A stretch of 64,000 nt of DNA. Source: Proteromonas lacertae. Its lineage: Eukaryota. The position numbers and the translations under genes are program-made. Numbering within the stretch: the stretch's first letter is position 1; every line of letters begins with the position of its first letter. The DNA is taken from contig NGBS01000302.1 in the NCBI GenBank assembly GCA_002245135.1, positions 62,001 through 126,000 on the forward strand, in the 5' to 3' direction. The notes under the pieces are model-generated. The model saw only the letters and a list, made by a program, of their open reading frames with translations, searched no databases and was not told the origin of the DNA. Of this stretch, positions 1-64,000 are shown one piece after another.

Positions 1-233
1 ATCAAACAACAAATCTATACACCAAAATATTCTTAATTATACTATATTAATACCAATAGTAATAAATTGTCCAATATTCCTGGGATAGTGAATGTAACTA
101 GCATTAATTTCATTCATATACATGAGTTAAATATTAAAGAAATAAGCCTCAGCAAAGATATTCTTATTGATTAAAAGAAAATAACCATCTGCTGAAAATA
201 GAACATTTTTCAATTTCTTCAAATAGTTTGCAT
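1..233 (-). CDS. 5' end of a spliced gene running off the window (MQTIEEIEKCSIFSRWLFSF...; weak resemblance to ABCC-transporter N-termini)
   Basis: Hand translation needs two single-base corrections, an AT-AC intron (126-161) and a GT-AG intron; product call rests only on the SIFSRWLFSF motif. Confidence 0.4.
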
Positions 234-431
234 TTTTTTATGAATTGAAATAGAGTTTTATTCTACAAAACATTCAACAATAACTACATTCATTACAACA
301 CAGATGAAAATCATTTTGTTTTTACTGTTTTCAAATATAATGAGTTAATATTTTCAACTATTTATCATTTTTATAATATTCTTATGTCGATTTGATCAAG
401 AATAATCAAGAAATGATTTTTGAAGAAAAAA

Positions 432-440
432 GGCGGGAAA
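432..440 (-). promoter_or_regulatory. Candidate E2F-type site (TTTCCCGCC) in the bidirectional promoter upstream of RPA2
   Basis: GGCGGGAAA matches TTTSSCGC on the minus strand; GC-rich word in an AT-rich spacer, 50 bp before the ATG. Confidence 0.35.
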
Positions 441-490
441 GCTTGCTCATTCGAGCATGCAATTATCATTTTGATTCATTTCTTAATAAT

Positions 491-3400
491 ATGCCAAAGA
501 CTCACAAATCTGATAGTACTGATAAAAGATTATCACCAGCAGGCTACTATCAAGTATGAAAGTAATGCTCTATCTAATAATAGAAATTAGCAACTAATCC
601 AAGCGCTTCTCCTGGTCCATTACCATCCGATGAATGCACTCGTTTGACAGTATTTATACATTTATTACACTTTATAGGAACTGAATCAACACAATATAGA
701 TTCATTCAACTATATGTTGGATACAGGTCTTCAATTAGCTATAGATGACTTGATGCCTGAACGAGTATAACATTATTTATTATATCTTTATTGATTTATA
801 GCTAAAAGTTGGAGATGATGTGATTCAATTCAGAGTATCTGGTTATAACCTCGATTTTCCTAAAATATCAGATGGTGTATCAGTATCCAATACTAAAAAC
901 TCTGTTCCAGTTTCAGATGACAGATTATTGCCACACATTTGCAGAGAAGCTGGTTTAACTTATGGAGGCAATTTCACATTAATTTTTGATGTTGATATTA
1001 ATGGTGAAACACACAAAATAGAGAAAAGTATGGGAATATTACCAATTATGGTGAAATCCAACAAGTGTCACTTGACTGGTATGAATCCACAACAATTAGT
1101 AGATGCACATGAAGAAAGTAATGAATTTGGAGGATATTTCATATGTAATGGAATTGAAAGATTAATCAGAATGTTACAAGTATATACTTATTATTATTAT
1201 TATTATTATGAATAATAGATTCCTCGTCGAAATTTCCCAATGGCATTTTCCGCGTTCCTCCTACACCAATCGTGGTCCAATGTATACTGATAAAGGTGTT
1301 AGTATAAGATGTGTAAAACACGATCAGAGTGCCAGTTTCGTGACTCTCCATTATATCAGTGATGGTAGAGTAACCTTAAGATTCTCCATTAGAAAACAAG
1401 AATACTTAGTGCCAGTGATCTATATATTAAAAGCCTTCAAATCCTGTACAGATAGAGAGATATATAATAAAATAATGAGAGGAGATAGTAGTAACATGTT
1501 CTTAGCTGATCGATTATCTATTATATTCAGAGAGAGTAGAAATAGTAAAATATTCACACAAGATGATGCTTTAACTTATATTGGATATAGGTTTAGATTA
1601 GTATTAGATCCTGGTGATGATATATCAGATAAAGAAATAGGACAATTGATATTAGATCGATATATATTTATACATTTAAATAACAATAATAATTCTAAGT
1701 TTGAGTTATTATTATTAATGTTACATAAGTTATATAGTTATGTGAATAATGAGATAGCTGCTGATAATCAAGATTCATTACAAAACCAAGAAATACTACT
1801 CTCAGGACATTTACTCACTGCATTTTTGAAAGATCGATTTGAATTCTTAATGTTGAATATAAAGAGACAATTGTTGAAGGAATATAATAGCAGTTTAAAT
1901 CAATACAAATATTAGTGGTAATAGAAGAGCAAGCAGTAAACCAAAACAACCATTTTCACTCAACATCAATGTATTTAGAAATGCATTGAGAGTACAAGGT
2001 GAGATTGGTAAAAGAGTGTATTTGATGTTAGCAACTGGTAATGTGAATACTTTGTCAGGATTAGGATTGATGCAAATATCTGGATTTACTATTGTGGCTG
2101 AGAAAATTAACTTTTGGAGATATTTATCTCATTTTAGATCTGTTCATAGGTATATAATATATATAAATATTAATTATTGTTAATTAATACATTATCTATT
2201 ATTATCTATACTAATTCTACTTGTATTTATAATACACCATAATGTTATATATAATGATAATTAAAAAGGGTATCTTATTTCTTTCTATAAATTTCTTACT
2301 AAGAGGTTATCATATATTATTATTATTTATATAGAGGATCATTCTTCTTGGAAATGAAAACAACATCAGTGAGAAAAGCTATTACCAGAATCATTTGGAT
2401 TTCTATGTCCTGTATGTTTATATATATTATATTATTATTATGAAATGTAATGAATGTTAAATATGTAATGATGGACTGAATTTTATATATAATGAAGTCA
2501 ATTTTATATCATGAACATTTGTTATTATTATTATATAATGTGATGATTATTAAATTATGATCGATAGGACTGAAAACAATAATGTTGTATAACCTATACG
2601 TTGAACATTATTATATATATATTATTATTATTATTATTATATAAATATTGTTTTATATATTATTTACATAGGTTCATACACCTGATGGTCCACCTTGTGG
2701 TTTATTAAATCATTTAGCTTCATTATGTCAAATAACTACACGATATATAGAACCAACTAATATTACATCAACACTTATATCACTTGGTATGACTCCCATC
2801 AGTAACAGTGTTACTACAGTAATGAATACAGTGCCTGTATTATTAAATGGTGAAGTTATAGGATATATTAATCCAAGTATATATTATATATATATATATA
2901 TATTAATTATTAATATTTTGATTATGATGATGATAAATTGGTTTTTCCCATACCATTCGCAGTACTTAGCGACTTAATACTATCTTTATGCCAAAAGATA
3001 AGTATAAATGGGCTTTATTTCCTTGGATGTCTGAATAATCAATATTATTTCTCTATTATATATAAATGTGATGATAACTTGGTTTTCCCATACCATTCGC
3101 AGTACTTAGCGACTTAATTTTAACTTTTGCCAAAGGTTAATAATAAATGGGCGATATTTCCTTGGATGTCTGATTTATATATATAATTCATAATTATCTA
3201 TTTATTATTATATTTATGCATATATATTAATCTTTAATAGGTTCATTATTAATAATATCTAAACAATTACGAAGTCTCAAAGTCCAACATAAGAACAATT
3301 TACCTTCTATATTCGAAATATGTGCAATTCCTAAATATAAAGAAGGTGGTGGTCCATATCCTGGTTTATACATTTCTACAGAAGAAGCAAGACCAATCAG

Positions 3401-5221
3401 ACCAGTCAATAACCTCAGTAATCAATGCATAGAATATATATCACCAATGGAACAAGTGTTTATGGATATTGCAATTACTGATTGTGATATAAGAACAGGT
3501 GTAACTACTCATAAAGAAGTAAGTCCTACTTCAATGCTGTCAGTATTAGCATCATTAACACCATTCTCTGATTTCAATCAATCTCCTCGTAATATGTATC
3601 AATGTCAAATGGGTAAGCAGACTATGGGTGATGGAGCAATGTCTTTAGCTTATAGAACTGATGGTAAATTATATAGATTAATTACACCACAAGTATGTAT
3701 TATATATATATTAACTATTAATATTTTGATTATGATGATGATAAATTGGTTTTTCCCATACCATTCGCAGTACTTAGCGACTTAATACTATCTTTATGCC
3801 AAAAGATAAGTATAAATGGGCTTTATTTCCTTGGATGTCTGAATAATCAATATTATTTCTCTATTACATTAATATTATATAAATAGGTGCCAATTACACA
3901 GAATCAAAATGAAAGTGTTTATCGTTTTGATGATTTTCCCAATGGTACTAATGCTGTAGTTGCTGTTATATCTTATACAGGTTATGATATGGAAGATGGT
4001 ATGATTATTAATAAAGATTCTTATGATCGTGGATTTGCACATGGTTGTCTATATAAAACAGAGTTAATAGATCTAAGTGAAGATAGATCTAAAAAGAATC
4101 ATGTTTACTTTAGAAAACCACCAATTACATTATTCTCTAAAAGAGATCAAATGGATAAGAGTATATTGAGAATTGATAATGATGGTTTACCTCCAGTTGG
4201 TATTAAAGTACAAGAAGGTGATGCTTTATATATTACCTTTGATGAATTAGTCAATAAACCGATTATACATAGACATAAGAGTGTAGAACCAGCATATGTT
4301 GATCAAGTTAGAATTATTGGATTTACAAGCAGATCAAGTGATAATAGTAAAAATACAAATTCAGATTCTTCTAATAACACATCAAATGATATTAAATATA
4401 TCACTAAAGTGAGTATCAAGCTAAGATATACTCGTAATCCAGTAGTTGGTGATAAATTCAGTAGTAGACATGGTCAAAAAGGTACATTATCATTATTATG
4501 GCCTCAAAGAGATATGCCATTTACTGAATCTGGTATTACTCCTGATTGTATTATCAATCCACATGCTTTCCCATCTAGAATGACTATTGGTATGTTAATA
4601 GAGAGTTTAGCTGGTAAAAGTGGTGCTTTACATGGTATATATGAAGATTCAACACCATTTCAATTCAATGAGAAAAATACAGCGTTAAAGTACTTTGGTG
4701 AACAATTGAAATCAGCTGGATATAACTATTATGGTAATGAAACAATGTATAGTGGAATATTAGGATGTGAATTAAAAGCAGATATATACATAGGTGTTGT
4801 ATATTATCAAAGATTACGTCATATGGTGAGTGATAAGAGTCAAGTCAGAGCAACAGGACCAATCAATCAATTAACAAGACAGCCAGTTAAAGGAAGAAAG
4901 AAACATGGTGGTATAAGATTCGGTGAGATGGAAAGAGATAGTTTAATAAGTCATGGAGCTGCATTTATATTGAGAGATCGATTAATGAATTGCAGTGATA
5001 GACATATTGCTTATGTATGCAAGAAATGTGGATCTTTATTATCAACATTTGCAGTTAAACCTGATACTAAATATTATGAATCTAATAAAAAGAAGTTTAT
5101 ATGTAGATATTGCAATAGTACGAGTAATTGTACTAAAGTTGTATTGCCTTTTGTATTCAGATATCTTGTAAATGAATTATGTGGAATGAATATTAAAGTT
5201 CGTTTAGATTTAACAAATTAA
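491..5221 (+). CDS. RPA2: DNA-directed RNA polymerase I second-largest subunit (multi-exon)
   Basis: Motifs [80 protein letters not shown]; Pol I-type wording; about 7 introns; apparent +1 indels near 1900 and 2375. Confidence 0.97.
2443..2520 (+). ncRNA. Candidate intronic box C/D snoRNA A
   Basis: AAATGT/ACATTT terminal stem, degenerate box C GTAATGA (2447), D' CTGA (2476), box D-like ATGA (2511), inside the 260-nt intron 2412-2671. Confidence 0.5.
2537..2609 (+). ncRNA. Candidate intronic box C/D snoRNA B
   Basis: AATGT/ACATT terminal stem, box C GTGATGA (2540), guide GATCGATAGG before D' CTGA (2570), box D-like TTGA (2601). Confidence 0.6.
2918..3042 (+). ncRNA. U14: U14 box C/D snoRNA, copy 1
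   Basis: Box C ATGATGA (2927), domain A CATTCGCAGT (2954-2963), domain B TTCCTTGGATGT (3019-3030) followed by box D CTGA, TTGATTAT/ATAATCAA terminal stem. Confidence 0.93.
3059..3181 (+). ncRNA. U14: U14 box C/D snoRNA, copy 2 (diverged)
   Basis: Box C GTGATGA (3068), identical domains A and B, box D CTGA (3170), TATATAAA/TTTATATA terminal stem. Confidence 0.93.
3726..3850 (+). ncRNA. U14: U14 box C/D snoRNA, copy 3 (same sequence as copy 1)
   Basis: Same boxes and domains as copy 1, in intron 3693-3886. Confidence 0.93.
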
Positions 5222-5268
5222 TTAATTATTAATAATAATAACATATTATTTATTTTGTTTTTAATTGA

Positions 5269-6625
5269 CTATGTTTGGATTGTAACGGTTATTTTTTCAT
5301 CTAATGTTATAGTCTTCATTCTTAATTGGGTAAATACTCTCCATTTTGATTGGAATCTTTACTTTTTCAGATTTTATCTTCTTCTCAGTTGGTGTCATAT
5401 TCACTTTAACAGCTATTTGATTAGTTAAAGTAAAAATATCACTTTTCACAGCTTTTCCAGATGTTTGTGGTATAAATAAATTCTCACTCGGTATTTCAAT
5501 ATTCCATCCATCTACATCACTAATTAAACTCAATTTTATATTCAAATCACAAAGCAAATTCTCAGGGATAAAAAATGTTATTAAGAATATATAATTATTA
5601 TTACATTATAAACGAAAAAGATATATTTTCTATTGTCAATATAAACATATTTGTAGATTTCATATATTCAGAATATAATCTAACGATTGGTAAATATTTA
5701 TATCCACTTTCTAATGTCTTATATCTATTACTCGATTGCTCATTCTTAACCAAATATTCTTTTTTACCTCTTTCATCATTACATTTTCTACAATATCTAT
5801 CTATTACAGGTGTTCTAAGTAATGGGATTGGTAATAAACTTCTATTTAATAAAATGAACAATATTATAATAAATATAGTAATATACGACATATCATGATT
5901 ATGAATTAATGGATTTGAATTAATTTGCTCTTTTGTTGAGAATATATTTGGACCTGGAACAGAAGGAATTGATATATTTGGAATATAATCCTATTAATTT
6001 GTTTATTATAATATATATATCAATATATACTCTATCAACTTTTATTTCTTTCTTTTCTTTTTCTTCTATTTTTTTCATTAAATCTTCCATTGACCAGGAT
6101 GATTTAAATTCAGGTATTTTTATTACTTCTTTACTATATAATTGCTTTTCTTTGCCTTTATTTTGTTCTTTATATTTTTCAATTAAAGTCTCTTTTGCAT
6201 CATTAAATTTTGTTGTATAAGTATTATTATTTAATTTTTCGGATATATTTTGTTCTAAGTCATTACGACTATTACCGCTTACTATATTTCGAGATTTCCA
6301 AGTACAATGTTCACAATGATATTCGTACTTTTCTACATCCTCCTCCTTAAATACTGCTATACGAAGTATTGTATTACATAACGGACAACTATAACAATTA
6401 TTACACCTAAATATCAAAATATGTCACAAACACATATACAGTTTATTTCCAACAGGTATTTCTGTTGATTGACATTTACTACACTTTAATATTGAGATTT
6501 CACAACAACTACATTTTGGATTTTTACATAATATCTGTCTACAATATCCACAAAAATAGATGTCGCTAATTGAAGCAAAATGGACCATTCGAACATTCGT
6601 ATACAATTGTAGGATCCTTCTGCAT
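5269..6625 (-). CDS. DCTN4: Dynactin subunit 4 (p62)
   Basis: IYFCGYCRQILC, RCNNCYSCPLC, YHCEHCTW zinc-knuckle pattern, PLLRT...RYCRKC; multi-exon; 3' end approximate. Confidence 0.8.
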
Positions 6626-6961
6626 TTTCAAAAATGTAACTATGGTAAATTGTATGTCAAAATTACATAAGAACTTTTTTTAACTAAAAAACAATAGAAC
6701 ATAATGCAAATATGTATATATTAAAAAATATATTCATTCTAATTGCATGATAATATATTTTTTATTCTTTCATAATTGTAATTATATTTCAACCAACTTC
6801 TTTAAACTCAAACCATCTTATATAATGTAATATTTCTTTTGGTAATGAATAAATCTTTAAATTTTATTCATCATTTTTTAAGATTATGTAGGCTTGATTC
6901 CTATCAAATCAAGTTTTATTAATCTTTTTATTTCTCATTAGCACGACTTTTAAATTGCTAA

Positions 6962-9900
6962 ATGGGGGGAAAATATGATAATAGGAGCAGTATTGTATGA
7001 ATAATTGAATAAATATTATTAGAAATTTTATAAATCTGTGTTTGGTTTTAAAGTAAGAATTTTTAACGTTATGATGTAGATTTTTAGTAATATAAACTCG
7101 ACCAAATATTTTGAAACGTATCATGTAAAGGATAAGAATAATTTGGAGAAAATAGTGAAGGTGTATGATAAACGAAATTATAATAATGAAATTCTATGTA
7201 ATTATGTATAATGAAATTATATTTCTATTTAAATTAGATGAATAATATGATTTTAATCACTTCCTTTCTGATTCCCTCTGTTGATGTGAGTTTAGAAATA
7301 GTGCATAACGATTTAATGATATGTTCAACATATTATAATAATGGATCAATAGAATTGTTAAATGAATTTAATGAAAAAGTAATGGAAAATATATTTAATG
7401 AAATAAGTTATGAATTGTGTTTATTAGATGAGTTGAATTTAATTCATGGAAGAATCAAACCTTCTAATATATTAATAAGAGATGATGGTAAATATATACT
7501 AAGTAATTACTGTGAAAATGACTTAAATGGATTAGAAAACAATAATTATAAAGAATTACTCTTCATTTCTCCAGAAGTATTGAAAAACAAAGAGATAAGT
7601 AATAAAAGTGATGTATTCAGTTTAGGTGTATTATTACATTATATGTTATTTAATAAAAATGTATTCTTATCTTGTTATTATAACCCCAATCTATCAAAAT
7701 ATATCAAAATTCTTATAAAATGTTTAAATCTAAATCCTGAGAAAAGACCAACAATAAGAGAAATTCACAATAGTCTTTCAAAAGAAAATAAAGAAAAATT
7801 GAATGAAGATGATATAATAGAAGTATTATTGAAAGATATAGATTTTCTATACGAATTAATATCGAATGATTATGAAATAAAAGATTCAATAATGTATGAT
7901 AAAATAATCACTGATAAAAGTATATATATATGTTATATTATTATTTCAATTATATTATAAATGAATAGAAAACTTAATAAAACTGATAAATCATTATAAC
8001 AGTTACGATAAATTAATCTACATTTACTATTTAGTGAATATAAGTTGGTATAATGAAGATAATAAACAGTTGATTGATTTATTAATAAATAGAGGAAATA
8101 TTTTTACACATTTTTTATATATTCATTCAGAAAAACCATTTCAATTGAATTTATCCAACAATAGTGATGATAACGATGAGGAAGAAGAGGAAGAGGAAGA
8201 GGAAGAGGAGGAAGAAGAAGAAGAAGAAAATGATTTTTTTGTTGTAGCAATTAATTTCATTCATCTTACTGAGTTACATTCATTGAATTTATATAATAAT
8301 CCGAAACTAACCAAAACAATTCAATCCTTTATCATATTTCCATATTTAGAAAGATTGAACATTTCTAAAAGTATAAATCTTCATAACAAAATGAAAGAAA
8401 TATCAATAGAATTATCCAATTTAGCTCATTTGAAGTCTCTAAAATTATCTTTCACTCATCTAAAAGATAATGATATGTTAATTTTTTTTCACTACTGTAA
8501 TACATTTAAAAAACTTTCGCAGTTATATTTATCCTGTATAATATGATATTTATGAATATATTGTAGATAATAACCTTGGTGATAAATCTGTTTTATATCT
8601 TCATCGATATATGAATAAACTTCCCAAATTAGAAAAACTGAATTTATGTGGAATAAATTTGAATATTGAAAGTGTAAAATTGTTGTTATATCATTACAAA
8701 TACAATTCAATTCCATTATATTTTTCATTCAAAAGTATTTTATTATTATTATTATTATTAGTCGATGAAAAATCATTCCGAAATGTTGATTGAGAATGAA
8801 TATAAAACAAATAATAGTTATTTTTATAAACAAATAGGTAAAAAAGAAAGTATAATAATCAATTGATATATATTATTTATAGAATGCTATAATAAATTAT
8901 TTAGTATGTATAAATCTAATCCAAATGATTATTGTCTTGGATTATTATTTGGTTTTGCTATGGCTAATCCACAATATAAACCTTCAATTCTTGAAATGAC
9001 TAAATCAAATTCAACAAAAAAGAAATTATTCTCCGTAATAAGTAATGATTATTATTTGAATCTTAGTAGTATATAAACGCTACTTTTATAATCTAATAGA
9101 TAATAGTCTAGATGAAAATGATATAGAAACCTTATGTGATTATTTAGATTATTGTCCAACACTGTCAATATTAGTAATTGCAAATAGTAGTCTTACTGAT
9201 AAATCCTTAATAAGACTGAGTAATGCAACAACAAAATTTACTAAGCTTCGACAATTATTTATTTCAGGTATTTATATAACATTTAAATATATAAATAGAT
9301 AATTCATTTACTTCAGAAGGAATAAAAGAATTATCAAAATCATTAAAGTATTTGACAGATGTGAGGATGTTAGGGTTCTTTAATAATATTGAAATTGGTG
9401 ATGAAGGTGTTGTATCAATTGTTAATTCTTTCAAATATATAAGAAAACTTGAGGCAATCAGTTTTCAAAGTATATAATATACTTAATTTATTCATATTGC
9501 AATAGATTGTGGATGTGAATCATTAGGACTAGAATCAATAAGTTACAATTTACATTATGTTACTAATTTGACTGTTTTTGCTTTGAAGAGTATATATTTT
9601 TGGTGTAAAATGTATAGATTTAAATAATTGTGAATCTTCATTTCAAAGATTAATGAAACAAGTAAAGCAATTGAGTTTGCTGAAGCGGTTATATCTAACT
9701 AGTATTAATCAATAGTATTTTTATTCTTAGCTTGTGAGATAAATGATAATGCATTTATCAATATTGTGTAGTAGTTTGAGTAAATTAACAAGTCTTGAAG
9801 AATTGAAATTAGGAGGTAAAATCTATTCTTTATGAATGATTTTTAAATAGATAATAGAATCAGTAGTATTGGATTAGAATATTTCATACATAATCTTCAT

Positions 9901-12900
9901 CATGTTACAAAACTCAAAACAATTTTTTTGTGGAAAAATTATATTGATGATGTTGGATTAATATCACTTACACATTCTCTTCATCTATTACCATTTCTAG
10001 AAACACTAAATTTAAATGGTATTATTAGATATTTTTTTAACAGTATAGGAAATAAAATAAGTGAAAGAGGATGTGAAATATTATTAAATAGAATGGAATG
10101 AATTACCAAACAGAATCGATGTTGATTTAAAAGGCAATATAATAGATACAATAGATAAACCAGATCTTCTAAACAAATTAAAACAAATAGATACTAGCTG
10201 TATAATAATTTCTAATTGTTTAATAATTGAAAATAGTTTTATGTTTAAGTGAAGTATATGATTTATTAAAGACCAAAAATTGTTATTCATATAAAATGTT
10301 ATTACAGTATGTTGTTGATAGTAATGGTATATATATAATTTTATTTATTATTGAAATAGGTTTATTAGAACATATAGTAGAATCATTTAATTCAACCCGA
10401 AATGATATTCTATTTACTTTTTTATGTAATTTAACTATGTGTTATAATGGATTTAAGAATAGATTGATGAAAATGATTGATTTCGAGAATGATAATTTAA
10501 GATTGAACTATTTCAAATGTATAGGAGATGAATATGATTTTAAAGCGGATAGTATGTGTTGAGATATATTAATTGAAATAGATAAAAGAATTACAAAAGA
10601 AGATTCAGAATATATAGGGAATAATATTGATTGTTTGAAAGAATTGGCAGCAGTTAATTTTAAATGTATAAACTACTGCTTTTATCTTAGCTTGTGCATT
10701 AAATGATGGTAAAATGAAAAGAATATTAAATGCATTATGTCGATCACATCAATTAGAATATCTTTGTTTAGGAGAAAACAATCTAAGTTCATCAATTTTA
10801 CAACCAATATCTAGAGTGATAATTAATAATAAACTCTTAAAATGTCTCATACTCTTTGGTATTTAATTCTAAATATTATTCTTTCACTAGATAACAGTTT
10901 ATATGATATAGGAATAGTAGAATTAAGTAAGAGATTAAGATATATTCCTAAATTAGAAATCATATCTTTGTCAAGTATAATTATTCTTTCTATATCCTAA
11001 TAGATAATAGATTTACTACAAAAGGAGCAATAGAACTATCATCCAATTTATCATATCTGAAAAAAACTAAGAAAAATAAACATTGGAATAAATGATATTG
11101 GTAATGAAGGAATAAAAAGAATAAGTAAAGAATTTAAGAATCTATCAAATTTAATAACAATTGGTTTTAGTGAAACAAATATAAATGATATTGGATTAAC
11201 ATATATATCCAATAATCTTTCTCACTTAAAATATTTGGAGGAGATAGATTTATCATTTAATGATTTCACAGAAATAGGGATAAAAGAATTTTCTAAATCG
11301 GTCAGAAAATGTGAAAATGTCGAAGAAATAGATTTTTCTGGTTGTGGATTAGATTCTATATCATTTTGTGTTTTACAAAAATTGTTAGTTTGCCTAGACT
11401 AACCTCAGAAACTTTCAATTTAAATTGTATGTTTTTTCATTATTTGTTGAATAGATAATTATATAGGAAATGATGAATTAAATGATTTGACTATAACTGA
11501 TGATATGTCTCGCTCATCATCAATATGCGAAATTAGATTTAAAAGTATTTTCTATTATTTTTTTTCATAATTTATTATAGATAATAATATGAATGACAAA
11601 TGTTTAATCAATTTATGTAAATTCTTAACGCAAGTATCAAATCTCAGATTATTGACTATTTCAAGAAATAAAATATCGAATGATGGAATAAAAGAATTAT
11701 CAAAACAGTTTTCTGTTCTATCGAAACTAGAAGAATTATATTTTGATGTAAATGAAATAACAGATGATGGTTTAAAATACATATCAGATTCAATCAGCAA
11801 TCTTTCGAATTTAAGATTTCTTTCATTGTCATGCAATAAATTCAATTTGAATGGATTTAAATACATGTCAGAATCGTTGCATTTCTTAGCTGATTTGAAG
11901 ATGTTATATTTAGATGGAACAAATTTAACAGATGAATCAATGAGAATAATTTGTGATAATTCCAAATATTTACCTCATTTAGAAAGATTAAATGTTGGAG
12001 ATAATAATTTAACTTCAATAAGTTGTAAATATATATCAGATTCATTTGTTTATATTCGAAGATTAAAATCACTTTACATTAATGGTATTTTTATTTTTCT
12101 TATCATTTTTATTGTTATTTTAGAAAATTCAATAAATGATCTGGGAATGAAATACCTATTTAAGAATATCAGTTATATAATAGATTTAGAATCATTAGAT
12201 GTGGGAAGTAAATATTTTCATTTATATATCAATAGGATGTAATTTAACAGATTTATCAATTGAGATAATATGTAATTCAATAAATTCATTGATTAATCTA
12301 AATACACTCTATCTGTCTAGTATTTATTTTACTATTTATATTATGCTATAGATAATGAATTAACAGATAATTGTATAACAGATTTATGTAAATTCTTTAA
12401 TCCATTAAATGGATTGAAATCCTTACATTTGAATAGTATGTCAATTTTTATTACTATTATCATTAGATAATAAGCTAACATGTAAAGGAATAAAAGAATT
12501 ATTGAAATGTGTTAAAAAATGTTCAGAGAGTTATGATATATTTATAACAGGAAATATAATGGAAAATGTAAATGAAGGATTATTAGAAGATATAGAATTA
12601 TGCAATCCAAATTATAGATGTATAGAAAGAATAAAAGAAAAGATAAATAACAAAGAATACAGTTATGAAAATGAAGATGATTATATTGATATTATTAAAA
12701 GTATCAGTTTATTAGATGATATTTGTAGAGAATACAATTATGATAAAAGAAAAGAAAATGAATATTTACTTTTAAATATCTGCCTATTTTATTCGAAACA
12801 AACTAGTTATATTCATTGAAAACACAATATTTGATTTACATACAATATATTATACTCTTTTATCCTCAATAAAAGAAGATCATTTCAATTGTTTTAAAGA

Positions 12901-13088
12901 ATGAAAAACTAAATCAATGAAGAAATAGTTGAAATATGTGAATATTTATCACATTTAAATGAATTACAGAAGATAGAAATAAGAAATTGTGAAATTGGCT
13001 GAAGAAGACATAAAATTGATGAAAGAGAGTGTTAAAAATCTTCCAAATATGAAAGAATTTAAAGAATTTAACGAAAAATATATATAAT
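6962..13088 (+). CDS. Pseudokinase plus long RI-type leucine-rich-repeat protein (many small introns; may be more than one gene)
   Basis: Kinase-like IHGRIKPSNILI...SPEVL...SDVFSLG...PEKRPT; many LxxLxLxxNxIxDxG repeats 8260-13050; poly-Glu at about 8180-8230. Confidence 0.75.
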
Positions 13089-13210
13089 AATAAGAATTAA
13101 TTATTACTAATATATTGTTTCATTATCAATATAATCAAAAAACAATCATATTTATTAAATAATATAAGTAATGTAAAATTTGGAATTATTATTATTATTA
13201 TTTTCATTAT

Positions 13211-15857
13211 TTATATCTCTAATGGTTGATATTGTTGGATTTGTTCAGCTGTCATAGTTTTGGCTTTATATCGACTTGGTGGAATTGGTTTTATCATTGG
13301 ACGATCTAAAAATTCAATTGGAATTCGTTGGAATCGAGAAGCTTCAGGATTAAATTCGGGAGTTTGAATAAATGTTAAAAATAAGTGTTTTATTCGAGTT
13401 CTTAAACCCTCCAAATTTCGACCTAATCTTCCACGATTTAACATATCAGCTTCACGATCGATTAATTCCACCAATTCTCGAGTTAATTTTGTATCAAATT
13501 CTTTTATTGTCCATTTTATATGCAATAATATATCTAATCTTTCATCTATTGATTTCTTATTATCGCATAATCCAACATATAATTCTTTCAATTCACTAGC
13601 TCGTTTTGTATAAGGAGTTTCAATTGTGGCGATTTCATTATCTCCCATTGCCCATTTCTTATCATTTGACATTAAATCTAACATTCGATTAGTATTTTCT
13701 TCTTTGTTTTCTTTTGCAGCTTGACATTTTAATCGATCAATATTTTGTAATAATTGAGTTTCTTTGTATAATACTTGAGCTAATGCTTCTAATCTTTCTT
13801 TATCACCAAGACTACTCTCTTTTATACGCTTATTCTCATAATATCGCCAGTTTTCTAATTCATTATATAATATTTCAAAATCCTCAGTTGTTCGTGGATG
13901 CATTCTTCTCTCAATTTCACGATGTCTTTTCTGTTCAGCTCCATCATCTTCTTTTTGAATATTTTCATCTCGTTCTTTATTTATTCGATCTCTCTCAGCT
14001 CTTAATTCTTTTGCTCTTCGACAAGCTATGAATTTTCTCCAATATCTTTGAATTACAATTGTTTTCTCAAATTTTAATTCTTCTAATTGTTGTGCAGTAA
14101 AATAAGGACCAGGAACTATGATTTTATCTTCATCGATTATCAATATATAAATCTTTACGTTCCATCTGTGTTCCATGTTCTCGTTTTGATTGAATACTTC
14201 GAGTTTTAAATTCATATGTTTGAGTTTCTCGATGGCTTTTAGATGGTTGATTTGCCCAATCAGTTTTCATTCGAGGAGTATTGGTGCAAGCATCATGATA
14301 TTCTAAACCACTTTTCTTCTTTCGAAATCCTCCAATAAATGGCTTTCTAATTGTACAAGGAGTTACTTCAACATCAATCGCTTTAACAATTTCACCACAA
14401 TCTTTGATTTGAACTTTTAATGTATAATTTCCATTACTTAGTATTATTGGTGATGGAGGTTTTCGATCACCTTTCACTTCGATTATATATTGTCTTCTTA
14501 ATTCCATTCCTAAATCTATTGGACTTAGATCATCAGTTACTGTTATAGCTATTTAAATATATAAATATATATATATAATTAATAATGTATATAATTATAC
14601 AATTATAAACTAATTTTGAACCTTCCAACATCTTAAATTCTTCATCTACTTTTCTATGGATTATTGAAAATTTTATATTGATTGGAAATAGATAAGTTGC
14701 TACTATTTGACTTTTCATTTTTGGATCATGAATAAATGATAAACTAACACATTCTTGTTCATCACTATTGTTACTTATATTATATTCATCTTCTTCATAA
14801 TTTGAATCAATATAATCATTGTTATTCATATCATAGGGTTGAGTTTGTTCTTGAAATGTTTCTTCATTTGCTTCTTCTTCATTATCATCTTCAGAAGGTT
14901 GTTGTAAATAGATTAATTCTTCAGCTTCTTTTGTTGGAGCTACTGTATCATCATATTCATGCTCCTTCAGGTTGCTGTTCTTCTTCTTCTTGTTGTTGAA
15001 TATTTGTGGGTAAATCAACTGCTACTGTTGTTACTAAATCACCTTCTTTAGATTCCATTGGAGCAGCTGATGGAACTTCAACTAAGATTTGGTCTTCTTT
15101 AGATTCTTGTACTTCAGATGGAGGTTCTTCTACTGGCATTTCTTCTTTAGATTCTTCTTTACTTTCTTCCACTTGTTGTTGTGTTTCTTCAGCTGCTGGT
15201 TGTTCTTCTACTGGCTCTTCCTTTGTTTCTTCCTCTGGTGGTTGTTCTGTAATTACTTCTTCTTTAGATTCTTCAGCTTCTACTGCTGGAGTTTCTTCGG
15301 TTTCTGGTTGTTCTGTTGGTTGTTCTTCCTTTGACTCTTCAGTTACACCTTCCTTTGCTGGTAGTGGCTCTTCTTTAGTTTTTTCTGGATTTTCTATTGG
15401 TTCTTCCTTTGATTCTTCTATTGGAGCTTCTTCAGAAGGTGTTTCTTCTGATGGTGGCTGTTCTATTGGTTGTTCTTCTGATTGCTCATTTTCTTTACTC
15501 TCCGATTCTACAGCTGCTTCCTCTTTCGATTCTTCTATATTTTGGTTTTCACCTTCTTCTGTTTTTGGCTGTACTTCTTCTCTTTCATTATCTTCATTAT
15601 CACCTTCGGCTTCTTCAGTCTTAGCCCTCCTCTGCATCTTTTGTTTCATCTCTTTCCTTATATTCATTTATATTATTATTTTCTATATTTTCATTTTCAA
15701 TTGTGTTGTTTTCTGATTCCTTCACTTCTTCAGCTTCTTTTGATTCAGAATTATCTTCAGTTGGTTGTATATCTACATTTTCTGATTTACTTTCTTCTTC
15801 TGTATTGGGCTCTATATTTTCTGGATTATCTAAATTCTCTGTTTCCTCAGAATTCAT
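13211..15857 (-). CDS. IQUB: IQ and ubiquitin-like domain protein (ciliary radial-spoke IQUB/FAP253 family) with long acidic N-terminus
   Basis: KPFIGGFRKKKSGLEYHDA, RETQT, IQRYWR IQ motif, PRTTEDFEILYNELENWR, IDREADMLNRG, FIQTPEFNPEA; ORF pieces joined by indels and one intron. Confidence 0.9.
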
Positions 15858-15946
15858 TCAAAAAATTTAAAACGTTTTTAAGTTAAAAGGACAGTGTATT
15901 GTTTTGTATATTTGTATTATTTAATTTTCTTTTTTTCATTTTAGAT

Positions 15947-16567
15947 ATGAATAATGTTCGAATTGAAAGGCAAAACAATGTAATCAATGTATTAGGATTT
16001 AATAAAAATGATAAAGATATAGTAACAAAGAAGCACGTTGATTTTGTAGAATTTCTGAAAGAGATAATGAAAACACCATCGTCTAAAGAATCAAAACTAA
16101 AGCATTTACTTAATAAAAGCATATTTTCTTGCCCATGCCTTACTATACAAAAATTATTAAAGAATATACTGAAAGGGCATAACTCTCAATCAATAAAATC
16201 AGAATTATACAATCTATTCCAAAATAAAGAGTTTAGAAGTAATATAAATTGTAAGTGTGGAGATGATCAAGTAATTTATGATTTACAAGAAAAGTATAAC
16301 AAATTACGAATATTAGAAGGTGAAAAATCTAATTTAATAAATGAAGCAATGGAAGATCCATATATTCAAGAATTATTGAATAGAGAACAGTATATATTAA
16401 CAATTGAGAGTAATTTAAAGCTATTTAATGGTAATCCGAATGATATAAGAGATGTTTATAAATGTATAATATGTACACTATCTATTTGAATAGATCATTT
16501 AATAAAAAATCAATTTTCTCATTTATTCTCTGGTGAGCCAATTAAACTTAATACTAATTGTATTTAA
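15947..16567 (+). CDS. Hypothetical protein
   Basis: About 180-aa open frame plus short last exon after a GT-AG intron; no recognised motif. Confidence 0.55.
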
Positions 16568-16614
16568 ATTATTGTCTTAAATATAACAATACAAAAAACA
16601 AAGCAATAAATTAG

Positions 16615-17575
16615 TTACAAAGCATATTTCTTTTTTGTGGCATCATATCCATCAACTAATCGTTTCTGTTTCTCACATTGGCCTAAAACCCATTCATATT
16701 CACCATTAATCATATCCATATAACCAGTCTGTAACCACTTGAACTTCATTGTAAATTGTGGACCTAATTCTTGTAAACGAGCTTTCTTTTGATTTTCAAA
16801 TATATATCTATGATGTCTTACAAATATAAAATCTCTTTGATTATGAAATGTAACTACTCTTCTTCCTTCAAACTCAGGATTATGTGGAAATAAAGATCCT
16901 AAGAATCTGCTAAGTCTATCACCTAATCTAGTGACGAAATTAGTGCAAATTATTTCAGGCAAATGTTCTGTAGGGTTTCCATGATTGGGTATTTTGCTTG
17001 GATCTTTAAAACTGGTAATTCGGAAAAATGCAGTTGGTCCTACACCAATATGTGATATAATCATTCCATCAAGCTTTTTATTTGTCTCATGAACTACTAT
17101 TAGATGTGTAAAGTCTTCTTCCATTGCATACTTTGAAATTTCTTGAAGAGTATAGTTTCTTCTTCTGTAGTAATATGAATTTGGAATCATGAGCATAAGT
17201 TCATTTATAAAAAGATGTAGAATTCTGGATGGTCTTGGTCTTGTTGTGATTATTATTTTTGGTGTTTTAGTTCCATTAAAATATTCTGAAAATTCATCAT
17301 CAGCATGATCAGCAATAATTTCTTCATCATCTACAACAACATCTGTTTCATCTTTTACTCTCATTGATTCTATTGTTTTAGGTTTCTATAGAATTCTATA
17401 GATATGATTATCATACTTGTACTGGTGGAGCATCTGGTCCTAATTCTTCTCTTTCTCTCTTTCTTTTCACTTTTGCTTCTTTCTTTTGTTTATTTTTTTC
17501 TCTTTTCACCTTGTTCCATATCTCTTGTCTTTTTTTCTTGTTTAATATATCGTTTAAACTGATTCTTTCACTCAT
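16615..17575 (-). CDS. RPF1: Ribosome production factor 1 (Brix domain)
   Basis: PKIIITT, GPTAFF, HGNPTEHLPE, VVTFHNQRDFIFVRHHRY, LQELGPQFT. Confidence 0.93.
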
Positions 17576-17677
17576 TATTGAAAGAAATGTAAAAAAAGCT
17601 TGACTTAATCAAATAAAGTTAGTGAGTAACGACTATATTTTTCATTTTTTGTTTTGTGTAAACTATTTTTATAGAAG

Positions 17678-18372
17678 ATGAGTTTTTTCGGTTTTCATAA
17701 AAAGGAACAGCCTGTACCTGAAGTTAAAGAAGAACCTAAACCTTTTGACCAAGAAGCCTACAACAAAAGAATCAGTGATATGGACACTAGATGTAAAGAT
17801 TTAGAGATGCAAATAAATCAAGCTAATACAAGGCTTCAACAATTATCAGAAGAATATTTAGCAGCTCCAACACCTTTTATGAAGAAAATGAAGAAAGACG
17901 AAGCAGCTCGTGTATTTTATTACATTAATTTTATTCAACTTAGGTGTATCAAAATAAAAAAATGCTTGAAAATTCTTATAATACAATGTTTAGACAATAC
18001 AACAGTTTAGTAAGGATTAATCAAAATGTGAATATCGTAGAAACTCATATAGCTAGTGCTGAAGCTATGAAAAATGCTGTTGAAGCTATGAAAGATAAAA
18101 CAAAAGTATTGTTATATTTTTTCATTAAATAGACATTAAATGTAAAAAGTTTAGCAGATTTGGCTGATCAATATGATGATTTACAAGATGAGGTTGATGA
18201 TTTGGATGATATGATGGGTGATATGAATGAAGGATTAGATTATGAAGATGACTTGGCTTTTGAAAGTGAGTTCAATCAAATAATGAATATTCCAACTGGG
18301 CAACCACTTCAACAACCACCAATTCAACAGCAATATCAACCTCAAATTCAGCCACCTTCCCAATTTCCTTAA
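17678..18372 (+). CDS. Snf7-family ESCRT-III (CHMP4/CHMP5-like) protein
   Basis: MSFFG start, basic helical N-terminal half (A.R...KK.LE), acidic C-terminal half; two GT-AG introns. Confidence 0.7.
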
Positions 18373-18520
18373 TTTTTGTTATTTGTAGCTATTTTTATAT
18401 ATATTAATTTTATTTTATTGATATTATTTTTGTTAATACCTTATAGTTATGTAAATATAAAAAATCAAACATTCAAGCTTAAAAAATATATTCGTTTCAT
18501 ATTCATAATAGATTTTAATA

Positions 18521-19376
18521 ATGGACAAAATAAAGGCTAAGCGGAAATTAAGACAGGAAAAACAAAAAGAAAAAAAGTATATTCTGCATAATTGATTTGT
18601 TTAGAAAGAAATTAAAGAGTGAAGGCAGATATGAACCAAAGAACAATATCAAAAGAAGTTATATACATCCCAATAAAACGTATTTTCATATATTTTATAT
18701 ATCTAGCTGAAATAAAAGAGGAAAAAGTAGAAGACAATAAAAATGAAAATACTAAAAGTGAATCTGTTGATATAATCCTTCCACATGTATTAAAAAGTCT
18801 TTTATCTACAATTTTATTTTTATATTTACTAGAATGAATTCTACAGAGATATAGTCTTGAAATTAAGAGATGATAAAAATTCGAATGAAAAAGAATGATT
18901 TTGTAGTTTATTTTTATTCTTATGTAACAACACTAATATTAGATTATATAAATGAAAATAAAGTATTCCAACAGAATATGTATTTCTTATTATGTTTTTA
19001 TTCATTGAATAGAAAATGGAATGGTATAATGAAATAGAAAAATGGATTAGTCATATGAATAAATTAGTTGAATCAAAGCAATTTCCAGAAGAAAGATTAA
19101 AGAAATTGTATGTAATAATAACATATATGTTAGAAGGAAAGTATGTAAAAGCTGAACAGAAATATTTGGATTTAAATGTAGGAATAAGTTATGAAGGAAC
19201 TACTTCTGAGTCAATTATTATTAATGATAAGAGATCCGATGGATTGAAGTTGCTGCCTGCAGATGATATTCGTAATATGATGTTTGTATGATAGATTATT
19301 GTAATATACATTTTCATAGAGTATTAAAAGAATAATGACATTTTGGAAAGCAATAATATTTCCAGAATTTGGTTAA
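18521..19376 (+). CDS. Divergent Prp18-like second-step splicing factor
   Basis: LYVIITYMLEGKYVKAEQKYLDLNVG and DDIRNMMFSIKRIMTF resemble the Prp18 helical bundle. Confidence 0.6.
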
Positions 19377-19674
19377 TTTGCTTTAATATTTATTATAAAG
19401 TGTATAATTTTTGAAAATATTGTAATTGAGAGATTTTGTTGTTAAAAAATATATTTATTGTGTTCAATTGCATTAGTATTGTTGTTTAACCCGATATTGT
19501 GCTTATATTGATTTTATTTATAAAGATATATGGTTTTATTTAAATTTAATTTGATCAAACATACAGCTTGATCTTTTAGTTTTTTTCATTTCTTTTTTTG
19601 AAGCATGTATGTATCTATTTGCTTTATAAATTCAACCAACAATATATTTATATGTAATAGAAAGAATAAAGAAG

Positions 19675-20199
19675 ATGGCAGACGATACAGCAGTTAATGA
19701 TATGGAAGTTACTCAAGACGAAAATGAGGCTGGTGAAACTAGCAGTATAATGCATATTTCTATATTTTAAAACAGAAAAGGGAAGAGGATTCACTTCAAA
19801 TTTGATTAATGAAAGAAATAAAAGATATGAAGGAAAGAGTGGTGTTTTTGATATGTTAGATGATAAAGGTTCAGGTCCAGCTAGATATATCTTTTTAAAT
19901 AGATTATTTGTTTAATTGTCTTTAACTTTTTTTTAGCTGTAGAAGGATATATTCTAATTGTTACAGGAGTTCATGAAGAAGCTCAAGAAGAGGATATAAT
20001 TGATACATTTTCTGAATATGGAGATATAAAGAATATATCGTGTAATTTAGATCGAAGATCTGGATATATGAAAGATTATTGTCTAGTGGAATATGAACGT
20101 AAAAATGAAGCAGAAAAAGCTATAGAAGAAATGAATGACCAAGAATTGTTAGGTAAGAAAATTAAAGTGACATGGGCATTTAAAAAGCCTAGAAATTAG
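19675..20199 (+). CDS. RBM8A: Exon junction complex RRM protein Y14
   Basis: [51 protein letters not shown]; needs a GT-AG intron and the AT-AG intron 19887-19936. Confidence 0.95.
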
Positions 20200-20289
20200 A
20201 ATAATAATAATTATTATTATATATTGTTGTAAAGATCAATAAAATAAAAATAAAAATATCAATTTTTCAATAATATTATAATCTCTCTT

Positions 20290-21974
20290 TTAATGATTGT
20301 AGTATATTCTAAGATTCTTGTCCATTGAAGTAGTAGCAAAATATTTACAATCATTTCCAAATGAAAGTCCCGTAATTGGTTGTGTATTGTCATCAAATGT
20401 CTTTACAATTTGACATAATTCCTCCTTCTTACTACTATTCATTTTAAATAATCTCACATCTTTTCCACCAACCAATAGATATTCTCCACTACGATCATAC
20501 TTTACAGCTGTTACTTCACCTTCTCCACTAAGTGTTTTAATTACTTGACATTTTCTTAAATCCCATATCTTCACAGTTTCATCAAGTGATCCTGTAACCA
20601 TATGATAGCCATTTTCACTAAATGTAATTCCTGTTATATCTTTACTATGACCTTCAAATGTGAGTGCTTTCTCTGCTTTTCGTATATCAAATATAGATGC
20701 TTTGCCTGTAGTATAACCAAATGCTAATAATACACCATCTGGATGAAACATAGGTGAAGTATAAGTAGAGTAGATTAAATCTTCTTCATTATGTTTATCA
20801 TTATTATCGAATTTATGAATACACTTTACATTTTCAATGTCATTAAAGCACCAAGTATTATCTTTAGAATTACTAACGAAATATCTTTGTAATGGATGGA
20901 TTGTTAAACCATATACTTCATCAGTATGACATGCTAATATATTGCTTTTATAAGTCTTTGCATTGTTAGTTGGAGTCCAAATTCTAATCATTTTATCAGC
21001 TGAAGATGATAATATTATATTATTCAATGCAAATAATACACTGGTTATTTGTTTAGAATGTCCTTTCAAGGTTGCTATTACTTTACCTTCATTTCTATTG
21101 AATAGTTTTATTTCGTGATCAATTCCTCCTGTTAAGATTTCATTATCATTATTTGGATTAATATCTATACAGGTTATTCCTACTTTATTGGATTTGTGTA
21201 TTGCATAACTATCTTTACAGATAAATTCCTTTAAACTGTCAATTGGTTCTAAGGATTCTGGTATTTGTCTATTCTTTCTTGTTTTGTATAATTCTTTTGA
21301 TAAATCATCAACTTCTTGTTTGATTTTTGATCCAATTGCACATTCAGGTTCTGCAGCACCTTCTTCTTCTTCTTCCATATTATTATTGTTATTAGTTGAT
21401 GATATACCACCTGTTGCATGTAAATTAGCTAATTCTTGTCTGGCTTCATCTCTCTCTTTTATTAGACGAGCTATTACACGACAAGCAGCATCATATTGAT
21501 AAAGTGCCTGAGATAATTCTTGACGGACATTGTCTAAATGTTTCTTTAATGTGAATGATTCCATCATTAAAGCATCCCATTCATTTTGAAATGCTTTTAA
21601 CATACCAGGAATTGATCCTTCAGGGGTAGTTCTTGGATTTACTGCTTTATTTACTATAATCAATAAAAACAAAAGAAATACATTGAACTGGAATTAAATC
21701 TTCTTTTGTTAATGGTTCTCCTGTAATTGGACATTTATTTTCTGCTTCAATATGTCTATATAAAATAAACAATAAAAATGTAGGTAATACTTTTCTATCA
21801 AGCTTCTTTCAAATAGATAGCCTGATTTAGCTGATATAACTGGATTAACTGGTATTTGACCGGAGACTATACAACAATAAGAATATGTAAAATGAAAGTT
21901 ATTGAGAATTTAAAAAACTTTAAATGCAAGAAGAAGATAAGAAATAGTTGTAATTATATACTTGCACAAAACAT
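20290..21974 (-). CDS. PRP19: Pre-mRNA processing factor 19 (U-box, coiled coil, WD40)
   Basis: MFCAISGQIPVNPVIS U-box across three introns, SIPGMLKAFQNEWDALM, RQELSQALYQYDAACRVIARL, WD40 repeats. Confidence 0.97.
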
Positions 21975-22111
21975 CTTCCTGGTTTAAAAGAAATGACAAA
22001 AAATGTGAAAAATGATTTGACTTGATCTGAGGCTTGATTGTTCAAACAATAATCAAGCCAATTAATTTAAACTTCAAATAAAACAATGAAAATACTAGAT
22101 AAATGTATATA

Positions 22112-25100
22112 TTATTCGATCTGTAAATCAGTAATGAAATTTAATTTTAATTTATAGGAAGCTATATCCTTTTTAGAAAGGTCATTATCTATTCTCAAAT
22201 TATAGAAAGAAATATATATACTTTTAATATACAAAGAGTGAAGTCGAGTTAGTTGAGACATATTCTCTACTATCAACTTCGCACCTTTCACACCAATATG
22301 ATTATTGTTTAAATTAAGTAATTGAATCTCAGGCAAAGAATTCAATCCTTCTAAAATATACTTCATACTATCATTAGTTAAATTATTATTACACAAAATC
22401 AACTGACTGATTAAAGGTGTATTTACAAACTCAGTTGATATACATTTCACACATTTACTGTCTATTTCATTATTAGATAAATCTAAATAACGTAGATTTG
22501 GGATTGTAACTAAGTTAGAAGCTAGTATTTGAATTTCATCCACTTTCATTTTGATATTTGAAAAAGTGATTGATTGTAATTTTGGAAGTGAAATGAAACT
22601 GTTACAAATGAAAGTTAACATTTGAGTTGTATAGTTTTGATCTAATAAAAAAATAAAACAGTAGATGTTTATACTTGAATAATTCACACTTTCTATATTC
22701 TTCAATAAAGGTAATTTATCTGTTATATACTTTATTTCATCCACTCTCAATGTACAATTAGAAAAATTGAGTGAATGATCATTCTTTATACTGTTGAAAT
22801 ACTTTTCATGTGTTTCATTTGAGAAATGTATTTCTGATTTTAAGGAAGGTTTTGTTGTTGGAAATTCCATTATAATATTCAATAGCAAGAATAATAGATG
22901 TTCAGAATGAAAGTTGTTATACTCAGAAACTAGATTACTTCTTTTTATAAATTCTATTTATAATATAATAATATATGATTATAATTAAATATACCATCAA
23001 CATCTATTTCTCTAAATGATGTAACAATTTGTTTTATGTAATTCACATTAATACAAACCAAATATAAGAAGATTCTTGTGAATTTTGGATCTGTAGAATT
23101 CAACAATATATTCTCTACATCTTTTATTTCTAACTTCTTTATTTCATTTACTATTCAAAAAAATATCACAATGAAGAATATACTATCAAATTGATAATAA
23201 TGTGTGGATGTATAATACTTCAATAACACAGAATACATAAACGAATTTAAATGTGAACATAAGTTGAATAACACATATAAATTTGGTATTTTATCAATCT
23301 GTTTCTTCAAATATTTAATTCCTTCTGGATATACATCATCATAACAGAAGAACAGATTCTGTAGATTTGGTAATAAATCAATATTCTTACATATATACTT
23401 TACACCTTTTTTACCAATACAAACACCACTTAAATCAATAGCATATTCACTTCTAATGCTGAAGAATATTTTCTGTTGAATTTCATTTTCATTAAAGTCA
23501 ATTTGAGTATGTATAAATTCAAATGCAATTGGATAATCTAAACACAAATTCACTAATAAGAAGAACAATTTATCATTATTCTCATTATTGTATAATTTGA
23601 TGATAATTCCTAGTAAATCTGATAGTTTTATTGTAATAAATGAATCAATAATTGACTGCAATTCTCTAATGTTTACACACATTAAATATAGATAAATTTT
23701 GATTAATCGATCATCTGTGGAATATAAAAAAACTTTCTCACAATCTGTTATTTCTAATTTCTTTATTTCCCTCTCATTATATTCACATGAATCTGAGTAG
23801 TAATACTTTATTAATATCTTGTAAATATCTGTTGAAAGATTTGAACATAATTTGAATTTACTGTGGATATTTGGCAGTTTCTTTATATTCTTCGATAAAT
23901 ACTTTATACTATCTTCATTTATATCCTCTTCTATCAACATTATTAAACATAATTCATATATATATATATATACCATTGAGATACAAATTCTCTAATTTTG
24001 GAATAAAATTTAAATGATCACAAATAAAATGAATTCCTTCAATTCCAACTTTCACATTTCTATAATCCAAAGTATAATTCTCTCTTACACCTTTCATTAT
24101 CATCTTATGTAAATCATTCTTAAACTCTAATAAACACATTATATAACCGAAATAATCATAATATTCCATGGATATGTTGAGGAATAAAGATAATAATTCT
24201 TCTAAATCATGTGAATTATAAACAGTTGCTAATTGATTTAATACACCTAATAGAAAGAATATAACTAAAAATATATGATACTTTCAATCGGAAGTGTATT
24301 AAAACTATCAAATATTTCTTTAATATCAACAATATGAACACATAACACATAGTAATATATTCTTGTGAAATTCTCATCTGTACAATTTAAAAATACATTT
24401 TCAACATCTTCTACAGGTAATTCAAGTATTTCTTTAGTCTCATATTTGAAGAAATTGTCAGAATAGTAGTACTTTAATAATATTTCAACTTGTTTAGTAT
24501 GTGCGTATTTAGCTATTTTGTATAAATGATATAAGTTTGGAATATGTTCTATATTCAATCTGAGTGATTTATAGCCATGATGACCAAATGTATTATCTAA
24601 TCAATATAATAATGAAATAAAAACATATAAATATATAAATACGAAACAAATCCAAATACTGCAATTGTGTTAATGGATATAGATTATCACATAATATCTC
24701 TATTCCACTTGATCCAATCTCATTTGATTGTAAATATAATGTCTTTAAGCGAGGAATTAATTCAAATGAATTTGATAAATATTTTATACCTTCTGATTCT
24801 ATTTTATTGTCATTCAAATTCAAATGAAGTAGATTTGGTATATTTGATAAACTTTTACTAAATAGCTTCATATCTCCTTTTACTATTTCATTTCCACAAA
24901 GATTCAGTGTTTGTAATGAAAACACTGATGATAAATTGGCTGATAAGTATTCAATACCAAAACTACCTATTTTACATCCTGTCAAATCTATTTCTATTAT
25001 ATTCGGTTCTAGCTGCAAATTACATAATAATTGATGAATTCCATAATCACTTAGATTATTATCTATAATATAATGATATTATAAGTTATATATACTTATA

Positions 25101-26932
25101 AATCTCAATATTGTGATATTGTACATCAAATGGAATATACTCAACAATTGATTTATTGATTTCTCATTCCAATTTACTTCCCAAAATGAAAATCCTTTGA
25201 ATGGTTTAACTACTTCCATATGTTTACGAAATAAAGTCAATAACTTCAATATATCAGTATGATCGATATTATTTATTGTCTTATAATCACTATTAAAATC
25301 ACAAATAACAGTATCTATTAAATGAAACGAATATATATTATACTATAAAATGATAAAACATCAACATGTTTTACTAATTCCAATGTATCAATGAAATCTT
25401 CATTCTGTAGTTTTATGGAAGAGAATCTAAACTCTGGTAATGGAGGTAATAATGGTAAAGATGATGAAACAGTATTTCTGTCATAAGTTTCACCTAAACA
25501 AAGATTAATTGATTGAATATATATATTTATATATACTTGTAATTGTGAATGAATCATTTGGTATTATTCCATTGAATAAATACATATATGTATGATTATT
25601 TTGTATAATGTTATATAACTGATTATATAAATCTGGATTGTAATAGTATAGAGACAATAATAAGCTAAATAGTTTTGAGTTGTTTAGAATGTTGTTGGAA
25701 ATATTCGAATAATTCATTCTCTAGAGATTTGTTGGAGTATAAATAGTCGATTACTAGATAATTATATCTAACATTACATAAACTATTTACAACTTTTTCT
25801 TTTAATTCATTTGGAAAATTTGATACTATTTCATAATAAATAACCATAATATATATATACATTTAATTTTCAATATTTAATGACAATAATACAAATGTAG
25901 TAATATCAACCACTTTCTGATCAGCTGATGAATATAACCATTGAATATATGAACTAATATTATATTTCTGTAGTTCTTTCATATCTTCGGGTTGTAATAT
26001 TAATATTTCATCATTTTTATAATAATATTTCAGCAAAACTGCATTTAATCCTTCATCAGATGTTAAAACTAAATAAAAACATATATCAATAGATTTCTTA
26101 TACATAATGTGTTTTGCTCTAGAGTAGAAGATATAATATCATTTTTTGTCACTAACTTAAGTGCCTCAGAATCAATTAACTCTTCAGTTTTTACTTTTGA
26201 CCAATCAATTTGCTTTAAATATTCTGTATAAAATTCTTCCAATTGTGTTATATGCATTTCCCTTTCTATATGAGCATATGCATAATTGAAGTAATATAAT
26301 AATTGATTCAAGAAAAATGTTTCATTTGTTACACTATCATGAGCTACACTTACCATTGTCTTCAATTCTTCAAGATTATAGTTAATTATGTTTGTCGAAT
26401 TTAATACTTCTGTTATATTAGTTTGGATAAATTTGTCTATTGCTAAATGAAGATCTTTAACCATAGGACAAGACAAATATTCTTTATAATCAAGATATTG
26501 GTTGAAAGTAGCTAACGTAAGATTATCTTTCATATATCTATCATTATAGCAAGACATAATTATACTTTTGAATATCATGACATAATTCTTTGTCATTCAG
26601 TGCAATTGAGGTAATTAATGCATCCATCATATTATCTGGATTTATATCTGCATTACCATATCCATAATATCTAAACATTACATTTATTCCATTCACAGTC
26701 ACAATATCAGGTAATTCAATTGCTAAACCTGCTAATGGATCATTAATAAGTCTATCAAGTATTGCATTTTGTGCTGATAAGATTGATTTAACACCTTGAA
26801 CTCTTGTTCCCTTCACTATAAAAATAACGTCTCCTTTTCCTTTATTAACAAGATCAATTATAATTCTACATATAGAAATATCACATTATACCCTTGAGAT
26901 GGTATTTTCTTTGATAGCTTCATTGGCATCAT
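22112..26932 (-). CDS. BTB/POZ(-BACK) plus RI-type LRR modular protein
   Basis: GDVIFIVKGTRVQGVKSILSAQN BTB start; LRR blocks at about 24600-25000 and 22200-22780; internal repeats such as LLKYYYS..EIK.L.I.DVE. Confidence 0.7.
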
Positions 26933-27066
26933 TAGATCTTTTATTTTATAAAAATATATTCGTTTCATATGTATAACTGAATTGTCTTTATTTCAATTTT
27001 ATTATCTTTTAAAGAAAAAATTTCTTAACAAATCAAAAAAAAACATAAATAAATACTACAATTAAT

Positions 27067-30000
27067 TTATTTACCAATATATCTCACCTTCTCTTTCTTC
27101 ATCTTGGATATAACACTTGTATTTCCTTGTGCAACACTTAATCTTGTCAATGTGGCATCAATTACTCTAACAGATTCATATAAAGTGGTTAATTGCTCTG
27201 TTAATTCAGAAAAAGTTGATATTTGTTCTCTAAGCGTTGATTTTATCTTATTCACATCATCCAATAATCTTTCATTGATAGGATTTTCATCTTGTGGACT
27301 TATCTCTTTATCATTCGATTTCTATAATAAATATATAGAATGAATATACTTTATTCTTTCTCTTTGTTTCATTTGTTCTTCTATACAATCCATTTGGTGT
27401 CCAGTATACCAAACCATCTCTTCCTTCCATCAAATCACCCCAATAAGCTTCATCAGATAAATCATAAATCACACATCTTCTTTTTAAACCATGTTTATTC
27501 TTTTTATCAGTCTGATGGTCTAAATAACTATCAGCCATATACTCCGCCATTAAAATATGCCAATTTACGTATGACTGATCACGAATGATGGGATATACAC
27601 TAGAAACAATAGCAATAAACAAATTCACCAAAATTAATGCCAATATCACATACACTACGAAATAAACAGTAAATAAAAACCTTCTATCTAAATTGAATAA
27701 AACAGAAAATCCATGATTAAATGCTGAGCAAAATAAATGAAAGAAGGTTGGAAGTATTTGATAGAACTGTATAATCTCTGGACCATATCCAATAATATAA
27801 GAAAATGTTAAAATCATCATTAAAAAGAAGAATACACAAATATATAACAGAACATCAATATCAACTACAGTTCTTAATACAGCTAAAATCATTGGTCCCC
27901 ATCCAGGAATTAAACGCAAAAACTTTATAAATCTCATACCTAATAAGAAGCAGATAAAAGAGATGAAATCTAATTCATATTTCATCAGTGCAATTAATGA
28001 TGAAAAATCTGTGAAATCAGTTGATAGAACATCTACTGTGTGATTTTTATACTATTTAAATGCATAATATATAACATATACAATAGCATTAGTGATCATA
28101 TCTAATATAGCAAGTGTTACTAAACAGAATATGATAATCCAATCATAAATCATCCAGAAATCTTTAAATTGATCACCTAAACCTTTACTTTGAATTATAT
28201 ATCTTACTTTGAAAAACATTTCAAATATAATTTCTACTATAACAATTAACTCAAAAATTAACTATATAAAAATATATATATATTAACCTATACAGATGGA
28301 GGAAATCTATTATCTGAGAAAATAACAGTCTTTACTGTATGTTTTGGTATTACTTCACCTGTCTGTAATCTTTCAACAATCAATTCTATTTGACAAATAC
28401 GTTCTGTAGCTGGATTGAATGTATGAAAATGATAATTAATCGATTGTGTATAATTATTGGATAAAGCAGTTAATAAATGTGATTGATATTCTTTTTTTGC
28501 TTCATCTAAATCAAATAATCCCAAATTCTTCTTAAAAACTGTATTAACATCACCAGTTAAACAGATATTAGTAATTCCAGCAAGTTTTACCCTGTCAAAA
28601 CTTTCACATTCTAATGTTTCATATGCTTTTTCTTCTATATATAAAGCACCAAATACATAACTATCAGCATGATAAGTAGCTGGTTTATCTATTTATATAT
28701 TAATAATATGTAAAATATAAAATATTATATTTATATATATATATACTATGATCAAACATCCCTGTAATTTTCGAATCTAAGAAATATGTTACTGTCCATT
28801 CTTCAAACTCTGCAAATGATTTGATTGATGTAAAACCATAATTATCCAAATCAGAATTTACTTGATATTGATACATAGTTTCTTTTTCTGAATGATAATC
28901 TAAAAATGCTGGTGTAAAAGCTAAAAACACCAAATAAGCAATAATAAATGTAACAACTTCAATAGAAAATTGTCTTAAACCAAATGCCATTTTGTGTTTT
29001 GTAACTTCAGGAGATGTTGACAGTAATTCAACCACTTGTGCATTTCTTAATTTAGAGGAAATTGGTTCATCTGGTTGCCTGTTCTTCAAATCTTTTGATA
29101 CAACATTTGTCCATTTGTCTTTTAAATGAATATCTGCATAATAGCACTCCACTTTTTTCTGAGATTCATATTGAACAATCTTCTTCTTCTTCTTTGGTTT
29201 CTGTGTATTTTTCTTTCTCCAAAATTGCCACCATTTAACTTCAGACTGTTTTTGTTTTTTCTCTTCTTCAATATCTTCCACTTTTGGTAAATTATATCCT
29301 GACACAATACTTCGTTTTATTAATGACAATGCATTTGGACCACCACTTAATGTTTGTGATTGTTGTATTTGAGATCCTTTTAAAATGGATGGTGTATTTG
29401 AAAATGCAATACTTTGTCCTGGCTGTTTTAGTATTGAAGAAATACCAACATTATTATTATTTTGTTTTATTGATTTACTCTTTGATTCCTTGTTCTTTGG
29501 ATTATTATTATTATTATTATTATCTCTATTTTCATTGTTATTCTCTTCACTTTCTCCATTATCTTCAGTTTTTTTCTTTTCGTTTTCATTTATTGCTGCT
29601 GCAATTTCTTTCAATAATGCTCTTCCATATGGTGTAATTTGAGTTCCATCTTCTTTCATTGGATTTACTCCATGATCTAATAACACTTTAATAACATCAA
29701 TATGACCAGCTTTTACAGCTAAACTTAATGGACTAAATTCATTTATATTATACCTATTAACCAATGAAGTATTACTTTTACCTTTATCTTCATTCTCTTC
29801 ATCATTTCTTTTCTTACTACCTTTACCTCCATCAGGTGTAGTTCCTCTTGTGACTATTGAATTAGCATTTGGACTTTTATCATGCATAAATGGAGTTTTT
29901 ATTATACTTAAATATCTCAAAGATGACTGATTAGTACCTGTTGTATTTCCATTTGTATTAGTGTTTGTATTGGTATTGGTATTGGTATTAGTGGTAGAAG

Positions 30001-33000
30001 AAGGTGTAATCGTCGCTGTTAATGGCGTTTTTGTACTTTTCATTTGTTCATGCATATTTCTAATCACCATTCTTGAGTTTAACGTTGATTTCTTATTATT
30101 GACAGGTGTTTCTGGTGATAATAAATCATCTACATTTGTTGATTTAACTGATGCTCTATCATCAACACTTCTACTTTCAATTAATTTGGTATTAATATTT
30201 GGTAATACTTCATCTTCAGTATGATATAAACTATCAATATCCATATGTTTATCACTTAATAACAGTGCTAAGATTTGTGCATGACCATTTGCACAGGCAT
30301 GATGTATTGCTGTAAAACCTCTTTTATCTTCCACTTCAATTTTTGCTCCATTTCTTAACAACAATTCACAGATTTTGAAATTTCCTAAGAATGAAGCTAA
30401 CATCAATGGAGTTGTTCCATTATTATCTGTTAATTCAATTTGTGCTTTGTTCTTTATCAACAATTCACAGATTGCTATAAAGCCTCTTTTTATAGAAATA
30501 TATAACGGAAATTGTCCAAAACTATCTTGTGTATCAATGTTGGCTATAATACTATCTTCAGATAATATCAATTTAGGAATAATATCAATTTGATCATTTC
30601 TACAAGCTCTTAACAAATACAAATTAAACAATTCAATCTTATTTCTTTCAGTTTGATCAACATTCTCTTTCAACGTTTCAATATCATTTACATCAACGTA
30701 ATTATCATTTAAAGCTTCTACTCCTTCTTTTTTCTTTATTGTATATCCTAATTTCAAAATGCCTCTAATCATTTCCAATGCATTTACTTGACACATTTCT
30801 TTTTCAGATTGTGTTAAATATTCGTATGGTACTAATTCTGAACTGACTTTCTCATTATTAGCAGCTGCTGGATCTGGTGAATACTTCCATCCTGCTTTTA
30901 TCTTCTCTTGTGACCATTCTTCATGTGTATTCTTAGATAATAAGTGAACCAACGGGATTTGTTCCATTGAAACTTCTATATTTGATGTATCTAAAGGTTC
31001 TGGAACATATCTTCTTGTTCTATATAACCAAATAATAAATAAAATAACTATACGCTTTCTTTATATTATGTTCATTCATATAATTCTTAGCAATATTATC
31101 AGAAACACATTCTATATCATATCCTAAATATTCAATCAATTTCACACTATGTTTAGCAGCATCAATATCCCATTTCTGATCTTCAGCTGACAAATCACAC
31201 CAAGCCTTTATCATTGGATGTATTTTCTTGTTATTATCTCTCTTTGGACCATATTTCCATCCATTTTCTATCTTTTCAGCACACCATACTTCATGACTAT
31301 TTTGTGATAAACATTGTATTAATGTATTTAAATATATATTATCTGGAATCGAAGATGTATCAATTGGATTTGGAACATATTTATAACCTTCAGATTCTCT
31401 TTTATCTACACCAAGCAAAGCTTGACATGTATTCTTTTGACAAGCACAATAAGTGTCTTGAACTAATCCAACATAAGAAGTTTTATGATTACCATGACAT
31501 CTTGTTTTACAGATTAAACAGATATTTGTATCACACTCATCACAGTGATATATATGCTGAGTTATTGGATTAGTAAATGTAGCAAATGAGAAATGTACAA
31601 CTGTGTGTGTCTAAATAAAACAATAGTAATATTTATTAAATATAATAATAATAATAATATATACATTTCATTCTTTTTGTTAATTTCAACAACAAATCAT
31701 CAATCACAATCTTATTTTCATCAAACCTCAGCAAGCCTTCTACTACATCCACATCACCACTTAATAGTGTATAATTCAATATTTTATTAACAGGAACACC
31801 AGTACATCTAGTAACATGTGAACCACCTAATATCAAGGCAGAAATACAATCGAAATTATCTCTCAAAATCTATTAAGAATAAAATAAAATAAAAAAACAT
31901 AATATATACAGCATAATCTAATTCACTATATCCAGTCTCTTCATTAATTCTATTACATAGCAAAGGCTCTTGCCAAATATCATAAGTGGTATCTTGTAAA
32001 CAATAAATAGAATCACATCGATCATTCCATGTGATAATATCTAAAAATGAATATCCTTGTTTCAAGATCTTATTAATTGGCATTGATTGTAAAACTTCAA
32101 AATTTGTAGAACCATTGACTTCAGATAATAATCCAGTTTTACCTAACAAAAACATCGGACTCCATCCTAATTTATCTTCAGCATTCATTAATTCTATTTT
32201 ACCTTCTAAACTACTCACTTTATTAAATAACATCCTCATTAATTCCAAAGAAACATTCTCATGATTGTCACTAGTATTTGTACATTTTAAACACATAAAC
32301 AAAGGTGTAGTTTGATAAAATGATTCAACTAAAGGATCTGCACCTTTCTCTAATAGCAATTCAACCACTTCCATATTACCTAACTCACAACTAATCATTA
32401 AAGGAGTATAGCCATCTACTAAAGATGAAATATTTACATCAATATTACCTATTATCAATAATTGTTTTATTACATTAATATCATTCATTCTACAAGCAAT
32501 ATGTAGTGGTGTTTCTCCATTACGATCTACTCCATTTGGTTCAATATCACATTCTATTAAATACTTCAATACGAAATCTCTTTTCGCTTTTATAGCACAA
32601 TGATAAGGTGTTTCATTAAGAGGAGGAACATGTCCACTTAGATATTGACATTGATTTAGTAATTTAGTGACAATTGCATCAGATTCATTATAAATGGCAT
32701 GGCACAAATCCAATGTTTCAGGTGCTATTAAATATAAAATAAGAAAAATATAAATATATACGCAATTCTTTAAAGCAAACTATATAACTCAAAATACTCT
32801 GATCATTTAAAGTTCCTTCACTTCCTCCTAACACAATTTGATCACCAGATCTTACAACATCACTCTTTTCATACACATTAAAACATATATTTGTAGTATC
32901 AGTATAAACAGCGTAGGAAGTACGAGTAAATTTATTACTATTTAACCATTTCACTTCGAAATTAGTAGCAGGCCAAAGGATATACAATCTACACCTAATT

Positions 33001-34019
33001 CTTATTGTTAATGACATAAAATCTGAAGACGTGTTCGTTCTATCAACATGATGACCTTTTATATAAGGACAGCCTCTTAATTCATCACTTATTCGTGTTA
33101 TTTTCTGTTTTCTATCTGTCCAAGGCTTTTCACCAACATCTAATGGTTCATTATTGATTTCATATTGTCCACTTCCTTTACAAGATATTTCACAGATTGA
33201 ATCTTCTATTACTAATGAAGAATTCATTTCTTTTTCATATATTTGAAGTAATTCTAAACCTGTTGATAAAACTGTCCTTACTTTTTCATATTCTAATTTT
33301 TTATAAACTTCTTTCATATCCTCTTGATTAAATCCTTTACATGCATCTGTTATACAAAATATCTTTGCTGATGGTGCATATATGCCACAATCTAATATAT
33401 TAAACTGAATACCATATTCAACAGCTAATCCACAGAAATACACTTCTTTTATTGATTTTTGTGTGAATAATTCCGATAGAAGACCTTGTTCATTCTTTTT
33501 ATATTCTCTAAAACCAGAATCTATTATTCATATGTTAATTGATATATACAATTATCGATTGTTGGATCAGTTCCACATCTAACTATTATATCAGAACCTC
33601 TTACAAGAAGATCGGGATGTAACTCAGCTCCATGTGTTCCTGCTACACAAAAATCAGTCCAGAGAAGCTGAGAACCAATTATAGGAACATGACTAATTTT
33701 ACCTTTAGCATAACCCTAAAATATTATGTTATACAATTTTATTAATAAATATACTGGATTGTTTGAACAAAAAGAACTATTATTAATAATAAAGAGAAAA
33801 ATATACCAATGATTCAGAGGATGCCACAGCTTGTAATATTACTGTGTAATCAAAATCTTTACGCCTTAATTTATTAATCACAGGGATAATATCAACAGCA
33901 TTTTCAATAGGAACGGCTCCGCCTTCAAAGTAATCGTTCTAATGTAAAGATATGTATTAGTTATGTTATACTTGAACATCTACAATAACCAAAGCCCTTA
34001 CTATATGTTCTTTTGACAT
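27067..34019 (-). CDS. Multidomain PKD/TRP-type cation channel: pseudo-nicotinamidase, beta-rich domain, ankyrins, UBR-box-like Zn finger, 2 RyR repeats, ankyrins, 6-TM pore, coiled coil
   Basis: Exons splice through GT-AG introns with two single-base corrections (about 33830 and 31590); ALVIVDVQNDY; GETPLHIAC; YVPNPIDTS..NSHEVW..GWKYG; RFIKFLRLIPGWGP and LVNLFIAIV S4-S6 signature. Confidence 0.85.
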
Positions 34020-34135
34020 TTAAAACGAAAACTTGTCAAAAGCATGTAATTTACTTAAATTGTGTAACTGTTATTTTTCACAATCAAAAAACAGTAATCA
34101 ATCATATATGTAGTGTATTAAAGCATTTCATTTAT

Positions 34136-36540
34136 TTATTTGTAGAGAAATTCAAGTTCTAATACGTATTTGATCTTGATTTGCTTTGTATTATATACAA
34201 TCCACTCGTTGTATAGTAATGATGAATCACGGATGTTGGTCTCAATTGCTGGTTTTAAAGCTGGGAATGTAGCACCATTAATCTCAGCTTCAGTTGAGAA
34301 ATCAGGACAATATCTACCAATACCTTCTGTACATTGACAACCAGGTGGTAATTTTGTAACAAATTCAGAATGTTTTAGTAAATAAGGTTTTCCGAGTGAT
34401 ACATCACACAAGAACATTATTCCATTGTTGTTGTTATATTGAGCATAACAATAGTTGGCACTTTTACTAACCATATCAGCGAAGTACACACCTTTACCGA
34501 ACATATATCCAGTCACTGGAGCTTCTGGTGGTGCAATTCTTAATCCTTGAGATAAAATACCAGCTACATTAGATAAACGAGTGCCATGCCATAATAACTT
34601 ATGATTACCATATTCAGCTTCAAATGGACCATCTTCATCATATCTTTTAACTCTAAACAAATTCTTCAAATTCAATGTGTAATTATTATGTGTCTTTCCA
34701 TGTGTATTTTTGATGTATTTCGTTATTAAATCATAATCTACTTCATCTTTATTCACTACTTCCATGTCAATATGTAATGAGTTGAAATGTTCGTCAATTG
34801 GACTGAGCATTTCAGTACTACCACTTCCACCAGTCATATTATTCACTAAAGATGCTGTTGTTGATAAATCCATCAAAGTATCACACAATTTAATTTTCTC
34901 ATTTAACAAATCCATTGTATTTATAAGAGTTGGTTCGGATTTACCAAAATCATGAGGAATAATGTTATAAAACGCATTACAGCAATCAATAATCTTCGAA
35001 TCTCTAAATGCTTTTTTCATACCTTTTTTACTTCTTGAACCAACTGCTAATTCCTTTGTATTTAATACTTCTTGCAGTTCATTCAATACACTATATGCTT
35101 TAGATATTTGATTCTTTGATATTTTACCTAAAGGCATCTTACTAATATCAATCTTTAATTCAACTAATGTGTTTGTCAACATCTTTATATCAAATATCAT
35201 TTCTATAAAATGTTGTATTTCTTTACGGTAATTTAGGATTGAATTTCAGGATGTTCTATTTTCATATCTTTTACATCAGAATAATCAATATCTAATGGGA
35301 AGAATAAACCAGGTTTCTTAACCAATGATTTATGAGTTGGATCCCATTCATTTCCAGTCTTTTCTCTGAATAAATCTTTGAATATTTTAATTATATCACT
35401 CTTTGAACTAGACACATCAAATTTATCTCCACCATTTTTTGTACCAACTCTTCCCCATTTTCTATATAAACGATAAGTACTACTATTATTTGGTACAATA
35501 GATTTGTATTTTGTAATATCCATTTAAACCCTTTGCTATATCACTCATTATCATCGTTTCACTATACACTTTATTACCTTCATTGTAATATTGTTGCTGT
35601 TTCTGCAGAATAGCCACTGTCTTCATCAATTGCTGCTGATCCACTTAATTTTCAATGATGCTAAAGAATCAGAAGATGAAGCTGATGATGATGATGTTTT
35701 CAACTTCTTTAATGGAGTTTTTTCTTTCTTTTCTGCTTCAAAATACAGTAAATATGGTTGAGGATCAATGAATTCATTTTTCTTTTCGCATTCTTCTATA
35801 TATTCACTATCAAGAATAGGAATATGTAAATCTAAATATTCTTGAATTAATTGGATTTCATCATTAGATGGATTCATATTACTCAACATATACTGAGCAT
35901 TTGCTATTTTAGTTTTTGTTACTACACTTCCACCTAAATTTGTAATCTATTTTATAATATTAATAATATATTTAATATACAATCTTCTTCAAGTTATTTG
36001 GCATTGTTTTACCAATATAATGAAATGCAGCACATTTCACACTTCTCAATTCATTTGGTAAAACAATTGGGAATAATCTAATCTCATGTTTATATTTCTT
36101 AGCTTTATATTTCTTCAACTTTGTATCATCACAATAATCACCAAATTCAAATGGTTCTCTTAATGGACAAAGTGTATGAAATACACATTTACTGTATTCA
36201 TTAGACCAATCAGTACAGCAATATTTATCACCCACTAATTGAACATTTCCTTTACAAATTGGACATGGCGCAGGTTTTCCAAACACAATATTATCAACTA
36301 AATTATCTATACTATCAGCATTGAATGTTTTCACATTGATATTGTTGATATTGCATAAATCAATACCTTCTGATTTTCCAATATCTTTCATTACTGATTT
36401 CACATCCCATAATTCATTCGATTGATCTTTATAACTATTATATATAAACAGAAATAAAAATTAAAAAAATATTGTATTTATACCTTTTATGATAAACAAT
36501 TGGAAATGAAGCTGTAGGTTCTTCCTTCTTTCCTATTTAT

Positions 36541-36572
<32 letters not shown>

Positions 36573-37258
36573 GTAATATACTTTTATTGCCTCTCTTTTT
36601 CTTCTCTACTTTCTCACCAGTTATTTCAGTGATTTTTTCAATACAGTCTTTCTTATCATCATCATCTAAATCGTCCAAACCTTCCATTTCAACTGTTATA
36701 TTAATTCCAAGCTTCTGGAAATTATCTAAAACACATTGGAAATGATAATATCTCATCACTTCGCCACTGAAAGATCGACTGTCGCTAAATTCCATTCTAC
36801 CAATTCTGATTTCACCTTTTTTTATCTTTTCATCACAACCTATTCAACAATAATTATATAATTATTATACTTTTGCAAGCTGCTCCACCACTTTTAGCAT
36901 ACTGGATAGTTAACTCCTTTGGCTTTGGCTTTGTTGATTCTTTTTCAAATCTTTTGTTGAACATTTGTTGATCATCATATTTCAAATTGCTAAATCCATC
37001 AATCTATTAAGATCATAACATTTTTACTATACTTCATCTGTTGAAACTGGATAATGTCTTGTTTCCCAAATACAACTGAAATGATACCAGTTATCCATCA
37101 AACCATCGAAGAATGGGCTTTGTGTCTTGTAAGAAACTCTAACTGAGTCTTTGGCTATAAAAGATAAAAAATAAATGGTTACAAATAGTTCCCGAACACT
37201 TCTTACATGTAGCTCTACCGCTCTTAGCGTATTCAGTCTTAAACAATTTTTGTTCCAT
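34136..37258 (-). CDS. PARP1: Poly(ADP-ribose) polymerase 1
   Basis: Two EYAKS zinc fingers, PADR1 (CPICKG), BRCT-like region, WGR (KWGRVG), MPLGKIS regulatory domain, catalytic LLWHGTR / GVYFAD / YNEWIVY. Confidence 0.96.
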
Positions 37259-37617
37259 CGATTTTACAGCAAAGTAATAAATTCCAGAATTTGTATCAAA
37301 TTCCCTCTTAAAATAGATTCGTTTCTTATTTATCAAACTCATAATCAAACTAACTCAAAAATTAAAAATTAAAATATCTTATGTTTAGAGGTGGTTATAA
37401 TGTAAACAGTGTTGTGAAAAAGATTCACAAGCGACAATTACTGCTAGCAAGAAATATAATAAATATATCGCCTAAAGTAATGTATGTAGAAAAAACTAAA
37501 ATTTTATTTATCTATAGCGTTTTCATATTGTTGAATTATATTTTTCCTCCGTTTTAATATGTTTTTCTAGATTTACATTTATGAAGTAAATTACATTGTC
37601 ATTTCTATTTTTAATTA

Positions 37618-38452
37618 ATGGCGCGTTCTCGTGAGTTTTTAGAGAATTATTTCAATGAAATTACAGCTGATAGTGAAAGACAAAGAAGATTTATGCTTTT
37701 AATTAGGAGAGTTGATAAAGTATTTTTTTAAATTATCATATGTATAGCTCTATATAAGAAAAAGAGATGAATTAAAAAAGTTACAAAATGAACATGTAGA
37801 AAAATTGCAGAAATTTATTCACGATGGAGGAAAAGTCTCTGATTTTGGCTCTGTAGAAGAAAATGCTGAACTAATTAAAAGAATCAAAAATTTAACTGAT
37901 GAAACACAGATGTTAGCAAATCAAAAAGTATGATTTAGTATAATTCAATTGAAATAGATAATTATAGCTCAACAGTCTTATCAGAAAATAGATAATGAAG
38001 TAAATCGGTTAGATAAAGAGGCTATAATACTTAAAAATTATCTAGAATCAACATCCACTGTAGAAGAATATGAAGAACCAATTTTGGTATAATCAATGTA
38101 TTATTATATCAAATAGACACCTGTAGTAGAAAGAAGAGGTAGAAAAAGAACAATACATACACCAGCTCCGTCTCTACCACAAGCCAATGATGGAATTACT
38201 TTAGATTATCCTCCAACAGAAGAACCAGTGTATTGTACATGTAGACAAGTATCTTATGGCGAGATGATTGCATGTGACGGTGAAAATTGTGCAATAGAAT
38301 GGTTTCATTATCCTTGTGTTAATCTGACTGTTCCACCAAGAGGTAAATGGTATTGTCCTGAGTGTAGAAAGGGAAGACAAGGACTTAATGAAAATGGTGA
38401 AGAGATTGTACCAAATTCAGAATTAGATCAACAAATATCAAGTATAAATTAA
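37618..38452 (+). CDS. Inhibitor of growth (ING) family PHD finger protein
   Basis: N-terminal coiled coil and EPVYCTCRQVSYGEMIACD..CAIEWFHYPCV..PRGKWYCPEC. Confidence 0.92.
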
Positions 38453-38460
38453 TCTTAACA

Positions 38461-39129
38461 TTATTTATAAATTATTTTATTCTTCTTTTTTCTTTTTATC
38501 ATGTTCATAATCTACTAAATAAGAACGACTCATAAACAATATCATTTCTGTAAATAATATCACTATTGAGAATAATAATCCAAGTATCAAACCCTAATTA
38601 ATCATTATAATAATTATATATAAATATACTGAATATAAATTGTGTAACCAATTCATTCCAATGTAATAACCAACAAAAAACATAACGAAAACTGCAATTA
38701 AAGAATTTAATCCAATTGCATAGTAATTTGAATATGTATGTCCTTCGGCAACAACAACTGGTTTGGGTCTTACAATGTTACTTACCATTTGATTATATTC
38801 TCTTTCTTCTTGTTTTCTTTTCAAATATTCTCTCCTTTTTTCCAATTCTTTGGACTATGCACAATATATATTAACAAGTTATACTGGTTTATCTGTTCCA
38901 GAGGTGGTATATTTATATTCTTCACTATTTTATTCAAATACAAATCTGTTTTTGATGTATTCCGCATATATTCAATGATTGAATTCATTTTTTCTATTGT
39001 ACCTAAAGGAAAACCTTGATTATCATCTACGTATTCTTTAATCATCGAAATTTCTTGATCTGGCAGTTCATTATCTTTAATTATGTTAGTTAAAAATGTT
39101 TTTCCTTCTTCTGTCAATTGATATCGCAT
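38461..39129 (-). CDS. V-ATPase assembly factor Vma12/TMEM199-like
   Basis: LKRKQEEREYNQMV motif followed by two hydrophobic helices and a lysine-rich tail. Confidence 0.75.
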
Positions 39130-39194
39130 TATAATTGATTTTTAAAAATTCAAACCTGTTTGTGTTTCAGCTTGATCTGATTTGAACTGAATAA

Positions 39195-39892
39195 ATGAGA
39201 ATTGGTGTTTTAGCGTTACAAGGAGCATTTATTGAACATGAGAAGATGCTCAATGAATGTGGAGTTGATGCAGTTGAGATCCGTAAACCTGATCAACTCA
39301 AAGACATTGATGGTCTGATAATCCCAGGTGGTGAAAGCACAGGTATTGACTATTTTCCAATTTTTCAATTATATTTGTATAGCTATGGCAAGAATTGCAG
39401 AGCCTTTTCATTTTTTTGAACACATTCGTGATTTCATTAAATCTGGAAAACCAGTATATGGCACTTGTGCTGGAATGATTTTACTATCTAATAAAGTCAG
39501 TGGTCAAAAAATTGGAGGACAAGAATTAATAGGCAGGAATGGATATTGAAACACACAGAAATTTCTTTGGTAGACAACTTGATAGTTTTGAATTTTCTTT
39601 TACAGTTCCAGATATTGGTGGAACAGATAGATTTACAGCAGTTTTCATAAGAGCTCCAGCAATTATGAAATGTGGTCCAAAAGCTAAATCCTTAGGCACA
39701 TTGACAGTTCCAGTGTGTGAAGAAGTGGCTAATAAATTGAATATTGTAACTGGAGTAGATTATACTGTAACTGTAGCTGCAAGACAAGATAATATGTTAG
39801 TTACTGCATTTCATCCAGAATTAACTCATGATAGAAGATTTCATCAGTATTTTGTTGGTATGGTCAATCAATATATTAACACTAAAAAGTAA
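39195..39892 (+). CDS. PDX2: Pyridoxal 5'-phosphate synthase glutaminase subunit
   Basis: [43 protein letters not shown]; one intron and a +1 indel near 39535. Confidence 0.95.
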
Positions 39893-40022
39893 AATTGTAT
39901 TTATAATATTATATATATATATTTTCTTCATTTTGTCATTTTTTGTAATTCAACAAAATAACCCATTAATAATAGTTAAAATAATAATAATAATAATAAA
40001 CATAGATATATATTATATTATA

Positions 40023-42839
40023 TTAAATCATTACAATTTGAGATATTTCAATGATAGGTGATAATGTAATCCAATCATCAGTATTACTCATCATTTCATT
40101 TGCTTCTTTAAAATATTTATTATGCTGAGGAATATGATCCAATGTATATTGTGTTGTAACATGTATAGGTACTGTGTCATTAGAATAAACATAAATTTGA
40201 AATGTTTTAAAATCTACATTATTTGTGCATACTATTATAATTACTCTGTAAGTGTACATAATAATAATCTTTATCTTGTATATCATATGTGAATTTATCT
40301 AAAGAAATTGAACTGATTCTGTCTTTTGGACAAGCAATTATACACATTCCTCCATATTTAATCTTTACATTAAAATCAACAAAACGATTTCTATTCATAA
40401 TATAATTATAAAAAATATATAAATACCCTTGAATTCTGTATTTCCTTTCAAATGTAATACTTGGATATAACTCCAATTCTTTTACATTATTCTCATTCTT
40501 CAGTGATAAATAATATCCATCATAATCATAAGATGGTAAAAATAACTATTACAATATATACATATTTCTTTAATTTATACATGTTTATATTGATAATCTG
40601 TAGTTTTTCATTTCATCACCTTCTTGATTCTTCATCCAAGCATATTTACCTTTATTATTCCTAATTCCTAAATTATTTCTCATTTGCTGTATATTCCCAG
40701 TTCCATGTGGTATAATTATAACAGGAGTATCATTTACTCCATAAATATGAGATTCTGAATTATTCATATCAATCATATTGATATATGAAATAAACATCCA
40801 CTTCTTTTGGATGTGTGTTATTATATCTTGGTACAGCTATTGATACGATGAAAAACACTAGCCAAAAGAACAATCCAAATAAATAAAATGTTCTTGCTTT
40901 TTGAACTTGTGCATATGATGGTAGTGTTTGAAACAATAACAATAGAAAAACAGCCAGTGATGGGAAAAAATAAAACAATTCAACAATAATACCATTTTCA
41001 TAATTAGCAGGATAATGTGTAGCTTTTGAAAGTAAAACACTTTCTAATAAATTACAAAATGATACTGTATATAATGTGGATGGAATAACAGTAAAAGCAG
41101 CAGGAATCCATGTGAAATATTCCATCTTTGGAACATACATTGTTAATATATATTTCAAAATACCACTGAAAAAAGGAAACAGAGGATATAAAGCAAATAT
41201 TAAACCACTTCTAATACCATGTAACACTGACAATTAAAATGACAAAATTGATAATAAATGCATTTGTGAAATATAACATTATTTCTAAATCTACACCTGA
41301 ATAACCTAATTTCTTAATTGCTCTACGATAAGCTGTTGTTAAATATAACATTAACTATATTAATAATAATAATTATATATATATATATATACGCAATAAC
41401 CAGGAGGAATATAAACCATATAAGCTAACCAAGTATGTATATTCCAATACATATTAAAGAATGGAATTAAACTCATAATCACACAAATGAAAAATGAAAA
41501 AACAACACCAGCAATAAATATACCAATAGAAGCAGCTACAGTAATCCAATAAATGAATATATTAAATAGAAAATGAGGAATAACCAAAGTAAATAACAAT
41601 AAAAATCCCAATAATACAATAAGATCCAACCATATTTACAAGCCATAAAGTATGTAGTAATAAATCATGATATACCATTTCATCACCTTCTTCTTTCCAA
41701 GGGTAATTCCTTACATAATCACTCTCTAATATATCTTTAGATAATTTGAATAAAGATTCACCTAAATATTGAACACTTCCTCTTTCTATAAATACATCAC
41801 TTGTATATGGATTGTTATATAAATAACTATTCTTTATACTACTTAATATTAAACCTGGAATTTTTCTACTTTCATTATAACTTGACATATCATAATCATT
41901 TGCAGATTCATATTCATTTCCTAATACATTCTCTTTTAATTCTTTATATATTACACTTGAATATGGTCTTAACATGGAAGAATAATATTTCTTTAATAAC
42001 CATGAAGACTGTTTGTGATGTTGATATGCTAATGTTGGTCCTCCTACTCCATTATATTCGAGTAATATATATGATAAAACATCTTTAGACCAAGGATGAT
42101 AATGCATAAAATGATAAGCACCAATATTACCTGTAACTCCTGAAGCTGTAAATGCAATTATTACTCTTGTTTTATCAATATCAATTTGTGTTTTTAAAAA
42201 TGTTTGAATTAAATCTAATAATACTGACACTCCTAATAAACTACGAGTTGTTCCTATTGAATTGGGTAAATCATCATAATTTGTAGCTATTAGTATAGCA
42301 GGTAAACCATTTTGATTATCTTCATTCCAAGTTTGAACATATTTGGGAGTTAAACTTACATAAATATTGGTTAAATCTTGATATACATAAAATACATCAC
42401 CCATTTTCTTTTCACCTGATATTTTGTCTGTTACTATTGTCATATTCCAAGCAGATTTCTTACCAAATTCTTCATCTAATTCACTTAAATAATAATCTAT
42501 ATATTCAGGCAAACCTATTGAACAAGCATAAGATCCTAAAAATAGAAATATTATTTATGCTTAAAATATACCAGTAGGATGTGCACCATAATCGTCTACA
42601 TCTGTAAGCATTTTTTCTACTCTCTTTTCAGAGAACTTTCTATAATTACCATCACTTGTAGGTTGTGGTAAAACTGTCAACCAAAGACATCCATACAAAG
42701 TAGACATTCCCAACTCTATTTTTAGTATATAATTTTTATTGTAAATATACAGAATTACCATCATAACCAGCCATGCAAACCAGTGTTCACTCCATCTCTT
42801 TTTTAGGAAGAACCTTCGTATTTTATTTAGAAAACGCAT
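40023..42839 (-). CDS. M28/ERMP1-like multi-pass membrane protein with degenerate peptidase site
   Basis: FSEKRVEKML..GAHPTGS, GAYHFMHYHPW, LEYNGVGG, GSVQYLGE, MVYHDLL, then multiple TM helices. Confidence 0.75.
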
Positions 42840-42963
42840 TTTATTTTACTTACAAACTCATACAAGAGAAGAAAATTAATTTTGAAAGACAGATATACGT
42901 TGTACAAGCTTTTGGTTTGATTCTCATTTTATTTATTTGCTTTTTTCTCATTATATACAGAAT

Positions 42964-44457
42964 ATGAAGAACTTATTACGAATTGGTCTAGAAATACACG
43001 CACAGATATTATCGAAAAGCAAACTATTTGCTAGATCAGCTGCTGTTTATTGGATTGATAGACCAAATCAATATGTTAGTCTATTTGATATAGCTATTCC
43101 TGGAACATTACCCACTTTGAATAGGTTTTGTGTGGAGCAAGCAATAAAATTAGGTTTAGCTTTAAATGGTCAAATTAATAAAGTATCAGAATTTGAAAGA
43201 AAGCATTACTTTTATTGCGATCTACCGCTTGGCTATCAAATAACACAACAAAAGCATCCTATAATATCAAAAGCTTTTATAGACACAATTATTCCTAATA
43301 AATCAAACACATCCATTCCATTATATACAAAAAGAGTATATATTGATAGAATTCAATTAGAACAAGACTCTGGTAAAAGCTTAACAGATATATCACCTAA
43401 TAATACATATGTAGATTATAATAGAGCTAATATTGGTTTATTAGAAATAGTCACAACTCCTTGCTTTAATACATCCATAGAAGTAACTGCATTTTTGAAA
43501 TCACTCCAACAGATACTTCGATGTTTGAATGTATGTAATGGAAATATGGAAGAAGGATCATTAAGATGTGATATTAATGTTTCAGTTCATAAACCAATCA
43601 AAACTAAGGATGAGAATAATAATAAAGAAATTGAATATGAAAAGAGTAATAGAGTTGAAATTAAGAATTTAAATTCTTTTAAAAATATAGAAAAAGCAAT
43701 TAATTATGAATATAAAAGACAGAATGAATTAATAAAAGCAAATATAAAGATAAATCAAGAAACAAGAAAATGGAATACAATCAAAAACATTACAGAAGTA
43801 ACAAGAACAAAAGAAACACAAGTTGATTATCGATTTATGTCAGATCCTGATTTACCATTATTACAAATCTCAGATGGATGGATAAATGAAATAAAATCAA
43901 AATTACCTGAATTACCAAATCAAACATATAATAGGTTCTTAAAACAATATAAAATATCACCAGAACAAGTGTTGATATTGTTAGATAATGAAGGTGGAAT
44001 AGAATTATATGAAGAATTAGTGAAGAAATATGATTCGTCATTTTTATCCAGTTTTATAACTACTGATTATATTGGTAGATTGAGATTGTCTGATATGACA
44101 ATAAATACAAGTAAAATCAGTAAAGAGAAACTTTGTGAAATAATTGATTTGATTATTGAAAATAAAATATCAAGATTGAATGGAAAACATGTTATTGAGA
44201 AGATATTAAATGGTGATAAGAGAAATCCATTGCAGATAGTGAAAGATGAGAATATGATTCAAGTGAGTGATAAGAATTCAATAAATGAGATAATTAAGAG
44301 TATAATAAACGAAAATCCAAAGGAAGTGGAATTTTATAAATCAGGAAATAAAAGAGTGTTTAAATATTTGATGGGACAAATAATGAAGAAGTCTAAAGGT
44401 AAATTAGATCCAAAATTATCTTCAGAAGAATTAAGAAAGCAATTAGATAGTTTATAA
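42964..44457 (+). CDS. gatB: Glu-tRNA(Gln) amidotransferase subunit B (organellar)
   Basis: IGLEIHAQ, FERKHYFYCDLPLGYQITQ, IQLEQDSGK, MEEGSLRCDINVS, VEIKNLNS, DYRFMSDPDLP; intronless. Confidence 0.96.
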   Translation: MKNLLRIGLEIHAQILSKSKLFARSAAVYWIDRPNQYVSLFDIAIPGTLPTLNRFCVEQAIKLGLALNGQINKVSEFERKHYFYCDLPLGYQITQQKHPIISKAFIDTIIPNKSNTSIPLYTKRVYIDRIQLEQDSGKSLTDISPNNTYVDYNRANIGLLEIVTTPCFNTSIEVTAFLKSLQQILRCLNVCNGNMEEGSLRCDINVSVHKPIKTKDENNNKEIEYEKSNRVEIKNLNSFKNIEKAINYEYKRQNELIKANIKINQETRKWNTIKNITEVTRTKETQVDYRFMSDPDLPLLQISDGWINEIKSKLPELPNQTYNRFLKQYKISPEQVLILLDNEGGIELYEELVKKYDSSFLSSFITTDYIGRLRLSDMTINTSKISKEKLCEIIDLIIENKISRLNGKHVIEKILNGDKRNPLQIVKDENMIQVSDKNSINEIIKSIINENPKEVEFYKSGNKRVFKYLMGQIMKKSKGKLDPKLSSEELRKQLDSL

Positions 44458-44537
44458 TCGTTTAGTATGTTGATTTTATAATATACTGCATTATTTTCAC
44501 AATCGAAATATAAAAAATAAAACATTAATTGAAAGGA

Positions 44538-46765
44538 TTAATAAGATTTAGCAACTATTTGTTCTTTCATCTTCTTCTGCTGATCTCTATATATACATAC
44601 ATGTAAATAAATAATAGAATATTATACATATCAATATTCTGGAATTTCCAATTCAACATTGTCATAGGTAATATATTATCTTCTATTCTTTCCTTTCTAT
44701 CTACACGATTATATAAATAATTTTGATAATTAGCTAATTTTTCTAAGTCTTCTTCTATCTTTGATAATCTCACTTTATATCTGTTCAAAGAATCTCCTCC
44801 TAAATTTCTCAATTGTATTGAATATTCATTTAACGAGTTATTCTTCTTTCCCCAATAAGGTTGTAACTATTGTAAAGATATTAATAAATAAAAATATAAA
44901 ATATATACATTATTCATTTTATCATTTAATTCACCAATAATCTGTGTTATTATTGCTTTCTCATTCTTCAATTCATTAATCCTCAGATTTATTTCACTTA
45001 ATTTCTCTTTACTTATTATATTATCTAACAATAAATCAGTTACTTGAGAATTTAATCTTGAAGTATCATCACCATTCATCTTCGTTTGTGTTCCAATATT
45101 GTGTAAAAGTGGTTTAACTATTATACTTTCATCTCTACTCTTTGGCTTTCTCTATAATAACAAAATAAAAAAAATTATTATTATTATTAGTATATATACA
45201 GATGCAATTGCTAGTTTATTTCTATATTGTTCATTTTCTCTCTTCAATTTATTAAGCACAAAAATATATTGTTCATATGGTAATCTTCGTTCTATATCAT
45301 TTACTTCACTTTGTACATATAACAGATCTTGAACTTGCAATGGAGGTAATAATTGTCTTTGTAATGTTTGTTTTTCTTCGGATAATTTATTAATTTTGTT
45401 TTCATATTCCAATTTCATTTTACTTATATTGTTATTGATGTTATTGATATTTGATTCATTTTGTAATTGAATTTCTTTTATATTATTCTTATTCTTAGCA
45501 TCTAATTGTTGGATATAGAGTTTATATTTTGATTTTGTTTCTTCTATTACCTTTGAATAATCCATTTTCATTTTCTCTATTGTATTGTTATGGTCAATAT
45601 TTATATTACTAATTTGATTTTTGAAATTCTCTTGTAATTGGTTTATTGTACCATTTAACTCCATTACTTTCTTATTTAATTCAATTGAATTAGATTTGTG
45701 TTTATTTTTATTCACTATTTCTGTATTATATTGATTTGTAAGACTTGTTAATTCTGATTTTTGTTGCTTTGTTAGATTTGTTAATTGTTGAATATTCTCT
45801 TCATTTTCATTCAACATTTCTTTCATTCTAAATATAAATATAAATTACAATAAATATACTTTTCTATTGTTGAATTTAACTCTGTTATCTTACTATCTTT
45901 ATTCTCATTTTCAATTTCTAAATTATTCACATTTCTTGTTAATTCTGTTATTGCATTTTTATTATCTTTTATTGTATTTTCATAATCCAATATCTTTGTA
46001 TGATACTGCTCATTCTGTTCATAGGCTTGAGTAAGCTTGGTCTTATAATCAGAAATCATTTTGGTATATGTTTTACTCTTCTCCTCTATTTCTGCTTTAT
46101 ATGTATTTTCTAACTCTACTAATGTGTTTTTATTATTGCCAGACTATTTGAATACATTCATTATTAATATTATACTAAAGATTCTATTTTGGTTTGATAT
46201 GACTTCTTTAAATCTGCAATTGTCTTTTCTAAGTTTGTATTTTGTAATTTTAATTCGGTAATTTCATCAGATGAAGTTGTTTGAAGATCATTGAGAGATT
46301 TTTGAAGTGATTCTATTGTAGATTGATATTCTTTGATTTGTTGATTTGTCTATAAAACATATATAAATATTTTAAATATACTTCAGAGTTATAGCTCTCA
46401 TACTTCTGTTTATATAAAGTGATTTGATCTTTCAGATCTAAATTTTCTTACAAAATTAAAGAAAATAGAATTTTAAATGTCGAACTTAAAAGATATAGCT
46501 TGTAATTTCTGATTATCCATTGATAATTCATCATTTTCTTCTTCTCTTTCTTTTAAAACCACATTATAATTATAATCAAAATCTTCTTTAAGTCTATCAT
46601 AACGATTTTTCATATCTGTCAATGCTTGATTCTTTTTCTTTAGTTCATTGTCTAATTTAGCAATTGTCTGTTGATTTTTTTCAGTTATAGCTTTTTCATT
46701 CTTGTTGATAAATTCTATAATATCAATATTATTCCCATACCTATTAAAGATTCGTTTAAATTCAT
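44538..46765 (-). CDS. Long coiled-coil protein of unknown function
   Basis: Heptad-rich exons joined by GT-AG introns and one AT-AA intron (46448-46496). Confidence 0.65.
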
Positions 46766-46920
46766 CAAACAGATTTTTTGAAAATATGGTGTATCAAAAT
46801 ATTTTCAATAACCATTTCTTTTAAAAACCTTTTATATGGCTATATAATCATATAATCCCAATAAAAATCATTCTTATAGATATTCTTTTAAATTTTAAAA
46901 ACAGAAAAGTCACATAAAAC

Positions 46921-49564
46921 TCAAGGAAATCCAAAAAGCATCTTAAAAATCACTTCAGATTCACCAGTCAAAAACTTAGGAAATTGTACAGTCTCAGCCA
47001 ACAATGATTTCTTTGTATCAGGATTAACAATAATCAAAGGAGGGAACCATCTCTTATAAAAACTATGTAAAGTATAAAACACATTCACATCTTTATTCAT
47101 TTCTACTAATTCACAAACACTCTTGAAGAAATCAGCTCCATTACTTGGAATCAATAATCTATTCTTCTTACACTGTAATGCAATAGACATAGCTTCATTT
47201 ACTCGGTGTAATTTCAATAGAGATGATATTAATATTCTGTATTCTTTCAACAATTTGAATATACTAATACCTTCATCTTGTATTTGAGTATTATTATAAC
47301 TTATTAATAATTTAGCTAAGTTCGTGGTTGGCTTGAATAATGGCAATTGTAATAGAGTTATAAGTTCTTTTATATTGTTGGATTTATAGTATGAATCAAT
47401 GACAAGTTTGATTATTCCTTCTTCTTCATCAATTCCTAAGATTTGTAAACTTCTCAAATATTCAACATAAATGGATATTGTTAATTTTGAATATTTCACT
47501 TCATCAGGTATTTTGTTGAATACTTAAAAATAACATTAAAGAAAATAAATGAAAAATATATGTATAATAAAAATGATATTTCTTTCAATATTTCATTTTG
47601 ACATACAATAAACTTAGAATTATCTCCAAACACAGTTGTTAAAGTTCCATCTAAATATTTCTTCTCAAATTGATTCATAATATAATTATTATCTCTACAT
47701 GTCTGTAAATAGATTCTATTAATATAATGAAATTGAACAGATAAAAAAGAAATATTATTACTATGATTAGTTATTCTATCAATCAACAAATTGAATAATA
47801 TTTTCTTATTTTCTAAATTTTCTGGTCTTCTTCTTCTTAACAAATAACTCGTAATAACATTAGGAGCTGTAATATGTTGAGATACACCTTCAATATTAAT
47901 ATCTATTGAATAAATAAATCCATTCCCTTTGTCTAGAATATAAGAATTCCATAAATATAACCAATTTGGACTGTATATTGAATCTATTTTTGCTTCATCT
48001 TTACAATCAACAGACTAAATTAAATAATAAATAAAAATATATATTAAATACAATTAAAGGTGAACTAACAACATAATTATTTTCTTCATTCTTTACTACA
48101 CCTTTACTAAACTTAATAATCACTGGTCTTACTGCTTTTCTTATCAACATTAATGTAGTTTGAAATGTACAATTCAATGTACTTTGACCATTGATTGCGA
48201 TTATATAACATCCTGGTGTGATTTTTCCTGATTTCTGAGCTTGACTTGGTTCGCCATTAATACTGACAGTTCCTTTAACTAATGCTGAACAATCAAAGGA
48301 ATTGTGTTTTCTTCCATCAAAATTACCATTCATCAAACTATTCAATAATAATAATAATAACTTTATATACGCTTGATGAGTTGATTCTAAATCTAATCCT
48401 AATGGACCATCATTAAATACTTCCTCAAACTCTTGATATTCAGATTCACTATTCTTATCATTACTGTTATATGGAATAATTGTATTATCTATTAATAATG
48501 GCTCAGGTGGAATTAATGAAGAATTCTATTCAATAATAAATAAATAAATATATATATATATATATATATACAGTCTCATCATCAACTCTTAAATCATATA
48601 AATATGTTTGTTTACTGTCAGTATTGTGAATAACAATTATATTATCTACAATATTCAATTTGTATTGTCCTACTTCAGATCTATATATTTATAAATATAA
48701 TAATACAATTTATATCTTTTATATCTTAATTCTTCATCATTTCCTAATCTTGTCACTGTTAATTCAGCTTTATTTCCATTCAATTGAATACAATAGAAAT
48801 TATTATAAATCTGCTTAATAAATATCTCATACTCTTCAATTGGTCCATTCGTCATTATTGATTTGTATTTCTGTGGAATTAATTCATTGAAATAAAATTG
48901 ATATATTTCATTAGATGTACTGGAGGAGGATATTAATAAATATCTACTCTTTGAAGAAAACCAACATGAATGGACTTTTATTGCTAAAGATCTTTTCTTA
49001 TCACATTTGCAGTTAATATCATCAAACACATAGAATCTTAGTCCATTTTGCATTACTATGGTGAGGCTTTGTGATATTCTCATTCTATTGTCAGTATTCG
49101 TTACATTCATCCAGAAGAAACCATTCTCTACTATCTGATTGGTTGGATCTTTCTCACCAAGTGGATAAATACTATTATTCAATATAAAATTTATATATTA
49201 TACTGTGCTGTTGATAGATCTATTACATCTACATGGTTCGCTGATCTTTGTAAAGCAATATAATGTCTATCTAGCGACACATTTGCACTCAATACTTCTC
49301 CTGGATTAATAAAGTTAATTGGAGCAGATAAAGTTATTTTAGAAAGTCCACTTTCATTAGGTAATGTCAAAGCATATAATCTATAAATTGGAGTAATACA
49401 AAATAATATATACATATTACCTAATTTATTAATCAATATAAGTTGTTGGTTAGCCTCATCAATGTATATCTATTTGGAATAGTCTTAATAGGCAATACTC
49501 TAAAGTCTGAGAATGAAAATTTTATAGCTGACCTTTTCAACAAAGTATTCATTGAAGAACTCAT
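46921..49564 (-). CDS. RMC1/C18orf8 (Mic1)-like regulator of MON1-CCZ1 with an inserted PDZ domain
   Basis: SLDRHYIALQRS, GFFW, IVDNIIVIHN...LYD, YSPNW, YLLRRR, YVEYLRSL; PDZ-like GPLGLDL...KITPGCYIIAING. Confidence 0.75.
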
Positions 49565-49902
49565 TGTAAACACTTTTAATATTTGAATTCAAGAGAAACA
49601 GAAGATATTTGTATTCCAAAAATAATATCCGTTTCAAATGATTTTTAAATTTTGTCCTTTAATAGTAAAGATAATACAAACTTACTGTATTATTAAATTA
49701 GATTAAATTGCTTATTACTATTGTTCAGATATAGCATTAATGATTTTCTTGATTAGAATTTCAAAACTATTAATCTTCATAAAATTTGGAATTTTCTTCT
49801 TATGGAGAAAACTGCAAAGTCATTTAGACATTCATACAGCTGTATCTGGTTCAAAACAACACATTTCAAGCTACAATACCAATTTAATAGAAGACAATTA
49901 AA

Positions 49903-50720
49903 TTAATTTACTATTTTATCATGAATGCTTTTGCACATAGAGGCTATTAATTGGATGTGGCTATGAGATTGTTGAGAAGCTTGAATTGCATTTAATAAAG
50001 ATTCTTTACTCAATGCTAAGTTTGGATATTGTATTTTATCAAAAAATTGTAATAAATTCTCTTTTAATTCTGTATCAGGTGAAAATAACATATTAACTAA
50101 AAATGCCATAAATTGTTCATCAATTAACTTTATTTGTTCTTCATCGAGATTAATTAATGATTCAGTTCCTTTACGGCGATTTTTAATATTTATTGAACGG
50201 CATAACTTTTGTATTTGGGGAATGGATAATGTTTCATTATTTACATTATTCATTTTGGGGATTGGGGAAGTGGATTGAAGGTAAGTTTTAAGATATGCGC
50301 AAATGTTCTTGTAATGCAATTGAGGACCTGATAACCAGTTGATACTATAAGAATTATCACTGTTTAACTTGATAGTAAAATCTACTTTTTCATCAAGGTG
50401 ACTAAAAGGTTGATAATGGCACATAAACTAGTAACCGATAATTACAAAATATATACCATATTTTTATCACTATCAAAGTCTTTTTCTATTGGATATTGAC
50501 GTAATTCAGATAATTGTTTATTAAGATTAGATATAATGCTATCATAAACTACAGGGGCTTCTTTTTTAATTTCCGGTTTATTAAATGTAAAGGAACTACC
50601 AAAACTGTCAACTAAACCAACATGATTATCGATTGTTGCAACTGAGCGAGTACCATCACTAGAATCAGCTAATCTGGTCTTCTCAAATTTCTGATTCTTT
50701 ATTTCTTTATTATCACTCAT
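49903..50720 (-). CDS. Hypothetical protein (two exons)
   Basis: Two ORFs joined by a GT-AG intron at about 50428-50456; helical C-terminus; no firm family. Confidence 0.55.
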
Positions 50721-50823
50721 TTTATCTTTAAACTACTAAGAGGATGTAGTTATAGAAAATTGGAATAATGTATAATTAATTTCTATTTACAATGCTGATA
50801 ATTCCAGAACCCCCTGTCAGCCA

Positions 50824-52793
50824 ATGAATGGTTTTAAATTTTGTAAACTCGTTAAAGAAATAACAAAATTTCGGAATATTAACAGAATATATTTGTTAAA
50901 TCACACAAATAGCATTGGAAGGTTTATTTATAGCCCCTTGAGACAGATCAACACGTATTGAATTGAACCATCATAAAACGTAGATTGAGCTTCATAGATG
51001 ATGAGCAAAATGGCAAGTTAATGAAAATTAAAGCTTTGGGAGGTTTTAATACTGATGTTGAGCGAAATCAGACTATTCTTGATATTGTTCGTTCTTATGA
51101 TATTAAATATGATGAAGTACTTCAATTTAGTCGATATACAAAAGATAAAGATGTAATAACTGAGCTTTATAATAAATTTGAAAATACTATAACTTACGAT
51201 AGAATTGGTCTTACATTATTCATAAATCGTTATATTGTTGCTGGTGATAAAGCTAAAGCAATGGAGCTTATGCAACAATTTCTAACTATTTTTGAAATGA
51301 AAGAAGATTTATGTATTCACATTCTTTCTGCTTATGCTGAGATTGGTGATTATGAATCAGCAAAGCAATTACTTACTGAAATGAAAAGTAAATATAAAAT
51401 AGCTTACACAATAAACTCTTTAAATTTGTATTTGCGATCTTTATATAATGATCCACCTAAAGTATTTGCCGTTTATAAAGAGATTGTATCTCATGGATTT
51501 AAACCTAATTCAGACACTTGTGATCTATTATTACAAGTTTCTACAGCAAATTATCCTCATTTCTCAATCATACAGAAATTACTCAATGAATCGCTAGAGA
51601 GTCATGTATATCCATCATACGAAACATTAAATCAATTAATAATCAGATTGACCGAAAATACGACATTATTTTCCAATGATTCTCACAATGATAGTAAGAG
51701 TGATAAAACGTTAAGAGTATCTTCATCTGTACCATTAAGAACAACACTAAAACATCAATTGACAGTATTATATTATCTTCGTAAAATGAATTGCAAACCA
51801 TCTCTACCATGTTATACAAATTTGTTAAAAACATGTTCGTTATTAAATGAAACTGAATTAGCGTTATCTCTATTCGATGATTTATTAAAGAAAGGATTAC
51901 ATCCAAATACATACTCTTATACTGCTTTAATGAGTTGTTTAGCACAAAATACTGAAAGATTTGATTTGGCAGTAAAACTATTCAGTGAAATGCAAGTAAG
52001 AGGATTACAACCCAATTTAATCACTTGTAATACATTGTTATTAGCCTGTGCAAAGACTGGATTGATTGATTCAGTGAAGTTGATATTAAATAAGATGAAA
52101 GAAGTGAATATAATGCCAAATATGTCAACTCATTGTAGAGTAATATTAGCCTATGCTGAATCTGGTAGATTTAATGAAGGATATGAATATATAAATGAAG
52201 TATTGAAAGATAAAACTAATCATGAACATTATTTATTCAAATGTATTATGTATTTGTGTAGTAAAAGTGGTAATATGAATAAAGTATGTGAATATATTGA
52301 TATAATGGTTAATAATTGTGGTATTAAGTTAAATGGAAGGGAGTTATTTTCTCCAATGTTATATGTAGTTAAAAATAGGCAATTAGATATGTTGGATGTG
52401 TTTTTATCAATCTATGAACATAATCATTTGACTTTACCTAATAAGTTGCAAATACAATTATTGCAATCTTTATATGAGGATAGAGATTATAAGAATGTGA
52501 TTAAATATGCCAATATAATGATTAATAAGTTAGGAGTTGTTGTTACTTCTGCATTGTCTACTGTTATATTGAAAGCTGAGAGTGAATTGAGGAAGGTTGA
52601 TAATGAATATAATGATTCTTTGTTGAATAAAGTGGATCATCACCAAAATATGAAATCTTTCAAATATCAAGAGAATCAACCTTCGGAAACTGATGAACGT
52701 GATATATTTGAAGAAGAGGAGGAAGAAGAAAAGATTCAAGAAGTATTAACACCTGTTTTTGATGGTGTTAATCTCAATTTTGTAAAACAATAG
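50824..52793 (+). CDS. Pentatricopeptide repeat protein, likely organelle-targeted
   Basis: 35-aa repeats (PNTYSYTALMSCLAQ, PNLITCNTLLLACAKTG); basic, acid-poor first exon. Confidence 0.88.
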
Positions 52794-52939
52794 TTGAATT
52801 TTTATAATTAAGTTGTGTTAATGTTTTGTGTGTTAGTGTAATGGTTATAATCTATCTTATTAATGAATAAAGCAATTAAAATAAAAAGAGGCGTTACAAA
52901 CATTTTTGAATTTAAACGTCTAAAAACTAAACAACTAGA

Positions 52940-55591
52940 ATGATAAAAACAAATAAAAGATCAGCTTTTTTTCCTGATCAAGATGAAGATTCAACAGATA
53001 CATCGATTTCAGTTCCAATTACTAACAGAAGCAATTATCGTTCAAGCAACACAACTGTATCAAAAGTTCCATATTATCCAACACCAACAACAAGGATAGT
53101 AAAGTCAAAAATATACAATAACACTGCTTTTAGCTTTCCCGCTGTTGATACAATCTTGTACAATACAGAACCAATTGTATAATAGAAATCTTATAAAATT
53201 GTATAGTCATCCAGATTCGTAATAAAATACAAAGATTATATCCCAGATGTACAAATAGAGCCAATTCTTTTCTCACATCTTATGAATTACAGTTCAAAGA
53301 ACAAATTTTATATGTCTGCAACAATTCAAGTAAATAGTATCTTATATTATTGTATCTATCTTAAAATATAGAAAAGCCATCTGTTAATTTCACTGCATAC
53401 AAAGAAAGAAAAGAAAATAATAACAGTTCAATACTTTGTAGTGTCTATAAAGTAGGAGGTATATATATATCAATAATAATAATAATAATCAATAGAATAT
53501 GCCAATATAAATGATATACTATTCTCAAAAGAAGAATTTGAAGAATCTTTAAAATCCGTAAGTAGTAACATCATCAATAGTGATTTAAAATATCCTTATG
53601 GTTTACCTTATTATTATACATTATTAAAAGTAAGTCATACTACTAACAAACTATGGTTACATTTCAATATAATCTATCCATCTTATACATTCTCTTATAC
53701 ACAAATTAAACCATTGAAATTGTACGATTGTCCATTATCTTCACAGTTATTAAAGAATAGTGTGTTTAATAATAGATCTGAGGAGTTATTTAATGGATAT
53801 TTAACTATGGATGCATCTAGACAAGTTGTTCCATTGAAGTATGATTCACCAACTACCTATGATTATCCATTAATTGGTATATGGATTGCTGTTACTGATT
53901 CTTCCATTATGACAAATTTATCACATCCATTTATAGCTAGTTTGTGTATAAAATACTTACAAGATACTAAAATTAAAGTATTATTATTGTTTTTATATTA
54001 TTATTATATATATATATATATATATAGGATAGAAGATTTACTAATAATTCTCACTTTTTAATGATTTTATTCAATTGTATTACAGGTAAGAAATCATATA
54101 AATGTTATGAGTGTATTCCATCAATGCAAGAATATGGATCAGATGCAATTCCCATGCAATATACACATTCAATTTATAATGTAGAAATAGACTACGATTC
54201 TATTAAAAACAATAATTATTATGATGATAATAAAAGCATAAAGTGTATTTGGGAAGAAAATAAGAATTATAGAGAAAGAGAATATTTTAGAGATACTCTA
54301 TTTAGATTACAAAATAATGATAAAATATTACCACCTTTACCTTATAATAATTCATTAGAAAATGATCATTATATATCACCAGCAATGATGGTAGAATTAC
54401 AGAAGAAGAAAATTCCATGTAAAGAAGAATTATCAATTGAAAGATATGAGAAATTAATAAGGAAAGAAAATGGATTAAAATCTAAATCAAACAGTGATTT
54501 GTATGGTGAAGATGAAGAATTAAACTTATCAATGAGTGAATCAATACCAAAACGAATAATGACAATATCTCCTGAAACTATATACAATGACAATAATAAT
54601 AATAATAATAATCCATTTAAGAATGCAAATGTAATCACAAAGATTAATGAAGAATCTACCTCTTTAAAATCACCAACATCACCACCTAAATCTGATATTA
54701 ATATGATAAGAACAATGGTTCAACATATGACTCCAGATACATCACCAACACGAAAGGAACAACAGAAGGAGAAGAAGAAGAAGAAGGATAAGGATGAAGA
54801 ACAATATGAAACACCATTTATACCAATAGAAACAAAGGAAGAAGAAGAAGAAGATGGTGATGAAGAAGATGATGGTGATGATGGTGATGAAATATATGGT
54901 ATTATAAATAATAATAAAAATATTGAAAATGATATAAATAAATCACCTCCATATGTTATTAATAATAAGAATGATAAAAATAGTCATAATCCTGAATCTT
55001 ATTATTTGGATTTGTTAAAGAAGAAAGATGAACAAATAGCACAAATTACAAGAGAATAATGAGAAGTTAATATCAGTAATATTAGGAAAGAAAGATATTG
55101 GATGTTTGGATATTAATACATTACAGACATTATTGAATAAAATGTTGGAGAAGAATATGAAGAAAGAGGATGAGAATAATGTTAGAATATTGAAAGAAGA
55201 ATCAATTCAAACTGATAATAATATCAATAGTGAAAAAGAGAATGTAAAAGAAGAAGAAGAAAAAGATGAGAATGAGGAAAAGAAGAAGAAGAAGTAGAAG
55301 ATAAAGTAAATAATACAAGTTCATTTTCATCAACATTTATATCTGAAGATAAATCACCTACAACTAAAGCATCAATAATTACACCACAATATCAATCACC
55401 TATCAGATTTTCAAAGCCAATTGTTCCATTGCCAATACAAAGAAGTAGTCCAGAAACAAGATCAGTTCATTTACAGTATATATTTATTATTATAATTATA
55501 TTATTATAGAATTCCTATTGATGATGATATTAGTGATACACCATCCTCTGGTGAAAGTTATTTACAAAGTGTATTGAATGAAGATATTTAA
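52940..55591 (+). CDS. STIL N-terminal domain protein (centriole duplication factor-like)
   Basis: GYLTMDASRQVVPL..D...YDYPLIGIWI...LCIKYL resembles the STIL_N core GFLTMDETRK...PLVGIW; low-complexity and coiled-coil C-terminus. Confidence 0.7.
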
Positions 55592-55697
55592 TATGTTTAA
55601 TGATTTATTTATTTTTTTATTTCAAAAAAAAAAAAAATAGAAAATCATTTAATAAAATCAGAAAAATTAACACATAATATCTTACATACTTTTTATT

Positions 55698-56578
55698 TCA
55701 ATCATTATGAGGATGTTCATTTCCTACATTTATCTCAACTCCTTCTTCTTCTTCTGGTATTGCTTGACCAAATAATTTCTTTACAAATCTCGGAGTTGGA
55801 ATAAACTCAGTAGTTTTCCATTTTCTTATTTTTGCCACTTTAGGTAATACATCCACAAAATAGTAATATATATGACCAGCACATATACCTACAATATCTG
55901 ATATAGCAGCACTGAAACTATATAATAAATAATATAAACATATGTATAATCAATACTTTCCTCCTGACATTATATAATCCATTAATATGAAAAACCATAC
56001 TAAATATGGAGCTGTAAATGTTAATACACCGAAGAAATTCAATCTTACCCATGGATTTCTCCTCCCCCACACATATCTATTGATATATAATAAGAAAATT
56101 GAGAACATACATAATCATCTCGATTAAACATGGACCCATGAATAATAATCCTTTTATATATCCACATATCTATAAGATGATATGAATGATCAATATATAC
56201 TGAGATAAATATCATTCCTAGAAAGATCATATAAACAAAATCACCAGTTTTACCTAAGAATGAACTTTCTTCAAGATATCGGAAATGACGAACTAGATAA
56301 TACATTTGAAATAAATAATTCAATCCAAAATCACCAAAATAGCAAAAGTTAGTGATTAACCTCCAAAACTACAAATTATCATAACAATAAATACTTCATA
56401 GTTATGTATTATCCTATCTGGATTGAAATAAACGGTATATGGAGTGATTATTTGAGCTAATTACATATTAAGAGAATAACATACCTGTACATAGCGCAGT
56501 TACTAGTAGAGATGCAGAAAAATACGTCCTCGTAACAACAGGAATATCATAGTAAAATTCTAGTGGATTAGCATTCAT
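55698..56578 (-). CDS. Derlin (ERAD rhomboid pseudoprotease, Derlin-2-like)
   Basis: [52 protein letters not shown]. Confidence 0.93.
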
Positions 56579-56937
56579 TTTTGAGAAAAAAAAAATAAAA
56601 GAAGTCGAGCTTTATATCGAGCTTTTACATAATTTAAGAAATTTAAGTGGAACAAGCGTTTTTATTATAAAATAAAACCTTTGTTGAATTTTGATTTTTT
56701 CATATGCATTTGTCACAATAATGTTGACTTATTGTACACCAAATCTTTAAGCTTTAAAGAAAAAATCCAACCATATGAAAAATAATCGCAATTTATGAAT
56801 AATTAAAATATTATCATTCTATATCAACTATTAAATCACTTTTTTGAAAATTATGCCACGATCTGAGTCAAGTATACATTTTGCTAATTTCAAAATAGAT
56901 TCAAATTTCATTTTTAAAAAATCTTTATTTTTCCAGT

Positions 56938-59047
56938 ATGCCGTCTGTCCTGTGCTTATCTGTTGGTGATAATTTAGTATATAATCACATTATAATACTT
57001 TTTTAAAATAGACTGAAATTAGCCCTGACGTGCCATATATTGTATTATTTGAAGTTATATTCAATAGGTGACAGGAATAATTCCTAGTGATAGGAACAGT
57101 TATACAATTCGTGGTATAAACAACAACTATAATAGCTACATGAAAGTAATTAGCTTAAAAGGCATTCCAAGTGATAATATTGAGAGATTTGTATAACTTT
57201 TGCACAATCATATTTTTTTAAATTTATATAGAACTATGATCATACGAAATACTTGAGTGATTTAAATCATTTTGATGAAGAAAGAGCATATCATTTAGCA
57301 TCATTGCAAGTAATGTTCCTTATAATTCCTCACTATTGCCCTACGTTAAGAAACATGAATTTCGATTACATTCACAATAGAAGAAATGAGATATTACAAG
57401 GAGTTGCAGAATGTATTATGGAATTAAATTGTCAAAATTTATGTCATGGAAGATTAAATCTCAACAATATAACTATACATGAAGAAAACAACAATCATTA
57501 TTACAAATTAAAGAATTATGGTTTAAACACAATATGTTATATTGATGATCTAAACTACGATGATTATACATTCTTAGCACCTGAAGTAATATTTGGTAAA
57601 GAATACAATATATGTGGTGATATATGGAGTTTTGGATGTTTATTTTACACTTTAATTACAGGTAGAAGGTTATTCCATTCTGCATCAATTCAGAGGGTTG
57701 GTATATAAAATATCAAAGTGCGATTATGCTATTTCACCGAATGAATGTAATGAAAAAGAAAAACGATTTATAGAAATGACAGTAAGAAAGCATACAAATG
57801 AAAGATTAGACTGTGAAAAAATAATGGAAGAATTAGAGAAATTGAAGGTAGAGAAATTTGAAGCTGATAGTGATGATATAACTATCGATTATATTAAACA
57901 AATGGCTGAACATAATGTACCAATCACTGATTATAAAAGACTAGCCGTTATAGGTCAAACCAAAGATTTGTTAGAAGAAGTAATATCTCTATTTAACAGT
58001 ATTGAAGATGATGATGATAGTGTAAAGAGATATTTATTATTTTTGTTAATTAACATGTCATTATTACCTATTTATTATGATAATATTGTGAAATCGATTA
58101 AATTGAATGATGAAACAACTTCTCAAGTGTTATTCAACTCAGTGGAAACTATTACTTCTAAGAAGAATAATGATGGTACTCAATACATAAGTCCAGCAAC
58201 AATAACGTTAAACTGTAAAGAAAGAGAAAATGGTTTACAGTTATTAAAAGTATTTTGCAATGGTTTACCTTCCTGCAGTAATCTCCAATCATTAGAAGTG
58301 AGTAGTAATGATATATCAGATCCAATATTGAAATATATTGGTGCAAGTTTAGATTGGGAAAAATTGAGAAAATTACGAGAAATTAACTTGAAAGGTAATC
58401 AAATCAGTAGTTCAGCTATGAAGATATTCTGTGATTATTTAATACCTCGTCCATCTAAACATAATCCAGGTGAAAAACCAGAACCAACATACATTGATGA
58501 GTTAAAGACATTATATTTAGAAATGAACAACATTGGTGATTTAGGCGTACAATATTTAACCTCACGATTCCCAGTATTAATTAACTTAGAAGAATTATTA
58601 TTAGGAAATAATAATATTACTGATATTGGTTTACATTCAATCTCTAAGAATTTGAAGTATTTAATTCACTTAACAAAACTCACTATTGGCTGTAATAGTC
58701 AGATTACGAATAATGGAGTAATTAATTTATTAAACCATTTACATCACTGTCCATATATTAACACTCTCTTCTTAAATGGACAATCTTTAAATGATGTTGT
58801 TATTGATAATTTGGTTGAACATTTGATTAGTAGAGTTAATGCATTTTTAAGTTATTTGATATTGAATAATAATGGTATTACTGATACTGGTGCTATGAAA
58901 TTGATTAAATGTTTAGGTGATACAAGACAGAAGAGTTGTTGTGATAGATTAGCCATATTGGATTTGAATCAGAATAAGATTAATAAGAAAGATGATATTT
59001 TGAGTTATTTTAATGATGGTAAAGCTTGGTATCAATTGACTTTGTAA
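56938..59047 (+). CDS. Pseudokinase plus RI-type LRR protein
   Basis: CHGRLNLNNI, KNYGL, FLAPEV, DIWSFG; LRRs 58260-58990. Confidence 0.8.
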
Positions 59048-59156
59048 AGGGAAATGATACATATATTATATTATACTTATATTATTATTAATTTGTTTTG
59101 TTTTTGTTTTAAAACAGTAAAATAATAGGAAAAAACACTCTTAATAATTAGTTAGA

Positions 59157-59776
59157 TTAGATAGGTTCTGTTAATTTCATAGTTTTCAACATTTTCTTCA
59201 AATCATTCTCATTCTTTGTCTCTAGAATGAGCTCCTTTATTTTTGGATAATTCTCTGGACTTTGCTTAATACATTCTCTCTATTCAACATTATATATAAC
59301 AATACAAGTAATAAGCTCAACGCTTTTTCACTAATTAAGTCTAATCCAATTTCCTTGTTGGTTAATTCTTTCACTATGTCTTTTTGTTTGTCTGTTTGTA
59401 CTATTCTTTGGTAAAATAAATACGTCAAAGTCTCTGGTTGTTTAATTGTTCCTTTTAATGAAACTTCCTTTCAATTTATTTATATTTTCTTCTACATTGT
59501 TACTAAATAATAAATATAACAATATCAATTGAAATACTTCAACAAATATTCAAAAATAAATCTTCTTCTTGGCTGCGGATCTGGTAGTTTGATTTTTGAA
59601 TCAAATAATGATTGGTACTATTTTATTGTATATAACATAAATCAAATACTCTGCTAGTTTCTTTAATCTTTGGTTGAATTGATTGTTCTGCAATTTCAGA
59701 TGCAAAATAACGCAAATTTGATTTTGTTACACATAACAATTTATTTATTCTATTTCACTTTTGATATAAAATTCAT
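59157..59776 (-). CDS. Hypothetical protein with possible mitochondrial presequence
   Basis: MNFISKVNRINKLLCVTKSNLRYFAS after one single-base correction; GT-AG introns. Confidence 0.45.
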
Positions 59777-59842
59777 CTGTTCCAATTTAAAATAAAAAAT
59801 ATTCGTTTAGTTTTGAAAAAGTATCGTTTTTAGTTTTTCTAA

Positions 59843-61247
59843 ATGTCTAAAAGAAATCAAGGATATGGGGAAGTTGGAACAGGTTCAAGACCATATGTAC
59901 AAACTGGACAAAGAGGTACTCCAACTTCAAGGTCATTTACAAGTCAATCTACTCACAATTCCCCTAGTTCTTTAAATTCAGCAAATTCTATCTATTTAAA
60001 TGCCCCTTACAAAGTTAAACAAATGCCAAAACCAGATTCAAAGTGTATTTCCATTTATAGCGACTCAGAGCCAGTAACTCAGCCAAATGAATATGGAGTG
60101 ATATGCGATAGTAGAGTTTGCGAAAATGGTTTTTCATTGAAAGATCAACATGAAGAAGTAAAAGCTGAGAATGAAGAAGCAAATGAAAAATCAGAATATT
60201 CATATTATACAAATGGTAAAGTATCAGGTTTGGATTGTGAAATTCATTGTCATATTCGAACTACATTAGGTTTATTTATTAAAGTAAATGTTTGTCCAAA
60301 TAGAACAAAGATAATTCACGAATTACTATTAGCACCATCAGATTTAGATCATTTACGAATATTAGATAAATGCATGAAAGAAGAAAGTGATGAAGAAGAA
60401 AATGGAGGAAATAATAATAATAATAATAATGAAAATGAAAATAGTAATAGAAATAGTGAAACAAAGAATAATCGGGTTGATTTTGCTGTACAAACTGGAA
60501 TGGAGGAGGAAGAAGATAAAGAAGAAAATGAAGAAAGAAGGAAAGATAATAACAATGATGAAATAGCACCAACAGTAGAAACAGAAGAACAAGAAGAAGA
60601 AAGAGAAAGAAGTGAAGAAGAAAATAATCAAAATCAAAATCAGAATCAGAAATTAGATTATGATAAATTATGTGAATATATATCAAAGTGTTTAGTATTT
60701 AATGCAAAAGGACATCTTGTATGTGTTGCTTATTCAGATGAAGTTAGTGAAACGGTATAATTTGTATTATTTTTATTCTTAAAAATAGAGAAAAAGACAA
60801 GAAGCTTTAATGAATGAAGTTGAACCAATTAAACAATTAACAGTAAAGACGAAAAAGACAACTACTACTAGAACAACTTCAAAACAATTATATAATACAC
60901 TTTCTTCTACTAAATTGTATGATGATCCAAAACCAAAGAAGAAAGATAAATCTCAATTCTTTTTTGCTGGTAGTAAATGTAGTCCAACTAAAAGATTTTT
61001 GGATGAATTTCAATATCAGTATGATCGTTTAGATTATATCATGAATGCACCACATCCTGTTGCACAGAAAGATGAAGCTTTGAATATGAAAAGAGAAGCA
61101 CCAGGACCTGCCTTTAAAATATATTCAACAAAAAACACAGGTAGAAAGAGTAAAATGTCTACAGTTGCCAGTAGAAGGAGTAGTATTCTTGAAAGAAGAG
61201 AAAGTACAATGAAGAATCAAAGTGTTAGTTCATTACCGCCTATTTAA
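59843..61247 (+). CDS. Hypothetical protein with acidic/Asn-rich insert
   Basis: 305-aa and 145-aa ORFs joined by a GT-AG intron at about 60755-60788. Confidence 0.65.
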
Positions 61248-61404
61248 TTTAGTTCTTTGTTTTTAACATATTTTTGGTATTTAATAATCAATGGTTGATT
61301 CAAAAAATTATAAAAAAGAAAAAAGAATGAGCTTGAACATCCAAGCCTGTCAATTACATAGATTACCAACCAATAATTTTTTTCAAAAACAACGTAAGTC
61401 AAAT

Positions 61405-62758
61405 ATGAAGGTTATACTGTTATCTGTGTTCATATATATTGTTTCTACTTCATGTCCAAATCTATGTAGTCGTCATGGAAGCTGTTCTTCCAATGGTTTG
61501 TGTAATTGTTACCCAGGATGGACTGAAGGCGATTGTTCAGGTCGTATATAGTTTCAAAAATTCTATTTTGCTAGGTACATGTCCTTTTGGTGAACCATAT
61601 GCTGATACACAAGAACATAGTGAAGATCGTTACATTGAGTGTAGTGGTCAAGGAAACTGTGATAGAACAACAGGCTTATGTGAATGCTTTGATGGATTTG
61701 GAGGAAGTGCATGTCATCGTACTTTATGTGAAAATAACTGTAATGGTCATGGTTTATGTTTACCAGTTAATCATATCGGAATTAACAATGACAATTATTT
61801 AAACAACTATTATTATTACACAGGTAAAATGGTTAATGCTAAATATGAGAGTTGGGACAAAGATCAAAGTTATCAATGTGTATGTGATGAAGAATATACA
61901 GGATATGATTGCAGTTTAAAGAAATGTGCAACAGGATATAAACAAACAAGTGATTGTGATGCTCCAGCTGAATATTATCAAAAAATTGCATTTATGGGAA
62001 AAGAAAATCCAACATGTCCAAACACTGATAATAATAAAGGTTCAGGTGATGATAAAGCTTCCTTTTTAATGTCTGGTTGCTTAGCTTATGCCAAATATAT
62101 GGATCAATTCAATAGAACATGGATAACTAAACCATTTAATATATTTAAAGGATTTAAAAGTAATGATTTAGAAAATTATGTTAATAGAATATGTGCTGAT
62201 AAAGATGAAACATGGAATAAAGAATTAAAAGATTTCCCATCATTAGAACAAGCATTAAAGATGTTACCACCAGGTACAATTGATGTAAAATCAGTTAAAG
62301 TTCAACCACCAGAAACTGTAAAAACATCATTTACAATAACAATAGAATATGGAAAACAACAAACAGGAAGACAACAACCAATACAAATATTAACAAGAAA
62401 AGACTTAACATTTGATTGTATAAAGAATCTATTAGAACCAATTCCATCATACTTCACAGATAAAGAAGATAAGTGTATTTCAGATAATTGTAAAGATACA
62501 GATAAATGTGAAGAAATAACAGTTGATAAATCTGATGATCAGTCTTGGTGGAAAAGAAATATAAAAACACCATTGACTGATAACAAATCTGATTATATAA
62601 CCTATTTAGAGAATGTAATATTTAATAATGTAGATACTGTATATGTTCCTCCATTAGAATGTGCTAATAATGGATTATGCAATAGAGAGACAGGATTATG
62701 TGAATGTTTCACTGGATATTATGGATTAGCCTGTACTGAAGCTTCTCCAATTCAGTAA
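61405..62758 (+). CDS. Secreted EGF/tenascin-repeat protein of the tubular mastigoneme (Ocm1/Sig1-like) type
   Basis: Signal peptide, CPNLCSRHGSC, ECSGQGNCDRTTGLCECFDGFGGSAC, WD...CVCD..YTGYDCS and a terminal ECANNGLCNRETGLCECFTGY EGF. Confidence 0.75.
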
Positions 62759-62891
62759 TTAATCTTAATTATATATTATTATTTTTAAATTTTTGATTAT
62801 TTGAGAATAATAACATCAACATTAGTTAATTATATAATATTTAATCCTATTTATTAACCATTCTATTATATTAATTAATTAATCTATCAAA

Positions 62892-64000
62892 TTAAGTATC
62901 ATTTTCAAAAGGAGATGAATTATGAGGAGATTTCACTTCATTTGAACTGTATTTTTCATTCCTAATCGATCCATAACTACTAATATTTACATCAATTGGA
63001 AAACTATTACAAGATGGAGGATTACATATAATCTTTTTATATGTAAATAATATTGATGAATTCTTATTATTTATTGTATTATGATTACTCAATATCGTAT
63101 TTTCACCTTTACTATTTCTCATCGTATAACTTCGTTCACTTAAATTAATAGGAAGTAAAGAAGAGTGTGATCTTTGAGAATATCCATATTTCTGTCTAAT
63201 CATAAACACTACATCTTCTATATCTTTATTCTTAGGATGTAATAGTGTATAATCGGCATAATAATAAGGTGGTCTATGTAAGATGTGTTTATCATAAAAT
63301 CGAGTCATACATGACTCTGTATAATTCACTGTATCTTCATGATTAGAACTATTGTGATAATAATAATACATCTTCTTCTTGATTATATTGTGATTTTTAG
63401 CACCTATTATCTTATTGATAAATTCACATCTTAAGAGTGTTAATGTGTTAGTGAAATATGGTGAATGTTGCATAAATTGTATAAATACTTTTATCTGATA
63501 TGTATCTGATTTGCAGTTTGGAATTGCATTTTGTGAATTCTTTAATAATAATAACAATGTGTTCATATCCTTTCTGTCTATATTAAAACTTCGATAAAAT
63601 GATTCTATTTGTGCCTATTAATTTTATATATAATATTGTATATATATACTCTAGTAATGATTAAATGACTATGAATATGGCACAGAGATAAAAGTAATGA
63701 CAATATATGCGAATCATCAATAAACAGGAAGAAACATGAAAATAAAAAGAAACTATCAAAACTAATACAATCTATAACAGAATAAATGAATTGTGTATAA
63801 TCTATATACTTTCTCTCTGAAAATAACTTCTCACAAAACCAGTAAAAGATGAATCTATTAAAGCTTCTAAATTACTTCTCGAAACATAAGCCACTGTTGT
63901 ATCATTACTCCACAACATCAGATATGTTGCCTGAAATATTTTCACTTCGTATATATTCACTATTGTTATTATAGATATTAGTTTATTTATACAAAATAAG
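62892..64000 (-). CDS. 3' part of an unidentified spliced gene entering from the right edge (includes a hydrophobic segment)
   Basis: 224-aa ORF plus upstream exons bounded by GT-AG introns. Confidence 0.5.

Follow-up and report, generated by a model that had tools for sequence, protein, structure and literature searches.

Candidate U12-type introns with AT donors and T-shifted signals in a 64-kb window from a probable flagellated stramenopile

The window analyzed here is the whole 64-kb stretch of DNA, in which our gene model placed about 31-32 genes (rather than the about 27 of the preliminary description) and 149 introns, 131 of which start with GTA. Five frame-restoring stretches without a GT donor had been described previously. 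All five were located at the coordinates listed below, on the coding strand of their respective genes, and excision of each was confirmed to leave an open frame. These candidate introns, together with the genes that carry them or that bear on the lineage of the organism, are as follows:

161-126, minus strand: putative U12-type AT-AC intron (ATATCTTT..AC, 36 nt, phase 1 if coding) in an edge gene (1-240) cut by the window edge
5297-6588, minus strand: dynactin p62 (DCTN4)-like gene (PF05502, E 2e-4, under the curated cut-off)
5624-5567, minus strand: putative U12-type intron (ATATCTTT..TC, 58 nt, phase 0) in the DCTN4-like gene
13211-15857, minus strand: IQUB-like gene (PF25805, E 5e-50)
19675-20199: Y14/RBM8A gene
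19887-19936, plus strand: U12-type AT-AG intron (ATATCTTT..AG, 50 nt, phase 1) in Y14/RBM8A
about 44538-46765, minus strand: long coiled-coil gene
46496-46448, minus strand: putative U12-type AT-AA intron (ATATCTTT..AA, 49 nt, phase 0) in the coiled-coil gene
46921-49552, minus strand: RMC1 gene (PF07035 match begins at the first residue of the next exon)
47579-47524, minus strand: putative U12-type AT-AA intron (ATATCATT..AA, 56 nt, phase 0) in RMC1
52940-55591, plus strand: STIL-like centriole gene (PF15253, E 1e-13)
61405-62758, plus strand: Sig2-family EGF protein (score 0.95, 200/256 features, commonest in Oomycota)

The Sig2-family protein suggests that the organism is a stramenopile, and the IQUB-like and STIL-like genes point to a flagellated one, an assignment that draws on gene content and a single feature search rather than a phylogenetic tree. 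Homologues of Prp19 comprise one close cluster (79%, 12 members) and others at about 40%.

The two signals of these introns resemble those of the minor spliceosome. The published rule that T may replace C at +5 or +6 of an RTATCCTT donor (PMC2846911) holds, with one such change, for the four candidates starting ATATCTTT and fails for ATATCATT of RMC1. All five retain C at +5, in introns whose interiors are 50% T and 7.7% C, while +6 is T in four, A in RMC1 and C in none. A TCCTTAAC-like branch site with one or two C-to-T changes lies near each 3' end (TCTTTAAY in four introns, TTCTTAAT in one), so the previously described C-to-T shift in both signals was borne out. From the putative branch A to the 3' end there are 9, 15, 12, 9 and 13 nt in the edge, DCTN4, Y14, coiled-coil and RMC1 introns, respectively. 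Three of the five are in phase 0. Both AA ends precede a G, which counts against the reading as U12-type introns with these ends, as just 21 of 135 major introns have a G immediately after them.

Sites matching ATATC[ACT]TT number 60 on the two strands of the window, and TCTT(T)AAY lies 15-50 nt downstream at exactly these five. Local dinucleotide shuffles (n=60) gave a mean of 1.1 such donor and branch pairs and a maximum of 4, none reaching five with this motif, which was chosen post hoc; when the branch motif was relaxed to CTTT?AAY, also picked after the introns were seen, five pairs were reached in 3 of 60 shuffles. A search of the window for U12 introns of the GT-AG subtype found the branch motif at none of seven GTATC[ACT]TT sites, and two modelled major introns that begin GTATC are likewise without it. 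The U12-type identity of the five introns is well supported by their sequences and, in Y14, by homology, and the five interruptions are likely to be genuine minor introns, those in DCTN4 and the edge gene being less secure than the other three.

Y14 is the firmest case, as its conserved motif is kept only with the AT-AG intron, and it is the gene in which restoration of the protein on intron removal is indicated by homology. The intron splits the Ser codon of GPARSVEG. The AT-AG model scores 345 against P0136 and 247 against the protein of the ciliate L001; five GT/GC-AG alternatives, which remove conserved Y14 residues, score 308-319 and 216-220, respectively. At this site L001 has a GT-AG intron in the same codon and phase. 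Among 110 pattern matches in metagenomes, one locus was a Y14 relative.

For the coiled-coil gene and RMC1, intron removal yields an open frame only. A search of the Atlas gave no usable name for the coiled-coil gene, which may be CCDC57-like; the exact ends of its intron were returned by a motif-blind gene model at penalties of -12 to -24. The RMC1 donor is weak, with an A at +6 that lies outside the published rule and poor pairing with either box, and the sole close relative of the protein, P0134 (57%), starts after the junction. The anchor spacing in Drosophila Mic1 (47 residues) fits the GT-AG alternative (46 residues) better than the U12 model (54 residues), in a linker that is poorly conserved. 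RMC1 is listed among human and mouse minor-intron genes, at the level of the gene rather than of the site; RBM8A, DCTN4 and CCDC57 are missing from the human and mouse tables.

The DCTN4 intron has several candidate 3' ends: it could end in TC (58 nt) or AG (64 nt) or, should the assembly carry one inserted base here, in AC/AT (57 nt). A TC end is almost unprecedented, with one case in animals. The last two exons of this gene gave no relevant match in PDB and Pfam searches, and the model switches to a canonical GTA..TAG alternative (5604-5520) at a penalty of -18 or stronger. The edge-gene intron has the best signals of the five, without homology support: no homologue was found for the gene and no family for either short exon. 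The intron is in frame, its removal only eliminates a stop codon, and its flanking coding scores are near zero or negative. Within 45 nt it has no GT/GC-AG alternative that keeps both frames.

The motif-blind model called a non-GT intron at all four testable loci, with donors no more than 4 nt from ATATC. At a penalty of -16 it made three further non-GT calls, all at single-base frame breaks, and other non-canonical calls considered as U12 introns (11036, 15659, 40539, 18896 and others) were rejected on visual inspection, each being either a canonical intron or a frame break of one base. The modelled coding sequence, about 51 kb in all, contains at least 11 frame breaks of the assembly, after removal of 1 of 12 rows (M28c) from the tally for an anchor mismatch. 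The breaks were also considered as stop-codon-triggered frameshifts, a reading rejected by eye because in RPA2, PDX2 and the LRR kinase the shifted frame already encodes conserved residues ahead of the stop. As 10 of the 11 assembly errors are insertions, whereas an AA end would require a lost G, the AA ends are unlikely to be assembly errors.

About 131 other introns run GTA..AG, with a median length of 34 nt (interquartile range 30-40). The candidates are indeed longer than these major introns (P 0.006), as first proposed, although the major median is not roughly 30 nt and 16% of major introns reach at least 49 nt. The minor share is approximately 3.5% (95% CI 1.1-8.4%; range 3.2-3.7%), or 5 of about 135-155 introns, in a window selected for these introns. 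In Blastocystis ST1 it is about 1% (346 of 35,412; PMC5608401, PMC10639083). The earlier claim of a high density stands in part: the local share exceeds that of ST1 (P 0.011-0.019), but the window was chosen for it and two of the five introns are less secure. Minor introns are likely to be common in the genome as a whole, as they are in Blastocystis, with a share of one to a few percent.

Blastocystis ST1 is also a stramenopile in which AT donors dominate, ends are mixed (AC, AG, AA and AT) and minor introns are slightly longer than the short major ones, most being 37-47 nt versus 30 nt; 49% are in phase 0 (PMC5608401, PMC10639083). Of 339 ATATC introns in ST1, two start ATATCTTT and none ATATCATT, and among 68 introns the ends are 41 AC, 24 AG, 2 AT and 1 AA (PMC5608401, PMC10639083). 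AA is found here in two of the four introns with an assigned end (P 0.007 versus 1/68). C occupies +6 in 66 of 68 ST1 introns and in none of five here (P 1e-6). Drift by itself would not readily give so large a shift. The ST1 branch motif is mostly CTTCAC or CTTAAC, about 6-9 nt from the end, as opposed to TCTTTAAY at 9-15 nt, and flagellar genes, which are kept here, have been lost in Blastocystis. A search for Blastocystis orthologues by name gave no matches in the minority of supplements covered, nor in the PMC4066798 supplements (all but one file). Relative to Blastocystis, what is new is the absence of C at +6 and the greater frequency of AA ends.

The amoebozoan Physarum polycephalum resembles these introns in having a class of donors with T at +6, a branch motif that contains TTT, a spacing of 9-12 nt between the branch A and the 3' end, and AT-AG and AT-AA as the commonest non-canonical ends (10.1101/2020.10.12.336362). 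Its minor introns (about 20,900) are, however, mostly GT-AG, a subtype not found in this window, with a TTTGA branch motif and a demonstrated co-changed U12 snRNA. Animal and plant U12 introns (RTATCCTT, TCCTTAAC) have the same ATATC core and, close to the 3' end, a pyrimidine-TAA branch motif, and AT-AC, AT-AA and AT-AG ends are all on record in them. In these organisms, however, +6 is usually C, and among conserved minor introns only about 1-3% begin with AT and end in anything but AC.

It seems very unlikely that the five introns have mostly been drawn wrongly, with nearby GT/GC-AG sites used instead and the remainder reflecting indel errors of the draft assembly. Such a reading could draw on the frame breaks and on frame-keeping GT/GC-AG alternatives at four loci (19875-19936, 46499-46406, 47602-47523 and 5604-5520), the last being a good canonical intron in DCTN4. 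These alternatives, however, lose conserved Y14 residues and need atypical donors (GTCC, GCTA and GTCA at three loci in a model restricted to GT/GC-AG, which broke Y14 and shortened RMC1), there is none at 126-161, and single-base insertions could not produce five copies of a two-part motif. We consider it highly improbable that the minor spliceosome has been lost and that the major spliceosome excises AT-starting U2-type introns. Major donors begin GTAT, placing ATAT one base away, and the Y14 site is U2 in the ciliate, but C at +5 and a U12-like branch motif (within the last 25 nt) occur in 5/5 candidates versus 3/131 and 4/131 major introns, and AA and AC ends clash with a strict AG (mostly TAG) major acceptor. 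No minor snRNA was found in the 64-kb window with Rfam at gathering thresholds or E up to 1, an absence that would be expected in 64 kb.

A more serious, though doubtful, alternative is that the introns are real and that U11/U6atac and U12 have co-evolved from G to A, so that the T variants form A-U pairs in the manner of Physarum; minor introns might also have expanded in this lineage. The replacement of C by T at +6 agrees with this, as does TCTTT in four branch sites, the same C-to-T change that is compensated by Physarum U12; the density, the phase 0 introns and the ciliate GT-AG intron at the Y14 site are also in its favour, set against five introns in a selected window. A G-to-A U12 box gains only 0.3 kcal/mol at four branch sites, however, and costs 1.0 at the fifth, while the canonical box pairs with all five at -3.6 to -4.1 kcal/mol, and AT pressure by itself favours T. 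Opposite every C-to-T change the canonical snRNA box has a G, with which a G·U wobble pair can form, so the altered U11/U6atac/U12 pairing of the preliminary description is not required. Because the T changes are likely tolerated by normal splicing RNAs, a variant of a known system is likelier than a new one. We favour, as the best and a reasonably probable explanation, that these are real U12-type introns and that the organism is a stramenopile, likely a flagellated one, with a Blastocystis-like minor spliceosome. This minor spliceosome, which we infer to be active, is predicted to remove introns whose signals have probably shifted to T by drift, the genome being very rich in AT. The donor would be recognized by U11/U6atac and the branch motif by U12, with G·U pairing at the C-to-T positions and one C kept per signal. 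Distance from the branch A (about 9-13 nt) would be the main determinant of the 3' site, and AC, AG and AA could then all be used; of this part of the original proposal, four introns fit and agree with Physarum, and DCTN4 falls outside.

Larue and Roy left open whether Blastocystis gained its many minor introns, mostly of AT type and rich in phase 0, only recently, and called for within-clade comparison (PMC10639083). Minor introns of the same style in a flagellated stramenopile would both date and test the Blastocystis style, and standard annotation will mis-splice the genes that carry them. More speculatively, and in our view improbably, this lineage could hold a second, independently transformed minor spliceosome, in which G-to-A changes in U11, U6atac and U12 match ATATCTTT and TCTTTAAY and distance decides the 3' end, so that AA is used as often as AC. 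Its minor introns would then have reached 3-4% of all introns through recent gain and major-to-minor conversion, the last suggested by the Y14 intron at a ciliate GT-AG site. If the snRNAs did change along with the introns, this would be the second such case of co-evolution after Physarum.

Five introns without a GT donor, previously suggested to be U12-type on the basis of ATATC donors and TCTTTAAY-like branch motifs, are present with the sequence described, and the frame opens on removal of each, which confirms that observation:

161-126, minus strand: intron of the edge gene
5624-5567, minus strand: intron of a DCTN4 (dynactin p62)-like gene
19887-19936, plus strand: intron of Y14
46496-46448, minus strand: intron of a coiled-coil gene
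47579-47524, minus strand: intron of RMC1

The analysis is based on the 64-kb window, a few homologues and published papers. The donor motif ATATC[ACT]TT occurs at 60 sites on both strands of the window, and TCTT(T)AAY follows 15-50 nt downstream at these five and no others. Shuffled controls (n = 60) contained a mean of 1.1 such donor and branch pairs and none reached five; once the branch motif was relaxed, 3 of 60 did. Because the motifs were derived from the introns themselves, this comparison cannot count as blind. The branch A lies 9, 15, 12, 9 and 13 nt from the 3' end in the edge, DCTN4, Y14, coiled-coil and RMC1 introns, respectively. Each signal keeps one C in all five introns despite interiors of 7.7% C, which indicates selection. 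It is likely that no fewer than three or four of these introns are U12-type.

A self-trained gene model was written as a blind test with no knowledge of ATATC. When restricted to GT/GC-AG introns, it produced 149 introns in genes of at least 240 coding bases; 131 of these start with GTA, and 131/131 end with AG. The modelled major donor is unusually strict (GTAT in 120 of 149), the acceptor is TAG in 122 of the 131 GTA introns and, as modelled, phase 1 exceeds phase 0 (63, 51, 21). When an intron with any ends was permitted at a fixed penalty of -16, a non-GT intron was placed at all four testable loci, with donors (5625, 19883, 46496 and 47578) no more than 4 nt from ATATC; for random sites to fall within 9 nt of an ATATC[ACT]TT start, P = 0.004. 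The three further calls at this penalty were all at single-base frame breaks. With increasing penalty, DCTN4 and Y14 reverted to GT-AG introns at -18, RMC1 at -24 and the coiled-coil gene between -24 and -28.

At the Y14 locus, the last exon aligns with human Y14 (RBM8A) from residue 70. Use of the AT-AG intron gives the sequence GPARSVEG and scores of 345 against protein P0136 and 247 against the protein of L001, a metagenome locus with a Y14 gene; five GT/GC-AG alternatives lose GPARSVEG and score 308-319 and 216-220, respectively. The L001 gene is open only if TAA is read as glutamine (the ciliate code), and its 94-nt GT-AG intron (L001:423-516) interrupts the corresponding Ser codon in the same phase, so the Y14 site is an old intron position that here carries an intron starting with AT. 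Occasional conversion of major to minor introns is accepted (passages of PMC11347168), and the Y14 intron could be such a case, with one ciliate not giving the direction. For the coiled-coil gene, the blind model reproduced 46496-46448 exactly, and a search within 45 nt for GT/GC-AG alternatives gave a single one, a GC-AG intron of 94 nt. In RMC1, which has A at +6 of the donor, the Pfam match begins at the first residue following the AA end. The GT-AG alternative starts at a GTCA donor and would cost the protein 8 residues; because spacing relative to Drosophila Mic1 slightly favours it, the U12-type intron is only probable. The edge gene has the best signals of the five, with AT-AC ends, and no GT/GC-AG alternative was found; no homologue was found for this gene and its coding scores are weak.

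At the DCTN4 locus, no AC, AG, AA or AT end that keeps the frame lies 7-15 nt from the branch A. The options are TC at 58 nt (an end with one case among conserved animal minor introns), AG at 64 nt, an AC or AT end masked by a one-base assembly insertion, or a canonical GTA..TAG intron at 5604-5520. Outside the introns, eleven frame breaks were characterised in conserved genes (RPA2, PARP, PDX2 and others):

About 1250, 1900, 11066, 15625, 35500, 35230, 39533, 41225, 40785, 55048 and 57695: frame breaks

Ten are one extra base and the remaining one is two extra bases or one missing; they probably stem from erroneous insertions in an assembly that was not polished. An inserted base at the DCTN4 3' end is therefore plausible, whereas loss of a G is a less plausible source of the two AA ends. 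The base after each AA end is G, as it is after 21 of 135 modelled major introns.

The five introns are longer than the major introns (median 34 nt, P = 0.006), as had been proposed. The claim of high density holds locally: five of about 135-155 introns is 3.2-3.7% (95% CI 1.1-8.4%), above the rate of Blastocystis subtype ST1 (346/35,412; P = 0.011-0.019 in a window picked for its excess). However, since the excess is what drew attention to the window and two of the introns are less certain, the rate over the whole genome may be close to 1%; a real genome-wide expansion is possible.

The window is eukaryotic, gene-dense and 26.4% GC. Genes named by Pfam include RPA2, dynactin p62 (weak), IQUB, Brix, Prp18, Y14, Prp19, PARP, GatB, RMC1, a PPR protein, STIL, Derlin and an EGF protein. 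Other features include three U14 (SNORD14)-like C/D snoRNAs (E-values 1e-7 to 9e-7, with scores under the gathering threshold) in introns of the RNA polymerase I second-subunit gene, two in tandem in a single intron and copies one and three almost identical:

2922-3038, plus strand: SNORD14-like snoRNA
3063-3177, plus strand: SNORD14-like snoRNA
3730-3846, plus strand: SNORD14-like snoRNA
6975-12819, plus strand: intron-rich LRR gene
18631-21974: adjoining splicing-related trio (Prp18-like, Y14, Prp19)
22112-25585, minus strand: intron-rich LRR gene
27067-34019, minus strand: single modelled 2,160-residue protein with an isochorismatase-like start, ankyrin repeats, two RyR domains and a polycystin-type channel
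56938-59047, plus strand: intron-rich LRR gene
61405-62758: EGF protein, nearest family Sig2, commonest in oomycetes

The 27067-34019 model could represent a single unusual channel or a merger of two genes. Two of the LRR genes have an N-terminal kinase domain, and one is modelled with 28 introns. Sig2-type proteins are associated with the flagellar hairs of stramenopiles, and the predicted IQUB and STIL point to flagella and centrioles. Nearly all flagellar and centriolar genes have been lost from Blastocystis, whose closest sequenced relative with flagella is Proteromonas (passages of PMC10690189). From gene content and intron style, rather than a tree, we infer that the source is a flagellated relative of Blastocystis. 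Close relatives occur among public run assemblies (Prp19, 79%, 12 members of cluster P0001; RMC1, 57%, P0134), so sister genomes exist for intron comparison.

In U12 splicing, the donor is paired by U11 and then U6atac, and the branch site by U12 (passages of PMC2846911 and PMC2396436). By analogy, the same snRNAs would act here; the changed C positions would lie opposite G, where T gives a G·U pair. Duplexes of a canonical-like U12 box with the five branch sites have energies of -3.6 to -4.1 kcal/mol, compared with -6.8 for a perfect site; a G-to-A box strengthens the pairing by 0.3 at four sites and weakens it by 1.0 at DCTN4. The box motifs are assumed ones, and energies for such short duplexes are approximate. 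The donor box behaves in the same way, with the RMC1 donor pairing with neither variant. A rule applied in PMC2846911 and credited there to a personal communication allows T to replace C at +5 or +6. The proposed alteration of U11, U6atac and U12 is thus possible but not required.

Blastocystis ST1 has 346 U12-type introns, all four of the minor snRNAs and seven proteins (PMC5608401). In its intron table (S11 Data, complete ST1 sheet), 339 start with ATATC, including 183 with ATATCCTT, two with ATATCTTT and none with ATATCATT. Among 68 of these 339 counted by eye (first 38, last 30), the ends are 41 AC, 24 AG, 2 AT and 1 AA, and 66 have C at +6. Larue and Roy (passages of PMC10639083) describe Blastocystis minor introns as 77% AT-AC and 49% phase 0, with a median of 39 nt and rapid turnover. 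A stramenopile was thus already known to have minor introns that start with AT, vary in their ends and exceed the major introns in length. In contrast to ST1, none of the five window introns has C at +6 (P = 1e-6), and AA makes up two of the four resolved ends (P = 0.007). Of the four named host genes, RMC1 alone is present in human and mouse minor-intron tables (PMC6717393 supplements), and its intron position could not be matched to a minor intron there. We found no published report of minor introns in Proteromonas, or in Opalinata except Blastocystis, and 'U12' and 'minor' are absent from the main text of PMC10690189; a Proteromonas genome paper outside this search may bear on the question. 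Physarum shows a class of +6T donors, a spacing of 9-12 nt for the branch A, both AT-AG and AT-AA ends, and a U12 that has changed along with the introns (passages of bioRxiv 10.1101/2020.10.12.336362). The system in the window probably works like that of Blastocystis, while the shift of its consensus towards A and T resembles that of Physarum.

Follow-up and report, generated by a model that had tools for sequence, protein, structure and literature searches.

The RPA2 gene, encoding the second-largest subunit of RNA polymerase I, occupies positions 491 to 5221 of the forward strand of the window (the whole 64-kb stretch of DNA that was analyzed), as judged from profile, structure-homologue and spliced-alignment evidence. 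The host protein carries the Rpa2-specific Pfam domain RNA_pol_Rpa2_4 (PF06883; E = 9e-14), and its best PDB matches are to RPA2/RPA135 of Pol I (E ≤ 1e-138), with RPB2/RPC2 at about 1e-82. This domain and the first rank of Pol I structures (7ob9_B, 7aoc_B and 4c2m_B) bear out the original prediction that the host is RPA2. The RPA2 tree was a quick version that used 42 of the 120 homologues; the best RPA2 hit stands at 60% and the best PRP19 hit at 78%. The source organism is likely a flagellated relative of Blastocystis.

RPA2 has eight GT-AG introns of 30, 28, 37, 39, 185, 260, 364 and 194 nt. Intron 7 (2877 to 3240) and intron 8 (3693 to 3886) had been singled out as long in a region where introns are typically about 30 nt. 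The latter estimate is fair: when introns were predicted in hand-picked, strand-correct regions by a crude gene finder whose length prior was flat, their median length was 35 nt, and 86 of 105 were no longer than 50 nt. The coordinates of both introns are likewise sound. Each has GT-AG ends and stops in all three frames, and splicing across them produces a single 676-aa frame that is ungapped at the two junctions against each of the three homologues tried. The exon between them is intact and 151 codons long. The original prediction had overlooked two further long introns (2150 to 2334 and 2412 to 2671), as well as three places where the coding sequence appears to slip by +1.

Matches to SNORD14 (RF00016) that span the model from 1 to 111 of its 111 positions were found at 2922 to 3038 (copy 1), 3063 to 3177 (copy 2) and 3730 to 3846 (copy 3), with scores of 47.2, 50.3 and 47.2 bits and E-values of 9.4e-9 to 6.7e-8. 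All are on the sense strand. The proposed U14 identity is confirmed by these full-length matches, and the presence of two of them within 2877 to 3240, across which the protein is continuous, upholds the claim of two U14 copies in one intron. The comparison with the Rfam model was thus positive in giving three significant matches, but the scores fall short of the gathering score of 64 bits, which was reached by nothing within the window. All four of the other protist-like U14s that were tested are also under this score (40.9 to 59.5 bits), which indicates that the cut-off misses divergent members.

In copy 1, box C lies at 2927, domain A at 2953 to 2963, domain B at 3019 to 3030 and box D at 3031 to 3034; the corresponding positions in copy 2, the diverged copy, are 3068, 3093 to 3103, 3158 to 3169 and 3170 to 3173. 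Copy 3, the only U14 of intron 8, was assigned by its Rfam match and its identity to copy 1. Box C (RTGATGA) and box D (CTGA) are present in all three copies, as are terminal stems of 8 to 12 bp, the flanking stem being approximately 12 bp in copy 1 and 10 bp in copy 2. The domain A sequence CATTCGCAGT occurs exactly at 2954, 3094 and 3762, and seven times when up to one mismatch is allowed (1.12 expected); the domain B sequence TTCCTTGGATGTCTGA has three exact occurrences. In yeasts, plants and Tetrahymena, a Y-domain hairpin is located between domains A and B of U14, and it is absent in vertebrates. A Y-type hairpin with the loop UGCCA at 2989 is found in copy 1. The folding z-scores of the hairpin are −4.0 in copy 1 and −1.8 in copy 2, and those of whole U14 RNAs are unremarkable (−1.3 and −0.6). 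The loop resembles the plant consensus given in PMC3273799.

No rRNA genes were found in the 64-kb window, and pairing was examined with stand-in 18S loci that were retrieved by the complement of both U14 guides. In established U14 biology, pairing of domain A near nucleotides 86 to 96 of 18S rRNA serves an early cleavage of the pre-rRNA, and the equivalent of yeast C414 and human C462 is 2'-O-methylated under the guidance of domain B. With an Rfam-confirmed stand-in 18S of another organism (L151), domain A forms an 11-bp duplex at nucleotides 86 to 96 and domain B a 13-bp duplex including one G-U, although these duplexes demonstrate conservation of the target sites and no independent match, because the stand-in was fetched by guide complement. 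By the D+5 rule, domain B, which adjoins box D, points to C412 of this 18S, the site of yeast Cm414, a methylation made by U14 in yeast (PMC5199042, table). The conserved 5' segment of U14 had no consistent target, as a third rRNA-pairing element, among seven stand-in 18S sequences. The U14 and 18S patterns had no match in the viral contigs searched.

The other two long RPA2 introns, 5 and 6, hold weaker snoRNA candidates, all on the forward strand. A candidate box C/D snoRNA in intron 6 (2535 to 2610) has a box C at 2540, a D' CTGA at 2570, a D-like TTGA at 2601 and a 7-bp terminal stem. Its 10-nt guide (2559 to 2568) is complementary to a conserved LSU stretch; a match in intron 6 was also obtained with 2 of 200 rRNA shuffles. 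The target lies at approximately yeast A2758 according to the oligo table in PMC5199042, and the predicted site does not coincide with a methylation in yeast; the table lists no yeast ribose methylation between Um2729 and Gm2791. A role as the snR68/Am2640 guide was ruled out, the target being near A2758 instead of 25S A2640 (PMC5199042). Intron 6 also holds a weak C/D-like stretch (2443 to 2520), and intron 5 contains a weak H/ACA-like two-hairpin candidate (2189 to 2314), of which the first hairpin has a z-score of −3.1 and the second is not significant. No convincing rRNA target was found for the former and no convincing target for the latter, and the Rfam matches at both are all far under the cut-off. 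Over the whole window, the C/D scan found four guide boxes, all within RPA2 introns, and Rfam gave no match at E ≤ 0.1 from 5300 to 64000.

The spacer between copies 1 and 2 (3035 to 3067) is 33 nt long and is made up of the 3' arm of the copy 1 stem, a pyrimidine-rich linker of 7 to 9 nt and the 5' arm of the copy 2 stem. It contains no AG and no GT. Because no AG separates the two copies, intron 7 is truly dicistronic, and recursive splicing or a micro-exon between them is ruled out. The spacer shows no internal or alternative splice site and is not predicted to form the kind of hairpin that typically marks an RNase III site. Copies 1 and 2 differ at 12 of 107 columns, with 8 of the differences inside the 28-column Y hairpin, where six of six loop-proximal pairs are nevertheless kept, one through a two-sided change and one by conversion of U-A to U-G. 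Both guides are unchanged. Copies 1 and 3 are identical over 151 nt (2908 to 3058 and 3716 to 3866), and the likeness extends back to the 5' splice site, with two substitutions and an 8-nt change in TA-repeat length in the 5' part of the duplicated block. The identical stretch and the shared donor region point to recent intron-to-intron copying. U14 probably moved into RPA2 in the present lineage, and half of one of the two introns, comprising the donor and U14, would have been copied recently onto the other, which would result in more U14 per transcript.

We consider it probable, with good confidence, that the three sense-strand U14 genes in the two enlarged RPA2 introns are released from the spliced introns and guide 18S processing and methylation. 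RPA2 would be transcribed by Pol II, and the intron lariats would be debranched and trimmed to the ends protected by the snoRNP. Intron 8 is predicted to yield one RNA of approximately 110 nt, and intron 7 most likely two RNAs, separated by a single cut within either the short linker or the flanking stems. RPA2 would serve as a constitutively expressed ribosome-biogenesis host, a role that does not require any special regulation tied to Pol I; ribosome-synthesis genes are common snoRNA hosts (PMC12508059).

Two alternatives concern the integrity of the locus. One is that this RPA2 is a decaying copy retained solely to host snoRNAs, while another locus of the genome supplies the working RPA2. 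The three apparent slips (near 1250, 1895 and 2372), all located in the 5'-most 40% of the coding sequence and each followed by stops, would fit such a copy, and they may mean either that the copy is damaged or that the assembly is error-prone. However, the homologous segments have no in-frame stop and 41 to 65% identity to homologues throughout, and the C-terminal part of 676 aa is intact. Moreover, the gene finder predicted slips of a similar kind for other genes within the window (e.g., near 11083, 14960, 35648, 40605 and 55046), which points to sequencing error in RPA2 as well. Assembly error is the likely source of the slips, and a decaying host is very unlikely. An assembly with apparent indel errors might also have created copy 1 or copy 3 as an artefact, as their 151 identical bases could suggest, in which case the true gene would have two copies and perhaps lack a dicistronic intron. 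Given that the 5' parts of the blocks differ and that the blocks reside in two distinct, correctly spliced introns on either side of an intact exon, we attach scarcely any weight to this explanation.

Other alternatives accept the three genes and concern their products and regulation. The claim that the dicistronic intron needs endonucleolytic cutting holds only if intron 7 yields two monomers, but end-trimming alone would give an uncut RNA with two snoRNAs. Of the two outcomes, two RNAs after one cut or a dimer of about 250 nt left uncut, we lean toward the former. An intron 7 left uncut, to give a sno-lncRNA-like U14-U14 dimer or only one mature copy, with a monomer from intron 8, is possible but rather unlikely. 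Two snoRNAs in one intron can indeed yield an uncut, snoRNA-ended RNA (PMC11028025), and the spacer here is short, mostly taken up by the two terminal stems and devoid of its own hairpin. However, no copy lacks a box C, a box D or a terminal stem of its own, and copy 2, although the older, still has intact inner boxes. In Blastocystis (locus L079), a single apparent intron contains a cluster of three C/D RNAs with spacers shorter than that of intron 7, so relatives likely process such clusters; its members also keep their own boxes. As to co-production of U14 with a Pol I subunit, the location of the U14 genes within introns and on the sense strand implies co-transcription. A selected link to Pol I output is disfavored, the nearest U14 relatives among those sampled being in a host other than RPA2. 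Such a link could tie the dose of U14 to Pol I subunit synthesis, or let snoRNP assembly on the introns feed back on RPA2 splicing, in the manner of SNORD86 acting on NOP56. Its appeal is that snoRNAs or candidates occur in all four long RPA2 introns and in none of the rest of the window, and that cis-acting intronic snoRNAs are known (PMC11028025). Against it, RPA2 was found at none of 121 other U14 loci, and no alternative splice site is seen in the spacer. A Pfam match was present in 14 of 116 stretches flanking other U14 loci, and none of these neighbors, which are not proven hosts, is an RNA polymerase. In addition, the levels of most intronic snoRNAs do not follow those of the host, according to the same review (PMC11028025). 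We regard the selected link as improbable; together with the non-RPA2 host in Blastocystis L079, the absence from the other 121 loci makes any functional coupling of U14 to Pol I look lineage-specific. It is similarly doubtful that RPA2 has become, in this lineage, an operon-like host of five or six snoRNAs in which the intron 7 pair either matures as a single, uncut tandem U14 or controls RPA2 splicing through its snoRNP assembly, thereby coupling Pol I abundance directly to 18S-processing capacity. Our view of U14 or Pol I would change only if feedback or an uncut dimer were demonstrated.

RPA2 was not found as a snoRNA host in the literature searched, which was mostly judged from listings; the host thus appears to be new, and the arrangement of several snoRNAs in one intron is already known. 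The locus adds a snoRNA host; considered alongside Blastocystis L079 and L099, it offers an initial view of how snoRNAs are arranged in the Blastocystis group. Protist snoRNA annotation is described as thin (PMC11028025). It also captures a recent intron-to-intron snoRNA copy, reveals that the Rfam gathering cut-off misses these U14s, and shows that multi-snoRNA introns persist in a genome with tiny introns. The 33-nt spacer between two distinguishable U14 copies offers a clean test case for the cutting of intronic clusters outside plants and yeast.

The RNAs described here share with canonical U14 (SNORD14/snR128; RF00016) the boxes C and D, domain A, domain B next to box D, a D+5 position on the C414/C462 site and the Y-type hairpin, and differ in being AT-rich, in scoring only 47 to 50 bits and in being hosted by RPA2. 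Vertebrate U14 is located in introns of HSPA8/hsc70 and RPS13, also as several copies in a housekeeping protein-coding host, but with one snoRNA per intron and in other hosts. Intronic snoRNA clusters of Chlamydomonas are reportedly the subject of a published paper. Clusters of this kind, described in rice, Drosophila and Arabidopsis (PMC2780460 and PMC2875012), were omitted from the original prediction's list of usual U14 arrangements. Like the present locus, the clusters of these four organisms comprise multiple, frequently paralogous snoRNAs within a single intron of a protein-coding gene; here, the lineage is likely a gut-type stramenopile, the introns of the genome are about 35 nt long, the spacer is 33 nt and the cargo is U14. 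The sno-lncRNAs likewise arise from an intron that carries two C/D snoRNAs, but the known cases retain a long stretch of intron between the snoRNAs in place of the 33-nt linker found here, where an uncut product is hypothetical. Among 154 U14 matches, the closest 5' segment is that of Blastocystis L079/L099, in which a tandem U14 pair also lies in one apparent GT-AG intron. There, the pair is preceded by another C/D RNA, which we take to be snR70, with a guide pointing at 18S C1639, and the host is not RPA2 but a short transcript without a recognizable coding frame.

RPA2, the gene for the second-largest subunit of RNA polymerase I, is encoded at 491-5221 on the forward strand of this AT-rich eukaryotic DNA (window GC content, 26.4%). 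The Pol I-specific Pfam domain RNA_pol_Rpa2_4 was matched in the gene (E 9e-14), and the top three solved structures matching its protein are Pol I RPA2/RPA135. Its eight introns, all GT-AG, measure 30, 28, 37, 39, 185, 260, 364 and 194 nt; a crude gene finder without length preference, run on regions hand-chosen as strand-correct, predicted introns with a median of 35 nt, 86 of 105 being 50 nt or shorter. Splicing out the last three RPA2 introns yields a 676-aa frame that is gap-free at both U14-intron junctions relative to each of the three homologues aligned. The RPA2 reading frame seems to slip by +1 at three places (about 1250, 1895 and 2372); these are most likely assembly errors, because the gene finder predicts like slips in other genes of the window as well, and together the slips suggest an error-prone assembly.

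The presence of three U14 (SNORD14) box C/D snoRNAs in the RPA2 introns, as put forward in the original prediction, is real and well supported. The two motifs it named are each present exactly, three times. Rfam gave no match in the window at the gathering score; run at an E-value threshold, it returned three full-length SNORD14 matches below that score, all on the forward strand: copy 1 at 2922-3038 (47.2 bits, E 6.7e-8) and copy 2 at 3063-3177 (50.3 bits, E 9.4e-9), both in intron 7 (2877-3240), and copy 3 at 3730-3846 (47.2 bits, E 6.7e-8) in intron 8 (3693-3886). In all three, box C, domain A, a hairpin, domain B and box D are present, and each copy is enclosed by a stem of its own. Aligned over 107 columns, copies 1 and 2 show 12 differences; eight lie within the Y hairpin (28 columns), the guides are the same in both, and all six loop-proximal hairpin pairs are kept, one through a two-sided change. 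This pattern of substitution is consistent with selection on a functional RNA. Folded as whole RNAs, the copies did no better than shuffles (z −1.3 and −0.6), and the copy 1 hairpin by itself folded better than shuffles (z −4.0). Apart from the Rfam cut-off, all sequence features tested identify the intronic RNAs as U14.

For stand-in rRNA, the complement of the U14 guides was used to retrieve 47 loci of eukaryotic rDNA contained in prokaryote records; the 47 genome records with eukaryotic 18S contigs are L122-L168. One of them, L151, was recognised by Rfam as a complete SSU-5.8S-LSU unit, and its LSU carries a group I intron. Domain A forms an 11-nt pairing with the L151 18S at 86-96, and domain B a 13-nt pairing at 408-420, which places the D+5 methylation site at C412. 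Yeast U14 is listed as methylating C414 (PMC5199042), and the human equivalent is given as C462 (PMC3273799). Because these loci were retrieved by guide complement, the pairings show conservation of the target sites, not their presence in Proteromonas lacertae.

Maturation of intronic snoRNAs is described as splicing, debranching and trimming to the bound core proteins (PMC11028025, PMC10557570). By this route, intron 8 would give a single RNA of about 110 nt; from intron 7, one cut would probably release two U14 RNAs. The 33 nt from box D of copy 1 to box C of copy 2 contain no AG and no GT, and therefore a hidden exon or recursive splice site between the copies is ruled out. Two terminal stems take up most of this spacer, leaving a pyrimidine-rich linker of 7-9 nt, and fold prediction gave it no hairpin of its own. 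By analogy with sno-lncRNAs, among which uncut two-snoRNA products occur, intron 7 could instead release an uncut U14 dimer of about 250 nt, which we consider the less probable outcome. A bolder reading, in which an uncut tandem U14 or feedback on RPA2 splicing couples Pol I abundance to 18S-processing capacity, seems quite improbable. Copies 1 and 3 share an identical stretch of 151 nt, and the two introns stay alike as far back as the 5′ splice site, apart from two substitutions and a change in TA-repeat length. The simplest history would be a recent copying of one intron's donor-plus-U14 half into the other intron, which created or refreshed the pair.

U14 is assigned roles in pre-rRNA cleavage via domain A and in methylation via domain B (PMC3273799), and the original prediction had these RNAs co-produced with the polymerase that makes pre-rRNA. 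Co-transcription with RPA2 follows from the intronic layout. A selected link between U14 and Pol I is possible but unsupported, because the nearest relatives have U14 in another host and the levels of intronic snoRNAs are described as often independent of the host (PMC11028025). L079 and L099 have the closest 5′ segments among 154 U14 matches at 121 metagenome loci; the gene adjoining L079 clusters with a Blastocystis protein. L079 (166-535) has one apparent GT-AG intron in a short transcript, with a C/D RNA followed by two U14s, and L099 (reverse strand) has a similar apparent intron with a C/D RNA and then one U14. In both, the C/D RNA is aimed at 18S C1639, all C/D RNA and U14 matches fall under the Rfam cut-off, and the host is not RPA2. 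Eight RPA2 queries found RPA2 at none of the 121 loci, 43 of which are flanked by no more than about 300 nt; the loci come from 13 of the 64 parts of the collection, and most resemble plants, algae, fungi or animals. In L018, L030, L033, L064 and L077, which are GC-rich and alga-like, U14 lies just downstream of a stretch matching Ribosomal_S6 (PF01250) on the same strand, and in L013, L015, L027, L031, L032 and L060 it lies just upstream of a short-chain dehydrogenase. A quick RPA2 tree (the window and 42 of 120 homologues) placed the window on the stramenopile-containing side of a split with 96% SH-aLRT, with no supported small clade.

A whole-window C/D scan (box C, box D, a stem of at least 5 bp and a 10-nt rRNA guide) found four guide boxes, all within RPA2. 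Three belong to the U14s; the fourth, at 2535-2610 (+) in intron 6, has a 10-nt LSU guide. Two of 200 rRNA shuffles matched in intron 6. The guide target, hand-mapped with the oligo table (PMC5199042, supplement 5), lies at about yeast 25S A2758, which does not appear among the yeast methylation sites in the table of that paper. We regard 2535-2610 as a moderate snoRNA candidate, with roughly even chances. A second C/D-like stretch with a terminal stem, at 2443-2520 (+), gave no convincing rRNA target; if real, it would make intron 6 dicistronic too. Intron 5 contains an H/ACA-like two-hairpin fold at 2189-2314 (+), picked by eye, with an ANANNA box 14 nt from the first pocket; its first hairpin scored z −3.1 (3 of 200 shuffles), and no convincing target was found. 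Rfam over 5300-64000 gave nothing at E 0.1 or better.

Elsewhere in the window, an IQUB-domain gene lies at 13214-14266 (−); IQUB is a ciliary protein, and the gene is a sign of a flagellated organism. Proteromonas is described as flagellated, with 27% GC, and Blastocystis as having lost nearly all ciliary genes (PMC12129017). The source of the window is accordingly likely to be a relative of Blastocystis that bears flagella. A long gene run at 27314-33527 (−), with ankyrin repeats, an RyR domain and a polycystin (PKD) channel domain, is possibly one large channel protein. Leucine-rich-repeat genes occupy 7238-12819 (+), 22112-25585 (−) and 57656-59044 (+); the first, which starts with a protein-kinase domain, seemingly contains premature stops.

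Genes for ribosome synthesis are reported as common snoRNA hosts (PMC12508059), and intronic snoRNA clusters are reported from rice, Drosophila and Arabidopsis (PMC2780460, PMC2875012). In the literature searched, RPA2 did not turn up as a snoRNA host, nor did any account of snoRNAs in the Blastocystis group of protists. The vertebrate hosts of U14 are HSPA8 and RPS13. Judged from sequence, the U14 of RPA2 is like known U14 and would be expected to work as U14 does.

Follow-up and report, generated by a model that had tools for sequence, protein, structure and literature searches.

A TRP-superfamily channel gene of Proteromonas lacertae with an N-terminal nicotinamidase-fold domain that lacks key active-site residues

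TRPM2 carries a NUDT9-homology domain, an enzyme fold of NAD metabolism that became part of a TRP channel and was put to use for binding ADP-ribose. Choanoflagellate TRPV channels have an isochorismatase-like domain at the C-terminus (bioRxiv 10.64898/2026.06.15.732245; PMC13663828), and the accessible part of that report gives 14 of 18 craspedid choanoflagellate TRPVs with such a domain and a conserved core. In worms and flies, TRPV heteromers respond to nicotinamide as an agonist, with its binding site left open in 2016 (PMC5064019). Nicotinamidase curbs this signal. The insect enzyme works in the neurons of the nicotinamide-activated TRPV (PMC9683716). A different fusion defines the PKDRR channels of oomycetes, in which a pair of RyR repeats follows the pore and the selectivity filters read LGA or AG(D/E) (PMC7399828, PMC4820453; available text). 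RyR repeats are described as protein-interaction sites, and the accessible text lists them in eukaryotes only for RyRs, PKDRRs and oomycete kinases (PMC4820453). We analyzed a 64,000-nucleotide stretch of the genome assembly of Proteromonas lacertae (contig NGBS01000302.1, positions 62,001 to 126,000; hereafter the window), in which one gene combines elements of these systems in another order.

Gene model and relatives that span it

The gene lies on the minus strand and comprises the following features (window coordinates).

27067-34019, minus: whole gene, 13 exons, product of about 2170 aa
34019-33972, 33938-33807, 33776-33755, 33715-33550, 33520-32762, minus: exons 1-5
32724-31910, 31869-31665, 31610-31054, 31019-28747, minus: exons 6-9
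28688-28294, 28261-28082, 28051-27350, 27321-27067, minus: exons 10-13
33250-34019, minus: PncA-type nicotinamidase-fold domain, aa about 8-212, without catalytic Cys, catalytic Lys and two metal ligands
33828-33834 (near 33830, exon 2), minus: frameshift 1, one extra base; relative P0010 is single-frame across the site
32766-33197, minus: beta-sandwich, aa about 228-376, no Pfam family
31910-32614, minus: first ankyrin array, Pfam Ank_2 E 4.5e-23
31434-31605, minus: UBR-box-like zinc finger, containing frameshift 2
near 31590 (exon 8, inside the zinc finger), minus: frameshift 2, one extra base; relatives P0007 and P0035 in frame
31113-31379, minus: RyR repeat 1, Pfam RyR E 2.1e-23, matching RyR2 862-947
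30737-31009, minus: RyR repeat 2, Pfam RyR E 1.1e-21
30254-30616, minus: second ankyrin array, Pfam Ank_2 E 1.5e-28 for the exon, 66% identical to P0035
29000-30250, minus: low-complexity linker with one further ankyrin repeat (29666-29734)
28294-28957, minus: S1 helix and S1-S2 extracellular polycystin (TOP)-like domain, from hydropathy; Polycystin_dom E 0.0025, below cut-off
27554-28261, minus: S2-S6, pore helix, filter (about 27713-27735) and TRP-box-like Trp after S6, PKD_channel E 1.2e-5, above cut-off
27067-27321, minus: last exon, candidate C-terminal coiled coil; weak Pfam matches only (E 0.017-0.078), to unrelated helical families

Translation starts at an ATG at 34019 with an in-frame stop directly upstream and ends at a TAA at 27069-27067. 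All 12 introns are GT-AG, 28-58 nt long and poorer in GC than the exons (0.117 vs. 0.294). The spliced open reading frame of about 2170 codons is interrupted by two one-base frameshifts and otherwise has no internal stop. At the start of exon 8, an alternative in-frame acceptor at 31601 was rejected in favor of that at 31611 because P0007 shows that the first Cys of the zinc finger requires the latter. The exons, motifs and substitutions reported in an initial annotation of this locus were all found where it had placed them. Its account of one continuous in-frame fusion holds in that the parts belong to one gene, but in the assembly the frame is broken by the two shifts. Likewise, its inventory of nicotinamidase domain, ankyrins, RyR repeats and pore is correct but overlooked the beta-sandwich and the zinc finger, and the nicotinamidase domain extends to about 33250 rather than ending at about 33330. 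The Pfam search that it had proposed returned Isochorismatase, Ank, two RyR, Polycystin_dom (weak) and PKD_channel, in that order.

GC content per kb across the window is 0.20-0.34, that of a compact, AT-rich eukaryotic locus. The GC content of oomycetes is far higher, which speaks against such a host, and the RyR pair makes a stramenopile plausible. The window also codes for IQUB (E 4.7e-50) and STIL (E 1.2e-13), which point to a flagellated protist, and for GatB and PPR proteins, which point to an organelle genome. A PARP gene adjoins the channel gene and is not counted as evidence. An Rfam search gave no match. Blastocystis was weighed as host and set aside, since hardly any flagellar genes survive in that genus (PMC12129017) but IQUB and STIL are present here, and since its downstream motif is not enriched (4 found vs. 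5.45 expected).

Relatives from three protein searches fall into seven clusters. Five Logan clusters (P0001 and P0009-P0012) match the nicotinamidase and beta-sandwich part at 40-68% identity, one (P0007, with member P0035) matches the middle of the gene, and the seventh is the Bremia PKDRR-A (P0008). The searches covered proteins of up to 2000 aa, or of 138-445 aa, a range that a full-length relative of ~2170 aa exceeds, and the middle-region search was of low sensitivity, recovering a single oomycete PKDRR. Scans of metagenome, prokaryote and viral collections with the gene locus gave no confirmed match. A profile extended over the ankyrins was dominated by ankyrin matches.

Single open frames in these relatives correspond to model aa 40-374 (P0010), aa 125-649 (P0001) and aa 399 to the S1 helix (P0035). 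Where they overlap they bridge introns 2-8, that is 7 of 12, as well as both frameshifts. The three proteins belong to different clusters, so the tiling spans several relatives and not one. Exon 9 of the window alone takes in RyR repeat 2 and reaches as far as S1. No relative bridges introns 1 and 9-12, which are supported by continuity of frame and domains. Judged from these reading frames, the fusion is real and does not depend on splice prediction alone, and the N-terminal nicotinamidase part and the channel very probably form one gene. Both frameshifts are probably assembly errors, because orthologues read through them and because RPA2, the RNA polymerase I subunit gene in the window, is also shifted by one base. 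The RPA2 shift lies inside an invariant stretch matching yeast Rpa135 505-531, where one frame matches residues 505-521 and the next 519-531 (short queries, E 0.52 and 0.098, each the top hit and the two contiguous).

A nicotinamidase-fold domain with a changed active site

Ancestry of the N-terminal domain among PncA-type nicotinamidases, as initially annotated, is borne out. A profile built from six bacterial PncA proteins finds the spliced domain at 143 bits (E 4.7e-46), where the best of 500 shuffles reaches 2 bits, and the domain is 29-37% identical to bacterial PncA over about 200 aa that include the long lid loop. Searched exon by exon, the PDB matches are nicotinamidases, and P0010 matches NCBIfam NF008623 (E 1.2e-28). 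Bacterial PncA proteins (NF008623; PDB 2WT9, 1ILW) thus share ancestry and lid loop with the domain; in contrast, their Cys, Lys and metal ligands are intact and no channel is fused to them.

Nicotinamidases use a catalytic triad of Asp-Lys-Cys and a metal site of Asp-His-His (available text of PMC3581539 and PMC3025910). By E. coli PncA numbering, D10 and H54 are kept and D52 is changed to L, H86 to F, K111 to C and C156 to G. The triad therefore retains Asp, with Lys replaced by Cys and Cys by Gly, and the metal site reads Leu-His-Phe/Tyr. The changes were followed through 35 sequences, of which 34 are Logan proteins and one is the window model, with P0008 left out. The nucleophile site is Gly in all 19 sequences that cover it (three clusters and the window). 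The three other substitutions each rest on a single relative cluster plus the window: Cys at the Lys site and Tyr or Phe at the His86 metal site in 11 of 11 covering sequences each, and Leu at the Asp52 metal site in 6 of 6. Retention of Asp10 is seen in the window alone, as none of the relatives covers that site. Because the losses are conserved in relatives, they are not read errors. The initial annotation had noted the loss of catalytic and metal residues and had allowed that better reads could restore the Lys and Cys; the same changes in relatives mean that the loss stands. From these residues, the domain very probably is not an active nicotinamidase.

The rest of the pocket has fared differently. 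Its wall is kept (Trp83, Tyr120-Ser121, Gly-Leu-Ala 150-152, Tyr155, an aromatic residue at 15, and Asp10), and relatives hardly vary in the stretch that follows the former nucleophile. Overall, the domain is 66% identical to that of orthologue P0010, vs. 43% for the adjoining beta-sandwich, which speaks for selection on the dead domain. Conservation alone is no proof of ligand binding because the zinc finger and the second ankyrin array reach the same level of identity (66%). Structure models are poor over the nicotinamidase part, with pLDDT <50 for most of it and a best isochorismatase-family Z <5.

Soluble domains, pore and comparison with PKDRR

From the N-terminus, the nicotinamidase domain is followed by the beta-sandwich, ankyrins, the UBR-box-like zinc finger, two RyR repeats, further ankyrins, and the linker with one ankyrin; then come S1, the weak polycystin domain, S2-S6, the TRP-box-like Trp and a short tail, which is a probable coiled coil. 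The beta-sandwich is well modeled in P0010 (pLDDT mostly 70-90) and resembles C-terminal accessory domains of glycoside hydrolases, namely those of GH2 (6HPD 848-990; VIA Z 17.5, rmsd 2.2, 139 aligned) and GH138 (6HZE 732-873; Z 11.3, rmsd 3.1, 128 aligned). The next row falls to Z 5.1, and Foldseek gives a match at E 1.9e-9. Bacterial look-alikes exist as separate proteins of 151-170 aa (score 0.95-0.96), and there was no match among the plasmids searched. The modeled structure is a CAZyme-type fold, and a shared fold gives no function; located before S1, the domain should be cytosolic. The orthologue stretch of the zinc finger matches UBR boxes of the UBR4 type and that of FBXO11 (E 2.4e-5 to 8.4e-5). 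Identity to P0035 is 36% in the first ankyrins and 53% in the RyR pair; in the linker, the ankyrin repeat is conserved and the remainder is not.

The C-terminal part is predicted to be a six-helix channel domain with a TRP-type pore, which places it in the TRP superfamily. S1 is conserved in P0035. The best PDB match of S4-S6 is TRPC3 (E 1.2e-8), TRPC6 is also matched, and PKD2 is absent among the 16 PDB matches up to E 10. The channel also matches TIGR00870 (E 5.3e-5) and Atlas Ion_trans/PKD/YVC1 clusters (0.94-0.95). Signals of subfamily are mixed, with a weak polycystin domain on one side and ankyrins, the TRP-box-like Trp and best matches in TRPC on the other. TRPC3 and TRPC6 share the S4-S6 and TRP-box region and N-terminal ankyrins with the gene, which differs from them in its large S1-S2 extracellular domain, extra N-terminal domains and a filter in which Gly is replaced and there is no acidic residue.

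In the one sequence that covers the filter, Gly is lacking in either register, and Asp1974 is the only acidic residue between the pore helix and S6. The initial proposal of a Ca2+ channel is thus unsupported. Because the filter is known from one sequence, the data neither favor Ca2+ permeability nor rule it out; the filter residues are more in keeping with a modulatory subunit or a non-selective pore than with a Ca2+-selective one.

Tandem RyR domains are present as in PKDRR, and the pair is 36% identical to that of Bremia PKDRR-A (E 2e-44), with nine residues before repeat 1 common to both. Yet the order is reversed. Here the RyR pair is at aa about 790-1000 and precedes the pore at about 1590-2000, whereas in Bremia PKDRR-A the PKD part spans 170-603 and RyR begins at 985. 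The pores show little similarity in a comparison made by similarity scores with one PKDRR-A (E 0.01; 19% identity in a global alignment; 2 bits in phmmer, less than the best shuffles score). The extracellular exon has no similarity to Bremia PKDRR-A, and the PKDRR filters LGA or AG(D/E) are absent from the gene. On domain order and on a pore closer to TRPC3 than to PKDRR-A, the gene is not a PKDRR, and its description as a PKDRR-like channel is not supported. The accompanying doubt, whether PKDRRs already carry a nicotinamidase domain, is eased by Table S3 of PMC7399828, in whose available text none of 47 PKDRR rows is noted with an ankyrin or isochorismatase domain. The similarity of the RyR pairs suggests that a common pair may have been shuffled onto different pores.

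A candidate sensor and its relation to known channels

We suggest, at about even confidence, that the dead nicotinamidase domain is a small-molecule sensor on a TRP-superfamily subunit. The domain precedes S1 and would thus be cytosolic, with four copies per tetramer. Leu and Phe/Tyr in the metal site together with Gly in place of the nucleophile would leave a hydrophobic, metal-free and non-hydrolysing pocket for a small metabolite that biases gating. Binding would be relayed to the gate through the ankyrin, zinc-finger and RyR-repeat scaffold. In TRPM2, ADP-ribose binding is passed to the gate, which offers an analogy. The distance of about 1400 residues between the domain and S1 counts against a sensor role.

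The ligand would most likely be a pyridine from NAD turnover; alternatives are nicotinate and a methylated or ribosylated relative. Nicotinamide in particular, as initially proposed, is doubtful. In the accessible text, nicotinic acid in Acinetobacter PncA is tethered to a metal held by Asp54, His56 and His89 (PMC3025910), directly, vs. via water in a model of the M. tuberculosis enzyme. Here hydrophobic residues occupy two of the three metal-ligand positions, so such canonical binding is lost. A bolder reading, which we regard as rather unlikely, is a vitamin-B3-gated channel, in which a bacterial-type nicotinamidase was fused to a TRP pore and disabled into a receptor, with the glycan-type beta-sandwich and the RyR pair as further sensors.

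The domain may instead bind no small molecule and act as a scaffold that oligomerises or docks partners in assembly, trafficking or tethering, as part of an extended cytosolic platform for interactions. This is a less probable alternative than a sensor, though a real one: the metal site is filled by Leu and Phe/Tyr, both catalytic residues are absent, and the neighbouring ankyrin, UBR-box-like and RyR repeats (the last as described in PMC4820453) are interaction modules that are similarly conserved. Against it, the retention of pocket-wall residues and Asp10 and the near-invariant stretch after the nucleophile would exceed the usual need for fold maintenance. The Cys at Lys111 invites another explanation, that, paired with Asp10, it has become a new nucleophile or a redox switch and makes the protein a channel-enzyme or an oxidant sensor. 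This Cys is present in the window and in the P0010 cluster, and neither Asp10 nor the Gly-Leu-Ala motif of the oxyanion loop has been lost. But its side chain is much shorter than that of Lys and would leave the oxyanion hole out of reach, the water-activating metal is absent, and in the Oceanobacillus nicotinamidase a change of Lys to Ala left about 1.5% activity, although that mutant refolded poorly (PMC3581539, available text). A rewired Cys is therefore improbable.

We consider it similarly improbable that the locus is a decaying pseudogene, or that nicotinamidase and pore are separate genes joined only by the splice model. The two frameshifts and the five unbridged introns would suit such an explanation. 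Set against them are a run of about 2170 codons without a premature stop besides the two one-base shifts, the comparable shift in RPA2, the single frames in which relatives carry the domain together with ankyrins, and ankyrins together with S1, and exon 9, which carries RyR repeat 2 through S1 in the window itself.

The conserved but disabled nicotinamidase of this TRP channel provides a small soluble domain for direct study of ligand sensing, and would be a second NAD-metabolism fold reused on a channel, beside TRPM2. Were vitamin-B3 gating true, TRP channels would have come to sense nicotinamide more than once, here and in choanoflagellate TRPV, with a soluble domain as the defined site of binding. 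Should the domain serve as a scaffold and nothing more, what remains is an undescribed channel architecture of modest interest. With this gene, RyR repeats have a home in a eukaryotic channel that is neither a RyR nor a PKDRR, and there the order of repeats and pore is the opposite one, which has a bearing on PKDRR assembly.

Compared with TRPM2, which has a Nudix fold at its C-terminus and a demonstrated ADP-ribose ligand, the gene has a nicotinamidase fold at its N-terminus and is known from sequence alone. Choanoflagellate TRPV is closer, as it shares an ankyrin-repeat TRP channel and a PF00857-fold domain with a conserved core. According to the accessible part of its description, its domain is C-terminal and the channel type is TRPV, whereas here the domain is N-terminal, followed by beta-sandwich, zinc finger and RyR repeats, and the pore has an S1-S2 extracellular domain. 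From domain position, not from a tree, we infer independent origins of the two fusions. The novelty initially claimed is accordingly narrower, since isochorismatase-like domains on TRP channels were already reported in choanoflagellate TRPV; in the open-access literature searched, we found no description of the N-terminal disabled form or of its architecture. A TRP channel with a fused enzyme fold is thus of a kind already known, and what is new here is its N-terminal, disabled nicotinamidase version.

Surroundings and second domain of the channel gene

The TRP-type channel gene, whose product begins with a disabled nicotinamidase-fold domain, has a PARP1-type gene upstream of it on the same strand.

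34136 to about 37350, minus strand: PARP1-type gene with zf-PARP, PADR1, WGR, regulatory, and catalytic domains
32766-33197, minus strand: beta-sandwich domain of the channel gene, from a family without a Pfam model

The end of the PARP1-type gene and the channel ATG are 117 nt apart, and nicotinamide is a product released by PARP. Genes are tightly packed at this locus, a caution on reading the adjacency. The family of the beta-sandwich, the second domain of the channel protein, also includes stand-alone bacterial proteins and C-terminal domains of GH2 and GH138 glycoside hydrolases; a bacterial origin of the domain is possible.

Introns and reading frame of RPA2

The gene for the second subunit of RNA polymerase I (RPA2) has repeated units in its introns and apparent interruptions in its frame.

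2893-3188 and 3701-3869, plus strand: three copies of a snoRNA-like unit, inside introns
About 1245, 1910, and 2378, plus strand: apparent one-base frameshifts

Each unit is about 120 nt long with ends marked by TGATGA and CTGA, and two of the three share 99% identity across 169 nt. The units resemble box C/D snoRNAs; a search of Rfam at gathering score returned no match for them. The frameshift at about 2378 was compared with yeast Rpa135, and those at about 1245 and 1910 were judged by eye only. RPA2 is an essential gene. Indel errors are present in the assembly, and other seemingly broken genes in it should therefore be treated with caution.

Other genes in the window

About 7200-12300, 22100-25800, and 57200-59050: several genes encoding leucine-rich repeats; in some of them the N-terminal part is kinase-like
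61409-62758, plus strand: teneurin-like EGF-repeat protein
13211-14266, minus strand: IQUB-like gene
53489-54061, plus strand: STIL-like gene

The leucine-rich-repeat genes suggest an expanded family, and the IQUB-like and STIL-like genes together suggest a flagellated, centriole-bearing organism.
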